Below, piece by piece: positions 1-64,000 of a stretch of 64,000 bases of DNA. The notes beneath the pieces are model-generated. The model saw only the letters and a list, made by a program, of their open reading frames with translations, was not told where the DNA came from and did not search any database. Both the position numbers and the translations under genes were made by a program. This stretch comes from Protoeuglena noctilucae. Its lineage: Eukaryota. The stretch covers positions 434,001 through 498,000 of the forward strand of contig OY253686.1 in the NCBI GenBank assembly GCA_958009085.1, in the 5' to 3' direction. Every line of letters starts with the position of its first letter. Positions within the stretch are counted from its first letter, which is position 1.

Positions 1-407
1 ATCCCGGCTCGGGATCGCCGACCCGCGTCAAGGCGTCTCAGGTGTTCACCAAGTACCTCTGGCGGGAGCAGGCGGACGTGCGGGTCGACGAGGGCGAGGT
101 GCCACTCATCGTCGCCACGCAGGCGAGCCACGCGTCGCATGTGATGGTCCTTTATACTTTGACTGGATGTCGCGTAATCGCACATGTGACCATCCCAGCT
201 TGCATATGGATACCAGGAGCCAGCTCTAAGGCAATCGCTGCAGTCATGTTTGGCCGTCACATCGGACCCCTTTGTGTCTTACTTCCGCAGGTGGTCTCGG
301 ACTATCTGACGGCCTATGATGGGGAGGATAGGATGATGCGCGCTGGGAACAAGCCCGTGGTCCAGTACACGTACCGCATGGCCTTCTTCAAACCCCGGGC
401 AGTCTAG
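1..407 (+). CDS. 3' end of a DUF6816-like protein (partial; one GC-AG intron at 123-290)
   Basis: Spliced peptide ...KASQVFTKYLWREQADVRVDEGEVPLIVATQ|VVSDYLTAYDGEDRMMRAGNKPVVQYTYRMAFFKPRAV*, TAG at 405-407. Family assignment is from recall of the TKYxW...IVATQVVSDYL...YxYR pattern. Confidence 0.55.
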   Translation, partial: PGSGSPTRVKASQVFTKYLWREQADVRVDEGEVPLIVATQASHASHVMVLYTLTGCRVIAHVTIPACIWIPGASSKAIAAVMFGRHIGPLCVLLPQVVSDYLTAYDGEDRMMRAGNKPVVQYTYRMAFFKPRAV

Positions 408-449
408 AACTGCAACTACCTTCGTGAGATTTGAAGCTCTGACGCCGCC

Positions 450-3400
450 TTAAGCCCTAGCACGCTTGTCGTCACCCGCACCCTCGCCCTCGCCCTCCCG
501 GCCCCTCTTCAGGCCCCGCTGGACGCCCACAATCACCAAGTCGTCGTCGCTGTCATGCCCCGCCCCGTTCACAACCACCTCCAAGTCGTCGTCATCGCCA
601 TCGCCAATCAACGCGTTGCACGGCCCCGCCCCCGACGGACCCGCCCTGTCCCCGCCGTGCCCCGCGCGCTCCGCCGGCACGTGTGCCTGCGCATGCAGCA
701 AGTCACAGATGCAGTCCGTATACTGAGCCACAAGCAAGGTGCTTTGCACCCCACAGTGCATGCCCCACACCCCAAGACCCCACATGCCCCAGCCACCGCA
801 TGCCCCGGGCACCTCCCCGCTCGGCTCACCTTGGGCGCCTCCCCCGTGAGTTCAAATCCCTCCGGGAACTCCTCGTTATTTAACACTGCGACGTGCTCCA
901 CGCGCAGCCGAACATCGAAGTCCTGCATATGGTCCTGCAACACCATGACGCTCCCGCCCCGCACCCCGCGCTTGGGGAGGCGGGCGAGGGGCATTGAGAG
1001 GCGGCGCTTGTAGACGTCCAACTCGTCCTGAGGGAGAAATTTGAATTTGAGGATCTTCACAGAAGCGTGGGTCGAGGCGTGAGATGGCGCGCCTGGGTGG
1101 CGACGATAGCCATCGCCCGACAGCCAGCACTTAATAGATATCTATCGCCCCAGATCTATGTAATATATCGCCCTTTGTCCCATTCTCGTCCTCACCTCGT
1201 CCAGGTCCGACCCCTCTTCGTACAGCAGGTCCGTGTCGTCGCAGTCGATGAAGGGCCGCGCCAAGCCGAGGCGACCCTTGGCGACCTTGCTCACCACGTC
1301 CCCCAGCGTGGCCGTCTCTGCATGGTGGGGCAAGCATGTAACGAAGCGATGTGGGACATGCTGCTCTAAGAGAGGGCTCGTAAAGAGACGTGTCGGACAA
1401 AGAGTTGTGAGTAAGAGCAGTCAACCATTACATGCCCCATCGCATGCCCCTGCGCCGCTCACCCGTGTTGACACGCAGTAGCATCTCCGCCTTGCCGCAC
1501 GCGATGCACCCGGGCCTGGGTTTCGGGGGCGGCACCGCCTGCAGGAGCTTGCCTCGGAACCTGGGGCGCTGCTCGCTGGCGGGGCTGAGGCTCGTCCACT
1601 TGCAGTGCTCCGAGACGCCCGCCAGGACCTGCGGGGGATGAGGGAGCGAGAGATATGGCGGAAGATGAGAGAGAGATGATTGGTGGGAGAAGTGAGGGAT
1701 GGTGTATTCAAATGACAGCTACTTCATCTCATCTCATCCAATCGGATCCCATGAAGAGTTGATGCTATCCATGTCGAAAGCCTCACCTTGAGGGCCTCGA
1801 TGGTCATGAGGCCAGCGACGATGGCGTTGGTGGTGGCGATGGCGTGGATGATGTTGCCCGCCATGCCCTTGCACTCAAACAAGCCCTGCTTCGGGATGCC
1901 GTAGCACGACGCCCTGCACAAAAGGGAAAGACAAGCCTCTTGCCACCTGCCTGAGAGAAGGCAGGCAGGTTCGATACTGCGGCAACAGCCGCCACCGCCA
2001 CCGCCACTCCCACAGCTGGCAGTGCCAACAATCCCCACAAACCTCCACCCCTCTCCTACAAACACCCATCCACTCTTCTCTCGCCTGAGGTTCGATGCCG
2101 CGGTGACGAACGCCACCGCCACATCGTCGTCCTTGTCAAAAACCGCCGCCCCCAGTTGGTCCGACCGGGGCCCCTCGTGGTACTGCCAGACACACGCCAG
2201 AAACACCCGGGCGCTCTCGGCGTCCGTCCAGGGCTGCTGGGTCTTCCGGCACAGCTCCCGCAGCGCCCCCGACAGCGCAGGCGCCCCGTCCTCTCCCTCA
2301 GGGACCAACACATCGATGTCGAGCGGCCGCGGCTTGGACCTGCAACGGGCACGCAGCAGAGTCTATTGTTAATGTCCATCTACATCCAAAGCTTTTACCG
2401 AGGTCGGCACCGGAAGGCACAGTTACGTGGGACGGGAGAGAGCGACAGTGCCAAGCATCAACAACGCTCGTGGGATTTGAACAGCACCACGCTCACCGCG
2501 CCTTCCAGAGGTCTTCCATCCGCAGCACCCTCTCGATGTCCGTCCCGTACACGCGACGGAACACCCTCCTTGCAAACGCCACCGCGCCCTCGCCCTCGCC
2601 GCGCAGAAAGACGCTGCGGTGGGTCCCTGAGCCACCGGGCTCCTCGGCGCCGCCGTTCGACGCCCCCGCCTCGCCGTCTGCGCCCCTGGCTGGCTCGCCC
2701 TCCGCAGCCGCAGCGGCGGGCTCCGAGGCAGCGGGTGCGGCGTCACGTTCGTCAAGATCGGTCACCTGGGCCAAGTCAGAACAAAGGGACAATTGCATCA
2801 ACTGAGGCCCAAGAAAGGTGACCGCATACACGCAAGTGCACATAGCCAGTCCAGGCTTGAAGGCTGCTGAGGTCGGTTGTCAATGACTGTGCTACGCACG
2901 GCAGCAAAGCCCATGCAGCCGCTGTGCGCGCCTCGCCTGGTCCTGGGGCCCGAAGAGGCGAGAGAAGAGGAGCTCCTTGGCCCACACGACGCAGTGGATG
3001 GGGCGGTCAGGGGTGTTGCGGATGGTGCAGATGGGGAAGGTTTTGGGGGCGGCGTGCGGGGCGCATTCGAAGCACTCGGTCTCGCCCTTGACGTGCACCA
3101 ACGCTTGACCCTGGTAGCCGTTCGTACCCGACTCGAGCAGCGGCACGCCCGCGGCCAGGCACATGCTGCGGGCGAGCGAGGGAGGCACAGCGGGCGTGTC
3201 GCGCTGCCGAGACTCCAAATCCCGCGCCTCACCCGCAAAATGGCACAGATGCAAATAAGCAGCGCAGATGGACGAAGCAGCACAGAAATAATCGTCACCG
3301 GTTCACGTGGCGGCGCGCGTCGAGGTTGTCGAGCCCGTTCAGGACCAAGCGGAAGCCCCGGAACCAATCGACGCCGAATCGCGATTCCTTGATGTTCGCT

Positions 3401-3882
3401 TGAAGTGCTTCGATCTTGACGCCCGGGCGCATGCGTGCAGCAGCCTCTCCAGCCACCTGCAAACGGGACGCACGTCGCTGTGCCACGAAATGCCCGATCC
3501 GCGCTCGCAAAGGGGACATGCTGGCCTCCTGCTCGCCTGTGCCTTGGCATGTCCGACATGGTGCTTCCGGAAGAGGAATTGGCGGTTCATGTTCGACGTC
3601 TCAATCGTATCCAGGTCGACCACGGTGATGTCCTTGAAGCCCGACAGCACCAGCGTCTTCAAAAGCTCGCACCCGATGCCGCCTGCGACGAACGAGGCGC
3701 ATGGCCATTGCTGTACTGGCGCGTCGGACCAGCGAGCATGCCGACCCTTTGGACGGGCCAAGCGAAGCGCTTCGCACGCTGCCGGCCCTGTCACCTGCTC
3801 CCACGCACAGGACGCGCGCCTGAGCAGCCAGCGTGCGGACATCGCTGCTCACGACACGGGACTGCCACTCCGCGGACGCCAT
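450..3882 (-). CDS. UBA2: SUMO-activating enzyme subunit 2 (about 11 exons)
   Basis: Spliced motifs [61 protein letters not shown], catalytic [51 protein letters not shown]. Acidic/basic tail ends KRARA*. ATG at 3882, TAA at 450-452. Confidence 0.95.
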
Positions 3883-4199
3883 CGCCCCCAACTTCTCCGT
3901 CAGCAAAGCGGAGGCAAAGCAGGGCCCTGCTCCCTGAACGAGGCGCGGAGGCACTTCAGCGATGGCTTCCAACCTCTTGTCAGCGTTGAATCGAGGCAGG
4001 GGTAGAAGCATCGACCTGTGGACGCGGTTGCTGGCGCCAAGCGTGCCAGCTATCGTGCAAGTTTGGCCCCCGTGGGCAAGAAAGGCTTGCATCTATACTC
4101 TGTCGTTCTTGAGTGTCACATGCCGGAATAATGAGCCGCTCTCCATAGGTCCTTGGGCCGGGTAGCGCAGGGCATGGCGACACCACGGTGGGGGGGCCG
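3883..4199. promoter_or_regulatory. Probable bidirectional promoter between UBA2 and the large orphan gene
   Basis: Divergent ATGs at 3882 (-) and 4200 (+) are about 320 bp apart. No specific element recognised. Confidence 0.4.
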
Positions 4200-7100
4200 A
4201 TGGAGGGCGTGGCGGGCGCCGGTTCGGGGCAGCCGGACCATGCCGAGGCGCGTGAACTGGCAGAGACGCTATGGACGCAAGTGACGGACTGCCTTCCGGA
4301 GGACGCTGCGGCCGTCTCGCGCCTCACGCTCGACCAGCTCCTTCGTGCCTCGACAGTCGACATCCAGGCGAGCGGACGGCGCACCGCTCGGTCGCCGGCA
4401 CGCGCTAACAAGTGCATATTTCACTGCGCATTGCAACACTCGGCGCCGCGCTGCCTGCAGCGCTATCGTAACCGATTTTCTGGCCCTCTTCACAGCAACT
4501 GGACGCAGCTGTGTTGGTTGTGCGTGAGGCGCTCGAATGGCACCTGGAGGAGCATCCCTGGGAACGAGACACGGCGACGCGAACTCGCCGAGTGGTACAG
4601 GCGAGCCCTGCAGTGTGCGTCACCGAACTCAGGACCCCAGCACTTGCTTGATTGTTGCGATGTGCGCCTCTCGTGTCCCTCTGCCCCCAGGCGTTCTCTG
4701 GCGTGTGGGATCTCGTCTGCACTCAGCTGGAGGCTTCATGTCGGCGCGGGGCCGGGTCATCAACGGCTGGGGGAGGCGCAGGGCTGGGCTCGGCGGAGGC
4801 GGAGGCAAATGCCATATGCCACCTCCTCCTGGCCCTCTGGGGCGACTTGCTGCTCGCCAAGGCACGAGCTGGTCTCCTCGGCGGCGACCGGGGCATGGAT
4901 GGGGCACCAGCCGTGGGCCAAGCAACCTCGGCTCGCGGCAGCCGAGGCGATGAGGAGGCCACACAAGTGGGTGTCGTGCCGATGTCCATTGACGCCGTCA
5001 CGAGGATCCCCTGGGGCCCGCGCCTGTGCGGAGCGGTCGCCCGCGTTGCGGTCAATGCGGCCTGCGCGTGCGGGTCGCTGCCTCGGGAGATCCTGGCCCC
5101 CCTGGCGTTTCAACTGGCGGGCCTCTGCACGCACGGCATGGCGCAGCTCCTCTCAAGGGCCCTGGCGATCGGCGCGGAGGGCAGCGATTGTCCTCATGAC
5201 GGCATCAGTGCTCTCCAGTTTGCGTCTTCAACAGATCCCAAAGATCTTGGGGCCGAGCGGGGCGTTGACGCGCCTGCTGGGGCAATGCTGGGAGGACATG
5301 CGGGTTTATGTGGTGACGCGGCGCAGGGGTTTTCGTCCACTACGGGTCCGTCGTGGTTGCCAACGACAGATGGGGCTTCTCTGCAGTCGCTGGCCGCCCT
5401 CGGTGCGGCATGGGAGCTGGGTCTGCCCGTAGTGTCGCCTGCGCTTCAAACTTCACAGCCGGCAGCTGGGGAGTCGGGGCAGAGTGCGAGCGGGAGAAGC
5501 GGGGCGTGTGGGGTGGGGCTGGCGGGGCTCAGCGAGGTGGTGGGGGACTTGCGTGTGCTGACGCAGTTGACGCGGGTGGTGGGTGCAGATGCGATGCTTG
5601 ACGGCGTGCTGTCCTTTCTAAACAAACGGGAGGGATGGACGTGTGGCAAGTGGTGCCGCGAGGGGTGCTGCGAGGGCTTCGCATGCGGCGCTGGCGAGGC
5701 GAGTGGCGAGGTGCGACGTCGGGTGGTTGGGGCTCGGTTGGCAGCCCCTGTGCGGTGGCTGGGCCAGTCAGTTGTGCCTAAAATGTTTACTTGTTGCGGT
5801 GCGCGCAGAGGGGAGGCGACGAGGCGGACGCGTGGCTGCGGTGGGTGGGGGCAGTGGCCGTCGTGTGCACTGTGGCGCGCGATGGGGACGCGCGCCGGCA
5901 TGCGGGTGCGCTGCTGGAGTGGGCCGCGACGCGCCTTGAGCCGCCAGACGGGACGCGCGCTGAGGGAGCTAGTGTTGACAGGGGCGAGGGCAGGGCAGGG
6001 CTGGCTGATGTGGTGGGAGGGGCGGTGGCGTGGTTGATGGTCGAGGCAGCCGGGGCGGCGCTAGTTACGACAGTGGCGGTGGATGGCGGGTCGTTTGGTG
6101 GCTGGGGTGGCTGCCAGGCTGGCGAGGGAGCTGAGAAGCCATGTGAGAGGGGCGGGACTACGGTGTTGGGGTTGTCTCTGAGCCGCATCGTCTGGGCTCT
6201 TAAGAGCGGCGGTGGTATCCGCGGCTCTCGCGAGAACGACAGGGCTTCTAATGGGACCGGGGATGCGTGCGGGGCAGCCGCGACGGGCGCGTTTGCCGCT
6301 CGCGTGGCAAAGGCGATGGGCCCGTGGTTGCGTGGCCTGCTGTCGACGGGCGCGCTGGTACACGCACCGCTGGGACACAGCAGCGACAGATCGTGCTGTG
6401 GGCCGGGGCAGGAGGCGGTGCGCTCGCTGTTGAGCGCAGTGGAGAGTCGGGCAGCCTCGTCCCATGACGCGGGGTGCGGGCTCTGGGTCGGGGCCCTCGC
6501 GTCCGCATCCGCGCTGCTGCAAGCCGGAGCGCCGGGTGAGTGCTTTGTTTTGTCATAAAAAGCGTTCATTTGGTCAGTTTGACGTGCCCCCTTGCTCGCT
6601 CTGATTTGCGCTGCAAGGTCGTGCGCAGCTCTGCAAGCCCCTAAACATCGCGTATTTTTCATTCAGCCAGCTTGCCCGCTCCCACAGGTTGCCAGGCGCA
6701 CTTCATCGACCCCGCCCTCCTCGTGGCCCTGGGTCCCGGTCCTGCCCGTCTGCTCCTGGTCAGCGCGCTCTCGTGCCGCAACCCCGACAGCGCTCCTGTC
6801 TCCGACGGTAACGATGGAACTCAAGACCGCTCTCATGGCCCCACTCATGGCCCCTCTACGGCTGAGGCAGCAGAGGTTGAGGCGGACGGCATCGTCGCCA
6901 CCCTCGAGTGCGCCTCGCACTTCCTGACTCATGCCGCGTCCCTCGCTGGGCGCAACGGGAGCTCTGTGTTTGAGGGACAAAGCGATGTCGACGTCTGCGC
7001 TCTTTGGCGACTGGCGGGGGCATGGGCGGCTGGGCGGGGCACGGAGTGGGGTGCCACGGCAGGACCCCAATCGGCGATGCCCTGGGCGCTGCGTTCGCGA

Positions 7101-10100
7101 GACGACCTGCCGGCGAACTGCGCGGGCACGTCTAACAGCGCTGCTGGGGCTGCCCGCGCGTGGGCCGCGCTGGGCTGCGACATGGCGGTCCTGTCGCTTG
7201 CGCGCCTGTCTGACAGAGTGCCAGAGCAGTCCCTGGGGAGGGTGCGCGGTGCCCTCCGGAGCCTCCTGTCGGTCGACGGGCTCTCCAGCGTGCCCAGCGA
7301 CACGCAGCGGGCGTTGTTTATGGCACTCACTCAGTCAGCCCGACCATCGGGGCACTGCGCTGGGTGCGCTCCTTGCTTGGGCGGCACGGGGAGGACGGCG
7401 CTGGGAGAGGCGCTGGTGGGATTGTTCGATAAAGTCCTGCCTGCGGATGGCCGCCCGTGGCTGGGCGCGATGTGGGATGCGGCGTACTGGCGCGGGGCGG
7501 ACGTCGAGCCGGCAGTGCCATGCGTGGACCTGCTTGGCACGTTGCACCTGGCCGCGGCGCTCGTCGCGCGCGGAGGTAGCGGCGCGGGCGCAGATGCGCT
7601 CCGCGCCACGCTGCTCGCCCTGGGGAGGTCCCTGGATGAGGAAGGGCTCGCCCGGGCGTTTCTGGCGTCGGGGGCGGTGGGCGCCACGGTGCCTGTCCCT
7701 GTCAGGAGGGCCGACTCTGGCGCGGAACTGGCACCGGAGATGAGCGGGGTGCTCGCAACCGATGCCGGGGCTGAGTCGGGGCCGACGGTGGGCAGCGCAG
7801 GTCAGGCTGGGACAGGGAACACTGACAGAGTGGACGCGCCGGTGTCCCCCGGCGTGGGATTGGACGTGGGCGCTGTGGACAGCTGCGAGACCACTCCGCG
7901 CGGGGCGGGGACGGGTGACTGCGGAGGCACAGGAGAGGGCACAGGCGGGGGTACGGGTGGGGGTACAGGGGCGCATCGCCGCACGAGGGCCCTGCGGCAC
8001 CCAAAGGTGCCAGCCCCGCAGGCGCTGGAGTTCCTGACTGGGCTGCTCGCCGTGTGCTCTTCGGCCACCGCCGCTGCGCAAGTTCCACGGTCGTTTGTGG
8101 GCGGAGGAGGGCCGGAGGGGCCTGGCGGGGAGGCAGTGGGTGATGATGGTGTGGTTGCGGGGCGGGGCAGCGAGGGCTGCAGCACCGGCAGCCGCTTGGA
8201 GCGTGGCGTGGAGTCGTTGCCAGACATGGACTGCGTCATGGGTCCCAATGATCACTTGGATGGCCAGGGCGACAGTGGCAGTCGAGACCGTGCCTGCGCC
8301 CGCATCGCGCTGCTCCTCGCCGCCACCTCGCGCATCGCTGCGGCGCCCGCCACGCAATGCTCGTGGCTCGTGGCGCCCGACGCGGCTCTCTCGGCGCTGC
8401 GAGGACTCGCAGGTTGGCTTGACCAGTCAGGGCCGAGGGTTGGGGGGTCCACAAGCGCTTCAGGAGACCAGTCCCGCGCACCTAGAGAGCGAGGGCCGTC
8501 GGGCCGCACGCCTCGCAAGTCCGCGCGGCGGGCATCGACGGGCGCCGGTGGCGGCGTGGGCGACGGCGGTGGGGGCGACGGGGACTTGGCTCGGGAGCAA
8601 CGCCGAGCGCTGGCGTGGTCAGCAGCAGCGGTGTGCATGGAGGCGCTTGCGTGCCACTTTTCGAACCCTTGTAAGGATCGTGCGTTGTTCTCTTCGGAGC
8701 GCACGGAGAGCGATTGGCCTAGCGCTGGGCAGCCAAATGTCGAGGCAGCCGCCGTCGCTACCATCGCTCTCCGGTCTCTGCGGAGCACGTGTCCGGGTCG
8801 GCGACTCCCGTTTGCAGATGCGGATAAGGACGCGCCGGCGGTTGCTGCCACGGGGGGTGGTGGTGTTGCAGAGACGGACATCGGGGCGGCCGTCGCGCTC
8901 TGCGAGGTCCTGGCCACACTCACGGGCACAGCTGACGCGCTCGGTGGCGCGCATGCGGATGTGGCGGCGCAGGCTTTGCGGGAGGGCGCGCTGGCGTTGC
9001 TGGGCTCTGTGGCGCGGGCCAGTGCGTCGGGGGTGCTGCCAACTGGCAACTGGGGGGCCGTGTGGACGCCTGGCGAGAGGCAGGGTGAGTGGGGAGCGAC
9101 GGCGATATATGGTGCTGATAATAATGCAAGCCATTGTCTGTTACACGTTATTATTACCTGCCCCGTAGCCCATCGCTTGTCCATGATTGGTTGGGGTTCT
9201 TGCGATGCCTGAACTGTGTTGCGCACGGTGCGCTGTGTACCATGACCCCGCAGGCGCGATCCGGACATGGTGCCTGGCGACGCACGCAAACAAGTTTTTT
9301 GCTTCCGAGTGCCAAGCGGCTGCGTGCAGCGAGCCTCTGTGGGCGACCTCCCTGTCGCTCTTGGCCCTGCTGGCAAACGCCCAAGGGGACCTCTCACCCA
9401 CGAGCCCGGCGCTTGCCGACGTGGGCGAACTCCGCGACGCTTCCGGCGCTCGGGCGGAGGCGCAGGCGACGGGCAGCCGTGCCGTGCGGCTGTCACCCAG
9501 GGCAGCGCTAAGGACTGTCACAGCCGTCGACGCCGTTGCGCAGCTCGCATGGGTGAGGTGGCTACCCGGGTTGACCAATACTCAAGTCTCTCTGTGTCTT
9601 TGACAGTGTATGTGCTTTCTGTTATTATTACCGACGGTCACCGACCCCAACCGCGCTTGCTCGCCTGTCCCCGCAGTCAATCAGCACGGCAAGTGCGGGC
9701 AAGGTGGCAGGTGCCCAGTGCTTGATCGAGTTGTGCCGCGAGGCGGTGGGGCTTCTCGCGAACGGCGCGCCGGTGGCTGGGCCGGACGCCAGTGGCCGCA
9801 AGTGGTGGCAGCCGCCGACCAGCCATGTCACTCCGGCCTATCTGTCCGCCCTCACAAGGCTGCAGCTGGTGACGGTGGGCATGGCTGCACGCGCAGGAGA
9901 GATTGCCGACACAGACGGCGAGATGGAAGCATCGGATGTGCCTCCCAGGCTGCCGGTCTGGGCTGCGGCTGTAAGGTGGGACGGGTGCGAACCCGACGCT
10001 TCAGCTTATGGTGACCAAGCGGTGTTCACCACACGTTCTGTACCCCACTCGGAACCCGCGAGCGTGAGCGGTGGCGCGCTGCGGCCCACGGGGCGGGAGC

Positions 10101-12559
10101 TGGGCGTGGTGCTGTCCCTGCTCGCCACCGGCAGCGTTGCGATTGCCTCACGATGCCGCATGGGGTTGCCTGACGCCAAACGCCTGGGCGCAGCTCGCCG
10201 GCACGTTATGGGCAGCACTCCTGCAGAAGCGGCGCTAGTAGTGGGCCCTGCGCAGACCGGGAAGGCGGACGGCGGTGTGGCGGGATCTGTGGGGGCGTCG
10301 ATAGTCCCGGGGAGGGCTGCGAGTGCGGTGACACCCTTGCGCATTGGGGACGCGACGGTGGTGGTGATGCGGGCCTTGGCTGAGGTGGTTGGCGGTGTGG
10401 AGGGGGCGCCTGACGTCGACCCTCGTGCATGGTCCCTGAACGCACCACCGCCAGTTAACGTGCTTCGTGTTGTGATGCTCCCCGCCATGCACACTGTCTT
10501 CGCCGCCATTCCCTGTACCGGAGGGGATGCCAGGGACGCGACGCACGGCGTACCGCTGGCCGGGGATACGGGGGCGAGCGCGGGGGCGGCGGGTGCATCT
10601 GACGCCCGCTTGCCAGAAACGCCCCCGGGTCTGACGGACGACGAGGATCGGCTGGTGGTGCTCGCGGACGCGTGCGCCGCGCTGACGGCCGTGTCGCTGC
10701 TCGTTTTGGGGGCCAGGGACGCCGCGTTTACATCCCAGGGGTCCCGGACTATGCCCACGTCACGCACCGGCACTGCCAGCCAGGATGTCAGCCGAGCCAC
10801 TGGCGGGGACGCAGCTGACACGATTGGCGGGGACCGGGGCAAAGACGCAGAGACTGACTGGCCTGCATCGGTGCGTGCGCTGGCGTGGGCGATGGCCCCC
10901 GCGGTCGCTGGGGTGTTGCGACTGGCGCGCAGCGAAGCCGGGTGCCTCTCGCGGGTGTTGCGGGGGGGCGAAGAGTGCGGTGCGCGAGTTGGGGCACATG
11001 CCAACGGCTCAGGCGCCGTGGTTTGTGGCGCGGACTGCGATGCTCACATCCACGCGGCCATCGATGGCATCGAGCGGCACTTGCAGCTGTCGTCTCTGCC
11101 GACGTCCCGCGGCGAAGGGGCTGGGGTCAGCGAGGGCGAGGGAGGTGTGGAGAAAGGCGCAAGTGTGGATGCGGGCCCGTGGGTATCTGAGTATCAAGAC
11201 TTCCTGGAAGCGAAATGCACGGCCCTGGCGTTCGCTTTCTTCCTGGCCGGAGCTTGCCGGGACGTCCTGACTGCCGCAGTGTCCTGGGCGGTGACGGCGG
11301 ACGGGTCGACGCGTAGCGGGGTGGCTGGCGCCGACGTGGGCCACGCGATGCAGGCCCTGTTCGAGGCGGATGCGGTTGAGGAGGCGTTCCGGGAGCTCTG
11401 GGAGGCGGCGTGTGAAGTCCAGGTGAGGGCATTGCACCTGTGTTGCAAGTGGGCATTGGGGGTGGGTGGCACTGCTGCAGAGTTTGGCATGCACAGCGAG
11501 GTTATGGTGGTGACACAGCCATGAGGCTGAAGCTGATTGCTGAGCGTGATGGAATGAAATGTGGCCTGCCCCGCCGCAGGGATCTGCACCGATGCACGGA
11601 GCTGAGGGCGGGGCCAAGGCCGAAGAGAGCAACGTGGGCGGTGGCGACACGGATGATCGCCATGCGGGATCAGTGCCCTCAATGGCATCCGTGCACAGTG
11701 TCGGTGGCGATGGCACTGGCAGTGCTGCAGTCACGCCCGCTGCGCCTTTCGCGCCCCCGCCACCCCACGACGCATGCCTGCCCCTGCCCGCTGCCACCGT
11801 GTTGCCACCCCGTCGCACGGCCCTCGCTCTGGTGGCAGGTGTCGCAGTGCGTGCGATGGGAGCCTCGATGGAGCCATTCCGCACTCGCCTCGCTGCGTGT
11901 GCGGTGGACATGGAGCTTCGCAGGGGCAACAGCGCACTGTGGCAGGCACACTCGCTAAATGAGATCATGGAGGCCCTGGGGGTGCCCCGCGTCACGGTGA
12001 GTGCGGCCTGCTTCTATACGGCAAATGTGCTTTGCTCACTGTCATGAGGGCTACCTGCGTTGTAACTTTGCTTCGCTTCCTGACAAAGTTGACCCGTGCT
12101 GGTGTTGAGTCGCAGGGCAGAGACGGCCGAAAACGCAAGGGCAAAACCCGTGGTGGGGGTCTCCAAACTGCGGGCGTGTCGAAGAAAGCAAGTCGCCCTG
12201 CAGTGACCACGCCACAGGCTGTGAAAGCGGAGGGGCCGGGAGATGCGACAGGTGGTCAGGCTGATGGCGGCGGGGGCGTCGGGGCAGGGACGGAGGTTGC
12301 AGCCAAGCCGCGGAGGCGGCGCAAGCGGCGGCGGGCGTATGTGAATCCGTTCGTGGCTGCGGCGAGGGGCGAGGGCCTTTCGGACGGGGAGGCGGACGAC
12401 TACGATGACCTGGAGGACTTCATCGTCTGCAAGCCCGGGAGGGACTACAGCACGTATTTTACGGGGCGATGGGCGTTTGGGGGCGACGGGAGCGACGAGG
12501 AGGAGGCGGTGGGCGGGGGCGGCGACCGCATCAGTGGGCACCCTGCCACTCCTGGTTGA
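4200..12559 (+). CDS. Very large Ala/Gly-rich protein of unknown function (multi-exon, more than 2000 aa, model approximate)
   Basis: Chain of long same-strand ORFs (4652-6037, 5791-6558, 6672-9212, 9187-9603, 9704-11524, 11559-12047, 12032-12559) separated by intron-like stretches. The C-terminus has RRRRKRRR and YVNPFVAAARGEGLSDGEADDYDDLEDFIVCKPGRDY. Confidence 0.6.
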
Positions 12560-12697
12560 GTTAAGTTGCTGCTAGCTTACGGAATCTGTTTTAAAAATGT
12601 ACAATGATTACTTTTCTGCCAGCCAATGGGTTGTGGCATGGAGCACCGTCAAGAGTAGCAATCAATTAATGACTATCATCGGCACAACGCTATCATG

Positions 12698-13503
12698 TCA
12701 TGACAGGCGCCAGGGGCCCACTGGCCTCCCGCAGAGCTCGGACGCGAGCCCCGCCGCGAAGTGACGGCAGTTGTTGCCCAGCAGCGTCAGCCTGGTGTCG
12801 TATCTACTGATCCATGCCTCCGCCACAGCCACTGCGGTCACGACCACGACACCCGGCGCAGTTGCTGCTGCCGCTGCCATGGTTGCGACACTCAACCCGC
12901 GCAAGGATGCAATGTGACTATAATGGTGACGATACTGAAAGCAGGAGCCGGTTGGATTAGAGACCAATCCAAGGAAGGACCCCATACTCGCGCGGTTCCT
13001 GCACAGCAGCTCTCACCTGTGCCGTCGAGACCAAGAGCACATAAATCGGCCCGCACGTCCCCCAAGACGGACGTGCGGATGGATGGAACACCGTTTAGGG
13101 GTCGGCTGCGCGTCAGGCCCTGCATAAAGGCAAAGATGACCTCAGGGTGCATTGCTGCAGCATGCCATGCAGCTCTTCTAGCAGCCCGACGCGGCCTGAC
13201 CTGGGTCGATCCGAGAGTCATGAGGCGCGCAAGATTGGCTGGAGACGAGGCATCGCGAGGACGGAAGTCGAATGCATGCGCCCGCGCTGGGTCGTCCGTG
13301 TCGGCCACGAGGAGCACGAGATGCCACGAGAGCTCGACGTTCGCAATGTTCAAAAGCGGTTCGAGAGGCTCCAGCCCCTCAAGGGGGACGCGGTGGATGC
13401 AGACGCGCAGGGCGCGCGAGTAAACGCAACGGTGGCCTGTCCGCGCCCCCCAGCGATGCCGACACAGTCCATCGCGGCGCGGGGTCGATGCGTAACGCTG
13501 CAT
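12698..13503 (-). CDS. Permuted papain-fold (PPPDE/NlpC-P60-like) protein
   Basis: HRVPLEG...WHLVLLV...AFDFRPRD...LARLMTLG and C-terminal YDTRLTLLGNNCRHFAAGL give His-before-Cys order. Middle exon boundaries and start are uncertain. Confidence 0.55.
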
Positions 13504-13672
13504 CCGACACGTGTGCACGTGTTTGTGCAAGCGATGCTGTCGAAGGGAGCGACGTGAGCTGTGCTCAGCCGCCAATGCAGAGGTGCCAGCGACACACCTT
13601 GTTTCCACTTAGGCAGTCGATTGCAGTGGCCACCGTCACTGGCCGCACATCCCTGGCGGTGGCGGTGGCGGG

Positions 13673-14436
13673 ATGAGGCCAGTCCGGCACGCGTACGAGG
13701 AGCTCGGTCCCGCCGGTTTCTACGAGCTGCACGGCGCGACCTACCGCAACCCCCACGAGGCAGCCATTCGCGGGATATTGCGAGAGCTTGTTGCGGAGAG
13801 CAAGATCTGCCTTGCAAGCGTGTACGACCTCGCTTGCGGGAGCGGGGAGGTCACGCTGGCCCTCAGGTGCCCGCGCCTCGTTCACTGGAGAGAGAAGCAG
13901 CAGTGAGACACTGACAGCCGCTGCTTCCGTGCCATGTGGAGAACCTTCAAGAACCCCTTCCCCTTCTCCCGTGCCTTTCAGGGAATTTGGCTGCACGACG
14001 GTCGCGGGGTGCGACCCGTACACCGCGGTGGCCTACCAGGAGCGCACGGGGCTGGTGGCGGAGCCGCACAGCTTCGAGGACGTGGCTGCCGGAGCGCTGG
14101 CCGGTCGAAACTTCACGCTGGTGGTCTGCTCGTTCGCGCTCCACCTGCTTGACGAGTCCTGGCTGCCTGCCCTGGCGACCCAGCTCGCCCTCGTCAGCGA
14201 CGCTCTCTTGATATTGACTCCCCACAAGGTGCGGCTGTCGCCGGCCATACGGGGTCGGCGCCATGCGATGCAAACTCGTCATCGGCAGAGCTCACGAGCC
14301 AAGCCACGCTCGCCCTGCCCCACAGAGGCCGCACATAAGGCCCGAGTGGGGCTGGCAGCTCGTAGAGGAGCGGACGGGGAACGACGGGCGGGAGCGGGTG
14401 CGGGCCCGGCTCTACCGAAGCGAGATGAGGGGCTGA
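13673..14436 (+). CDS. Class I SAM-dependent methyltransferase (3 exons)
   Basis: MRPVRHAYEELG...YRNPHE...VYDLACGSGEVTLALR|EFG...GCDPYT...LVVCSFALHLL...ILTPHK|RPHIRPEWGW...RVRARLYRSEMRG*. Motif I is DLACGSG. Confidence 0.85.
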
Positions 14437-14474
14437 CGACAACCATGGGCGCCCAAACACGTACAGCTACTAGC

Positions 14475-17400
14475 CTATCCTAACGCTAGCTGATACAACG
14501 ACGGGAGCGCAGCGGCACACGTGGTGCTGGCTCGTAGAGTGAAGTCTTGGGAAAAGATGAGAGGGCCAGCGTCTATATGTCGGCCCGGTGTTAGCCGGTG
14601 TTGTGCATGGAACAGGGCCAAACAGCCCTTATGGGAACGCCCCCTCACGCATGCCGTGATCCCCGCTCTCCTCCTCGCTCTGCCTGCGCCAGTAGTGCCT
14701 CTCCAGCTCCCAGTCGTAGTTGGTGTACCCGGGGTGCGGCGACTGCAGGCCACGAGCCAGCAGGTCCTCCCAGGCGCCATCGCCATCGACACGCGACCCG
14801 CCCTCCCTCGCGCTCTGGGCCGTCGGGATGACGCTGGCCAAGGTCCAGTCGTCGTAGCCGATCAAATCGTCTTGGATATTGGCGGGGGACAGCGCCTCGT
14901 GGAACTGGCGACGCGTCAGGCGCCAGTCTCCCGATGCGTCAGACCCCACCTCCCTGCGGGTGGCAGAGCACGTGTGGGTGCTTCTGGCGGGCAGGGAGGG
15001 TCTTGAGGAGGGTAACCTGTTCGTCTATTCGTCCCTCGCTACCCTCCTCACCGCAGCATGCATCGCACCCACCCCACCCTCCCCACCCCACATCAACCCT
15101 CCTCACCCCCACCCCTTCCTCACCGCAGCATGTCCCGCGCCCGCTCCAACAGCGACCTCTCCCCGCCCTCCCCCTCGTGCTCCCACCCGAGCTCGTCAAA
15201 GTGAGAGTTGCCCGCCCCCGTCCGCTGCAGCATGCTGGCCATGACCGAGACCACCTTGTCGCAAGTAATGGTGCCGTTCTTATTCGCGTCCAGAATGGCG
15301 AACGCCCGGTCCACGTACACCTCCCACAGCTCCGAGCGGATGACCTGCGGATAAGCAGAAACCAAAACAAAGCTCTTACTCCCACGACCCCCCCCCTCTC
15401 TAACTCGCATCCGCGGCAGTCCAGGTCCATATCCATGCATCGCTGCGCCGCGCGCGTCGCTTGTCGATTCGCGCCCCCCATGGCACCACCCTAACCTTGT
15501 CCCAGTCGAGCAGGCACACGTGGAGCTCCGTCTCGGTGAGGACGTTGTCCTCGTTGACGTCGAGCCTTTGCATGAGATGGCTGCACTCGGGCACCGAGAC
15601 GTTGTACCCCAGGTGCCCCAGGAAGCGCTGCAACTGGTGCGCGTCCATCGCCACCGCGCACCCCTCCGCGGCCGCATGCGCCCCCTTGCTAGCCGGCGCG
15701 AACGCGGCCGCGTCCGCGGCGCCGACCGCGATCGCCACCCCGCGCGCGAGGCTGGGGCCGGCAGGGCGAGCCTTGGCGGGGGCAGACGCCGATGTCGGGG
15801 GCGACCCGCCGGGCTCCACCCAGCTCTCCGCCGTCTCGTCCCAGGTGACGAGGATTTCGTCGGCGCTGGCGAATTTCTTCAAAGCCGACTCGCTGCCCTT
15901 GTCCCACGGCCGCTCCTCCTGGGCGATGAGGTGCAGCACGAGCTGGAGCAGGCGCGACTGCGTGGCGAACCGCTGCATGCGCTGCAGCACCGTGCCCTGC
16001 AGGTGCATCGCCTCCTTGCTCGCCAGCGCCGTCTGCGGGGTGGCATGGGCGGAAGACAAATCGCGTCACGCACGCACGCTCTGCCAGGTGTGAGGGCAAT
16101 GCGCTCCCCGTTGCGTCACAGCACGTCCCTCCGCCCGTCGCGCCGCAGCACGTTCCTCGGCCCCAAGCAATCCAGCCCCGCCGCACCTGCGCCTCCTCGT
16201 GGGTCTTGATCCACGGGTGCTGCAGCGCCTCTGCGGCCGTGATGCGCCGCTCGGGTTCCCGCATCAGCAGGCGCGAGAGCAGGTCGGTGGCCTCCGCGGA
16301 CACCCCGTGCCTGGCCCGCCACTCCGGGCCCAGGTCAATGGGGTTCAGGAGGATGTCCGTCACGATCTGCTTCTTGTCCAGCGTCGTGCCGGGCTCCCAA
16401 AAGGGCGTCCGCTTGGTTAGGAGCTCGTACATGGTCACGCCCAGGCTCCACAGGTCGCACTCCATCCCATATTCCTGCGACGGGGCCGGCGCAGCTAGAC
16501 GCAACTGTAACGCCCACGCTTCGCAACCCCGAAACTCACGTCAGAGCCTCCATGCCCGGGCCACCATGCCCGGATGGCAACTGGCACAACGGGCGCCACT
16601 GTTCACCCCATGCGCGGCCCGTCACGCGCCATCCCGCACCTTGAGGAGAACTTCGGGTGCCATGTACAGGAGTGTGCCCGTCTTGCCCCTGAGCTTCTCG
16701 TTCCCCGGCTTCCACCGCACGGCCAGTCCCAAGTCCGACGCTTTCATCGGCGAGTGCTCGTCGCGAGTGAGGAAGAGGAAGTTGCTGGGCTTGACGTCCC
16801 GGTAGACGATACCCTTGCAGTGGCACTGCTGTAGGAAACGCAGGATGCTCCGCACGGCCTCTCGCGTCCGCTCCTCGCCCAGGCCGCTGGCGGTACGGTC
16901 CAGGCGCTGCGCCAGGGACCCGCCCCCGCAGACATCCTGGATGAGGTACAGGTTCGCCTTATCCTCGTACACGTCGCGGAGGTACACCGTGTCGAGAGAG
17001 ACGCCCAGCTGCTGCATGCAGAGCACCTGCGCACAGAGCCAGAGCCGGAGTCCAGTTGAGGCTCGGGCCCGTTGCGTGCGTGCGGGCACATGCGTCGCAA
17101 CAAGGCCCGCGCGGCGCACCTCGTTGCGAAGCTTCTCGAGGTAGGCGCGGCTGCAGAGACCGCCTTTGAGGACCTTGGGAATCGCTTTGCATGCGTACCA
17201 CAGGGACTCCTTCTTCGACCGAACCAAACGCACCGTGCCGAAGCCTCCCTTGCCAATGCGTGGGCCCATCTCTGCATGAAGGATGATAATCTACCTAACG
17301 CGCGCACTCTCGACAGGAATCTCGGCCGCCACGCACCGCAAGGCTCCGATAGTTGTGCAACCGGCGGCAGGGGCCCGTTCGCTCACCGTAGTCGTCGTGC

Positions 17401-17781
17401 AAGCGCGACCTGTTGTAGCCGAAATAGTTATCGACTTCCCGAGGGGAGATGTCTCGGTACTCGGCCGCTCGCCTTCGGGAACACGGCAAAACAGCCGTGC
17501 TCAGGTGTCTCGGTTAGTTGTGCGCTCCCGCGGCCCCTGCAGACCCGCGCATCGCAACTGCGCGCTCACCGCTCCTCAGTCATCCAGTCCCATCTCGAGT
17601 CTGCGTCGTGGGTGCTGTCCAGATGGCTGGGCAGGTCCTGGAAGGGAAGCGAGGATCCCTGGGGTAGTCCGGCGCGCTTGGGATCCCGGGTTGGGCCGGG
17701 GAACTGAGCATGGGCCCTGACCGCCCGCGAGGCCAGCGGGCGAGGCGTCGCCGCCTGCAGGGAGCAAGTTAGGCCAGCCAT
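14475..17781 (-). CDS. Calcium-dependent protein kinase-like (kinase plus EF-hands)
   Basis: IGKGGFGTV, YACKAIPK, YRDVKPSNFLF, SDLGLA, GTLLYMAPE, DLWSLGV, junction LQRMQRFATQSRL, EF loop DVNEDNVLTETE. The last exon (end at 14629 or 14475) is uncertain. Confidence 0.88.
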
Positions 17782-18219
17782 CCCTAACGCCCAGCCCGGA
17801 CAGCCGGGTCAGGCAACGGCAGGATGCCGAACCTCAAATGCATAACACAAGAGGATGTCAGGGGTCTCCCGCCGCGCTTGTGGTCGGGGCGGAGGACTGA
17901 CATCTCCAGTCTGACCGGCAGCGCCAGGCAACGCGCCAAGAGACATCCACGGGCGCAGTCGATCGTGTGGGAGTCAGATGTACTCGCGCTGGCCTGGACG
18001 CGCCTCCCCAGGTCTTGTAGCGCTTGATCTCTCGCTCCGCATCATCCGGCGTGCTGCTTGCCTCTGCAGCCAGCGCAGGCTGCCAGTGGTGTCCCTGACT
18101 GCTTCGGTGTGGGAAGGGAGGGCTGCCTGCACGCCGCTCCCGCCGGGGGCCTCATTCGTAGCGCGGGAGTGCAAAGGTTGGGCTCCACGGTGCCCTGAGC
18201 GTGCGAGAAGGGTTCCAAC

Positions 18220-20059
18220 ATGAACGGGAGCGCGACGAAGAGGCCCGGGAAGCCACGGCAGGTGACGCGCTGGCCTCGGGGCAGGCCCCACGCCACCGGG
18301 GAGGGGCGTTTGCTTGTAGAGCAGCGTCGCGGGGATGCCGACCCGCTGCAGCCACGCAATTTCCACGTGCGTGACTCATCTGACCTTCAGGCCGCGCGCG
18401 CGGCGAAATCGGTGCCGCGCTGCGGCCGCGGCCCCTGGACCGACCCCTCCCGTCGCACCCGCCTCCCGCAGGGAGCCGCGGCGACCACGGGCCTCATGCG
18501 CGACAGGACCCAGCGCTTCATGCGCTACCGCGACTTGGCGCGTGGGCGCACCGGGCCGAAGGTGCGGCCTTTTGACGGCGGGGCCATGCTTCCCGTGGCC
18601 TCTGCGATGCCTGCCTGTCCAGACCGGCCGCGAGCAATTGAAAGTTCTGCGCGGCCCGCTGCGCCCCGCAGACTGACCGAGAGCACGAGCGCTCGAACCT
18701 CCTGGACCCGGAGGCCCAGTCTATGGCGGACGGGAGCCTGCGGACCCAGGACGGGGCCGGCGTGTCGGGCCGGTCTCCTGAGTGGACGGCCCTGAGCCAG
18801 AAGATCCAGGCCGACCTCGGCATCCTGACGGGGAAGATCAAGTGAGCGAAGCGCCGGGTCCCCGATCCTCGCATCGTCGTTGCGGCGATCGCCTTTGCTG
18901 CAAAAGGTTGTGGCGTGGGCTTGGATTTCAGCTGCGTCGTCCTCGCAGGGAGCTGGAGTCGCTGCACCAGAAGACCACGCTCACGCGCTTCTCTGACATC
19001 AGCCAGGAAGAGCAGATGGTCGAGGTGGTGGCTCAGGAGGCGACGGCGATCGTGATCCGGTGAGACCGCCTCTCTCAGGAGCAGCTAAGCGTCGTTCCCG
19101 ACGACCTCCAGCTCCTTCCATAGGTAAACGTGCACCCTCTCTCCTTCCGTCTCGCAGCTGCAAGAAGGGACTCGACCGCCTGGCCCGTCCCTTGCCGGGG
19201 GAGCACCCGTCCGAGGCCAAGGTCCGGGAGAACGCACGCCGGCGGCTGGCCCTGCAGCTGCAGGACCTGGTGGTCAAGCAGCGGTCCGCGCAGAAGCGAT
19301 ACTTGCAGAAGATGAAGGAGAAGCAGGGAGGAGGGCAGCGGTCAGCTGTGTTCGATTTCCTTGACAGGGAGATGGGGGCCGCGGGGGGCGCCAACGGTGC
19401 TGACATCGACACGGGATTCAACGCCGTGCAGCTGCAGGTGCGAAGCGCGAGGGGCTCGCCTCGTGTGCGTTTACGTGTGACTGGGGCAGGGCGGGGTGCA
19501 TGAGCCGCGGCGCATCAGTGCCGGCCGCGCCTGCGACCCTTCGCCCCTCGCGTGTCGCAAACCCGCAGAGGCTGCAGCAGTCTGAGGTCGGCGTGGACCA
19601 GCGGGAGAAGGAGGTGATGGGGCTGATGCAGAGCATCAACGACCTGATGGACATCATGCACGACCTGTCGGTGCTTGTGATTGACCAGGGGACCATGCTG
19701 GACCGCATCGAGTTCAACGTGCAGAAGGTCGCCATGACGGTGAGCGGCGATGGGCTAGGGGCAGTGGGTGGCAAGTGTGCGGCGCGTCAAGCGGCGCTTT
19801 GTGCGCGGCGACGCGCGCAGCGCCGGCCAGGGTGTCGTCGTTAGTATAATCAAGCCTTTCGCCGCGTGAGCTGACGCCAGCCTAGTTATGACATACACCC
19901 AATGTGCGTCTGGCTGCGCAGGTGGAGAGCGGGGTGATGGAGATTGAAAAGGCAGAGAAGATCCAGCGCGGCTCGCGGAACTGGCTCATCATCGGCGTCC
20001 TGGTCGTCATGATTCTTATCATGATAATCGTCGTCATTATCAAGTTCAGCCTCCGCTGA
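18220..20059 (+). CDS. Qa-SNARE syntaxin, SYP4/Tlg2/STX16 family (7 exons)
   Basis: N-peptide MRDRTQRFMRYR, Habc region, SNARE motif REKEVMGLMQSINDLMDIMHDLSVLVIDQGTMLDRIEFNV, and C-terminal TM WLIIGVLVVMILIMIIVVIIKF. All six introns are GT-AG. Confidence 0.93.
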
Positions 20060-20108
20060 GCCCGCACGGATGGGTGTCCTCCCAGCGCGCTTTGAACGAA
20101 CCGATGTG

Positions 20109-20977
20109 TCATAGCTTGGACCGTGGTGGCGGGGCGCCCTGGCCCTCTCCTGCGAGCACTTGCTCGGGGATGCCCAACAGCTGCGCCTGCAGGGCCTTGA
20201 CGCGCCCCAGCTCCTCCCTTGCGTAGTCAATCAGGTCGTCCGGGAACGGGATCTGAGAGAAGGCCTCCACGTTGCCCCTGCCCCACTCCTTAAGCATCAC
20301 CCTGCGAAGGCAGCGCGCCTCGCAGGTTTTGAGGAAACGCAGTTGACGCTATTGCACGCTATTGCACGTCGAGCGCCCCAACCGTCGCACCTGTTGGCAG
20401 CTACGTGGGAGATGAACTGGAGGAGGATGGGATTGATCGTCGAGGAGTCCAACAGGTCGCTGTGCTTGAATATGAGCTCCGCCGCTCGCTCGTTCAGCGG
20501 CTGCAGGACCTCGACCATCCACTTCCTGCGGCTGGGTTTATAGCACTCCGTGGGCGGTCGCGGACGAACGGGAAGCCGCGCCTCGCTAACGACATTTGAT
20601 AGCATTACTTGCCGGTAGGCCTCCGCCTCGGGACCGCGAGGGTTGCTCCGGACAACGTGCGAGAAGGTGTCAGAACTGCTCGCGTGGCTATGCTGCCGCA
20701 CCATGGCCTCGAAAGCGGCCTTCGACGAGTTGACGCATGCCAGGAGAGGCCCGTAGAGAAGCCTCACTACAAGACGACGCGACAGGCTCGCTGTTATGCA
20801 TGCCGCGTGCTGCGGGGCCCCGGTGGTGCTGTTCACATCCTTGCCTTGCTGGTTCACACGCTCCAGTCGACCAGCGCGCTGCTGGACCGTCCGCTCATGC
20901 CATGTGGTGAAAGTATACCCGGCCGCAGCCATGGCAATCGCGATGAGCTCCTTGGACATGGCCCCCCCAACCCCCAT
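20109..20977 (-). CDS. Protein of unknown function with N-terminal hydrophobic segment and C-terminal SKL (PTS1)
   Basis: Spliced: MGVGGAMSKELIAIAMAAAGYTFT...RLERVNQQ|VRLLYGPLLA...EAYR|KWMVEVLQPLNERAAELIFKHSDLL...HVAANR|VMLKEW...FPDDL...PRSKL*. Introns 20767-20844 and 20526-20612 are GC-AG. Confidence 0.8.
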
Positions 20978-21567
20978 CGTCGCCCCTCTCGCGCGGTGCG
21001 GTGCCCAGGGACCCCTCTCCACGAAGGTCAATGGCCGACGGCCAGTGCGCTTGCCGGTGCGCCGCAAGCGAGTAGACACGACTGGCAGTAACGGAGGAAA
21101 GGGGGACGTCGAGCTGTAGGCCCTGAGCGGTGGACAGGGTGACCGAGGAAGCAGCGGAGTTGCACGGATAAAGCGAATTCAGGGACCTCACGGCTATCGG
21201 TATCTCAAACTGCATGAGAAGCTGCGACTCGCGTCCTCAGCTGTTTAGCGCTCGAAAACCCAGCCTGGCGTGTCGTGACACGCCGACTCGTGTCAGCCCA
21301 GCCGCTGGGGCGGCTGAGTTTCCACACAAGCAACTTCCCCGATCTACTCCAGTTCTATTATGTCCGGATCTGCTTCCACATCAACCCTGGACGCTGCGAG
21401 CGCGGTGCTCTAGCTGATTGTGTCTCTCCACGTCGAACAACAAGCCCTCTGTCCTCGCTCTGGGGGATCAGGACCTGCTGACGTACGTTTGACTTGCAAA
21501 TTGCACGGGGAAAGGCAACGGAGGCGTCCTCGCTGGGCGTGAACGCGCGCGCAGGGCACCGGTGGCC

Positions 21568-22227
21568 ATGGCCAGGCTAGATGCTCTGAGGGCGGCCGCG
21601 AGCGCCGCGGGCGCCGCGTCGAAGATCACGGGAGCGAGCTTATCCTCTGAAGGTAACGAATCTCTGCCGTGGAGGCGTTGATGGTGGCAGCAGCGAGCGG
21701 GAGACCCCAGCCACTTCGCGACACGTGCGCCCGGGTTCGCTCGCGCTTGCAGGTCCCTTGCTGCTGAGCCGAGTGTCGGAGATGTCCCCGGGGCCCGCAA
21801 GCAGCTGCTGGCGCCCTCGGCCCTGGGATCAAGCGCGAGGGATGGCGGGGGAGACCCGCACGCGGGAGCGAGGTGGGGAGGCCATCCCAGTCGGCGCTTT
21901 GGCCTTTTGTGCTGCAGAATGTCAGGTTCACAGTCCTGAGTTACTCACATGCGTTCTTCCCGCGGTCTTGCAGGCGTGGTGGCGTCGCGCCGGCAGCAGA
22001 CAGAGATTACGGACAAGGTGCCGCTGGGCTTCAAGCCCGTGACCCCGGCCCAAGCGGGGGGCTCCCTTCTCATCGCCCTGTTCGGCGTTGGCGTCGCGGG
22101 GAGCGCCATTTACGTTCTCGTAAGTGAGCAGATGCGGCCGCAGGAGGACCGGGTCTACGGTCGTCGGGAGTACCGACCTGAGAACCAGCCGGGGCGCGTC
22201 GGGTCGTCCTATCCCCCCAAGCTTTGA
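21568..22227 (+). CDS. TIM21-like mitochondrial membrane protein, C-terminally short (3 exons)
   Basis: Presequence-like N-terminus, then EITDKVPLGFKPVTPAQAGGSLLIALFGVGVAGSAIYVLVSEQMRPQE. This resembles, from recall, the plant/algal TIM21 pre-TM and TM motif (IPxKPVT...Y...G.GVA..A.Y.V.KEL...PKE). Confidence 0.55.
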
Positions 22228-22349
22228 TGTCTAGATAGCGTCGAGTTCCCAACGCATCGTTTAACACAGGCTTTTCAGCTGCCGATGCCAATACTGCCCC
22301 AATCCTGCCCCCGTCTGCTTCAAGCCTCCACCAGGTCCCAGCCCATCCA

Positions 22350-23751
22350 CTACTTGTCATATCCAAAGACCTGGGCGGGCCTCGCCGCGCCGCCGTCCTC
22401 GAAGCCCCGGAAGAGCTCCCCGGCCCAGTCGGGCTTGCACACGCGCCCCTCCTCGCCCGCGTCCAGGGCGTCCAGCCGCGCCTTCTGTGCCACCGTGAGC
22501 CGCCAGTCGGCCCAGCCGGCGAAGTTCTCCTCCAGATGCGCCCGCGACGACGCCTTGGGAATGACGGGGACGCCGCGCTGCGTGTTCCACTTAAGCACCA
22601 CCTGCATCGAGCACACGGTATTTTGCCACACCTCACGACACGCGCACCGCACCCGCACAGGGGTGGTGGCAACCGCGAGAAGGGCGCTTGGCAAGGAGCG
22701 GAGCCCCGCAGACCGCAGCCTCGCCTGCGCCGGGGTTCGTCCGACCTCCTTGGCCACCGCATCCACCACCTCGTTGTTGACCAACATCTTGCCCTGCCCC
22801 AGCGGGGAGTACGCCACGCACTGCACCCCCCGGCGTAGGCAGACGCCCACCATCTTGCGCATGGGCAGACGGGGGTGCAGCTCCACCTGGTTCACAACGG
22901 GCGGGATGCGTGCCGCTGCCAGGACCTCCTCCACCTGACAGGCACAAGGACGGGCGGCACGCCTGTCAGCCATGACTGACGGGGAAAAACAAACCCGTTT
23001 GCATTCCATTTATGTGCATTCCTATGTGCCGTCCTCTCCTCTCTCCCACCCTTGCACAGTCGACATCCAGGCATCGAGTCTGGACCTCACCTGCCGGACG
23101 GAGAAGTTGCTGACCCCGATGTTTCTGACGAGCCCCGCATCGACGAGCTCCTCCATGGCCCGCCACGTGGCAAGCAGATCCGCGTCCGTCACTTCGCTGG
23201 TGCCAGGCTTGAAGGCGATCGGCCAGTGGACCAGGTACAGGTCCAAGTACCCGCACCCTGCGCAGTCGCAAAGCGGGTCACGGTCGCCCAAGAAGTGCGC
23301 AGCATAGTGCGGCCTCGTTAAAGAAGTTACAATTAGCCGCACGCAGTTTGCGTAACTCAACGCTCTCACCGAGGTCCTTCAGCGTTTTCTCGCAAGCCGC
23401 CCGCACGGCGCCCGGAGCGTGGCAGTCGTTCCAAAGCTTGGACGTGAGGAACAGCTCGGCGCGGCGGCCCTGGTCGATGAAGGGGCGGATGGCCTGCCCC
23501 ACGACGTGCTCGTTGCCGTAGATGGCTGCGCAGTCGAGGTGGCGGTAGCCGATGTCCAGCGCGTCAACGACCGTCTTTGCGTCGCTCACGCCGTACGTCC
23601 CCAGGCCCACCATCGGCATCTTGGCGCCGCCCCTGCGATGACGGGAGGTGGGGCGTCCACAATGCAGTGCTTTCCGGGTGAGGTAGGGTCCGCAGCCCCA
23701 ACGGCAGAGGCAGACTCACCGGAGGTGGGCGTGCGTGGGCTCGCGCGTCAT
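22350..23751 (-). CDS. Aldo-keto reductase (5 exons)
   Basis: [69 protein letters not shown]. The D/Y/K/H tetrad is present. Confidence 0.96.
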
Positions 23752-24711
23752 GGGCGTGGGCTTGTTCGCGTCGCCGTCCGTGCAGTAGGTCGGACCCGCC
23801 GCACCGCGGTACCCGGCGGGCGCAGGCCCGGCCCAGGTGCCCGTGCCTCGGTTGTGGTAGTCGCTGGACGGGTGCACCGCGCCAACTGACCCCTGGTGTC
23901 CCCTGCGAGCGAAATAAGGGGATCTTGTTCACGCGCGGCGATAAGCATGCATCCTACGGCGCTCTCGATGCGCTTCCCCGCTACATCGAGCTCCTGAGCG
24001 GCGCGGGCAAGGCGCGATGCTGTCGTGTGGCTGCCGGTTGCCGCCGCCGCGCAGGGCTCACCCGGAGTGCTCCGCGCGGGTCGCCTCCTTGGACTTATGC
24101 GATGCTTCGGCGTCCCCTGGCGCGGAATCATTCGTCCTCCAGTCCCCGTAGGTGGGCCTGCGAGGGAGAGGAGTCGTGCCGGGTGCTAGGCGCCATCAGG
24201 AGACTATCCGGGCTACTATCCAGGCAAAGAAGCACACCATGTCCGTGTCTGTAGCCGTTTATATGCACAGCGAGAAGCTAATAGCTCTGCTGGAGGAGCT
24301 GGAGCAGCTCACCCGCTGCGCTGGAACCCCGGCGCGTATGGGAGGTGCGGAAAGGCACTCCCATACCAAGTGGGCTTCTGACACCCGTCGGAGGACATGA
24401 TGGATTCTCCCTCCGCCGCTCAGCCAGCTCTTTGTACGGAGACTGAGTCACTTCGAGGTCCGATGGCAGCCACTGCGAAGTCTGATGGAGATGTAGCGAA
24501 GGTGATGACCGCGTTGGCAAGGCGTGCTTTCCATTCTGGGCTCCAGGACAGGCGACGTGTCGCTGGCACGCTCCGTGCCAGGGCCAGCAGAGCCATCATG
24601 AGCGATCCGTCCCCTGAGGCACGACGGAGCCAGCCACTGTAACGAGAAGGTGTCGTGGGAAGGCCGCGCTGTCCTGTACACGGCAGGAATTTTGTGTTAG
24701 TGGAGGGGAAG

Positions 24712-26550
24712 ATGGCGGAGCTTGATCGGGAGACGTTTGTGAATAGCGGGGCGACTCAGAGGCAGGAGGTGAGGGTTGCGGGCCGTCGCCGGTCCCGGCG
24801 ATCCGCCGCAGGGAGGGCTGGCGACGCGTTCAACTCCTTTCATGCATTTGTGCCTGTCTGCTCCATTCCGGCCCATCGCCACACGACAGCATATACGACG
24901 TTGCTTCGCAGAGGGCGATGGTGGAGGGCGTGGACTTCCTCGACCTGACAAACTCACATCTGCACTCGCTGGACGCCGTTGAACTCCCCGAGGTGCGCCA
25001 GCGGTCCCTGTCCCGGCCAATGTCGCGCCATGCACCCGTGATTTGCCCGTATGAGGTTTTCGGCGCGCCTGACCTCGCCCTTCGCCCGCGGTGCAGTCGC
25101 TAACGGAGCTGGACTTCACCGCCAACCGCTTCAAAGAGTTCGACGCGCGCGTCCTTGCCCTGCCTCGCCTCCGAGTCCTGTCCTACCGGCAGAACCTGTT
25201 GGAGGACGCCTCCGCCGTCACGCAGCTGCAGTTGCTCAGCGTCCTGCAGGAGTTGGTCTTGCACGACAACCTCCTCAAGGAGCTGCCCTCCCTCGCCGGT
25301 AGGGCGCTCGCGTCGATCGTGACATCGCGTTTGCGGCTCGCGCAGCTGCCTGGCCGTCCCGAGCCTCAGCTCTCTCGTCTCGCATGCAGGGCTCACTGCG
25401 CTGACCAAGCTCGACGCGAGCTTCAACGAGATCAAGAGCTCGCAGCCCCTGACGACGCTCGGCGAGCACCGGAATCTCCGGGAGCTCTACCTGGCGCAGA
25501 ACAAGCTGAAGGACATGGAGGGGCTGGACAAGCTCACGGGGCTGCAGATGCTGGAAATGGGCAGCAACCGCATTCGCGTCATTGAGGGGCTGGGGGCCCT
25601 TAAGAGCCTCGAGGGTTTGTGGCTGGGGCGCAACCGCATCTCGGAGATATCGGGACTGGCGGCCCTGACCAATCTGCGCAGGATATCGCTCCAGGCGAGG
25701 GCCCGATGGGAGCGCGCATGCCAGTCCCCGCAGGGGCGGGCTCGTGTTGCGGGCTGAGACGTGCGGTCGAGGGTGCTTTGTCCACCTCCCCTGCTGCTGG
25801 CTTTATGGCGTGCCGGGGCAGCCCCAGCGGAGTTGCGTAGTCCATCCGTCGCACCTTGGCCCGAACTGGGCCCTCTGCTGTGCCCTGCAGACCAATCGGC
25901 TGGAGAGTATGCGCGGTGTGGGATGTTTGTTGGCGCTGGAGGAGCTCTACCTGTCATTCAATGGGATCAAAGTGATTGAGGATTTGGAGCGGTTGACGCG
26001 TTTGAGGGTACTCGACTTGGGCAAGAACATGGTGGAAAAGGCGAGAGGGGTTTGGGACACGACCCATCGTTTGCAGTGCCTGTCTCGTGTCTTTGCCATC
26101 GGCAGCTCCGCCGCGCCGTGCATGCGCCGACCACGCCGTCCGTTGTGACCTGCAGATTTCGGGTCTGCGGGGGCTGCGCAACCTGGAGGATTTGTGGCTG
26201 AACGACAACAGCGTGACGGGCACGATGGAGGATGTGGAGAGGGAGTTGGCGGACCAGAAACAGACCCTCAGTGAGTACGCACGACATGCGGGTGGCCGCA
26301 CGGGGCTGCCAGGAAGCGGCTGGGCGGCTGAACATCGTCGTGGGCCTATCGCATCTCCCGCTGCGCTGAGAGAGGGACGAACGCTGACAGCAGCATGCAC
26401 CCGGTACCCGCAGTCTCGCTGTACCTGGAGCGCAACCCGATCGTGCAGTCGATCGGGCCCAACTACGAGCGCCTCGTGTTCGCCGCCTTCCCCAAGCTGG
26501 ACCAGCTCGACTCGGACCGTTTCCGGCACGGCACGGTGTCAGCACGCTAG
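24712..26550 (+). CDS. SDS22: SDS22-like LRR protein (protein phosphatase 1 regulatory subunit 7)
   Basis: Serial LRRs (LTELDFTANRF, LQELVLHDNLL, LRELYLAQNKL, LEMGSNRIRVIEGL, LWLGRNRI, LEELYLSFNGI, LEDLWLNDNSV) and an LRR cap YLERNP...PKLDQLD. Confidence 0.85.
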
Positions 26551-26785
26551 CGTTTCTGATCACCACTGGCGGTGTGCCAGTGGTGCAGGTCTAACTTCGC
26601 ACAGGGGCATCCGCCCGGGTTGGCATGTAGCGCATGGACTGCCAGGAGCGGCTAGAGCCGAGCAGGCGCGTCGCACCGAGCGGGCGGGTTGAACGCTCGC
26701 GCCCTCCGCCCCGGCGACGCCGCGCCGTGGTGTTTCCCCTGCCGGCGATCCCCGGTGAAAGTCCGTCGTGAGACACAGCTCCAGG

Positions 26786-27878
26786 ATGGGGCAACATTTT
26801 GAGGAGTTCCTCCAAGGTGGGGCATTGCTGCCTCGTCTTCCGTGGCCCAACTGCCTCGCCGCTCGCGCTTCGTCGCGCGCGTTTCGCTCCTTCGCGTTCG
26901 GGCGACGGAAACTAGCGCGCGTGATGCATTGGTTTGATAGCCGGCGAGGCCAACGGGATGCGGGGCGCGCGCGCTCGGCCCCGGGATGCGTAGGGTACCG
27001 GACGCGTGCGAGAGCTACGGTGCACATCGCGCGCGCAGGGATCAAGATTTACACGTGTGGGACGTGCCGCTGCCACACCGCGGTGAGCATTTCTCCTGAG
27101 CGGCTTTGCGTAGCGGGCTCGGTCGCATGGCCTAGGAAGCGCACAGAGGGTGTGGGTGCCCTGCCGCGAGCGGACCCCTATCCGACGTCTGTGACCGAAA
27201 TGGGACGCGTCATGTAGAGCAAGTCTATGCGCGACCTTTGCTCGTGTTGCAGACGCGTGCATTCGCATGCCGTGCCGCCCGTGCCTTGCGTCTCTCCCTG
27301 TGGCCGCTCACGCCTCGCAAACCTCGCGCGTTCCGGCTGCAGGATCACGACCACATCATGTCAAAGGCGTTCCAGGGGCGCCATGGTCGGGCCTACCTGT
27401 TTAGCAACGTCGTCAACGTCAGGCTCGGGACGCCGGTGAGGGCTCAGCAAAGCTGAGCCCGCCCACAGGCAACTCTGTCCTCCGTCAGCCGAGCCTCCTG
27501 GCCCCAGCACCCCTGCATGTCGTCCTGATACGCTTGAGAGACTGTCGAGCTCGCATGGCGCCATGCATTGCAGGAAGACCGCCACCTCATTACAGGCCGG
27601 CACACGGTGGCCGACATCCACTGCGCGTGCTGCAACACGGTGCTCGGATGGAAGTACCAGAAGGCCTACGAGAGCAGCCAGAAGGCGAGCTGGCGACAGC
27701 AGAGAGACCCTGGGACGGGGGCAGCAGATAACTGCGGTGGGGCTGTGGGCCACGGTTGTGTTCGGCCCATGGTTTGATGATTTCATCGAATCAAGCACCT
27801 GCGTCTGCGCGATCGCAGTACAAGGAAGGCAAATTCATCCTCGAGAAGGCCTTGGTCAACCGGGAGGGCGCGTGGTGA
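26786..27878 (+). CDS. Yippee/YPEL zinc-binding protein (5 exons)
   Basis: [112 protein letters not shown]. Confidence 0.96.
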
Positions 27879-28154
27879 GGGCACTCGCCCACTCTCTGCA
27901 GGAGGGCGATGGTCGCGCTCAGGCTGAGCCCTCCTGAGGCTCGCGGCGTGGCAGTTTACAACGCCTTAGCAGCCCTTTTTTTCCAGTTTAAGGGGCACCC
28001 GTCCCTGCGCATGCACGAGCCAGCCAGCGCATCGCACAATGCGCACTGCCTAGGTTCCCCGCATCAGGCGCTGCTTTGAGAATTGAAAAACGATTGGTAC
28101 AAAAATGTGACGGAAACGTTCTCTAAACCGCAGCATCTGCCTCTCGCGCGGCGC

Positions 28155-30085
28155 TCACGAGGCCAGGGACTGCTCGCGCCGCCGCAGGTACTCCGCCTCG
28201 AGTCCCCTCGTGCCACCCTCGAAGCTCGGCGCCATCAGGCGGAAGAGACCCTCCGGGTTGTCCGCGTGGACCCAGTGCCCCGCATCCTCGAGCAGGTGCA
28301 CGCTCGCGCCCATAGAGGCCAGAAGGTCCACGTCGCGTCCGGCCCACCGGAACGTCGACCGCTCCGCCCGCACGAAATTCAAATCCAGGCCCTCGGGCGC
28401 CTGGCTCACGAAGGGCCACAAGTCCGTGTCCTGGTACGACTGCGGGACGGCGAGAGCCCGGGTTGGTAATGCGGGTATCGGGAGCATGGTTCGCATCCTG
28501 GCGCGGCGGTTGCCAGAAAACGCTGGTGCGTTGGTCGGAGCGGTCCCAAGCACTCGCCTGGTACATCTCCGCGATGCCGTCCAGGTTGAAGGCCCACCCC
28601 AGCGCGTGCTGCCCCTGTCCCTGGCCGTGGGATATGGATAAGGGCCGCAGGTTGGTGGTCATCCAACGCGCGACGTCGATCGAGAAGCCGTGCCCTGCAG
28701 GGGTTGCCAGGCGGGTGGCAAGGTGAGGCGAGCAGCCTCAGAGCAAGGGCGGCATGTTCATCACTTAGCTCGTGCCCTGCATGGGCCAAGGGTGTGAGGC
28801 AAGCAGCAAGAGCCAAGGCGGGATGCTGTGAAGGGCTACTGCATATCACGAGTTTGCTCTAGTATTCCTAGATTGTTCAGTCTAGCTACGGCATCGACCT
28901 CGCCTGTCAAGTACTCCACGAGGTCCTGGCGCCGCTTCACAGGCGTCGGGAACTCTTGAAGTCTTCGAATCAAATCCTCCGGATGGTCCTCTCGGTTGGG
29001 GCCGCCCACAAAGACCTGGCCCGGGACTGCACAGGGGTTGAAGGCGGGAAGCGTGAACGTGTTGCAAGGTTTTCGAGTACGGGCCCCTGATTAGCCTGCC
29101 CCAGTAAGCGAAGCAAGCGAAGCAGCACCGGCTCCTCATCTTGCTTGTCACGAGACTCACCGTGTCAAGAGTACCGAGCCACAAATGTGCTAGCTTGTCA
29201 TGGGACATGACTCACCGGTGTCGAGCACCCAGACGTCCACGCGCCGGGGCAGCCGGGTGCGCCCTCCCGATACGGGCGCCCGCTCGGCGAACTGCCGCGC
29301 CATGCTGAGGACGACCTTGCCCCCGAACGAGTGCCCGATGAGCACGTTCGGGAAGAGCTTGAGGCGAGAGAGCAAGGCCAGGATGTCAGCCGCGCTCTGG
29401 TCCACCGTGTGAGGGCCCTCGGCGCGGGGGTACAGCTGCGCCGCTTCCCCGTGGTTCCTGCGAAGGGGGATCTTGGATCGAGCGGTCGGATATGGAATCA
29501 ACATGATGCGCAATTCGGCTCGCCACGGTCCCCGCCAAGCGTCGCATGACAGGTCGTTGTCTGGTGGATCCGCAGTGCGCATGAAAGGCAAGGTGTAGAG
29601 ACTTAAGGTGCCCTGCATATGCATGTGCACATAAAGAACAACTGACACGCACAGTGGCCCGCGGGACGCACCTGAGGTCGACTAACACGACCTGCCAGGC
29701 CGGGAAGTCCCTCAGGATGCGTAATGCGTAATTCTGGAGGTTCTTGCGACTCCCGAGGATCCCGTGCACAAGGACTGCCGTGGGCGGGGAGTGAGCCCGG
29801 ACGGACTCGGGAGAGCTGAACTTGAGCAGCGAACCCTGTGCGTGCGCACGTGAGGTGAGGGTGAGCCGAGGTTCCGGAGCGAACACCAAGCTCCACCTCA
29901 AGCATGGTACCAAGTGAAAGCGTGCGAAAATGGCAGCCTTTGGGAGAGTGCGGAGAGGGCCGGGGAAGCGGGGCGGGCGAGGAAGACCAAGAGCCTCCAC
30001 GGCACGGTGCGGGGATATCAAAAGCCACGTGCCGACATGCGGAAGGCTGCGGCGCGACGGGCGAGATGGGGCGCATCTTATGCAA
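28155..30085 (-). CDS. Alpha/beta hydrolase, ABHD11-like
   Basis: VLVHGILGSRKN, VDLR|NHG, nucleophile elbow GHSFGGKV, VWVLDT|VPGQV...EDHPEDLI, GFSIDVARWMTTNL, DAGHWVHADNPEGL. Start position is uncertain. Confidence 0.9.
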
Positions 30086-30971
30086 GGATGCGGTCAGACA
30101 TGCGTTCTAGATGTCACCTGCAGGATTTCGAACGCGACAGGCGACGCATTGGCGGTGTAGGTGACACGAGGGGCCGTGGGCGTCTCGCTCGCGACCCCTG
30201 CGGCAAGCGCGATGCACCGTCCAGCACACGACCGATGAGACCATGCTGGGAACGCTGCGTGAAAAGGGCACATGCGTCGGGATCGCGCGCTTAGGGGCAC
30301 GTGCACGCCACGCACAGGCGCAATGCAGCGCTGCCGATCGCACAGGGTCGACGCGGCGGCCTGCGAGAAGCATACCTCTCGGAGCGGCGATACCGGTGGC
30401 CGAGGGATGCCGCCACCCGCAGTCGCGGCCGCTCGTGGAGGCGAGGGGCGTCATGACGCGCGCCGCATGCATCTTGGGCACACTCGACGCGCCCGAGGTC
30501 CACCGCATGCTCTGAGCGAGTCTATTCGACAGCGACGAGAACCCACAAGACGTCGGGGAGGCCGTCTGGCCGTCCAATCTCCCTGCGCCGCACACCACGC
30601 TGGCGCAGGAAAATCCGCCCGACTTGCTGCACCAGGTCGTCAGCAAAGCGCGTCGTGGCACTCTTGTAATCGTAAGCATAAAGGGCGACGGAGAGGGGCA
30701 AGCGGCTGGCGTGGATTTCGGATCACAGCCCCCCGCCTGAGCCAGCGGCGACGCAGCGCGGCTTGCTGCGTTCACGCACGGCGCCTGCGTCAAATTTGCT
30801 TCCACGGTTGTAGACCGCGTGGGCCGCGGGCCACGTCAGGCGGCTTGCCCTTGCAGGAGTGCGGCGTCACGACAAATTGCTGAATTGACGCGAAGCTCGC
30901 TGACAGCGTTACGTCGGTTACTTGTTTGGGGAGCTGGGCGGCGAGTTGGCGGGCCGGGCCGCCCGGCCACG

Positions 30972-32741
30972 ATGGACATCATCACCACGCCACCGTGCTG
31001 CGAGCTGCCCTCGCAAAGGGCTCCGGCTTCCGTCCCGGTGCCACGAGGTCCACCCATCGCCGTTGTCTTCCTCCCAGCGGAGCAGGGCGTGAAACTCGCG
31101 GTCGACACGACGAGAGCCAAGCGTGCGTCATCCTTGGAGGATGACGGCGCTCGTCTGGGGCCAGGGACGGGTCGGGTCTTGAGAAGGTGTGTAAGCGCGC
31201 GTGGCACGTCTCCGTGCCGCACCTCTCGTGCTACTTCCCTCGAGTGCATGCGTCACGGAAGCCGCTGCGGCCCTTTTGCAGGCAAGGGGTGGCGCTGCGG
31301 CTCGCGTCCCTGGAGCATTTTGCCTTCGAGATCTTCGTCATCAATGTCAGGAGATGCATCATGGCTTTCCTCGTCATCTGCGACCTTGCCGTCTTTGCTA
31401 CGTACCTCGGGGCAGGTGACCGTCGCCTGCCCCTGCGGCTAGCTAGTGAGTGCGCACAGCCGGGTGCCCTCACGCACAATCGCTACCTCTGGCCTCTCTT
31501 CCCACGCGCAGACCTGGCGGGAAAGCGCCCGAAGGGTTCGGACCCCTTCAAGCACGGCTCGCTCACGTCGTGGCAGCGCTTCTGCGCCCCCGTGCGCTCC
31601 TTTACCCTGTCGGCCCTGGTCGGCCAGTGCGTGCTCGACGTGGCGCTCCTTTTCGCGGTCATCTGCTGCTCCCTCACGCTCTGCCGAGTGTTCATGATCG
31701 GGGACTTCATGCGCGTGAGCGTGCAGCTCGCGTCCGGCGTGTCCCCGCTCCTCATCTACCGGTTCGCCTTCACCCTCATGGCCCTGCGCCTCGGTGAGCA
31801 CCCGTGGGGGCGACGCGAGCGACGAGTGCGATGCTTCGCCAACCCTGCTTACACTGCTTTGCGCGAGAGCGAGGCTGGACCTCGCCCTACCCCACCCTGG
31901 CCTCCCCAAGACAGACTCGGCCTTGCTTTGACTCATCCTGGCCCCCCGTGTTTGTCCGCAGCGCAAAACGTGCTCTTCCTGTGGGGCCTCTGGGCGACGA
32001 TCCGCGCCGCGCACCCGCCCGCGCGGCTGGTGCCCGACTGGCGCTTCCAGCTCTTCAAGGTCTCCACCACGCGAACTTACGTCAATGAGCTCATCCGCTT
32101 GCGCCAGCGGCAGGAACAAGAACAGAGCCAGCGCCCGGAAAGGGAGATGACGCTGTTCGAGCGGTACATGCAGCTGACGCGAGAGAGCCAGCGCCGGGAG
32201 AGCGATGCGTCGCGGCTGCAGCGGCACCTGCGCATACTGGAAGAACACCGGCAGAGGCAACAGGAGGCGGGGTGAGTGCGCAAGGAATTCTGCACAGCTG
32301 CCGGCGACTGATCTTCACTGGGAGATAGGCTTGCAGCCTTCTGTCATGTTGGTACTGACATATCATGCACTTGTGCCCGCTGGTGGGTGCAGGGCACGCG
32401 CAAACGGGGATGTCGAGGCGGGGAATATCGAGGTCGCGAGGCGAGACCCCACGGCAGAGAGGCGGGACCAACCCACAGCCACAACAGCTGGGCAGGACCC
32501 GCCCACAACAGCCAGGCAAGGCGGGCCAAGGTCGGCAGAGTGGGGGTTCGCGAGCATCTCGGACAGCCTCTCCTGGCTCTGGCAGTACGGCACGCGCTTG
32601 ATGTGGTCATCGCCACACAATGCGTCGGGAGTTCCATCGACGGTGGACCAAATGGGAAGGCCGAGGCCACCAGAGGTGCGTGAAGCCACGAACGGGGCAT
32701 CCGGCCCAGGCCATTCCCAAGCCCCTGACCCTCTTCCTTAG
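30972..32741 (+). CDS. Multi-pass membrane protein of unknown function with coiled-coil tail
   Basis: Exons with hydrophobic runs (IMAFLVICDLAVFATYLGA, VLDVALLFAVICCSLTL, LLIYRFAFTLMAL, VLFLWGLW), then an R/Q/E-rich helix. Bounded by GT-AG introns. Confidence 0.6.
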
Positions 32742-33105
32742 CCTGTCTCGGGGCCCAGCTCGGGCTCCCGTTGATCACCACATAGTACCCCTAGCCCAGG
32801 CCCCTCGCAAGCCTCCCAACCTGCCTCTCCGGAGCCCCGGTTCGGTTTCCCGTTGACACGATCAACACCAGCATCAGTGCCTCGGAGTCTCTGCATTGAC
32901 TTTTGAGTGTCACTGCTCCGGCCAGCAATCCCGTACTTAGCTGCCATGACGAGCGATTCGCATCTCATGTGCCGGCAAGGCATGCCATATGCTTATGCAT
33001 TCCAGCACGCGTCTTTGTTCAATACACGTAGCCGTGCTTATGCACCCCCACCCGCGGGGCCATCGAGTTGAATTGGAATAAACTACGCTGTTTGGTGGGA
33101 CACGC

Positions 33106-34031
33106 TCACCACGATGTCCCCACCCCGACCCCGCCGCCCATGTGCCCGCCACCCATTTCCTTCTCGTCACGCGCACCTCCGCGGGGCGCACCGCCCGCAT
33201 TGCCGCGGCTCGGGGGGGCCGGGGAGGCCCTGGGCGCGCCGCCGGCGTTACCATGGCTCGGCCCTGCTGCGGAAGAGGCGGTCCGGGGCGCGCCGCCCGT
33301 GTTGCGCCCTGCCCCGCTGCGATCCGACCAGGTCGTTCCCACCGCAGTGCCCCCGCGCATGTTCCCTCCGCCCATCTGCTTGTCGTTGCGGACTGTGTCG
33401 GTCCAACGGCCGCCAATTCCGCGGCTGCCGGAGGTGGTGGTGGCCGTGGTTGTCGTCCCGCTCGTCATGCCCGCGGCCATCGCACCCAGCACTCCCGTCG
33501 CCGCGCCGGCCATGAACTGCGGGGTCGCGTGCAGGCAAGGAGTCCATACGCAGGTCCAGACCAGCACAAGCGCGCTCTCTAAGCAAAGGACCCTCACCTC
33601 TCCGAACCCGCCGTATCCTGCATTCGACCGATACCTCGCGTCACGGTCGTACCGGTCGTACTGGTAGCCACGGTCGTAACGCGACGGATACTCGTCGTAC
33701 ACTGCGGGCGCATGTGCGGCATGGTTGGGCTCGTCTCCGAGAGGCCGCCGCCGATAAGTAACGACGATCCGCATTGGGCATGCAACCATTTACTTGCCGC
33801 CCACGGCTCCGGCGCAGCCATCGGGCGGTCACGCATGGTTCGCCAGTCAAAGCGCCGAGGCAATGTGAACGAACCTCGCGTGTGCTCCACGTAGGTCGTC
33901 CTGCGTCCTCCAAGCACGACGACGAGCACGATGATCAGCACGACGACGAGGAATATGAGGATCGCGGTCCCGTTGTCGACGGACGACTCGCGGGCGTTGA
34001 GCAGCATCCGAGACGAACCTTGGCCCTCCAT
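33106..34031 (-). CDS. Single-TM protein with Tyr/Arg-rich segment and Gly-rich tail ending GTSW
   Basis: TM AILIFLVVVLIIVLVVVLGG, then YDEYPSRYDRGYQYDRY, then FMAGAATGVLGAMAA, ending GGGHMGGGVGVGTSW*. Confidence 0.65.
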
Positions 34032-34435
34032 GCTCGCGCCTAAGGACGTAACTCCCCCAACAGGGATCGTAGACTGTCCTCAAGCAGTATCGATCAGGCT
34101 GCAGCGACGGAGGGAGGCGGGGAGGGTGCACAACTCGGCGACAAGGCTGCGGCCTTGTTATGGGTTACAGCTCCGGCCAGGAGGGGAAGCAGCCAATTCT
34201 TACCTGGAGCTGAAGCTTCGAGAATCAGCTATGCTTGCTGGCGTGACGACGAAGCGGGAAATGAGCAGGCTGTCCTGGCAAGGCGCTGCCAGTTTTGGGG
34301 AGGGTGGCTGAGGGGTTCACGATTCTTCAAGGCTCCTACGATGGAACTGTGCATCTAAAGGGCAGAAGTTCGACTGTGACTACCTTGCACTGCAGATCTG
34401 TCCACGCGCCATGCAAGCTACGCCTTGCTATGCGG

Positions 34436-36653
34436 CTATGCACGATAGGCCGGGGTGCTGTAGCACTCGTGCCCCAGGCAGTACCCGATGCTGTTGACGG
34501 CGTACTCAATGGCCCTCGCGAGGCCCACGTCCTGCGATTGCAACGCAACCACGCGCGCAGTCCAGCGATGCACCTGCCTAGGCGTCGCCAGGGTATGTAA
34601 TGTTGTGTGTCACCGCAAAGCCACTCTGCTCACCCGCACGTCCGCCTTGAAGTCGTCCTGGATGCCTTGGATCTTGGCCCGCTGCAGGTACCGCTCCGCT
34701 CCCTTGCCCGTGGCGATGGCCAAAGTGCGGTCCGACCCCCGGCCCTCCTTCTCGATGAACAGGAGGATGCCGTTGTTGCAGCCCGAGTCCCCGAGGCCCC
34801 AGCTCGAGACGACGTCGCTGGCGAAGCGCGCGCCCCTCTCCCAGGTGGCGTAGTTTTTCTGAAAGCAAGCGACCCAAGCCGGGCTAGGCGGCTGCGGCGA
34901 GGTGCGCCGTGCGCAGCGAGCTCGCCTGAAGCAGCCCTGTCTTCCGTCTCACCATGTAGGACGGGCTCATCTTGTCGACAATCAGGACGCCGACCTGCGG
35001 GGTCGTCAGTCGGGGCAGCCGTCATTGCAACGTAACCCAGGCATAGCGCTTGCATGGCTCAGAGCGCGACAGCGACTCAGGAGCAGCGAGAACGGTTGAA
35101 GCCTCCAGCCCGCACTGGTCGCACCGCGACACATGTGCAACTGGGGAAAGCCCAAGGCACTCGCAAGGCACTCGCAGTGGGTCATACCTGGAAGCCGTAC
35201 CGGTTCCACCCCGTGCAAGGGTCCGCGATGTTGGTTCCCCGGGCATTGCGAATGTCCACCAGCATGCTGTCGATCGACTTGATCTCCGCCGCCGTCAGGT
35301 AACCGTCCGGGTCGCAGATGTTGGTCCGGAGGGAGCCCGTGCCGCACCCCTGCCTGCGAGGCGACCGAGGGTGGCCGGCCGGACGTCAAGGCAACGACGC
35401 GACGCATCGTGCTGCAAAGAAGTCAGGGCAGAAGTTACGACACAGAGAGTTTCACTTGGTGAGCAAGGCGCGGGTCCTCACGGGTTCTTGTCGGGCCTGG
35501 GGATGTCCTTCGGCTGACAACCCACGCTGCAAAGGGTCCCGGGCTGGTAGGCTGGCTTCCCGTAGCAGCTGTGTCCCAGGCACCTGCGCGCACGGCCTCA
35601 TGTTCCACGGATGATACAGGCACAACTGGTGAGCTATGCGGCCGTCTGTGCCTGGCCAAGGTGCGAGGCGTATCATGCATCTGTACGCACCAGCCGATGT
35701 TGTGGATGGCGTTGTACAGTGCGCCCTCGAGAGACTCCCCTGCCTGCGCGTGGGTGGGTGGGCTAGGGAGCTATTGCTTGACAAGCACATGGCAGGGTGT
35801 CACGGGGTGTCGGCGCTGAGCCGCTGGTGCGACCATCGCCGCGCGTCATATCACCCGCATGTCGGCCACGAAGTCGCTCTCGATCCCCGATATCTTCTCC
35901 TTCTGGAGATACGGCGCGGCACCCTTGCCGGCGACGATGGCGAAGGCGCGACCGTAGCCCCACCCCTCCGTCTCGACCAGGACCAGGATGCCTGCGAGCG
36001 ACCCGGTAGTGTTTTCTTCAAGCATCCGAGGACGCGTGAAAGAAAGGAGCGCGCCGCGCCCTCACCGTTGTTGCACCGCGCGTCCCCGAGCCCCCAGTTG
36101 TTCGCCACGTCCGTCGCGAACTGGACCCCCTTCGCAGCCGCAGACGACCCGCTCTTGTAGTTGTAGTCGATCTTCCTCAAGAGAACCACGGCGACCTGCG
36201 AGGGCGCGGCGGGTCGTCGACACGGCGCCTGCAAGGTCAGGCTGCACCATGCGTGCCGTGCGCCCTCGCCTGGAAGCCAAAGGAGCCGCTGCAGGGATCG
36301 ATGATGTAGTCTCCATGTCCGATGCGAATGTTTGTGAGCATCTCGTCGATCGTGTCTGCGGCAGGGCGGCGAAGAGGCTTTGGACTTTGCCGGGCGAGGC
36401 ACATGGGCGATGGACAGAGGCTAGGTACACGCCGCTAGTCTCCCGCTGGCACCAACGCGGCTGGCGCACCGAGCCACGACAAGGACAGAAGCTCGTCGGG
36501 GTCGCACACGCTCGCGCGCAAGCCCTCGGTCCCGCACGTATATCGGTCGCGGTCAGGCTTGGGGATGTCCCCAGGGCGACATCCGTACGAGCAGAGCGCC
36601 GCAGCCGTGCCGGCCAGGGCGGCAAGGGCGCAGAGGGCGGCCGCCCACCGCAT
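34436..36653 (-). CDS. Secreted protein with two tandem MOLO1/TPM-like domains (about 10 exons)
   Basis: Signal peptide MRWAAALCALAALAGTAAA. Repeat 1: DIPKPD...SVCDPDELLS...DPC...FQ|VAVVLLRKI...FATDVANNWGLGDARCNN|GILVLV...AGKGA. Repeat 2: DIPRPD...NICDPDGYLT...DPC...FQ|VGVLIVDKM...FASDVVSSWGLGDSGCNNGILLFI...TGKGA. Ends YCLGHECYSTPAYRA*. Confidence 0.8.
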
Positions 36654-36943
36654 GTCGCAGGACAAGAACGCAGCCGTCGCCGACTGCCCGATAAAATACT
36701 CAGGATGAGAATGCTTCGAGTCCCCTGAGCTTTAGAGGGGCCGTTCTGCCAAAGCGCCGATAATCGGCGTCAACGCTTGGGGTTGACCCCTGTTCCTGGC
36801 GGGCATCGCCGGCGAAATCGACACCAGGCAACCCGCCGCCGTCCCGACCACTTTCAAGCGCCGATTAAGCCACGCTTGCTCGATTGATACTGCGCCTTGC
36901 CCCCGCGCGGGCCGTCCAGAGCGCTTTGTGCGCAAGGGCCTCC

Positions 36944-38306
36944 ATGTGCGGAGGTGAGTGGCTTTGCGGTGCCATTAATTCTTTCCACGGCCAGCGCGCT
37001 GCGGTCGCGGGGTCATGGTGCGCGAGCTGCCCGGCGAACGCCAGGGGCAATGAATGGTGTCCCTCTTCGCTCTCCGCCTCGCCCCCTTTTCCCGTCGACG
37101 CTCTCCATGCGTTTTGTTGGGGGTCTGAAGTACTGGAGAGGCGGCGTCGGGCGACGACGTGCTAGCGCGCGGCGCCAAGGCCACACGACGCTCGAGACAT
37201 GCTCTCTGCCCCTCCCGCGCCCCGCAGGCGTCGGGCCGGGCGGATCCGCCGCCAGCGACTTTGAGACGTTCACGAGTTTGGCTCCGATCGAATTTTGGAG
37301 CGGAACGTGCGAAGTCAAGACCGTCACGCCCTGCCCAGCCTGCCAAAAGCTCTGCAAGGTGGGACTCGGATCGCTCGGTCCCCGCCGGTCTGGGGGAGCT
37401 CCACGATCGGCGAATAATTCTCCTTGCATTCTTCTGCGCGTGCAGGGGGCTCAGGGCCTGGAGGACCACTTGCGGACCAAGCACCCGGAGCTGACCTCAC
37501 TCCTCCCGTTCAACAGCAAGGGCTTCATCACGCACGAGCATCGCGCCTGCGCCTCCTGCGGACGCATCTTCACGTCACTTCAGGGCGCATCGGACCACGC
37601 GGCCGCGACCGGGCACGTCCTACTCGGGCCCGGGCAGGTCCCGCCCGTGCCGGTCCCGCCGCCCGCCTCCGGAGCCCTCTGGACCCCGCCGGCGCCGTTC
37701 GAGGAGCAGCATCTGCTGCAGGCGCTGGCGTGCTCCGCTCCGCCCCCGCCCGTCCCGCCCGCGGCCCCGGCCCCGCGCCCGGCGCCGCCCCCGCGCCCGT
37801 CCGATGATACGAGCGCGGCCATGCAGCTGCAGCTCACGATCGACCACCTGCGCATCGCCGGGCTGACTCAGGCCATCCACGACGCGGTCGGGAGCCTCGC
37901 GGTGCTCGAGACAGGCGCCTGGGGCGGCCGCGACGAGGTCCGCACCACCGCGGCACAGGCACGGGCGGCGCTCCAGCTGGCCCTGGCCACAGCGTCACCC
38001 CAGCAGGACACCTCGTTGGACCGCGCGTCGCTCCGCCCGCGGCCCTCGCGACCCAGCGAGGAGTGGGCCATTACGGAACCCGTCTCTGCGTACAGCGAGC
38101 GCGCCGCGCCTCGCGCCCCGCGCCCGGCCAAGGAAGCCCTCGCCCAGCACCCGTGGGCCGTCCTCGCGAACTCCGTGGCGCCCCGCGAGCGCAGCTCCTG
38201 GGACGCGGCGCGGCCGGCGCAGGCTCCCCCGGCGCTGCCCGCGGACATGGACACGTGGGGGGTCATGATGGCCCTGTACAACTCGGCTGGCATGGGCAGC
38301 AACTGA
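36944..38306 (+). CDS. C2H2 zinc-finger protein with Pro-rich region
   Basis: CPACQKLCK|GAQGLEDHLRTKH and CASCGRIFTSLQGASDHAAATGH. The short first exon MCG followed by a GTGAGT donor is inferred. Confidence 0.7.
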
Positions 38307-39540
38307 GCACTCCAGTTTGCATTTGAGGTGAGCGGCGCCCCGGGCCAGGGCGGCCTGCCAGCCGGTGCCTGCTTGGCGGCATGTCCCTGCTAATGCCATT
38401 GAGTTGGTCGGTGCGAACGCTGCTGACTCACGCCGGTCGCGCCTCCCCCGCAGGCGCCCCGCGACGCCGGCGCGGCTCCTGGTCGGCTCCCAACTCCTTG
38501 CAACGATGAGTTGGTGGGCGGGTCTACCCGCCTATTTGAGGCCGATCAGCGCTGCGCCCCTGGTACCTCCGGCTCACCGACTCCGCCTCGTGGCGGGGTG
38601 GTGCGGCCAACAACAACATGCCACAGTCGCGTCGCTTGGGCGACGGACGGGTCCCTGATCACGTACCCCGGGACCCGCGAGAGGAGACGCGCGCCCGCGG
38701 ACGTCGCGGCACAATTGCAAGGCGAGGCCAGCGCAGGCGGTGACTCGCACGCTGCCTTGGCGAGTCGCCGCCGGCTGCGCTGGCTGCGCCACGAGCCATT
38801 TTGCGCAGTTGAGGGACGCAAAAACGGTGGGCGCCGCCAGCCTGGCACCCCATGTAAGCGTTTTTGGTATTTCTCGCCCCTCCTTCCCTTCCCCATGCGC
38901 GCGCTTTGGTGCCCCGGCTGGCCCACCCGCAACACGGGCCGGCCCGGCGCCAAGGCCGCGCACTCACGATGAGCTTTTCTTCGGCCCGCGGTGCAGCGGT
39001 GCTCCGCAAGGCGACACGCGCTGGGCGTGTCGCGTTTGCGGTGGCACACACAAGGGTTTGCCCTCAGTCGGCCCCGTGCCACTGCCCCCACACGCGAACA
39101 TTGTTAGCCTGACAATATCATGCTCCCCATGGTCGATGGTTGGGACAAACTCGTGCGCTTGCTCGTGCTTGACATGATAGGTTGCTGCGTAGCCTCACCC
39201 CCACGTGCGTTGCGAGAACAGGGCCTGATGCTCGACACCCTGTGCACATGTACCTCACATACCCGCGCTAGGATGCCATGCAAGATAGGGTATCATCGTT
39301 GCACAGCTTGAAAAAGAATTCGTCATGTGAGACCAGCTTCAGCTGAGGCCAGTGACCTGGTGGGCATACCCCGTCCTGGGGATCCCTCTCGACACACGGA
39401 CGGAAGGTCAGGGACGAGACACACACCGTGGCGAGGTCGGGGTGAAACAAAGACAGCCGCGTGCTTGCTGGTGGCATGGCTCAGAAGGCGCAGACGCCTG
39501 ATAGACAGGGAAGACCCGCCCTTTGCCTGCGTCATCGTGA

Positions 39541-41084
39541 ATGCCGCATCGCGTGACATTGTCCGCGCACTGCACCGGTGTCGGGACCGGCCGCCGTGCC
39601 TGCCATCGGGCGCTGGGGAGGCCTTCCCGGCACGGGACGCGTCGACAGGCCTCCTCGGACGCGAGCCAGCTCCGAGGCGTGTTCCTCGAGTGCGATGGAG
39701 TGGTCGTAGACCTTCACATCGCTGGCCATCGCGCGGCATTCAACAGGCAAGCAAGTTGACCTGGACGTAGAGTCCTTGACCTCTACCGGCCCGGGAAATG
39801 CATCTAGACACTTTGACGACCTCATTTTCATGCATACGTCTGCAGAACGTTTGCGAATCTGGGCATGGAGTGCGCCAACTGGTCAGGGGCGGTCTACGCC
39901 GACCTGCTGCAGCGCTCGGATGGGACCGGCGAGTCGATGCTCACGAATTTCTTCTCGACCGTGGGCTGGCCCCTATCGGTCGAGACTTCCGAGCAGAGCA
40001 CTTTTGTTCGCAAGGTGCACGCCATGAAGCAGGAGGCGCTTCGGGAGCTGCTGCGCACGGACGAGGTGCCGCTGCGGTGAGCTCGCGCCTGCGCTGCCCG
40101 CGCGCTGCTGCATGCCCTTATCTTCACATCTAAGCGACAAAGACGAAGACGAAACGATGCACTCATGGAGCCCGGTCTTTCGCAGGAGCGGGGCGCGGGA
40201 GCTAGTCCAGGATGCCGTGCTGGCCGGGGCTCGCGTGGGGCTCGTGTGCTGCACCTCGTCTGCGCCGCTGGACGACGTCGTCGCGTCCGTGCGCCGGCAG
40301 CTCGGTCCCGGCATCTCGTCCCGCCTGGAGGCGTTCACGGTGCCGGGTGCGCTGGGCGACGGGCCGAGCGACGTTGGTCAGGCGATCGACGAGGCAAAGA
40401 GGGAGGTGAAGCGGACGCTGGCGCAGGCGGCGGTGGACTCTCTCAATCGAGCAAGCGGGCCCGACGCGGCCGCCCTGCACCCTTCCCTCCGGGGCGGTGG
40501 CAGCTGGCAGCAGGTGCAGGGCGAGTTGGTGTGTGTAAAGGGTAGCAGGCCAGATGCTGCCCTCATCGCCTGTGATGGGATAGCACTTCATGGATGCCAC
40601 CATTGCATCTTGAGCTCTACGGATAAAGTTTTTCGTGCTTATCGCTCCCCAGGTGACACCAGAGTGGGTCCGGGAGTGCTGCGTGGTCATGGGCGTGACG
40701 CCCGATACTTGCGCGATGCTGTCGACTCAGGCGTCCACCATCACCGCCGCCAAGGCCGCGGGGCTCATGACCGGGGCGGTGCAGACGCTGGTGAGGGCGG
40801 GGTCGATTGCTGTTAGTCACGCTGTGTAGGCACTGCGAGTGCGAGTGTGTGTTGAGAGATAGCTGAGAGTCGGTGACCGGCGTCGTGATGGTGGTGACAT
40901 TGATCTGTGTGTAGCCCATGTGTGCGCACCCTGAACCCTCCTCACGGCTCATCACCTTCTTGCTCTCCCGCAGGTCAACGCGAGTGGGAGCCTGGCAGAC
41001 GCCGATTACAAATTCGACGGGCTCGGGGCGGGGGGCGGGGCCACGTGGGCCAAGCTGCAGCGGCTGCACATGGCAGCTCAGTAG
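39541..41084 (+). CDS. CbbY-like HAD-superfamily protein (5 exons)
   Basis: Transit-like N-terminus, VFLECDGVVVDLHIAGHRAAFNR|TFANLGMECANWSGAVYADLL, FFSTVGWP, PLR|SGARELV, AAKAAGL, KFDGLGAGGGATWAKL. Confidence 0.82.
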
Positions 41085-41281
41085 AAGATGAGCAGTGGGA
41101 CGAGTAACCACGATACCAGTACCGACACGCATGACAACAATGTTGAGTTGTACTCCTGCCCTCTTTGACGCAACTGCGTGCTTCATTACGAGCGCCATTC
41201 CATTTGATGCATTTAAGTCGATATCTACCACAAGTAGAAAGCACGTCTACTGCACCTGCCGCAATAGCACTTCGCAGCACG

Positions 41282-44200
41282 TCACGACTGGCCCTCCCTG
41301 GGCCCCTCCCCCGCCCCTGCCCCCGCCCCCTCCGCTGTGTTTTCGAATCTCCGAGCCAAGGCGTCGATGTCCTCCGCCCCGTGCTCCTGCTGATGGGCCC
41401 ACATGCGGGCGTAGAGCCCGCCCTCGCGCTGGGCGAGCGACGCGTGCGTTCCCGACTCCACCACGCGCCCGTGCGACAGCACGATCACCAGGTCGGCGTC
41501 TAAGACCGTGCTGAGGCGGTGGGCCACCACCACCTGCGAGAGAGCGCACGCGAGGGGAGAAGCCGTTAGTTGGGTTACGCAGGGAATGTCGAGCGGAGCA
41601 GGGAGCAAGGAGCTGGTGAACAGGTATGAGACACAGGGAAGAGACGAATGAGAGAGCCAGTGGCAGAAGAGGTGCAGCCAGTGCGCAGATAGATGGCTCA
41701 TCACCCGTAGCGGCCGTCCGTACTAGCCGCTGCCCCGCATGACCCACCCATCGCATGACCTGCTCTCTGACCCACAGCATGCTCCACCCACTGCACAACC
41801 ACCCCGCCCCTCGCCCCTCGCCCGCGTAACTGGCCGGCTCATCACCCGCACCTTACCTTACCGTGCACTGCATGACCACCCCGCCCCCCGCCCACCCACC
41901 TGCGTTGCAGGCCGGCTCATGGCCCTGAGCCTGTCCTGGATGCTCCGCTCCGTGATGCTGTCCAGCGCCGACGTTGCCTCGTCCAGCACCAGGATGCGGG
42001 GGTTCTTGAGCAACGCGCGGGCGAACGCCACACGCTGCTTCTCCCCTCCCGAAAGGCGCAAGCCGCGCTCCCCCACCACCGTGTCGAAGCCGTGAGGGAA
42101 GCTGAGGGAAGAAAGGAGGCAACTTGATCAAAAGCGGAAGGCATGGGTTGAGGCATTGCTTATCATTCATAAAGGACAGTGATGTTGCTGCCCCCATCGC
42201 CATGTGCGTTTGTGCTCTGCAGCTCCCACACACACCCCCACCCCCACCGCCCCTCACCGCATGCATACGTGCTCTGCAACACACACACCCTCACACCCCC
42301 ACCCACACACCCACCCACACACCCCCACTGACACCCTCACCGCGTGCGAATGTGCTCAGCGATGCACGCCGCCTCGGCCGCCTCGACCACCTCGGCATCC
42401 GACGCGTCCAATCGACCATATCTAATGTTATGTTTGATCGTATCATTGAACAGCACCATGTCCTGTGGAACCACCCCGATGGCCCTCCGGAGGCTCTCCT
42501 GGGTGACATGGCGAATGTCGGTCCCATCGATGCGAATAGCACCGGACAGCGGGTCGTAGAATCGGAAGAGGAGGCGGAGAATGGTCGACTTGCCGGACCC
42601 CGTGGCGCCCACGAGCGCCACCTTCCTGCCGCCGGCGATGTGGAAGGAGACGCCGTCCAGGGCGAGCACCCTGGGAGGGAGTTGGGTGGGGATGGGGCGA
42701 GTGATATGGCGATACAGTCCTTGAGAGGATGGGACGAGTGACATTGCGATACAGCCATCCAGCGCCAGCACCCTGGGAGATGGGTGGGGATGGATTGAGT
42801 GATATCATGTTACAGCCCTCAAGCCGTAGCAATATGAAGGATGGGTGGAACGGGGTATGTCGTGATGAGCGGCACGTTGCCGCCCAAAGCAACCCCACCA
42901 TCTCTCCCGCTCACTTCTGCATTTTCTCCACCATCCCTCTACTCTCCACGCCTCTCATCTCAGCAACTCTCAGCAACTCTCCCCCTCACCTCTGCGGCGC
43001 TTTGGATGTCGTCGGGACCTCTGCAGCAACTCCACCATCTCATAACAAACCACCCATCTAACCACTCTCACCATCTCTCTCCCCCTCACCTCTGCGGCGC
43101 CTCGGACGTGCTCGGCGCGTCCCCGCCCTGCCCGTTCCCCGCGCCCCGCTCCAACAAAGGCCTCAGCAGCGACTCGCGCTCTCCATGCCCACGCGCATCG
43201 CGGCCGTTGGAAGCCGCACGGTCCCCCGGCTTCTGAAGGTCCGCGGCAGAGCCCAGGTGGCGCCTGCGGGCGGGGGGAGCGACATTGTTGATTGATATGT
43301 TTGATAACATCGAGCTGGCGCACGGCTGTGCACCGACACGGTAGCCAATGACGTCGCCAGTGACGTCGCCACTCGCAAGAGAACGTGCTGTGGGATGCAG
43401 GGAGCTGCTGTGAGGTCCAACGCAAACAGCAATGGTGTTGAGAACGTGCTGTGACCTCTTCACGCAACCAGAGCGCATACGCAGCGCATCGCTATGTGCA
43501 CAGCATCACATCGCGTCGCCTCACATGCCTCGAGTCTTCTGCTCCTGCCGGTGCATGGTCGGGTTGCGCTCGTATTCAAACGACACGCTTTCGAATTCGA
43601 TGGCGCCGTGGGGCACGGACAGGGCCTTGGCGTCGGGGCTGTTTTGGATGGATGGCTGGGTGTCCAGGAGCTCAATCATGTTCTCTGCGATCAGAGAGCA
43701 CAATATAGAAGGTGCATGGTTGTGAGGGCTGGGTGTCAAAGAGCTCTATCATGTTCTCTGCGATACAAGGGCAGGATTGATGGTGCATGGCGGGGCATGT
43801 CGTGGGGCAGAGCAGAGTAAACGTTGCAGTTCTCACCAGTGTTCCAACTCCTTCCCTCAAACCCACCAAGACAGATAGCAGCAGCACGATACGTGTTCGC
43901 ATTCCCTCACCGGCGTCCGTGAGGCATCGCAGGGTATAGCGATACATGCCGCCCAGCCAGGTGAGGGGCTGCACGACTTGCATCATGAGGGTGAAGAAGA
44001 GCACGATGTCGCCCACGTCCTGCTGGCCCCTCGCGATGCCCCAGGCGCACTGCGGGGGTGGGGGAGAGAGGGTGAGTGAGGGCGCGGGGGGGAGGGGAGG
44101 AGGTGGGCCAGGCACACTGCAGTGAGGGGGCGAGGAGGTGAGTGAGGTCGTGGGGGTGATGTGGAGGGTGCCATTGGTTGGTATCGGTTGCAATTGGTGG

Positions 44201-47200
44201 CTATCGATTGCTAGCGGTTACTAGAGGATGTTATCGGTTGCTAGCGGGTGCTACTAATGCAGCGAACGTTTGCAATGACAGCAGATGAGTCCCAGTGCTG
44301 CATTGCTAGCCCACGCACACCCCATAACGGCCAGCCTGGTGCACATACACACCCACATGAGGCGATGAGGCAATGGCAGCATCGCAAACCCACTCCCACT
44401 TACTGATCAGCGCCCCCTTGCACTCACCATGACGAGCCCCGCACACACACCCAGGAACACCACCGTGCCCTGCAGCATGTTCAGAAACACGTAAGCACGG
44501 TCCATGTGGGCCGAATGGTAGAGATAGTCGTCGACCACCTCCATGTACGCGTCCTCCTCATAACGCTCCGCTGCGTGGGAGGGCGTGTGAGGGGTGAGAC
44601 AAGGTAACGGTGACCATCGCATGAGATCCCACAGCACAACCTTCTGCTCAACATGCACGTCGCTCCCCTGATGGAGAGCATCTGAGCTCAACTCACAACA
44701 TGCACGTTGCCGCCCTAACCGATGGCATCTTAAGTCCATCCACAACAAGCCCGACATATACTCGCTCTAATCAAACCTCCTTGTATCTCACCCGTGAAGA
44801 ACTTGGCGTTCTCGTAGTTGAGCAGCGTGTCGGTCATCCTCGCGCTGCGCTCGTTGGAGAGCTTGTTCTGGGCGCGCCGGAACCGGGTGTTGGCCTCGGT
44901 CACGATGACCGTGAGGGGGAGATAAGACGCCATCGTGAAGAGAACGATGATGCCGACCCAGGGCTGCATCTGCGGGGGGCGGGGGGTGACACGGAGGGAG
45001 ACATGTGAGATGGTGCGATGGGTCGGCAAGAGGCTAATGTGCAAGTGCATGTGCGGGTGCATCACACAGCGCGAGGCGCGTGACATGGTGTGTGTCAGTG
45101 TATAGCCAGCTGCCATGGGGGGCGTGTGAGGCAGATGTGTCGTACAGTTGTGTGGCTGAACTGGTCTTGTTGTTTTGCGCCGCTATGACCTAAGCGATCG
45201 CTGACCTGTGTGGCCAGGTAGGCGCAGGCCAGTCCGATGTCCAGGCACGCCGGGCCGAAGAATTGCTGCGGAGGAGAGGGGAGGGGGGGTTGGGGGGTCT
45301 TTCTGTAAAGGTGGCCAAGGGGCAGAGCACAGCACGATCGTGGGTAGCCAATGGCACGTTCTTAAGCAGTCAACGGCACAGTCTTGTCCACTCGCTGTGT
45401 TCGACGCAAGTGTATACTCTCCCTCACCAGTGCGTTGTTCATGAGGAACTGCAGGCTGTCGAGTCCCCGGTTGACGACCTCGACCACCTTGCCCGTCTGC
45501 TTGTTGAGGTGCCAGTTGAGGTCCAGGTGAAGGAGCTTGACGAACATGCCGTGCGCTGAGGGGGGATTAGAGAGTAGTGAGAAAGGTGGGGTCAGGGTGT
45601 ATATAGTACTAGTCTATGCAAGGGCGCAAGTGTGGTTGTCGTAATTGGACATCGATGCAAGGGGCCGGGCATGCATTAGACTGGGGTTGGATGCAAGGAG
45701 CCAGGCATGCAGTTGCAAGAGCCATGGTAGCATAGCACGTCCCAGCTATCACGTCGTGCAACGCTCTCGCTCACCGAGTCGTCGGTAGGCTGCCTGGTTG
45801 AGGGGGATCATGCACAGCGATCGCACGTTCTTGATGACGCCGAAATCAGATGACATGCCGCCCTGGGCGAAGTAGAGGACCAGGTAGACGACCGTGACGG
45901 GGAAGATGATCCAGCTGCAGGGGGATGGGGAGAAGGGAGATGGCTATTACATTTTGAATGATGATCCAGCTGCAGAGGGATGGGGACTACAAGGGTGGGT
46001 GGGTGGTACAAGGGAAGATGTACCAGCTGCAGGGTAGTAGAATGGAAGAAGGGAGGGCGATGCCACGTCACGCGGAGCGCTGCGTGTATGGCTGCGCGTT
46101 GTTTGCTTGCACACGCCGCAAAGCGCACCGGAATCGTTCGGCTGGGCTGTCCGTGGTGTGCGGGTCGTTGGGGTCATGGGATGCCTCCGACAGGCGATTG
46201 ATGAAGCGCTTGTAGGCCCAGGGTACCGCGATGTTGATGGCGCGGACGGCCAGCAGGCACGCGAAGGCGATGACGGCCAGCAGCTTGTGGTATCCCGACT
46301 GCAGAGAGGGGGGAGTTGCGCGGTGAGCGGTGAGCGGTACGCAGAGCGAGGCAGGGTCTCCTGCTTCGCGTGAAGCAAAGCAGCGGCCGAGTGCTGTGGG
46401 TCGGGGGCACACACAGCGCACCCAGCTGTGGCAAAGCAAACAACACCAGCAGCACCCACCCACCTGGGGCCAGGTCGACTTGACGAGGGTGATAAAGATG
46501 TCGAGCGTGCTGCTCTTCCCCATTCCCTTAGTGAAGAAGCCGCGCGGGACGAACCAATCATCCGTCTGCACCTCCGCCACCTCCTGCCCGGGCCTCGTGC
46601 GCGTCGCCAGCGCGAGGGTGAGCGCCGTGCAGGCCAGTAGCGCACTGATACCTGCAAGTCACACACGTGGCTGGAGTCAATCGCGGGAACCGTGCATTTG
46701 CGCGTCCGTTCGCAAGTAAAACCTGCACAGCCCGTGCAGCCAATTGCAAAGTGCCGCAGCGTCGCGGCAGCGTCACCGTTGACGGCGATGACGCCCCCGT
46801 TATCCATCGCCGGCGCTTGGGTCGCGATAGCGAGGACGTCGCCGGCCATGCGCAGGGAGGCGAGCAGCGTGGCGGGACCTGACGCCGCAATGGCCTTCGC
46901 GGTCCGCCCGGTAGAACGCGCGCCCAAGTAGGCGAAGCAGGCGTTCATCACGAGCTGCAGATAGATCAAAGCATCGACTGCCGCGTCGAAGAAGGAAATG
47001 TGATGACGCGCGCGCGCGTGGAAGCCTGCAAAGCAGCTCACCCCGGCGAGGACCACATCGGCGCACTGAGAGGCGAGGGAGCCCCCATTGACCGCGGCGA
47101 GGACGCCATGTACGACGAAGGATACGCCGGTAACGGAAAGGAAGACAACCACGGCGCCGTAGTTCGCGCGGTCCTGTGGAAGCGTTGCGGCCAAGGTCAG

Positions 47201-47392
47201 CGCTCCCGCGGAGCCCCGAAGCGCGTCCCTGCGAATTCGAGCAGCCTGCACCTTCACGTGCTTCTCCTGCGCTTTGTACGCCGCCCAGATGGCGCCGAGA
47301 ACCCCTGCTGCTGCCAAGGCAACGCTGCCTCCTAAGTCGAGCACATGGCGGGCCAGATGCCCGCCAGGGCTTTGTTCCAGGAACAGCGACAT
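41282..47392 (-). CDS. Half-size ABCB transporter, HMT1/ABCB6 type with N-terminal TMD0
   Basis: [17 protein letters not shown]...[95 protein letters not shown]. Hydrophobic N-terminal exon; start at 47392 is tentative. Confidence 0.9.
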
Positions 47393-47538
47393 CCCCGCTG
47401 CAATGCTGATGAAGAGCCAGCGCGGCGAGCTCTTGCGAAGCCATTCGCCGCGTCTGTCAAACTGACTTGCCAGTGGCCGCGTGCCGTGCCGTGCTTTCAA
47501 CCGCGCAACGGTCGCGCTATTCCCGACTAATGCCAGCA

Positions 47539-49456
47539 TCATTTGAGCGAGTATGGGTCGTAGGCGCCCTCCGGCGGGTCCACGGTGGCCGAGAATGCCA
47601 TGTAGTTGATCATCTCGTAGAAATCGTCGTGGCGGAATTTGTCCACCAGCAGCTGCACGTCGTGGTCGGAGAGCCACTTGAACTCCAGGTCCACGTTCAC
47701 CACCTGCTTGAACTGCTGCTCCGTCACGTGGCCCACCAGGCACGGCGAGTTCTGCGCAGGAAGGGCGTGGGGGGCCATAGGTGAGGGCCGGGGCGGAAGG
47801 TTGAGATGGGGACGCAGGTGCAGAGGCTGTGAGAGCAGTCGAGGGCCGCGGAGGGCAACAAGGGAGGGCAGTGGGGTGGAGAGACGGTGGGGTGAGGTAT
47901 GGTCGGGTGGGGTGACGGTGGGGTGGGGCTACGGGCACCCCCCTAGCACCATGGATGAGTAGCAATTATCCAGCATAGCTTCTCGCCTTGTTGCGCGCCG
48001 CGTCGTCGAAGAAAGGCTTGACCAGGATGCCCCGGCGCAGGACCTTCTCGCGGATCTCCTGCAGCATCGCCTCCAGCCGCGCCTCGTCCTCCTCGGCCAG
48101 GATCCTGGGCGCAGGGAGGGGCGTGGGGATGCAGGGTGGGGTGGGATGGGGTGGGGTTGAGGGAGGTGCAGGGTGGGATGGGATGGGGTTGACAGTGGTG
48201 CAGGGGGGGGACGCCGGGAGGACCTGTGTTGTAATTATCTTTGGCATGCTTGTTGCTGTTCCCGCCACGTCTCAGATACCGTAAGCTTTCCCTGTGGCCG
48301 CTATGTGCTGCATCCCTGCCTCACCCAAAGTTTATCCTATAAAGGCAGCCCCCCAATGCCTCACCTGGAGCTCCTCTGGTACCTCGTTTTGTCCAGGAGC
48401 TCCTCTGGCTCGGCAGGGACCTCGGCCAAAGGCGTCTTCTCGAGGTTGGCCACCGTGAAGACCGTGTCGACGTCCTTGCAGAACGAGCGGTAGTTGACCA
48501 TCTTGAGCGAGTCCGTCTTGTCAAACGTGTAGGCTTCCGCGAGCCTGCGGGGGACAGGGGACGGCCGACACACGTGGCGAACGCTTGGCGGTGTGCTGCC
48601 ATGCTTGGTGTCGGCGACGCCGGGCGGAGCTGCTCGGCGCAGTGGCCGATGCAGATGTACGTAATGTATCGAACACGCAAGGAGGCGGTGCGCGGGGCCG
48701 CCGCGCGCGCACCTCTGGAGCTCGTCCGTGGAGAGCGCCTTGTTGAGGCCCGCCATGTTCAGCCCGGCGAGGAACTGCGTCGGCGTGATGTCACCCACGC
48801 GGAGCTGCATCCAGAAAGCGCGCGGAGCTGAGCGGCGCGGGCGCCGGGGGCGCTGGCTCCCGCGGGGCGGCCACAGAGCGCGGCACAGGCCTGCCCGCAT
48901 GCCCGGGGGACGACAGGGGCGGGCGAGGAGGCTTAACATGAACCCGGACCGTTGCAAATCTATGTCGTGGTTTCGCCGCGAGTCGCAAGGCGCGCGGCGC
49001 GTCCTCGACAGGTGCGGGCGGGGCGGCGCATCATCGCCCAACATGTGACCCGGCCACGCCCACGCGCAGGGTTTACGGCATACCGGAGAAGGCATGCGGC
49101 TTTGACATAGATAAACAAGTCGAGATGAGCCGAGACATGAGACGAAGAGGCGTGTACGCGCCCGCAGGGGGCCCCACGTTCGCGAGCGCCTCACCTTGTC
49201 AAAGTCGCGGAAGAACTCGTTCAGGCGGATGCGGTTCTTGTAAACATTCTTCTTCACCTGCAAGCGATGCAACCGACGCATGTTCAGGGGACGCGGGGTG
49301 CTGCGCGGGCGGCAGGCGACCCATGCAGTGCATGAGGGACTCCGGACGGGTCGGCGGCGAGGAGGCGTGGCAAAAGAGCGGGCCCCCTCGGCCCGACGCC
49401 ATGCTCGCCTTCGCCATCGCCTGGTCGAAGCCAGGGACGTCGACCGTGGCCACCAT
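47539..49456 (-). CDS. EF-hand flagellar protein, FAP115-like (6 exons)
   Basis: MVATVDVPGFDQAMAK|VKKNVYKNRIRLNEFFRDFDK|LRVGDITPTQF...VNYRSFCKDVDTVFTVANLEKTP...RRGILVKPFFDDA...GHVTEQQFKQ...INYMAFSATVDP. FAP115 similarity is from recall only. Confidence 0.7.
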
Positions 49457-50347
49457 GTCCTCCACCCCGGCCTGCTCCCCTCCAACCGGACCCTCCTAAG
49501 CTCTGAGAGATGCTCTCCTTATCGACCGAAAGCGCTCAGTCAGGCTCCAGTTCTACTGGTACAGCCGCGAGCAGGACGAACAAATGGAGGTGCGCGACCG
49601 AGTCAGCCCAACTTGCAGGGATTTCCGCCGATTTGCGGCCCGCCGCACCGCCCACGGCCCACTGATCTGTTACTTGTTGGACGGTGATCTAGACACCCAC
49701 GCGACGCGCTGCAGGGGACCCTAGGCTCCTGTCCCTGCTTTGGTTGACATGTGCAACGGGCTCCTGCTTCCTGTTCATCGGCTGTCGGCTGGCACAATCA
49801 ACCCCTGTGAAATCCTGGCGAGCGCTCCGTCTCGGCGACGCGAGAGCCATTCCTAGGCGCAGTGTCCACGACCCTTGCTCTGCCTGACCGCTTCCCTTCC
49901 CCTGGTGAGTCGGATTCACAGTGCGAGTGACAAGTAAACATGCGCGGCATCAGGTACCGCCAAGCGCACAGGAGACTTGGCAGGGTTGCGCTCGCGTCTC
50001 CTGTCGCCCACTTTGTTTTTCACGCACCGCCAGAGGCTCTGTCGGTCGAGATACGCATCCTAATCGCTGACGTCACTATTCTCAGCAGATTGCCTTGCCG
50101 TGGGGCGCTTGCGCGTCGCCGCCAGCCGCCCCAGGGGGGCTCAGCATGCGATGCGAACATCTCTGAATGCCGCGACCTGTGTAGTGCGCTATTCACCACG
50201 TCGTTCGCGCACATATGACATCGTCATGTAGAGGGTCGATTGCGACCCTCGCACATCCAGCCCCGCCTCCAGGTCCGCTGGACGCAACCTGCCTCGGCAG
50301 GCCACGGCTCCTGGCTCCCGGCCCGGGCCCCGGACGATGCTCGCGTG

Positions 50348-53300
50348 ATGGCGTCCGCGGGGGAGCGTTCCGAGTCGCGGCTGCCAGGCCCGCAGAAGTC
50401 CAGGCCCGAGGGCCTCGCGCCGAACTTCACGGTAACTTCAAGCGCCGCACAGTGCTGCCTGCAGCTCCGCGCTGCGTCTCTGCTGCGCGAATCCAAACGC
50501 GATTTCCATCGCTTCTCCGCAGTTGACGGCTGAGGCTCCGGCGCTCGAGTCCGCGCCCGACTCCTACTTCCTCCGGCCCACGCGGTCCCCCTCGGTGGGC
50601 GGATTCCGAACCACGCCGCCGGTCGCGGGGCTCGGGACAGAGAAGCGCCCGCGCTCCGGCGGCATCCTGCGGCGGAATAAGCGGCGCGTGGATGCCCGCC
50701 GGCCCGTGCAGGAGTCCCGGCCGTCCACGGAGGCCGCGAATGCACTGGCGAGTCGAGACATGCGCATGCGTAGCACCCGTATCTGCGTGTGCCAGCGCTA
50801 ACTGGCATCCCGCCGCCTCGCTGCAGGTCCGCGACATCCTCGCGGCGTCCGCCGGGGTCCCGCGGCCTCCCTCCAAGCACACGCGCCCGGCCGCCTCGTC
50901 CCTCACCGTCGCGAAACGCCCGCGGCCCGCGGTGGGTCCCAGCCAGAGCATGGCGAGCCTCGCGGCGACCGGGAGCCTCTCCAGCGGTGCGTTCGCGGGC
51001 CCGGGGCGCGCGGCGGGGACCGGGGCGCAGGCGGGTGGGGGCCTGGGGGAGGTGGTGGCGTCGGCGGCACGGTACGCGCTGCCGGGTATGCCCGCGCGGC
51101 CCTCCCTGCACTCGTCGCTGCTCCGGAACCTCAAGAGCGAGAGGGACATCGTGGGGGTGGACGTGGTGCTCGGGGCAGGCGAGGGACGGTTAGGGGGGTG
51201 GACGCTGGGTGTCTTGGTACGCTTACCCTTGATATGCTTCACATAAACGGCCCACCCTCACCCTCACTCTCACTCTTACTCTCACTCTCACCCTCACCCT
51301 CACCCCCACCCTCACCCTGACCCTCACCCTCACCCATCCCCACTCACCCTCACCCACCCCCAGACTTCCTTTTGCCCGAGCGCCCCGAGACCTTCACGGG
51401 ATTTAAACCCCCGACCAACACGGGCGCGTTCGAGGACCACGGCCCTCACCAGCGCCACGCGATGCAGACGGCGATTGACAATGATGAGGCAACGGTGGGG
51501 TTCAGAGTGGCCTTGGATCAGAGCATCCCGCCGGGGATCGTGACGGGGGAGGACGCGGTGGTGTACTTCATGAAGGGTGAGGGGTGTTAAGTGGTGTTAA
51601 GTAGTTTGATTGTGGGTATACAATGTGGTGTACTTCATGAAGGGTGAGACGGGGTTGGAGTCGGTATGATCGTAGTGTGGTTGATGAAGGTCACGGGGGA
51701 GTGACCGTGCTGGATAGGAGGTGGCGAAGGCAAGGCCGGCGACTCCAAAAGCCCCCCCCCCCCAGGCAACGCCAAGCCGGGCCTGATGCTGTACGGCAAC
51801 TACACTCGCGGCCACATGCCCAATGACCTCGACTTCCAGCCATTTGACTTGACCATCGTGCCACGGGAGATGAGGGACCCCACGCACTACGTCATCACCA
51901 GCACCAGCGTCACGCAGGTGAGGGGGAGTGAGCGTGCTGTGCGTCCAAGACGGGCCATGCGCGGAAGGGTGCGATGCTCTCTTACGACTATAAGCACGCT
52001 CTCTCGCACTATACCAACCATCCACGCAACCTGCTCGCCATCAACCCCATCCCTTACCACTCACCCGGTTTCACCCTCCCCCTCTCCCCCCTCAGATCTT
52101 CGCGGATGGCGGGGACGCCGACTCCCAGCTTCTCCCCGAGTGGCTCCAGGACCGGCAGGTGTTCAAGATGATCCGGAGGATGAACTTCTTCCGGTCTTTC
52201 CGCATCATACGGGCGTTCAAGCTGTGGCGGCTGCACACGCGCATCCTCAAGCACGAGAGGGCGCACAAGCAGCTGCAAGGCGAGGGGCGGTCGCGTCGTG
52301 TCGTGTTGTGTTGTTTGTTTGTAAATGGTTGTTGTATCAGAAGCACACAAGCTGCTGCAAGGCGAGGGGCGGCTCGCGATGTGTTGTGTTGTGTTGTTTG
52401 GTTGTTGTTACCAAGAAGCATGTTGCTTGTACTCTTGCAGAGCACCTGCTCCTCATCCACCCCACCTACGGCCCCGTGCTGCGTCGTGCCGCTGCCGCCG
52501 CCGCCTCCGTCCACGACGACCACCGCACGCACAAGTGGGCGCGCAAGAGGGACGGGACGTGGGTGCGGCAGGCGGTCAAGTCGTGGCAGCCGGAGGACGG
52601 GTATGTGGACCCTAACTGGCGGCCCACGGCCAAGCAGCTGGGCATCACGGGGCTGCTGGCGGGGGTAGGTGAGGGGCGAAGGGGAGGTGGGATGGGCGAT
52701 GAGGATGCACGGACTGACAGCGACTACTGGTAACACTACTCACACTGCAAATGTCAACCTCTACTAATACCGGACAAAATTGTCACTAAGTATTACTAAG
52801 TAAACGTCATTACCATTACTATCATCAACCCCTTGCAGAGACGCACGACTTGCCGCTCAAGCTCCCCTCGCTGGTGTCGTTCCGCCAAGGGGCCATGGAC
52901 AGCGCATTCGAGGCCATCGAGAAGACCGTTGATGCCATCGTGGCGATGCTGGAGCCGGAGGGGGCGGCGGCGGTGCGGGCGCTGCAGGTGAGGGGAAGCG
53001 GGGGTGGGGGTGGCAGTGGGGTTGGCAGTGGGGGTGGGGGTGGGGGTAGCGAGGGGGGTGGCAGTGGGGGTGGGGGTGGCGGTGAGGGCGCAGGTGCAGG
53101 CAAGCGGGGAAGCGGGCGTATCTGATACATTTGTACATGTCAGTGCATCTTCATTCAAATCCTCATCTTATCTCAGGAGACCAAGCCCCGTGATCCCACC
53201 CCCGAGGAGCGCGTGCTGGGCCGCGTGGCGCGTGCGCCTGGCACCCTGGCGGAGTGGCGGGAGAAGAGCATGTATGCGGCAAAGGAATCGATGGCGGAGG

Positions 53301-56300
53301 CGCAGAGGAGGACGAAGGAGGCGGAGGCACAGGTGGGGTGCTTGAGGGTGGGGGTGGTGGGGAGCGGGGAGGGGTTGCGAAGGTGCTACGCAGCGCAGCG
53401 CAGTGCAGCGCAACACAGTAGCACTATGTACGACCATAACCCGCGTATCTATTCTCCAACGTTCCCCACTTTGATCGACCCCACCCATCACACCCACCCT
53501 GACCCACCCACCACACTCCCACACAACACCACCCACCCACCCACCCTCGCACCCCTCCCTCGCCCTCCAACCCCTCCCCTCTTCGCTCCACCTCACCCAC
53601 CACCCCCAACCATTGCCCTGACCAACCCACCACCCACCCACACCCACCACACCCACAACCCATACCCACCAACCACCCACACCCACCGCACACCCACCCA
53701 CCCCCCCAGGTCGCCCTGATGGGTCGTTTAGTGCGTCTGGTCGACTATATGCTGGCGGAGGGGGTGGCAGAGGCCGTGCGCACGTCAAGCGAGGCACTGA
53801 CGCATGTGCTGGTACGCACACGGTCGCTGTTACTGGTAGAGGGCAAGTCGAACATCGAATACGATAAGGCGGCGGGGCCCAGGGAGGGGGAGTCATCGGT
53901 GAGGGGAGTGGCAGGGTTGCTGGATTGTATAGTATATACTATAAGTGGTATGTCTAGTTACTGTGTTACACAAGTGAGCCATTGACAAGGCGGCGGGGCC
54001 GAGGGAGGGGAGTCGTCGGTGAGTGGGATGGAGCATGCAGTGGGAGGCAATACGCATAATTACTCAACACCTAGTAACTTTATACTAATCGCCACTATCA
54101 TCTCTTCAATTCAACGCAGATCACGGCGGAGCTGGACGTGATGCGCCGGCAGCTGCAGGGTGGCGCCACGCGCTCCCGCAGCACCAAAGACGAGGGCCCT
54201 CGCGTGCTGTCGGTCAAACTGACATTGGATCCCGATCTCGACACCGTGATTGGGAGCACGGAGGGAATGCTCGTGGCGCTCAGGACACGGGTGGCGCAGG
54301 TGAGGGGGGGTGGGGTTGTGGGGTTGTGGGGTGGGGTGGGGTTGTGGGATGGGGTGGTGTAGGTGGGGCTGGTGGGGGGTGTGGATGTGGGTGGGGTGGG
54401 TTGGTGGGTTGGCTAGGGTGGCGCAGGTGGGGTGTGGTGGGTGTGGGTGTGGGTGGGGTGGGGTTGTGGGGTGGCAAGTGGAGCTGGGCCAATGCATGAA
54501 TCCCCACTAACCCCATCCCCACTAACCCCACCCCCACCCCTTCACCCAGACCCTTCGCCTCACACCATCTGCCCCCTCCACCCCTAGCAAATCAACCAAC
54601 CCATTCCCACTAACCACACCCCCACCCCTTCATCTTCACCCCAGACCCCCCGCCTGGCCCTCTCTCCCCGCCTGACGCCCTTCCTGCCCAACGGCCAACC
54701 CCACCGCCTGATCAGCATCGAGCGCATGGTCGACCTGCTGATGGACGCCGAGGCTCTCACGCGGCGGGTGCGGGTTCGATTCTCGCGGGACTTCAAATCG
54801 GCCATGGGCGAGCGGGGGCTCAAGGCGTACTTCGCGTCGCCCGAGCGGCTGCTGTGGGTGTTCACGTGGCGGGCGTCCGAGTACAGGCGAGGGCATAGAA
54901 TTGTAATTGCTAATGGTATGTTAATCACTGTTACTTGCATAATAGTAACAGGACTGCTGTGGGTCTTCACGTGGCGGGCGTCGGAATACAGGCGAGGGCC
55001 ATGTTGTATGTGTGGGTAATATTGACTATACAATGACAACCAATGACAACACAGCTGCATGTGGCAGGCATACCCATTATTCATAATTTATTACGAATAC
55101 TTGATCATTAATTTTCCTTGTCGTTCCCAGGAACGCCGTGGTGGACCCCGACGAGTTCATCCGCGACCTTCAAGGCATGGTGGCGTGGCAGGCGCAACTG
55201 GCATCCGCACCCGCCGAATTGCAATTGGGCACTTTGCGCGTCGACGCAATGGGAATCTCATCCCGAGTACTCCCGGAGGTGTCCCGCGTGGTGGCCGAGA
55301 TGACCAACATGATCATGACGATCGTGACACGCGGGTGCCAGAAACTGCAGGGGTTATGTGCAGATGCCATCGCGGCGCTGCAGCAGCGGCCCACGCAGCT
55401 GGGGGAGTTCGCCGAGTTTATACGGTCCATGGCCGCGCACTACTCGGAGGTGAGTTGACTGTTATTATAATAGTATAGGTGAGGGAGTAACTATTACTAT
55501 TATTACTATTACTATTATTACTATTACTATTACTATTACTATTACTATTACTATTACTACTATTACTATTACTATTACTATTACTATTACTATTACTATT
55601 ACTATTACTATTACTATTACTATTACTATAACTATTACTATTACTATTACTATTACTATTACTATTACTATTACTATTACTACTATTACTATTACTATTA
55701 CTATTACTGTTACTTTTACTATGACTATGACTATCACTATCACCAACCATCTCCACCCACCCCATCACCGCCCACCCCACCACCACCCGCACCCCCACCC
55801 CAAACGCAGGAGGGCGAGGGCGTGCGCGAGATCGAGGAATCTTCCGCGGTGCTCCACAAACTGGCGCGCATGTTCGGAACATCCCCATCCTTCACCTCAG
55901 CAAGGGGCGTGCCCGCACCCGCACCCCCGCCCCGCGCCCCGCCCTCGCGCCCGCCCAATCGCGATCGCAATGCCGATAACGATGACGATAACGATGTCGA
56001 TAACGATACCGATACCGACGCCGAGCACACGCGCGCGGTGATTGACCGGATGCCCCCGGTGGTTCAGTCTGCGTGGGACGCGACACAGCGCGCTCTGGCG
56101 GACTACCACTCTGCCAGAACGCAGGCCAAGGACTACGTGGAGAGTTTCCGGAACATGGCGGCCACGTCGCTGGTGCAGGCCGCAATGCACCAGGAGCGGG
56201 AAGTGACGAGTGAGGAGTGGGGGGTGGGGTGGGGTGGTGGTGGGGTGGTATGGGATGGGATGGGCATGAGGGATGGGATGAGATTGCAAGGAAGGCAGTG

Positions 56301-59300
56301 TGTGAGAGAGCACAGTGTTCCACTCACATCACGCAATTCATGATCTCTTCTTATCCCCCCCAGTGTTCGTGGATTCCGTCCGCACCGGCATCCTCGTGAT
56401 GCTGCAGACCTCCTCCTCAGCAGCCATCGTGGAGCTGGCAAGGCTCACCCAGCGCCTCAACAATCTGAGAAACGAGTCGCAACGGCTCATGGGGTTCCAG
56501 AGCACGTTCGTGGTGCGGGAGCTGGGGCAGCTGTCGGAGGTGAGGGTTAATGGGGGTGGGTGATGGTGGGTGGTGAGGGTGGTATGGGGGGTGGGGCAGC
56601 TGTCGGAGGTGAGGGTTAATAAGGGTTGATGGGTGGATGGGAGAGCACCATCAAACGTGCTGTGCAGTTGTCCATATCCTCACCCCTCACCCCACTCACC
56701 CCTCACCTCTCACCCCCCTCCTCACCCCTCTCACTCTTCTTTTCTTATCCCTTACCCCCCAGGTCCTGTCCGTGGCCGCATCGGTGCTCTCCTTGGCCCA
56801 GCGCGTCTGGCACGCCATCGTGAGGTGGGAAGAGACCACGGCCGAGCTCCACACCACCAGCCTCGACTCCCCAGCGTGCCAACCCAGCACAGGTGAGTTT
56901 AGCTGCACACCACCACCACCAGCACAGGTGAGGGGCGGAGAGGGATGGGCAGGCATGCGAGAGTGAGAGTGCATGTCGTTGCTGACAGACAGTCGAGTTT
57001 TNNNNNNNNNNNNNNNNNNNNNNNNNNNNNNNNNNNNNNNNNNNNNNNNNNNNNNNNNNNNNNNNNNNNNNNNNNNNNNNNNNNNNNNNNNNNNNNNNNN
57101 NNNNNNNNNNNNNNNNNNNNNNNNNNNNNNNNNNNNNNNNNNNNNNNNNNNNNNNNNNNNNNNNNNNNNNNNNNNNNNNNNNNNNNNNNNNNNNNNNNNN
57201 NTCCTAACCCCCCCACCTATCGTGCCCCTTACATCACCTCCCCCTCCGTGCCCCCTCACTTCGCCGCGTGGTTCACGACATGTGGAAGATGGCAACACGC
57301 GAGTCAGAGCTATTAGAAGAGCTGAGGACGATCGAGGCGGAGTGGTCGGCGATGGAGCTGACCTTCCGGAGATCGGAGGAGCTGAAGTTCGACATCGGTG
57401 AGGGTGTGGATGGGATCATTGGTGATTGGTGGGAACGAAGTTCGACATCGGTGAGTTAGGAATCGGGGGACTGGTAATTGGTGGGAATTGATATTGGACA
57501 TCAGTGAAGGGTGTGGTGGGGTGGTGGGGTGGGGTGGGAAGTGAGGTAGTAGTTATATAAATGATAATTAATTACATACCTCCCACCCTCCCCTTTTCCC
57601 GTCTTTCGCAGTGCACAACATCGTTACGCTCCTCCCCTCTCTCCCACCCCTCCCCATTTTCAAACTTCATTTTTTAAATTCTCTTCCTATCCCGCTCCTC
57701 GCAGTGCACAACATCGTGGAGCTCCTGCCCCGCATGAAGTCCGCGGCCCGTCGATTGGAGAACATCGCCATGAGTCAGTACATATCGGGCATACAAGACA
57801 AGTTCAGCAAACACGAAAAGACCTTCAGCTCCGTCCGGGGGGTCTTGACGGACGTGCAGGCGTTTCAACAGGAGCTGTTATTGTTGTCGAGGGTGCTGTT
57901 ACTGCCGGAGATCAAGGCTATATATGCGGACGCGGCGAACGGTGAGGGGGGGCGAGGGAGGTTGGAAATGATCTGTTTGTAAACAACATAACGTGGTGGT
58001 GGTGGTGGGGGTGGTGATGGGGTGGGAGGGTGGTGGTGGTGCGGTGGTGGGTGTTGCAAGGGAGTGGGTAGTGTGTTGTATTAAACGCAAGCGATTAGTG
58101 GTGGATTGCATGACTGAGTTACTTATTGATATCCTATCTATCCCCCCCTCTCGCTAAACCCCAGAGGTGGTGGACTGCGCGACATACATGACACCAGCAA
58201 CGTTATCCATAACATCCCATCTCCCTCTTATCAACCCCAGAGGTGGTGGACTGCATGACGCAGTGGCGCAACATGGTGTCCGTCACGAGAGAGCACCCGG
58301 GGCTGGCCGACGCGTGCGCGGAGGGGGGCCCTCTGTCGCGTGTAGCAGTGCTTGCCAAGAAGATCGCTGCGGTCAAGTCTGTCACGCTCGAGGCGCTCGT
58401 GACGCTCGGTGAGCATGGGATGGATGAGGATAATTGTGGTTATTATGATTGAGAATGCAAGTTGTATTGTGTTTGTTATTACAGGTATAAATGGTAATAG
58501 TTATACTTATAATTTATCTATAATATTTTTTATTTACTATTCTTGCCGTAATATTGCTTATTGGTTTTATAAGTCCTTGTAATACTAACACAGTAACTCA
58601 TACCCCCCCTTAATTCGCAGTCCGCCGCGACTTCCCCCGCCTGCTGTTCGTGGACGACCAGGCGTTGATGGACGCGGTATCAGTGGGCCCCTACGTGGGC
58701 CGATTGACGCCGGACGTGTTATTGCAGTGTTTCGGGTGCATTAAGCAGCTGGACGTGCGGGGGTCGGGGGTGGAGGTCCTGGGGGTGCTCGACGCCCACG
58801 GGGAGGCCGTAAAGTTCGAACAGAGCGTCGTGCTCAGGTGGGTGGGATTCGAAATGGGATGGGATGTGACGGGGGACGAGTTTTTGGAATGGTTATCGTA
58901 TTGTTGTGTATGGTTTGTGTTGTATTGATGACGTGATATCAGTTACGATAGGATTGATGACGTGATATCAGTTACGACAGGAAGTATATATACATAACAA
59001 TATTTTTTGTTTTGTCAGAGTTAATATTACATATATTGTGTAGTAAAACAGCAATCATGCATCCTAACACTTCCGCTTCCGTCCACCCCTCCCCCGCAGC
59101 CCCCAGGGGTCGGTGGCCACGGAGCTGAAGGCCGTGGACCAGGAGCTCTCCAGGACCATCAAGGGGGCCGTGTTCGCGTGCATGAACGATCAGGTGAATA
59201 TAGATATATATTTGAACATATCATGTCCAATTAATGAAGATAAATATAGTTGTAAAATTATTGTTTAAATCCTTAATTATTGTTACCCTTTCCACTATAT

Positions 59301-62300
59301 GCTTTTCTCATCATGATCACTATCATCATCATTATTATATTATCATCCTAACCCCCAACCACCCCCTTCCACCCCCCTTGCAGTCCGAGGGCGGCGGCCT
59401 GGGCGCGTCGTCCACCGAAGAGTCCATGGCGGGCCGCAGGGACTACCCCACCCAGGCGGTGTTTCTGGCAGAGCACCTGCTGTGGACGGAGAGCCTGCAG
59501 AACGCGCTGGTGGAGGGGACCAAGCCCAATGCGGCGCCCAACGCGCTGAGGGCGCTGAAGGACGTTTGTGTGGAGCAGTCGATGGTGAGGGGTGGTGTGT
59601 GTGTGTATGTCGATGTGTATGTGGGTGTTTAATGTGTGTGAGTGTGTATTGGTTGTAATGGTGGTTGGTGGTGGTGGTGTGGTTGGTGTGGGTTGTGGTG
59701 TGTGTGGGTAATGGGAGCCAAGAGGTGTGTCGTTAGGTGAATATGCAGAGGCTAACACCCCCCCTCTCTCCCTGCCCTTCTCAGACCATCATGGAGCAAG
59801 GAAAGGCATTATGTCTCTCCGGGTTCGAGGCCATCAAAGCGGCAATGGACCAGGACGAGCGCAGCGCAGCGGAGACGGCCCGCAAGATCGGGGCGCGGCA
59901 CGACGCAGGGCTTCTGACGGTGCGCCAGACGCGGGCGGCCGTGCTGGCCATGCGGCGCAAGGTCCGGTGCCGGACGATGCTTCTGGGTGTGTATGCGACC
60001 CTCGTGCTCTACTATCGGGATATTATCGACGAGTTACTAACAGAGTGGCCCGTCGCGCCCACTGACTTCGTGTGGCTGCGGAACGTGCGGTGAGAAACGC
60101 TGGGGTGTGCATTGGTGTGTATTGTTATGCATATCGCATAGCCCATATTTACATGCCTGTGGAACGTGCGGTGAGGGCTGATGCTGCGGGGTGCATGTCA
60201 CTAGTACTACCTTGCATGTAGAATAGCACCATTCTGCATGGATAATATTATCCCTATCACTTACCCGCAAGTGCTAATCAATAGCAATGGTAACAGAAAT
60301 TAATAGTAATAGCAATACTAATTGTAATTGTAAAAGTTATGTTTATATTTATATATATAATTAAAGTCTATTAGTTGATTAATACCATCAATCCCGCATC
60401 CCCGCAGCTACTTCCTCGACTCGGACCGCCTGCTGGTGCGCGTGGCGGACATCTCGGTACCCTACGGCTTCACCTACCAGGGCGGGCTGCGTGACCCAGT
60501 CCAAGACCTGGCGCTCACCTCCGCGACCGGACTGCGCGCGATCGCTGCGGGGGTGGCGCAGGGGCAAGTGCTGGCGCTGTCGCCCGACCCGGCCGGCGCA
60601 ATTCTCCCCCAGACCACCGCCAAGGCCCTGGCCTCTGCGTTCGGCCGCGTCCACTTTGCGATGACGTGCACGGCGAGCATGTCGCACCGCGCGATCGCGA
60701 GGGTGCTGTCGGCGGTGGTGGAGAGCGGGGCGTGGTGCTGCTTGGACAGGGTGGAGGCGCTGCTGCCCGAAGTGCTCAGCCAGATGGCGCAGCAGATATT
60801 CGAGGTGAGAGCGTGGGGGGAATGGTGTTTGTCAATGTCATCATTCATATATAATTACGTTATGTATTAGTTATGCTTATCAATTTTTTGTATTACTATT
60901 ATTAATCATAAAATCTATAATAATATAATATCATAATTATGGCTTATAGATACAATCAGATATACTTATAAATGTAATATATATCCCCTTTAACTGAACT
61001 CCCTTGCAGGTGATGACGGCCTGGGCCCAGTCCCACGTGGAGGTGGTGAAGATCCGCGGGGGCGATGTGAACCTGCAGACGGGGCGCGACGTGGCGGGGG
61101 GCAGTTTCCAGTAATTCCTCGGAATATCCGCGATCGGCACTCGCAAGCCGGAGCTACTGCACCAGCTCCTGCAGTGGCTCACGCGGCGCATGGCGATCCT
61201 GCCCGGGAGGCTCTCGTGCGTTTTGGAGTCGGTCCTGATGTCGCTGGGATTCGAAGACCACACCAAGGCGGCGAAAAAGGCAGAGACGATGCTTTCTCTG
61301 CTCGAGGCGCACCTCATGCCCCAGCAACACTACCAGTTCGGACCGCGCATGCTCGCCAAGCTCGTGCCCTACCTGCGCGACCGCGGGCCCGTGTATCAAG
61401 TGAGGATAGTGGTGGTAAAGTGGTTTGTTATTGGAATTGACGTTGCTGATTGTTGTTTTGCTTGGTGTTTGTGCTGTGCTACATGGACTACGTTATCGTG
61501 CTCTCATTGTGCCACCCGCTCTCCATACCACCGCACACAGCACCTCCCCCACCATCACCCTGACTCGAACACTTACCCCTCACCCCACCCCACCCCACCC
61601 CACTTACCCCACTTACCCCACCTCACCCGCAGGTCTCCGGCCTGCGTGCGGCACACCTCATGCACGACGCGTCCTTGGACTCCGTGCTCCCCTTACTGAG
61701 CCCAACGGACCGAGACGTGGCGATGATGGTGCTGGAGGACGTGTGGGGCGGGGAGGGTGATGACGGGGTGGAGATTGAGGTGGGGCGGTGCTGCTTGCCG
61801 CTACCGGCGCTCAATGAGGCGACGTGCGGGTTTGGTCCTTGGCAAGTCGACTCCGCGGTCCGCAAGGTGCAAGGCGAGGCGAGCGTGACGCGCCCGGAGC
61901 AGCTGCGGCGCACGCTGATCGACGTCGCGCAGCGGCTGGTGCAGCGGCGGGCGGTGCTGCTGGTGGGGCCCTGCGGGTCCGGCAAGTCGCTGGTCGTGCG
62001 CATGGCCGCCGAGCTGCTCACGATCGTCCAGTCGCCGCTGGTGGCGAAGATCGAGCACGTGTTCGTGGATGCGGTGCCGTTCCAGCATCTATTCGGGTAC
62101 TTTGCGGCAGATAACCGCACGTGGCGGCCGGGGCTGTTGGAGCGACTGGTGCAGCAAACGGCAGAGGAGAGTGAAATGGAAGATGCGGCGAAGGGAGACG
62201 CATCGTTCGGGGACGATGCGCGGCCCGTGCAGCGCGTGGTGGTGCTGGACTGTTCCGCGGAGTCTCTGGCATTAGAAGACGTCGCGCCATTGTTAGCACA

Positions 62301-64000
62301 TGGCGTGGCGCACCTCCCCAACGGCGCTATGGTGCAGGCCGCGGGGCCGATCGCGTTCGCCTGTGAGACGGAGACGCTCGCAGGCCTGAGCCCGGCGCTC
62401 CTCGCCTCCGTCCCTTGCGTCCCGCTCACTGTACCCGTACTCGACCCGACGATTGACAGCGTGCGAAAGGACCTCTCAGCACGGTCCACGTCCTTCTCAG
62501 AGCACAATGAGAAACAGGGGGCCGAGTTCCTCCATTCCCTCGCCACCTGGGCCTTCCAAGAGCTCAAGTCGCTCTCTAGGGTGGGACCGATGCACGCAGT
62601 GTTGGGGCGGGCGTGCCAAGTCATGCAATCCATCTACGAAGCGACCTACCAGCACGCGAGCGCGGCGAAGGCCGAGGCGCTGCCCGATTGGGCCATCGGC
62701 ATCCCCAACTTCAGCCGGACAGATGCACTGAGTTGTTGCGCGTTGGTGTATGGTGCGGTGTGGGCGATCGGCGGCTGTCTCACCCCCGATGAGGGTCAGG
62801 AGTTCGAGTCTCGCGTGCGCGACACGCTCCCAAGTAATTTCTGCCGCGTCCCGCCCCCCTCCACGTCCCTCTTTCACAGCATGGTGGATGGGGTGGCGCT
62901 CGCACTCGTGCCCATCCCACCTCATGGGCCCGACACCTCGCCCGTGGTGAGAATGCATGGGTGGATGTGATCGCGAGTTAGTGCTATGTTAGTGTTTACT
63001 GATCGCGATCTGGCTGTTACTTGCAAGCTACTACCAGCTACTGCATGTATCACAAAGGACTAGCTGCTTAGTACAACGCTTTGGTACCTCGGGACCGCTC
63101 GCATGCTCGGCCCGGTCCCTCGTCACCTGTTTGCCCGCTCCAAATGTTGATTCGAACCCGCGACCTCTCTCCCGCAGGTCCTGACGCGCAAGGTGGCGGT
63201 GGAGCAGGCAGCGGCGGTGGGCGAGGCTCTGACTTACGACGATCGTGTGTTTGTCCACACGGCGATGACCATGGCAGTCGAGACGGCGGCGCTCATGGCG
63301 CTAAAGAGCTTTTTGCATGTGCCGCACATGTCTGCGGCGGGCACGGAGACGCGGGAGCACTTCGCGCCCATCGTGTTGGGGCCGCCCGCCGCGGGGAAGA
63401 GCGCCCTGGTGCGGGACATCGGTGAGGGAGCGCCACCCTCCCTTACCACCCCTCCCAACAGCAACAGCACCCATTCCCACCTCTCCCACCTCCCCTCTCC
63501 CCCCCCCAGTCCTCGTCACCGGCCACCAGCTCCTGGCCGTCCCCCTCACCTCCTTCGCATCGCCAGAGAACATGTCAGGCACTCTGACCTCCTCCATGCG
63601 CAACGACAGGGGTCACGTGCTGAGGCCCATCCTGCGGCCCAAGGCGGTCATCGTGCTGGACGACCTGCATTTGCCACTGCAGGTGAGAATTGCAATTACT
63701 GAAATGCTTATATTTGTATAGTGAATTATTCTGTGATCGTGCTTGACGACCTGCTTGCGCCCTTACAAACCCTCACCCCCACTGCCACCCTCACCGCCAC
63801 CCCCACTGCCACCCTTGCAACCACCCCCACTGCCACCCTTACAACCACCCCCACTGCCACCCTTACAACCACCCCCACTGCCACTGCCACCCTTACAACC
63901 ACCCCCACTGCCACCCTTACAACCACCCCCACTGCCACCCTTACAACCACCCCCACTGCCACCCTTACAACTACCCCCAGGCCTGCGAGGGCTGCTCGGC
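50348..64000 (+). CDS. Divergent dynein heavy chain-like gene (partial, more than 25 exons, one in-frame TAA)
   Basis: DNAH6-like N-terminus (FQPFDLTIVP...YVITSTSV...EWLQDRQVFKMIRRMNFFRSFR..RAFKLWR), linker RRDFPRLLFVDDQALM, YPTQAVFLAEHLLWT, DFVWLRNVR|YF...VPYGFTYQG, AAA1 SGAWCCLD...EVLSQMAQQI, QQHYQFGPR, AAA2 GPCGSGKS, AAA3 GPPAAGKS, VIVLDDLHLP. Confidence 0.85.
51255..51360 (+). repeat. Intronic (CCCTCA/CTCTCA)n microsatellite
   Basis: Directly visible degenerate hexamer array in a dynein intron. Confidence 0.85.
53490..53707 (+). repeat. Intronic C/A-rich (CACC)n low-complexity tract
   Basis: Directly visible, ending at the acceptor cccccccag. Confidence 0.75.
55490..55740 (+). repeat. 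(ACTATT)n microsatellite, about 250 bp, intronic
   Basis: Near-perfect hexamer array decaying to ACTATG/ACTATC at its 3' end. Confidence 0.95.
57002..57201. other. Assembly gap (200 N) inside the dynein gene
   Basis: Run of N; exons may be missing here. Confidence 0.99.
63770..63975 (+). repeat. 24-bp minisatellite (ACCCCCACTGCCACCCTTACAACC)n, intronic
   Basis: About 8 tandem units, visible as the VAVGVVVR repeat in the antisense ORF. Confidence 0.9.

Follow-up and report, generated by a model that had tools for sequence, protein, structure and literature searches.

GC-AG introns and the genes that carry them

The window analysed here is a 64-kb stretch of DNA with a GC content of ~64% (0.53-0.68 over 16 bins) and intron-dense genes, to each of which our gene model assigns ~10 introns. 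Introns with GC at the 5' end and AG at the 3' end occur on both strands, in no fewer than 11 unrelated genes, namely a DUF6816 gene, UBA2, a small conserved gene, an aldo/keto reductase, a leucine-rich-repeat (LRR) gene, a Yippee gene, a hydrolase, a TPM/MOLO1 gene, a HAD hydrolase, another small gene and a giant AAA gene. A preliminary description, made from the sequence, had claimed 20 such introns, and a coordinate check places GC at the start and AG at the end of all 20 intervals on the strand given. The claimed introns and the principal test of each are as follows.

123..290, + strand: GC-AG intron, last of the DUF6816 gene; Pfam profile contiguity
1914..2084, - strand: GC-AG intron in UBA2 (SUMO-activating enzyme subunit 2); top of 74 candidates (272.0, best GT 255.1)
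2766..2936, - strand: GC-AG intron in UBA2; top of 18 candidates (440.3, best GT 360.3)
3457..3536, - strand: GC-AG intron in UBA2; top of 39 candidates (374.9, best GT 353.0)
20526..20612, - strand: in-frame intron of 87 nt with no stops in the small conserved gene; homologue gap
20767..20844, - strand: GC-AG in-frame intron of 78 nt with no stops; top of 42 candidates (241.5, best GT 204.3)
22602..22724, - strand: GC-AG intron in the aldo/keto reductase gene; RNA joint in 4/4 runs, GC..AG the only fit
25695..25890, + strand: GC-AG intron in the LRR gene; LRR register and gene-model prediction
26041..26155, + strand: GC-AG intron in the LRR gene; RNA joint in 4/4 runs, GC..AG the only fit
27685..27818, + strand: GC-AG intron in the Yippee-like gene; RNA joint in 4/4 runs, GC..AG the only fit
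28440..28557, - strand: GC-AG intron in the alpha/beta-hydrolase gene; RNA joint in 4/4 runs, with ends CT..GC on the + strand
28695..28903, - strand: GC-AG intron in the alpha/beta-hydrolase gene; RNA joint in 4/4 runs, GC..AG the only fit
36196..36269, - strand: GC-AG intron in a duplicated TPM/MOLO1 domain, copy 1; profile positions
39747..39845, + strand: GC-AG intron in the CbbY-like HAD hydrolase gene; collinearity with PDB chain 4uav_A
47752..47986, - strand: GC-AG intron in a small conserved algal gene; top of 36 candidates (328.5, best GT 246.0)
49258..49408, - strand: GC-AG intron following the first exon of the same small algal gene; one homologue
50748..50826, + strand: claimed GC-AG intron in the giant dynein-related AAA gene; gene-model prediction
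51179..51363, + strand: GC-AG intron in the giant dynein-related AAA gene; top of 18 candidates against P0121 (261, best GT 243)
52280..52440, + strand: GC-AG intron in the giant dynein-related AAA gene; top of 16 candidates (400, best GT 386)
54887..55130, + strand: GC-AG intron in the giant dynein-related AAA gene; top of 18 candidates (458, best GT 437)

RNA contigs from 4 metatranscriptome runs, mapped onto positions 20300-40299 only, gave 44 joints, and among the 15 of these that are listed at least five claimed GC-AG introns are exact RNA joints (22602-22724, 26041-26155, 27685-27818, 28440-28557 and 28695-28903), each recovered in 4/4 runs. Spliced RNA, in which nearby GT donors or intron retention might have come to light, places all five junctions exactly at GC..AG, which is the sole splice pair within the cut ambiguity of each joint and leaves no GT..AG pair that fits. 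The remaining 15/20 claims were assessed on homology; 5 of them lie within 20300-40299 and are not among the 15 listed joints. Separately, a 30-letter stretch that precedes position 25524 in 4/4 RNA runs is absent from the 64-kb window.

For 13 further claims, tests by homologue, Pfam profile, PDB chain or repeat register show that the GC junction either scores best or is contiguous. The exons that flank 123..290 correspond to positions 151-183 (upstream) and 184-217 (downstream) of the DUF6816 profile and are therefore contiguous at the junction. For UBA2, in-frame GT/GC..AG candidates were scored against 14 homologues; at 2766..2936 the gene model took the same donor with another acceptor (2802-2936), and homology prefers the acceptor that yields 2766..2936. 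Exactly the 26 residues encoded by 20767..20844, an intron that the gene model missed, are missing in four homologues, as are exactly the 29 residues of 20526..20612. The latter is a real intron, for which the GC-AG placement (295.2) and a GT-AG placement shifted by +4/+4 (296.0) appear equivalent by homology score, although the splice signals are much stronger in the GC version (donor 3.2, acceptor 2.3) than in the shifted GT version (-1.1 and -3.3). P0146, an open reading frame deposited in the protein database, reads straight across both in-frame introns (20526-20612 and 20767-20844), and a search for same-species sequence of this small gene returned only the window's own read-through frame.

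Over the junction of 25695..25890 the exon peptides maintain the exact 22-residue LRR register, and downstream of 36196..36269 the exon begins at position 69 of the MOLO1 profile, with the paralogous exon in copy 2 of the domain stopping near position 68. On 4uav_A, the exons flanking 39747..39845 are collinear and contiguous to within one residue, although with weak E-values: the upstream exon ends at residue 27 (E 0.11) and residue 11 of the downstream exon matches residue 38 (E 0.0024). Both homologues of the small algal gene, P0151 and P0152, continue unbroken over the junction of 47752..47986; at 49258..49408 the top two placements both have GC donors (81 and 80, best GT 71), the exact boundary being approximate with one homologue. 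Junctions of the giant AAA gene were scored with a single long homologue, P0121. Pieces of a tblastn alignment meet at residue 429/430 across 52280..52440, and at 50748..50826, in a poorly conserved region, the claimed junction scores 149 and a GT alternative 155 against this single homologue; a parse restricted to GT donors places 50706-50826 there instead. Taken as a whole, the GC-AG introns of this window are genuine.

Donor context and intron frequency

As the preliminary description had read them, the donors conform to G/GCRAG and mostly to AG/GCGAG (the slash marks the exon-intron boundary): position -1 is G in 20/20, the donor pentamer is GCGAG in 17 and GCAAG in 3, and the full AG/GCGAG occurs in 16/20. 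U12-type donors read approximately RTATCCTT, a motif absent here, as all 20 donors read GCGAG or GCAAG; the claimed introns fit the U2 type, with C replacing T at +2. GC and GT donors follow the same lineage consensus, GYGAG, in which +3 is G rather than A, and they differ in how strictly they follow it. All five flanking donor positions match in 16/20 GC donors versus 10/32 evidence-backed GT donors (5/5 versus 2/11 in the RNA-only set), and +4A occurs together with +5G in 20/20 versus 25/32. Viewed by context, AG/GYGAG sites comprise 16 GC and 18 GT donors, and all other contexts 4 GC and 80 GT donors (Fisher p = 2e-7), an effect that is inflated in the 20-claim set because GC introns were first found by motif; the RNA-only set, of just 16 introns, has 5 GC and 2 GT donors in AG/GYGAG and 0 GC and 9 GT donors elsewhere. 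GC-AG introns in general reportedly adhere more closely to the consensus at the remaining positions of the donor. A general relaxation of 5' splice-site recognition, one of the causes put forward at the outset, does not agree with GC donors being stricter than GT donors at these positions.

To estimate frequency we used a two-strand self-trained gene model, which learned its donor matrix from GT introns alone, with GG and GA as decoy donors. It predicts 134 introns in the window, 41 with a GC donor, and the decoys yield 21 (GG) and 19 (GA); at a donor score of at least 3 the counts become 25 for GC and 2 for each decoy, and the log-odds gain on allowing the donor is 275 units for GC, 81 for GG and 76 for GA. 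These totals are rough, since the model reproduces only 11/16 RNA introns exactly, and it fuses adjacent genes; they are used with the decoy controls. Earlier one-strand gene models over-predicted (129 and 249 introns) and were superseded by the two-strand model. The heptamer AGGCGAG occurs 38 times in the window versus 12.9 +/- 3.9 times in shuffles, and AGGTGAG 34 times versus 8.8 +/- 3.1. By this decoy-controlled model, the window would hold about 20-25 true GC-AG introns among ~115-135, one in five or six, and 5/16 mapped RNA joints (the 15 listed of 44 and one from a further table) are GC-AG. The initial count of roughly one intron in six agrees with the model figure, and the share in the window is roughly 15-30%. 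Beyond the 20 claims, the gene model proposes further candidates, which include:

4368..4690, + strand: candidate GC-AG intron in a gene without known family; donor AG/GCGAG, score 6.0
5699..5808, + strand: candidate GC-AG intron; donor AG/GCGAG, score 5.7
34859..34925, - strand: candidate GC-AG intron; donor AG/GCGAG, score 5.2

Relation to other GC-rich algae

Judged from UBA2, which branches with core chlorophytes and is at most 51% identical to any row of the tree, the organism, a marine alga, groups with the core chlorophyte green algae. Database searches found no close relative and no same-species UBA2 transcript or protein, the best exon identity being 85%. Our literature search turned up nothing on how frequent GC-AG introns are in pedinophytes or in any alga that corresponds to this organism, and the portion of Pucker & Brockington 2018 (PMC6310983) available to us holds nothing on algal GC-AG shares.

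A high GC-AG share, which the preliminary description had treated as new, has precedents, at least in the accessible parts of the published accounts. Against 1.3% of 2.46 million introns overall, GC-AG introns reach 39.6% in Aureococcus and 22.2% in Micromonas pusilla, whose putative U1 genes both have a canonical 5' end, and the cause was left as an "enigma" (Iwata & Gotoh 2011, PMC3033335). In the same survey M. pusilla CCMP1545 has 65.9% GC, Chlorella sp. ranks second in GC content among 61 species with 7.7% GC-AG, and Micromonas RCC299 has 64% GC and only 2.7% GC-AG (PMC3033335). Shares of 14-40% in Aureococcus anophagefferens and Pelagomonas calceolata are credited by the authors to GC content (PMC3033335; bioRxiv 10.1101/2024.10.30.620910), both being stramenopiles with less than one intron per gene (0.19-0.92; bioRxiv 10.1101/2024.10.30.620910). 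Emiliania huxleyi, with 65% GC, has GC-AG ends at 56% of 241 manually mapped junctions; 9 GC junctions were verified by RT-PCR, and the authors remark that such junctions escape ab initio predictors (Feldmesser et al. 2014, PMC4028052).

As far as these accounts go, the window fits the pattern of GC-rich algae, with ~64% GC and a GC-AG share far above ~1% in at least 11 genes, and yet matches none of them. It resembles M. pusilla CCMP1545 and Chlorella sp. in green-algal affinity, high GC and high GC-AG share, but the organism is neither, given its divergent UBA2 and the branching of that protein with core chlorophytes. Micromonas genes are also far less intron-dense than those of the window. 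With the marine Aureococcus and Pelagomonas it shares GC richness and abundant GC-AG introns, and differs in its intron-dense genes and green-algal affinity; E. huxleyi, likewise GC-rich with abundant GC-AG introns, belongs to the haptophytes and has a far higher share. The ordinary GC-AG introns of animals and plants (~1%) are similarly U2-type with an AG acceptor, whereas the frequency in the window is 10-30 times higher and +3 of the lineage consensus is G, not A, in both donor classes.

Origin of the GC donors

We consider it likely that T-to-C change at +2 in a GC-rich genome, tolerated in strong donors by an unchanged machinery, explains the GC-AG share. The introns would be ordinary U2-type introns with C for T at +2, spliced by the normal apparatus; GC richness would make the change frequent, and +2C would survive only where the remaining donor positions all pair with U1 (AG/GCGAG) and offset the single mismatch, so that GC-AG introns would come to make up ~15-30% of introns scattered over unrelated genes. 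GC donors are confined to strong contexts and their share in the window is high; from these data of one 64-kb window we infer the mutational origin, the canonical U1 and the genome-wide share. Among the causes first suggested, GC-biased substitution at +2 fits best, in view of the 64% GC, the G[T/C]GAG consensus common to both classes, the context restriction and the presence of GT donors at two related sites. The site of UBA2 3457..3536 holds a GT-AG intron at the same position and phase (residue 121.0) in L049, an AT-rich metagenome locus, which is the one junction used from a comparison of 66 loci on metagenome contigs, where the best exon was 78% identical and junctions were noisy in GC-rich loci. 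Copy 2 of the TPM/MOLO1 domain holds a GT intron (34995-35187) at the position matching 36196..36269. GC content alone cannot account for the trait, because Micromonas RCC299 is 64% GC yet 2.7% GC-AG. Local composition shows no significant link with donor type either: intron interiors average 0.612 GC for GC introns and 0.582 for GT introns (p = 0.20), so a simple tie between the two lacks support.

Alternatively, the splicing machinery of the lineage may be altered, through U1/U6 snRNA sequence or modification or through U1C, LUC7 or PRP8, such that +2C is recognised equally to T, which we regard as improbable. Among perfect-context donors GC accounts for about half (16 versus 18), near what composition alone would give and suggestive of little cost of +2C there, and Iwata & Gotoh left base modification or U1 snRNP proteins possible for Aureococcus and M. 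pusilla (PMC3033335). Nevertheless, the rarity of GC donors in imperfect contexts (4/84) is what compensation under an unchanged U1 classically produces, and both of the high-GC-AG algae examined there have canonical 5' ends in their putative U1 genes (PMC3033335). By analogy with these algae, a variant U1 or U6 in this organism is unlikely. No Rfam family, snRNAs included, scores above threshold in the 64-kb window.

Less probable still, and in our view quite unlikely, is that the high share is local to the window or to a few genes rather than a property of the genome. GC introns are patchy across the 64 kb examined, with 4/11 in 1-4.1 kb but none in the ABC-transporter region (~13 introns, 41-47 kb) or in 57.2-64 kb (~12 introns). 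Even so, at least 11 unrelated genes, on both strands, carry them, and for other GC-rich algae the literature reports similar shares genome-wide.

That the sites are misread, with nearby GT sites as true donors or the segments being retained coding sequence, is very hard to sustain and already refuted for most sites. The preliminary description held that the reading frame needs a GC donor in about 20 introns; the intron ends stand at 20/20 and the GC junctions are backed at 18, but "needs" was too strong, as 7/20 lengths are divisible by 3 and the GT-only parse finds an overlapping GT intron at 16/20 claims, in addition to the equal GT-AG alternative at 20526-20612 and the slightly better one at 50748-50826. 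Against this, the five RNA joints exclude GT..AG, the GC junction beats all GT alternatives or is contiguous by profile, PDB chain or repeat register at 13 more, and at the five RNA-confirmed sites the GT-only parse recovers the true intron in 0/5 (1 retained, 1 misplaced and 3 lost within over-long introns that take in exons as well).

That introner-like mobile introns with GC donors spread in a recent burst is scarcely credible, and the idea was rejected: G-rich starts and C-rich ends are common to many introns in 51-64 kb, several with simple repeats, but all-against-all blastn of the 134 gene-model introns, pooled with those mapped by RNA or claimed, turned up only 8 short matches of low complexity and no family, and one GC intron position is common to a distant AT-rich relative and another to an internal paralogue.

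The observation reveals no new kind of splicing; the organism extends the short list of GC-rich algae with abundant GC-AG introns, and the near limitation of its GC donors to perfect contexts is a clear within-window measure of compensation. Gene predictors restricted to GT donors would get the structure of a large part of its genes wrong. Database quality is also concerned, P0146 being a stored frame that translates two introns. It is conceivable, though we would not presume it, that the organism represents a marine lineage, so far unsampled and close to the core chlorophytes, which became GC-AG-rich independently of Micromonas pusilla, Chlorella, pelagophytes and haptophytes, with +2C near-neutral in perfect donors. 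If so, it would provide a further independent replicate in which to test for recurring changes in spliceosomal proteins or snRNA modification.

RNA support for and frequency of GC-AG introns

The abundance of GC-AG introns in the window is real. On the strand assigned to it, each of the 20 intervals proposed as such in the preliminary description opens with GC and closes with AG, with the donor reading GCGAG in 17 and GCAAG in three. Ten of these intervals fall within 20300-40299, on which the contigs of four RNA runs were mapped to give 44 joints. Splice types were read from 15 listed joints (10 GT-AG, 5 GC-AG) and from a sixteenth, GT-AG joint at 38328-38453 (+), so that GC-AG accounts for 5 of the 16 mapped joints; the other five proposed introns of this stretch do not appear in the list of 15. 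The five GC-AG joints, each present in 4/4 runs, match the proposed introns starting at 22602, 26041, 27685, 28440 and 28695, and enumeration of every cut permitted by joint ambiguity leaves GC..AG as the sole splice pair for each of them, with GT..AG impossible in all. The same RNA contigs reveal three further features:

32272-32392 (+) and 38328-38453 (+): RNA-confirmed GT-AG introns at the ends of gene-model coding regions, where either the reading frames continue or the introns lie within 3' untranslated regions.
25524 (+): position midway along a predicted LRR exon; before this position, contigs of 4/4 runs carry 255 unlike letters, the first 30 of which are absent from the window; possible sources are an alternative upstream exon beyond the window, a paralogue or a repeat assembly tangle.
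22223: single base missing in one contig of run X10 (depth 4.4) and present in the other three runs, probably an assembly error or rare variant.

For the whole window, introns were predicted with a self-trained Viterbi gene model covering both strands. Although rough and fusing neighbouring genes, it called 134 introns (41 with a GC donor) and was exact on 11/16 RNA introns and 18/20 proposed GC-AG introns. As a control, the donor matrix was trained on GT introns alone and one extra donor dinucleotide was then allowed per run, with GG and GA serving as decoys.

Effect of allowing one extra donor dinucleotide
Donor; log-odds gain; introns; introns with donor score >=3
GC; 275; 41; 25
GG (decoy); 81; 21; 2
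GA (decoy); 76; 19; 2

Because the decoys also yield about 20 mostly weak introns, a similar number of weak GC calls can be regarded as noise, and the model thus points to about 20-25 real GC-AG introns among roughly 115-135, in line with the share of one in six originally estimated. GC introns are unevenly distributed among the genes of the window. At the level of motifs, AGGCGAG occurs 38 times in the window, where shuffles give 12.9 +/- 3.9; AGGTGAG does so 34 times (8.8 +/- 3.1 in shuffles). The assertion that restoring the reading frame requires GC does not hold strictly: 7/20 proposed introns are multiples of three in length and a GT-only parse places an overlapping GT intron at 16/20. 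At the five RNA-confirmed sites this parse recovers the true intron in none: 22602-22724 is retained, one donor is misplaced and the other three are spanned by over-long, exon-swallowing introns.

Homology across individual junctions

For each intron, we further listed every pairing of an in-frame donor (GT or GC) with an AG acceptor within 45-60 bases and scored the spliced peptides against homologues. Each of the three UBA2 introns is top-scoring against 14 homologues, leading any alternative by 14-17 points and the best GT placement by 17-80. The intron starting at 47752 is top by 14 points and stands 82 above the best GT, and both top placements at 49258 have GC donors. The introns starting at 20526 and 20767 are multiples of three (87 and 78 nt) and stop-free, so that frame is uninformative there; at these sites, four homologues are shorter by exactly 29 and 26 residues, with GC-AG top by 14 points at 20767 and tied at 20526 with a GT-AG placement 4 bases on, whose signals are much poorer. 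The locus also holds a database ORF:

20300-21178 (-): P0146, 226 residues, identical to the window and reading through both in-frame introns; here a protein has been mis-called in the database.

Four further junctions are supported by profile, register or structural matches. On the DUF6816 profile, the exons flanking 123-290 cover positions 151-183 and 184-217; the exon after 36196-36269 begins at MOLO1 profile position 69, where the paralogous exon of the second copy ends near 68; an exact 22-residue LRR register is preserved in the exon peptides across 25695-25890; and both exons at 39747-39845 match, with weak E-values, a single CbbY-like plant protein of solved structure, the first match stopping at residue 27 and the second restarting in register near 28.

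The last group of introns belongs to a giant gene with few relatives:

49584-64000 (+): giant dynein-related AAA gene, extending past the window end.
57002-57201: run of N within this gene.
51253-56619 and 63774-63979: introns of this gene with simple repeats (CACCCT)n and (GGGGGT)n; ACTATT is repeated 43 times at 55490-55740, and a 24-nt unit occurs eight times.

Many of its introns start with GTGAGGGG and have a C-rich end. Searched against 1.84 billion representatives, a 438-residue exon of this gene has just 25 relatives at E <= 0.001; P0121 (5376 residues, 47% identical) is the sole long one, and the gene was scored against it. The introns starting at 51179, 52280 and 54887 beat the best GT by 18, 14 and 21 points, whereas at 50748 a GT alternative reaches 155 and the proposed GC-AG intron 149. 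Since about 235 residues of P0121 (1147-1382) find no counterpart around the N run, the gap probably conceals exons. Overall, 18 of the 20 proposed introns are supported; 20526 is a real intron with either a GC or a GT donor, and that at 50748 is a candidate, with a slightly higher-scoring GT alternative.

Donor context and origin

GC and GT donors share the consensus AG|G[T/C]GAG, which GC donors follow more strictly: agreement at all five flanking positions is seen for 16/20 of them vs 10/32 RNA- or homology-backed GT donors, and +4A with +5G occurs in 20/20 vs 25/32. Perfect contexts hold 16 GC and 18 GT donors and other contexts 4 GC and 80 GT (Fisher p = 2e-7), in a GC set biased on context by its selection on motif; the RNA-only set behaves alike, perfect contexts holding 5 GC and 2 GT donors, with 0 GC and 9 GT elsewhere. 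An unchanged U1 would tolerate a lone +2 mismatch only where all other donor positions pair, and stricter GC donors outside +2 fit such a compensated mismatch. The original interpretation is partly right. Among the explanations offered, GC-biased substitution at +2, if tolerated by the spliceosome, fits the observations best. A variant snRNA appears an unlikely cause; putative U1 genes of Aureococcus, Micromonas pusilla and Micromonas RCC299 are reported to carry the canonical 11-nucleotide 5' end (Iwata & Gotoh 2011, PMC3033335). Generally relaxed 5' splice-site recognition does not fit, the stricter GC context being its opposite.

As to the origin of the GC donors, L049, an AT-rich metagenome relative, has a GT-AG intron matching in position and phase the UBA2 intron at residue 121.0, and a duplicated gene offers a second comparison:

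33106-36653 (-): one gene model with two TPM/MOLO1 copies and at least two intron positions in common.

One common position has GC in the first copy and GT in the second. The GT at both matching positions speaks for old introns having changed from T to C rather than for the gain of new ones, as judged from these two sequence comparisons only. No sequence families were found among the window introns compared, and intron GC content does not significantly separate the GC and GT classes (p = 0.20), a result that, like the uneven spread of GC introns among genes, sits less easily with this picture.

Lineage and comparison with other algae

The window has a G+C content of ~64% and tightly packed, intron-rich genes on both strands. 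Pfam matches on open frames name DUF6816, UBA2, calcium-dependent kinase, SNARE, aldo/keto reductase, LRR, Yippee, alpha/beta hydrolase, duplicated TPM/MOLO1, ABC transporter and giant dynein-related AAA genes. One stretch holds very long open frames:

4200-14436 (+): long and GC-rich (0.68), with a GC skew of about +0.13 to +0.15; the frames, of 855 and 649 residues among others, find no match in a Pfam search, and the gene model is unreliable here.

Window DNA is also present in marine metagenome runs, and 39-47% of its words are found in four marine metatranscriptome runs. The top UBA2 homologues in the protein database are from green algae and plants, with no same-species homologue among the matches. 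In a quick, single-gene UBA2 tree (47 of 120 matches plus the window protein), the latter falls on a long branch within a 22-row core chlorophyte clade (SH-aLRT 95), <=51% identical to any row, and other window genes match Coccomyxa, Volvox, Haematococcus and a pedinophyte at 33-54% identity. From these affinities, the source would be a green alga of marine origin close to the core chlorophytes, and the databases searched contain no near relative of it that has been sequenced.

Iwata & Gotoh (2011, PMC3033335) report GC-AG shares of 39.6% in Aureococcus, 22.2% in M. pusilla and 7.7% in Chlorella sp. against 1.3% overall, with 2.7% in Micromonas RCC299 despite 64% GC, and term the trait's origin an enigma. 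Feldmesser et al. (2014, PMC4028052) found GC-AG at 56% of 241 curated junctions in Emiliania huxleyi and used RT-PCR to check nine of the GC junctions. A 2024 preprint gives ~14-17% in Aureococcus strains and ~14% in Pelagomonas (10.1101/2024.10.30.620910). Within its 64 kb, the window agrees with the GC-AG-rich Aureococcus, M. pusilla and E. huxleyi on every feature tested. Abundant GC-AG introns are thus already known from other GC-rich algae, to which this alga adds one more case.

Follow-up and report, generated by a model that had tools for sequence, protein, structure and literature searches.

Internal gene duplications that copy splice sites and form new introns or lengthen existing ones reportedly affect a minority of genes per genome (Gao and Lynch, 2009). 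Introners with short introns and nucleosome-sized exons are said to have been described by Huff in 2016. In human F7, the minisatellite of intron 7 consists of six or more near-identical units. According to PMC1557585, the first unit of this 37-bp minisatellite (VNTR) extends over the boundary of exon 7, and splicing is confined to the furthest upstream donor. A review (PMC3443670; see also PMC3265369) outlines how introns may be created when an exon segment containing AGGT is tandemly duplicated, and the same review describes direct repeats flanking introns that Daphnia gained in double-strand-break repair. For introners, PMC9860276 gives target-site duplications of 3–9 bp that flank the whole element.

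In the window studied here, which is the whole 64-kb stretch of DNA from a marine alga-like genome that was analysed and to which all rates refer, about one in four of the examined splice junctions is accompanied, a few dozen bases into the intron, by a second, decaying copy of the junction. There are 21 such events across four genes, and 20 of the 74 junctions in the two intron-rich genes, encoding a dynein-like protein and an ABC transporter, are affected. The repeat blocks are 14–46 nt long and lie 35–127 nt apart inside introns of 154–417 nt; the periods (35–127 nt) have a median of 81, and the copy number is two or three.

Junction copies in the dynein-like gene

An unbiased local direct-repeat scan (offsets 20–300, +1/−2 scoring, score of at least 14, low complexity removed) returned 49 repeats for the whole window, and eight versions of the window shuffled in 100-nt blocks gave 0, 0, 0, 0, 0, 1, 1 and 1. 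By region, 18 matches were found at 51300–63760, 16 at 41001–50000 and only 3 at 1–41000. In addition, 80 junction probes from 40 introns in three genes were compared with their own and with other introns. A score of at least 14 was reached by 17 of the 80 in the own intron (two of these, the dyn6 and dyn24 acceptors, are of low complexity) versus none of 3120 comparisons with other introns, where the maximum was 13. Chance is therefore rejected as a source of the copies. The same probes bear out the earlier claim that the copies are peculiar to their own exons and form no dispersed family, and neither the fillers between the copies nor the introns have relatives in the window.

The first-pass annotation had listed ten junction pairs in dynein introns, and all ten are present where it placed them, 93–100% identical at offsets of 53–121 nt. 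For the donor pairs starting at 51558, 52263, 53866, 54850, 56524, 57384, 60080 and 63650, the identities over the limits first listed are 23/23, 26/28, 35/37 (one gap), 42/45, 28/28, 19/19, 15/15 and 18/19, respectively; for the acceptor pairs at 57607 and 58160, they are 18/18 and 19/19. Our analysis adds three events in this gene, seven in the neighbouring ABC-transporter gene and one in a gene near 15 kb. The dynein cases absent from the earlier list are the donors 54289/54416 and 56884/56919, the acceptor 54512/54600, and third copies at 58098 and 57474.

The dynein-like identity is based on Pfam AAA_6 matches (E 2e-11 and 2e-8) and a Dynein_AAA_lid match below the cut-off. The exon model, on the plus strand, preserves the frame through 23 introns and puts one copy of nine of the ten listed pairs across a junction. 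Only the junction 52987|53177 (with a loose end at 53174) has direct RNA support, and the remaining model was derived from frames and consensus.

The donor block of intron 1 (51558–51581, exon end 51576) recurs at 51625–51648 with a period of 67 (24/24; own-intron score 24 versus a maximum of 11 elsewhere). In intron 3, a GC-donor unit (52261–52322, exon end 52279) is followed by a whole-unit tandem copy at 52343–52405, with a period of 82–83 and 66 of 73 aligned positions identical. The donor block of intron 7 (53866–53903, exon end 53898) is copied at 53987–54023 (35/37 with one gap, period 120–121) beyond an unrelated 83-nt filler. Intron 8 is affected at both ends. Its donor block (54289–54314, exon end 54299) recurs at 54416–54441 with a period of 127 (own-intron score 14 versus at most 11 elsewhere), and the real acceptor unit (54600–54655, exon start 54645) has an inner copy at 54512–54560, 88 nt apart with one small indel; the ungapped core is 33 nt (score 27), and by inspection of the sequence the similarity runs on across the AG. 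The GC-donor block of intron 9 (54849–54894, exon end 54886) has its inner copy at 54954–54999, with a period of 105, 43/46 identities (42/45 over the limits first listed) and an own-intron score of 37 versus a maximum of 10 elsewhere. The filler here is 59 nt long, AT-rich and unrelated to the sequence after the copy.

Further downstream, the donor unit of intron 12 (56510–56551, exon end 56539) is copied at 56579–56620 with a period of 69 and a 28/28 core. The stretch 56884–56932 holds a donor block (exon end 56892) and its 14/14 copy at 56919–56932, with a period of 35, in an intron that runs into an N gap. Repeat finding revealed a three-copy donor array with a period of 53 at 57368–57508, composed of the real unit (57368–57402, exon end 57397) and copies at 57421–57455 and 57474–57508, in which identity to the real unit drops with distance from the exon (100%, 80% and 63%). 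The acceptor of intron 13 (57699–57730, exon start 57705) has an upstream inner copy at 57606–57637, with a period of 93, an 18/18 core and a score of 20 over 32 nt. An acceptor array comprises 58098–58114, 58157–58178 and the real 58233–58254 (exon start 58241), with identities of 22/22 and 16/17. In intron 19, the donor unit from 60076 onward (exon end 60089) is copied at 60157–60175 with a period of 81 (18/19). The pair at 63650–63668 is exonic only, as had been claimed: the piece lies 33 to 14 nt before the donor 63683, its end being 14 nt short of it, and is copied at 63736–63754 in the last intron (18/19).

The junction copies are real DNA. Contigs from an independent-study run (X2), the one independent DNA run compared, span 42333–51246, 51368–53032 and 53008–55480 without a single other letter or gap, and break only at three simple-repeat spots (42278–42332, 51247–51367 and about 53000–53070). 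The comparison reaches to 55480, and pairs from 55481 onward lie outside it. These contigs cross six dynein pairs, including those of introns 1 and 3, and all ABC pairs above 42333 without a difference, which speaks against the earlier suggestion that the copies could be the ends of collapsed arrays or come from a haplotype merge.

Copies in the ABC-transporter gene and the spliced sites

All events in the ABC-transporter gene lie on the minus strand. A three-copy acceptor array consists of the real 45900–45931 (exon start 45914) and inner copies at 45960–45986 and 46012–46034, with periods of 55 and 112 and scores of 24 and 17, and the X2 contig matches it without differences. The acceptor at 44050–44156 (exon start 44049) has an inner copy about 66 nt upstream, seen as a match at 44060–44090 (period 66, score 16) in which the AG-plus-exon part scores 10. 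The acceptor at 43654–43691 (exon start 43684) is copied at 43727–43764 with a period of 73 (35/38). A donor array comprises the real 43077–43100 (donor 43089, a position read from the sequence), a 24/24 copy at 42977–43000 with a period of 100, and a more decayed one at 42901–42920 (score 13–14). The acceptor unit at 42652–42707 (exon start 42672) is copied at 42754–42805 with a period of 98–102 as two adjoining matches (scores 17 and 19); RNA contigs end or continue at 42669–42672. The donor at 42212–42357 (exon end 42341) has decayed inner copies near 42251–42274 and 42212–42231 (scores 12 and 11). Finally, at the donor of 41789–41920 (exon end 41900), the end of the exon and the beginning of the intron are repeated about 77–78 nt into the intron (matches 41789–41816, score 19, and 41832–41842, score 11).

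In the ABC gene, the outer copy is spliced. RNA contigs from two runs (X9 and X11) join 41529|41896 (cut +4), 42101|42341, 43684|43911 and 44049|44428, that is, they use the outer copy in all four copy-bearing introns among the RNA rows listed, bearing in mind that contigs drop rare isoforms.

In the fourth gene, whose model is putative, a donor block on the minus strand (15117–15132) is copied at 15045–15060 with a period of 72 (16/16). The intron is about 165 nt long and lies in an otherwise intron-poor region.

Origin of the junction copies

Based on the above results, we suggest, with a probability of roughly 55%, that the copies arose by recurrent small local tandem duplications that include a junction, with the outer copy used, the inner one silent and selection acting as a filter. 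The duplicated unit would consist of the splice junction and 9–38 nt of adjoining exon, and its source may be a repeat-prone regime of short, low-complexity introns, through slippage, microhomology-mediated duplication or break repair. The outermost copy (first donor or last acceptor) would remain the working site, so that the mRNA would be unchanged, and the inner copy would become part of the intron, lengthen it by one period and decay. Selection would remove duplications lying entirely within exons. Since the periods approach the original intron length, most surviving duplications would have to contain a junction; for periods close to 80 nt in introns of some 100–150 nt before duplication, geometry alone would make most tolerated duplications include one. 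The inner copies are best read as silent pseudo splice sites, neither a mobile-element family nor a designed regulatory device.

Tandem duplication had been proposed from the first, and several pairs are true head-to-tail units (52261/52343, 56510, 60076 and the three-copy arrays at 57368 and 58098); the accompanying idea of intron expansion agrees with the one period added per copy. Similarity continues through the intron part of the unit at 52261 (z 7.4), 60076 (z 5.4), 56510 (z 3.4) and ABC 42652–42707, where it spans the exon and intron parts. The graded decay at 57368 is expected if new units arise beside the working junction. No event of this type falls inside an exon: at scores of at least 14, there is one exon–exon match versus 16 junction–intron matches. 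The six intron-only events all have short periods (29–61), and each of the 17 events whose period exceeds 61 includes a junction, as geometry predicts. However, none of these 17 is intron-only, where by our estimate, made without a fitted model, geometry would permit about one fifth, and this counts against the duplication reading. In 20 of the 21 events, exon sequence makes up little of the unit (mean share 0.25, maximum 0.57), and the shares depart from uniform placement (KS test, p 9e-6), while a mean of 0.5 would be expected from simple random tandem duplication; the small share thus counts against pure geometry or random placement. Furthermore, in about half of the pairs the intron part has no detectable duplication although the exon-plus-splice-site block is 93–100% identical (intron-remainder z 0.1 at 53866, −0.4 at 54849, 0.0 at 57384, −0.4 at 56884 and 1.0 at 51558). 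The part that stems from the exon has been preserved far better than the intron part, whereas under neutral decay the two should differ no more than two-fold. Neither this nor the small exon share is accounted for by tandem duplication.

Both features would fit another explanation, which we consider possible but doubtful: putative DNA breaks would favour about 5–15 nt around splice sites, and an error-prone, template-copying end joining would paste in a 14–46 nt exon-plus-splice-site copy together with filler. Such breaks might be caused by nucleosome edges, by G-runs or R-loops beginning at the intron 5′ end, or by old transposon ends. If so, the process and not selection would centre the copies on junctions, and it would be a main route of intron growth here. 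The limits of the blocks are sharp (−9..−38 to +3..+12 at donors, −4..−17 to +9..+31 at acceptors), and the filler is unrelated to the post-copy sequence in about half of the pairs. Some fillers have possible marks of iterative or snap-back synthesis, namely a 10-nt stutter (51583–51602), a perfect 16-nt palindrome in the intron 7 filler (53928–53943) and an 8-nt inverted repeat (54928–54935/54944–54951). The 5′ thirds of introns are G-rich and the 3′ thirds C-rich, which would fit arms made of decayed junction copies, and the motifs GGTGGG (z 6.1), G[TC]GAGG (z 3.0) and CTCAC (z 4.1) are more frequent than in composition-matched shuffles. Against this, several pairs are plain whole-unit tandem duplications, and most of the junction bias is already explained by geometry and selection. 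An intron-wide hairpin was rejected (mean z −0.7 versus within-third shuffles, with only 4 of 40 introns below z −2.5), which also speaks against break repair.

It seems improbable that the inner copies are functional decoys, maintained through selection or exon-derived conversion as U1/U2AF landing pads, regulated alternative sites coupled to nonsense-mediated decay (NMD), or recursive-splicing points. The far better preservation of the exon-plus-consensus block would suit such a role, as would the GT or GC start intact in all eight dynein inner donors examined (and, on inspection, in the ABC copies) and the two dynein inner sites, 54991 and 57612, whose use would insert 105 nt and 93 nt, respectively, in frame and free of stops. 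However, the other eight of ten dynein inner sites would cause a frameshift or meet a stop, and the RNA contigs use outer sites only, in four of four cases. The three-copy arrays decay steadily with distance, like unconstrained DNA, the periods and block lengths are patternless, and CCCAG inside introns is, if anything, depleted (5 observed versus 10 expected). As to recursive splicing, which takes an acceptor and a donor side by side (AG|GT) within the intron and uses them stepwise, some inner donors are preceded by AG (54426, 54991 and 56608) and others are not (54018, 57450 and 60170). In the dynein gene, the inner sites are probably silent. The first-pass annotation was right that pseudo splice sites are created, but their alternative use finds no support in the four testable ABC introns, at least within the limits of contigs, which may miss rare use.

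An origin as introner footprints, in which short DNA transposons that generate introns would have left the repeats as target-site duplications or by nested insertion, appears quite improbable. The median intron (228 nt) and exon (209 nt) lengths of the window genes resemble those of introner-rich algae, GC-AG introns occur in the window, and a 12-nt inverted repeat starts at the inner donor of the intron near 15 kb. For P. calceolata, PMC9481584 gives an intron length peak near 210 bp and GT and GC donors. The repeats of the window, however, are 14–46 nt long and flank just the first or last 35–127 nt of the intron, and the 40 introns share no common sequence family within the window (one weak pair). 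Second copies of 18 fillers were absent from the window apart from low complexity, and as to terminal inverted repeats, the 40 introns had no general fold excess (the z values given above), with the 12-nt repeat near 15 kb as the one case.

An assembly or haplotype-merge artefact, or the collapse of longer arrays, is hardly credible: the window is draft sequence interrupted by 200 N and the copies are located in repeat-rich introns, but the independent contigs are identical through all pairs in 42333–55480, and the copies differ by substitutions, with graded decay in threes, which two haplotypes cannot produce.

Comparison with known systems

Introners resemble the window in introns of about 200 nt, nucleosome-sized exons, GT/GC donors and a marine picoeukaryote setting (PMC9481584, PMC9860276). 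Those of pelagophytes, Micromonas and others differ by forming element families with 3–9 bp end duplications (PMC9860276), both of which the window copies lack. The Daphnia introns, according to the review, share with the window direct repeats that bracket filler DNA, with break repair as the source there and a possible one here, but there, short repeats surround a whole new intron, whereas here, repeats of 14–46 nt hold an existing junction and bracket part of an intron.

In the AGGT-duplication model, as given in the review cited above, splice signals are likewise supplied by tandem duplication. However, that model yields a new intron that begins with a copy of the downstream exon start and finishes with one of the upstream exon end, while in the window an existing junction is recopied mid-intron. 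Such an origin was rejected for the window, where the end of the upstream exon is copied into the middle of the intron and is followed by a copy of its own donor and more intron. Internal gene duplications are similar in that a short intragenic duplication can include a splice site and still be tolerated, since splicing takes out the extra copy. The window differs in the 20 of 74 junctions affected in intron-rich genes and in the biased exon share.

The F7 minisatellite concerns one locus, whereas the window has 21 separate junctions in four genes within 64 kb, mostly with two copies; its units are unequal and partly unrelated, and acceptors are affected too. The likeness lies in head-to-tail abutting units with the working junction in the first or last one, which in the window have periods of 35–127 nt and include three three-copy arrays, with part-unit repeats in about half. 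Moreover, in F7 the tandem units start in the exon and the true donor is followed by intronic pseudo donors, and in the window the outer donor is used in both ABC donor cases with RNA.

Gene Setting of the Window

The window is eukaryotic and GC-rich, with a GC content of 0.52–0.70 in 2-kb steps. A dynein-heavy-chain-like gene runs on the plus strand from about 51.3 kb to the window end. Two of its exons matched Pfam AAA_6, the family for the dynein motor's hydrolytic ATP site (E-values of 2e-11 and 2e-8), and the match of the exon 61633–62946 to Dynein_AAA_lid was slightly under the cut-off. The exon model was based on open frames, GT/GC-AG ends and frame continuity, with the donor at 61399 set by reading the sequence, and it keeps the frame through 23 introns. 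The dynein introns are 88–377 nt long, and the median internal exon is 209 nt. The AG acceptors 51718 and 51766 are 48 nt apart, and either would keep the frame after exon 1.

The minus strand carries an ABC half-transporter gene, which holds a repeat cluster at 41.8–48.2 kb. At least 24 introns were counted in the dynein gene and at least 12 in the ABC gene, and about 40 kb of long open frames with very few local repeats adjoins them. GC-AG introns with the donor GCGAG were found at 52280 and 54887 in the dynein gene (plus strand) and at 47752–47986 (minus strand), the last being confirmed by RNA contigs of three runs. Both dynein GC donors have a second GC copy within the intron. GC drops from about 0.65 to 0.52–0.57 across 54–62 kb.

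It should be noted that an in-frame TAA (61112–61114) lies within the exon matching the dynein AAA1 site, with AAA_6 matches and an open frame on both sides of it. The Walker-A position reads DPAGAILPQT, which would depart from the canonical P-loop motif. The dynein gene may be decaying or non-catalytic, or the TAA may be a base error. In addition, the intron following the exon end at 56892 contains a gap of 200 N (window 57002–57280). The sequence after the gap enters an open frame (57208 onward) without a preceding AG acceptor, so part of an exon or the acceptor was probably lost in the gap. No relative of the 438-aa dynein exon was found in a scan of metagenome contigs, a protein search found no longer relatives of the dynein exon, and 0 matches were obtained with a degenerate DNA pattern built on an ABC exon.

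Junction Copies within Introns

The first-pass annotation had listed ten cases in the dynein gene (51558..63754) in which a splice junction, meaning the exon edge and the splice site, has a degenerate duplicate inside its own intron, in one case of the exonic part only. All ten pairs were recovered, with offsets of 53–121 nt and identities of 23/23, 26/28, 35/37, 42/45, 28/28, 19/19, 15/15, 18/19, 18/18 and 19/19. An ungapped local-repeat scan of the whole window (offsets 20–300, score of at least 14, low complexity removed) gave 49 matches against 0 or 1 per window shuffled in 100-nt blocks (n = 8). The matches concentrate at 41.8–48.2 kb and 51.5–63.7 kb; only three, a count and not a rate, lie in 1–41 kb.

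Together with a repeat finder, the scan added further dynein cases (all plus strand): two donors with a copy (54289/54416 and 56884/56919), one acceptor with a copy (54512/54600), and two places where a third copy is present (57474 and 58098). In the ABC gene (minus strand), one acceptor is present in three copies (45914/45975/46030), and further acceptor copies lie at 43684/43757, 44049/44115 and 42672/42775. Donor copies of this gene were found at 43089/42989/42914, 42341/42255/42215 and 41900/41838. Among the three matches in 1–41 kb is a donor block whose copy lies 72 nt inside the lone intron of a gene near 15 kb (15117/15045, minus strand). Altogether, 21 junction events were counted in 4 genes: 13 at about 50 junctions in the dynein gene, 7 at 24 in the ABC gene and 1 in the gene near 15 kb. 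None of the 8 junctions of a third, well-expressed gene has a copy. For the dynein and ABC genes together, 20 of 74 junctions are copied. Junction copying is not a peculiarity of dynein, as the ABC gene has the same pattern.

Each copy had been described as specific to its own exon, and this holds. Probes covering donors (−45 to +12) and acceptors (−20 to +45) of 40 introns in three genes were compared with their own intron and with the 39 others. Scores of at least 14 were reached by 17 of 80 probes in the own intron (two of these low-complexity) and in 0 of 3120 cross-intron comparisons (maximum 13, mean about 6.7). The copies are thus locus-specific.

The periods, i.e., the spacing between copies, range over 35–127 nt (median 81). 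The best-preserved block comprises the exon end and the splice consensus, spanning from −9..−38 to +3..+12 at donors and from −4..−17 to +9..+31 at acceptors. At the pair starting at 52261, the whole unit including its intron part is doubled (66 of 73 aligned positions identical; remainder z 7.4). The intron part is also duplicated at 60076 (z 5.4) and 56510 (z 3.4), and likewise at the ABC pair 42652–42707. At 53866, 54849, 57384 and 56884, the filler, or DNA between the copies, is unrelated to the DNA after the second copy (z −0.4 to 0.1). Identity drops with distance from the exon in three-copy arrays (100/80/63%), which suggests that new units arise beside the working junction.

The fillers are often AT-rich, with a GC content of 0.28–0.46 in 11 of 18. 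No further filler copies were found within the window beyond G-rich or C-rich low complexity, and copying of the fillers from elsewhere in the window was rejected on this ground. The 40 introns form no family; there was one weak pair among them.

Other features of the introns were also recorded. The 40 modelled introns (41534–63980) are strongly polar, with the first third G-rich and C-poor and the last third C-rich and G-poor; in the dynein gene's 3′ half, the intron cores are AT-rich. Three motifs exceeded within-third shuffles, namely GGTGGG (z 6.1), CTCAC (z 4.1) and G[TC]GAGG (z 3.0). All 31 donor-like internal motifs fall in the leading 60% of the intron; of the 33 CTCAC motifs, 27 fall in the last 40%. 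Dynein introns carry long simple arrays, one of ACTATT (about 43 repeats, 55490–55740) and one of about eight 24-nt units (63774–63979). The latter array extends to the last dynein acceptor, and its unit holds a branch-point-like CTTAC. Finally, 18 nt close to the 3′ end of dynein intron 1 (51695–51712) recur 227 nt further on, at the start of intron 2 (51922–51939), with 17 of 18 positions identical. The period spans all of exon 2, and the match could be chance or the remnant of a larger duplication.

Four public runs were compared with window positions 41500–55480. Contigs of X2, an independent DNA run that belongs to a named organism and to another study than the samples from which the window may stem, match 41500–42277, 42333–51246, 51368–53032 and 53008–55480 with neither a differing letter nor a gap, and break at three simple-repeat spots only. 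All ABC pairs above 42333 and six dynein pairs lie in unbroken X2 contigs. An assembly or haplotype-merge artefact, or a collapsed array, was ruled out for this stretch on three grounds taken together: the k-mer contigs run linearly, substitutions distinguish the copies, and the three-copy arrays are graded. The earlier alternative that the copies are ends of collapsed arrays is thereby contradicted up to 55480. Run X10 gave mostly low-complexity pieces in 52–54.5 kb and was left out of all claims. The contigs of the independent run break or show single-base indels only at 42278–42332, 51247–51367, ~53000–53070 and 53637–53688, which are G-rich or C-rich simple repeats; this suggests length variation at these four places.

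Splice-Site Use and Origin of the Copies

RNA contigs from the metatranscriptome runs X9 and X11 join ABC exons at 41529|41896 (cut +4), 42101|42341, 43684|43911 and 44049|44428. In all four copy-bearing ABC introns with RNA rows shown, the exon-adjacent (outer) copy is spliced and the inner copy is removed with the intron. Alternative use of inner sites, proposed by the first-pass annotation, was not seen in the contigs; rare use would escape such data because contigs drop rare isoforms. The only dynein junction with direct RNA support is 52987|53177 (loose contig end at 53174), and the RNA cover of this gene is thin, with one contig at 53174–53421. Hypothetical use of dynein inner sites would cause a frameshift or a stop in 8 of 10 cases. 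The other two, the donor copy 54991 (+105 nt) and the acceptor copy 57612 (+93 nt), would give in-frame, stop-free additions.

Based on the above results, we suggest that recurrent small local duplications, each taking in a splice junction, would have produced the copies. The outer copy would remain in use, the inner copy would decay as intron, and selection would remove duplications internal to exons. We give this explanation as a whole a probability of roughly 0.55.

The scan matches at a score of at least 14 comprised 16 junction-intron, 13 intron-intron, 3 exon-intron and 1 exon-exon match. By our own grouping, seven intron-intron matches were assigned to junction units as continuations, after which 6 intron-only events with periods of 29–61 remained, among them 43379–43392/43440–43453 (period 61), 45654–45675/45690–45711 (36) and 58924–58982 (29). 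Where the period exceeds 61, every event (17 of 17) contains a junction. If the period is about 80 nt and the intron measured about 100–150 nt before duplication (length minus period), most exon-sparing duplications must span a junction, and geometry predicts much of the junction bias. The earlier proposal of a junction-centred tandem duplication is partly supported, in that the copies (21 events) would stem from local duplications which include junctions; much of the centring is what geometry predicts, and the exon share does not fit random placement. This share of the period averages 0.25 and is below 0.5 in 20 of 21 events (KS against uniform, p 9e-6). Both the small exon share and the presence of 93–100% identical blocks beside unrecognisable intron parts are a misfit with plain random tandem duplication followed by decay. 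The latter contrast may be due in part to rapid indel turnover in low-complexity intron DNA.

The main rival is an origin by junction-targeted break-repair, which we consider unlikely. Break-and-copy repair near junctions would account for both misfits. It may also fit the 10-nt stutter (51583–51602), the 16-nt perfect palindrome (53928–53943) and the 8-nt inverted repeat (54928/54944) in the fillers. A broader version, which we hold to be rather doubtful, is that splice junctions in this lineage are hot spots of break-and-copy repair, that a short junction copy with filler is pasted just inside the intron, time after time, as the main route of growth, and that introns are largely fossil junctions. 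If true, it would explain the G-rich 5′ arms filled with donor-like motifs and the C-rich 3′ arms filled with branch-point-like and acceptor-like motifs. If the junction bias is mutational and not selective, DNA breakage would be tied to the splice-site sequence or its chromatin.

Three further candidates were set aside. For recursive splicing, inner donors follow AG at some sites (54426, 54991, 56608) and not at others (54018, 57450, 60170). Intron creation of the Rogozin type was dropped because the upstream exon-end copy sits mid-intron and not at the intron 3′ end. The idea that introns act as long hairpins based at the junctions did not hold up as a general cause (mean z −0.7 against within-third shuffles).

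Significance and Known Systems

The original observation is confirmed and extended, and it is unusual in its density and in touching donors and acceptors of several genes. It bears on two open questions: the way in which introns become longer, and the means by which cells pass over look-alike splice sites close by. About one junction in four in the dynein and ABC genes has a natural, dated series of look-alikes at 35–127 nt, and among the inner copies are intact donors (GT/GC) and acceptors (AG) in their exon context. They offer a test bed for splice-site choice, including first-donor and last-acceptor rules and branch-point placement, and make duplication-driven intron growth measurable in an ecologically abundant marine picoeukaryote. 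The copies are also a practical trap for gene predictors, since inner sites score equal to true ones.

In 2009, Gao and Lynch reportedly described, at genome scale, internal duplications of genes that take splice sites along and create or extend introns. A search of the openly readable literature found no account of junction copies at a comparable density in any organism. The layout predicted by the tandem-duplication model of intron creation is unlike the layout found here, and in Daphnia intron gains by break repair, short repeats bracket the entire intron (PMC3443670). Introners are characterised by 3–9 bp target duplications and by families (PMC9860276), neither of which was found here. 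The window resembles the published figures for Pelagomonas calceolata, which has 63% GC, 0.45 introns per gene, intron lengths peaking at 210 bp, and donors of both the GT and the GC kind (PMC9481584). The nearest single-locus precedent is human F7 intron 7, where a 37-bp minisatellite begins in exon 7, identical pseudo donors follow the true donor, and the most upstream donor alone is used (PMC1557585); in the window, donors as well as acceptors are copied, and in several genes.
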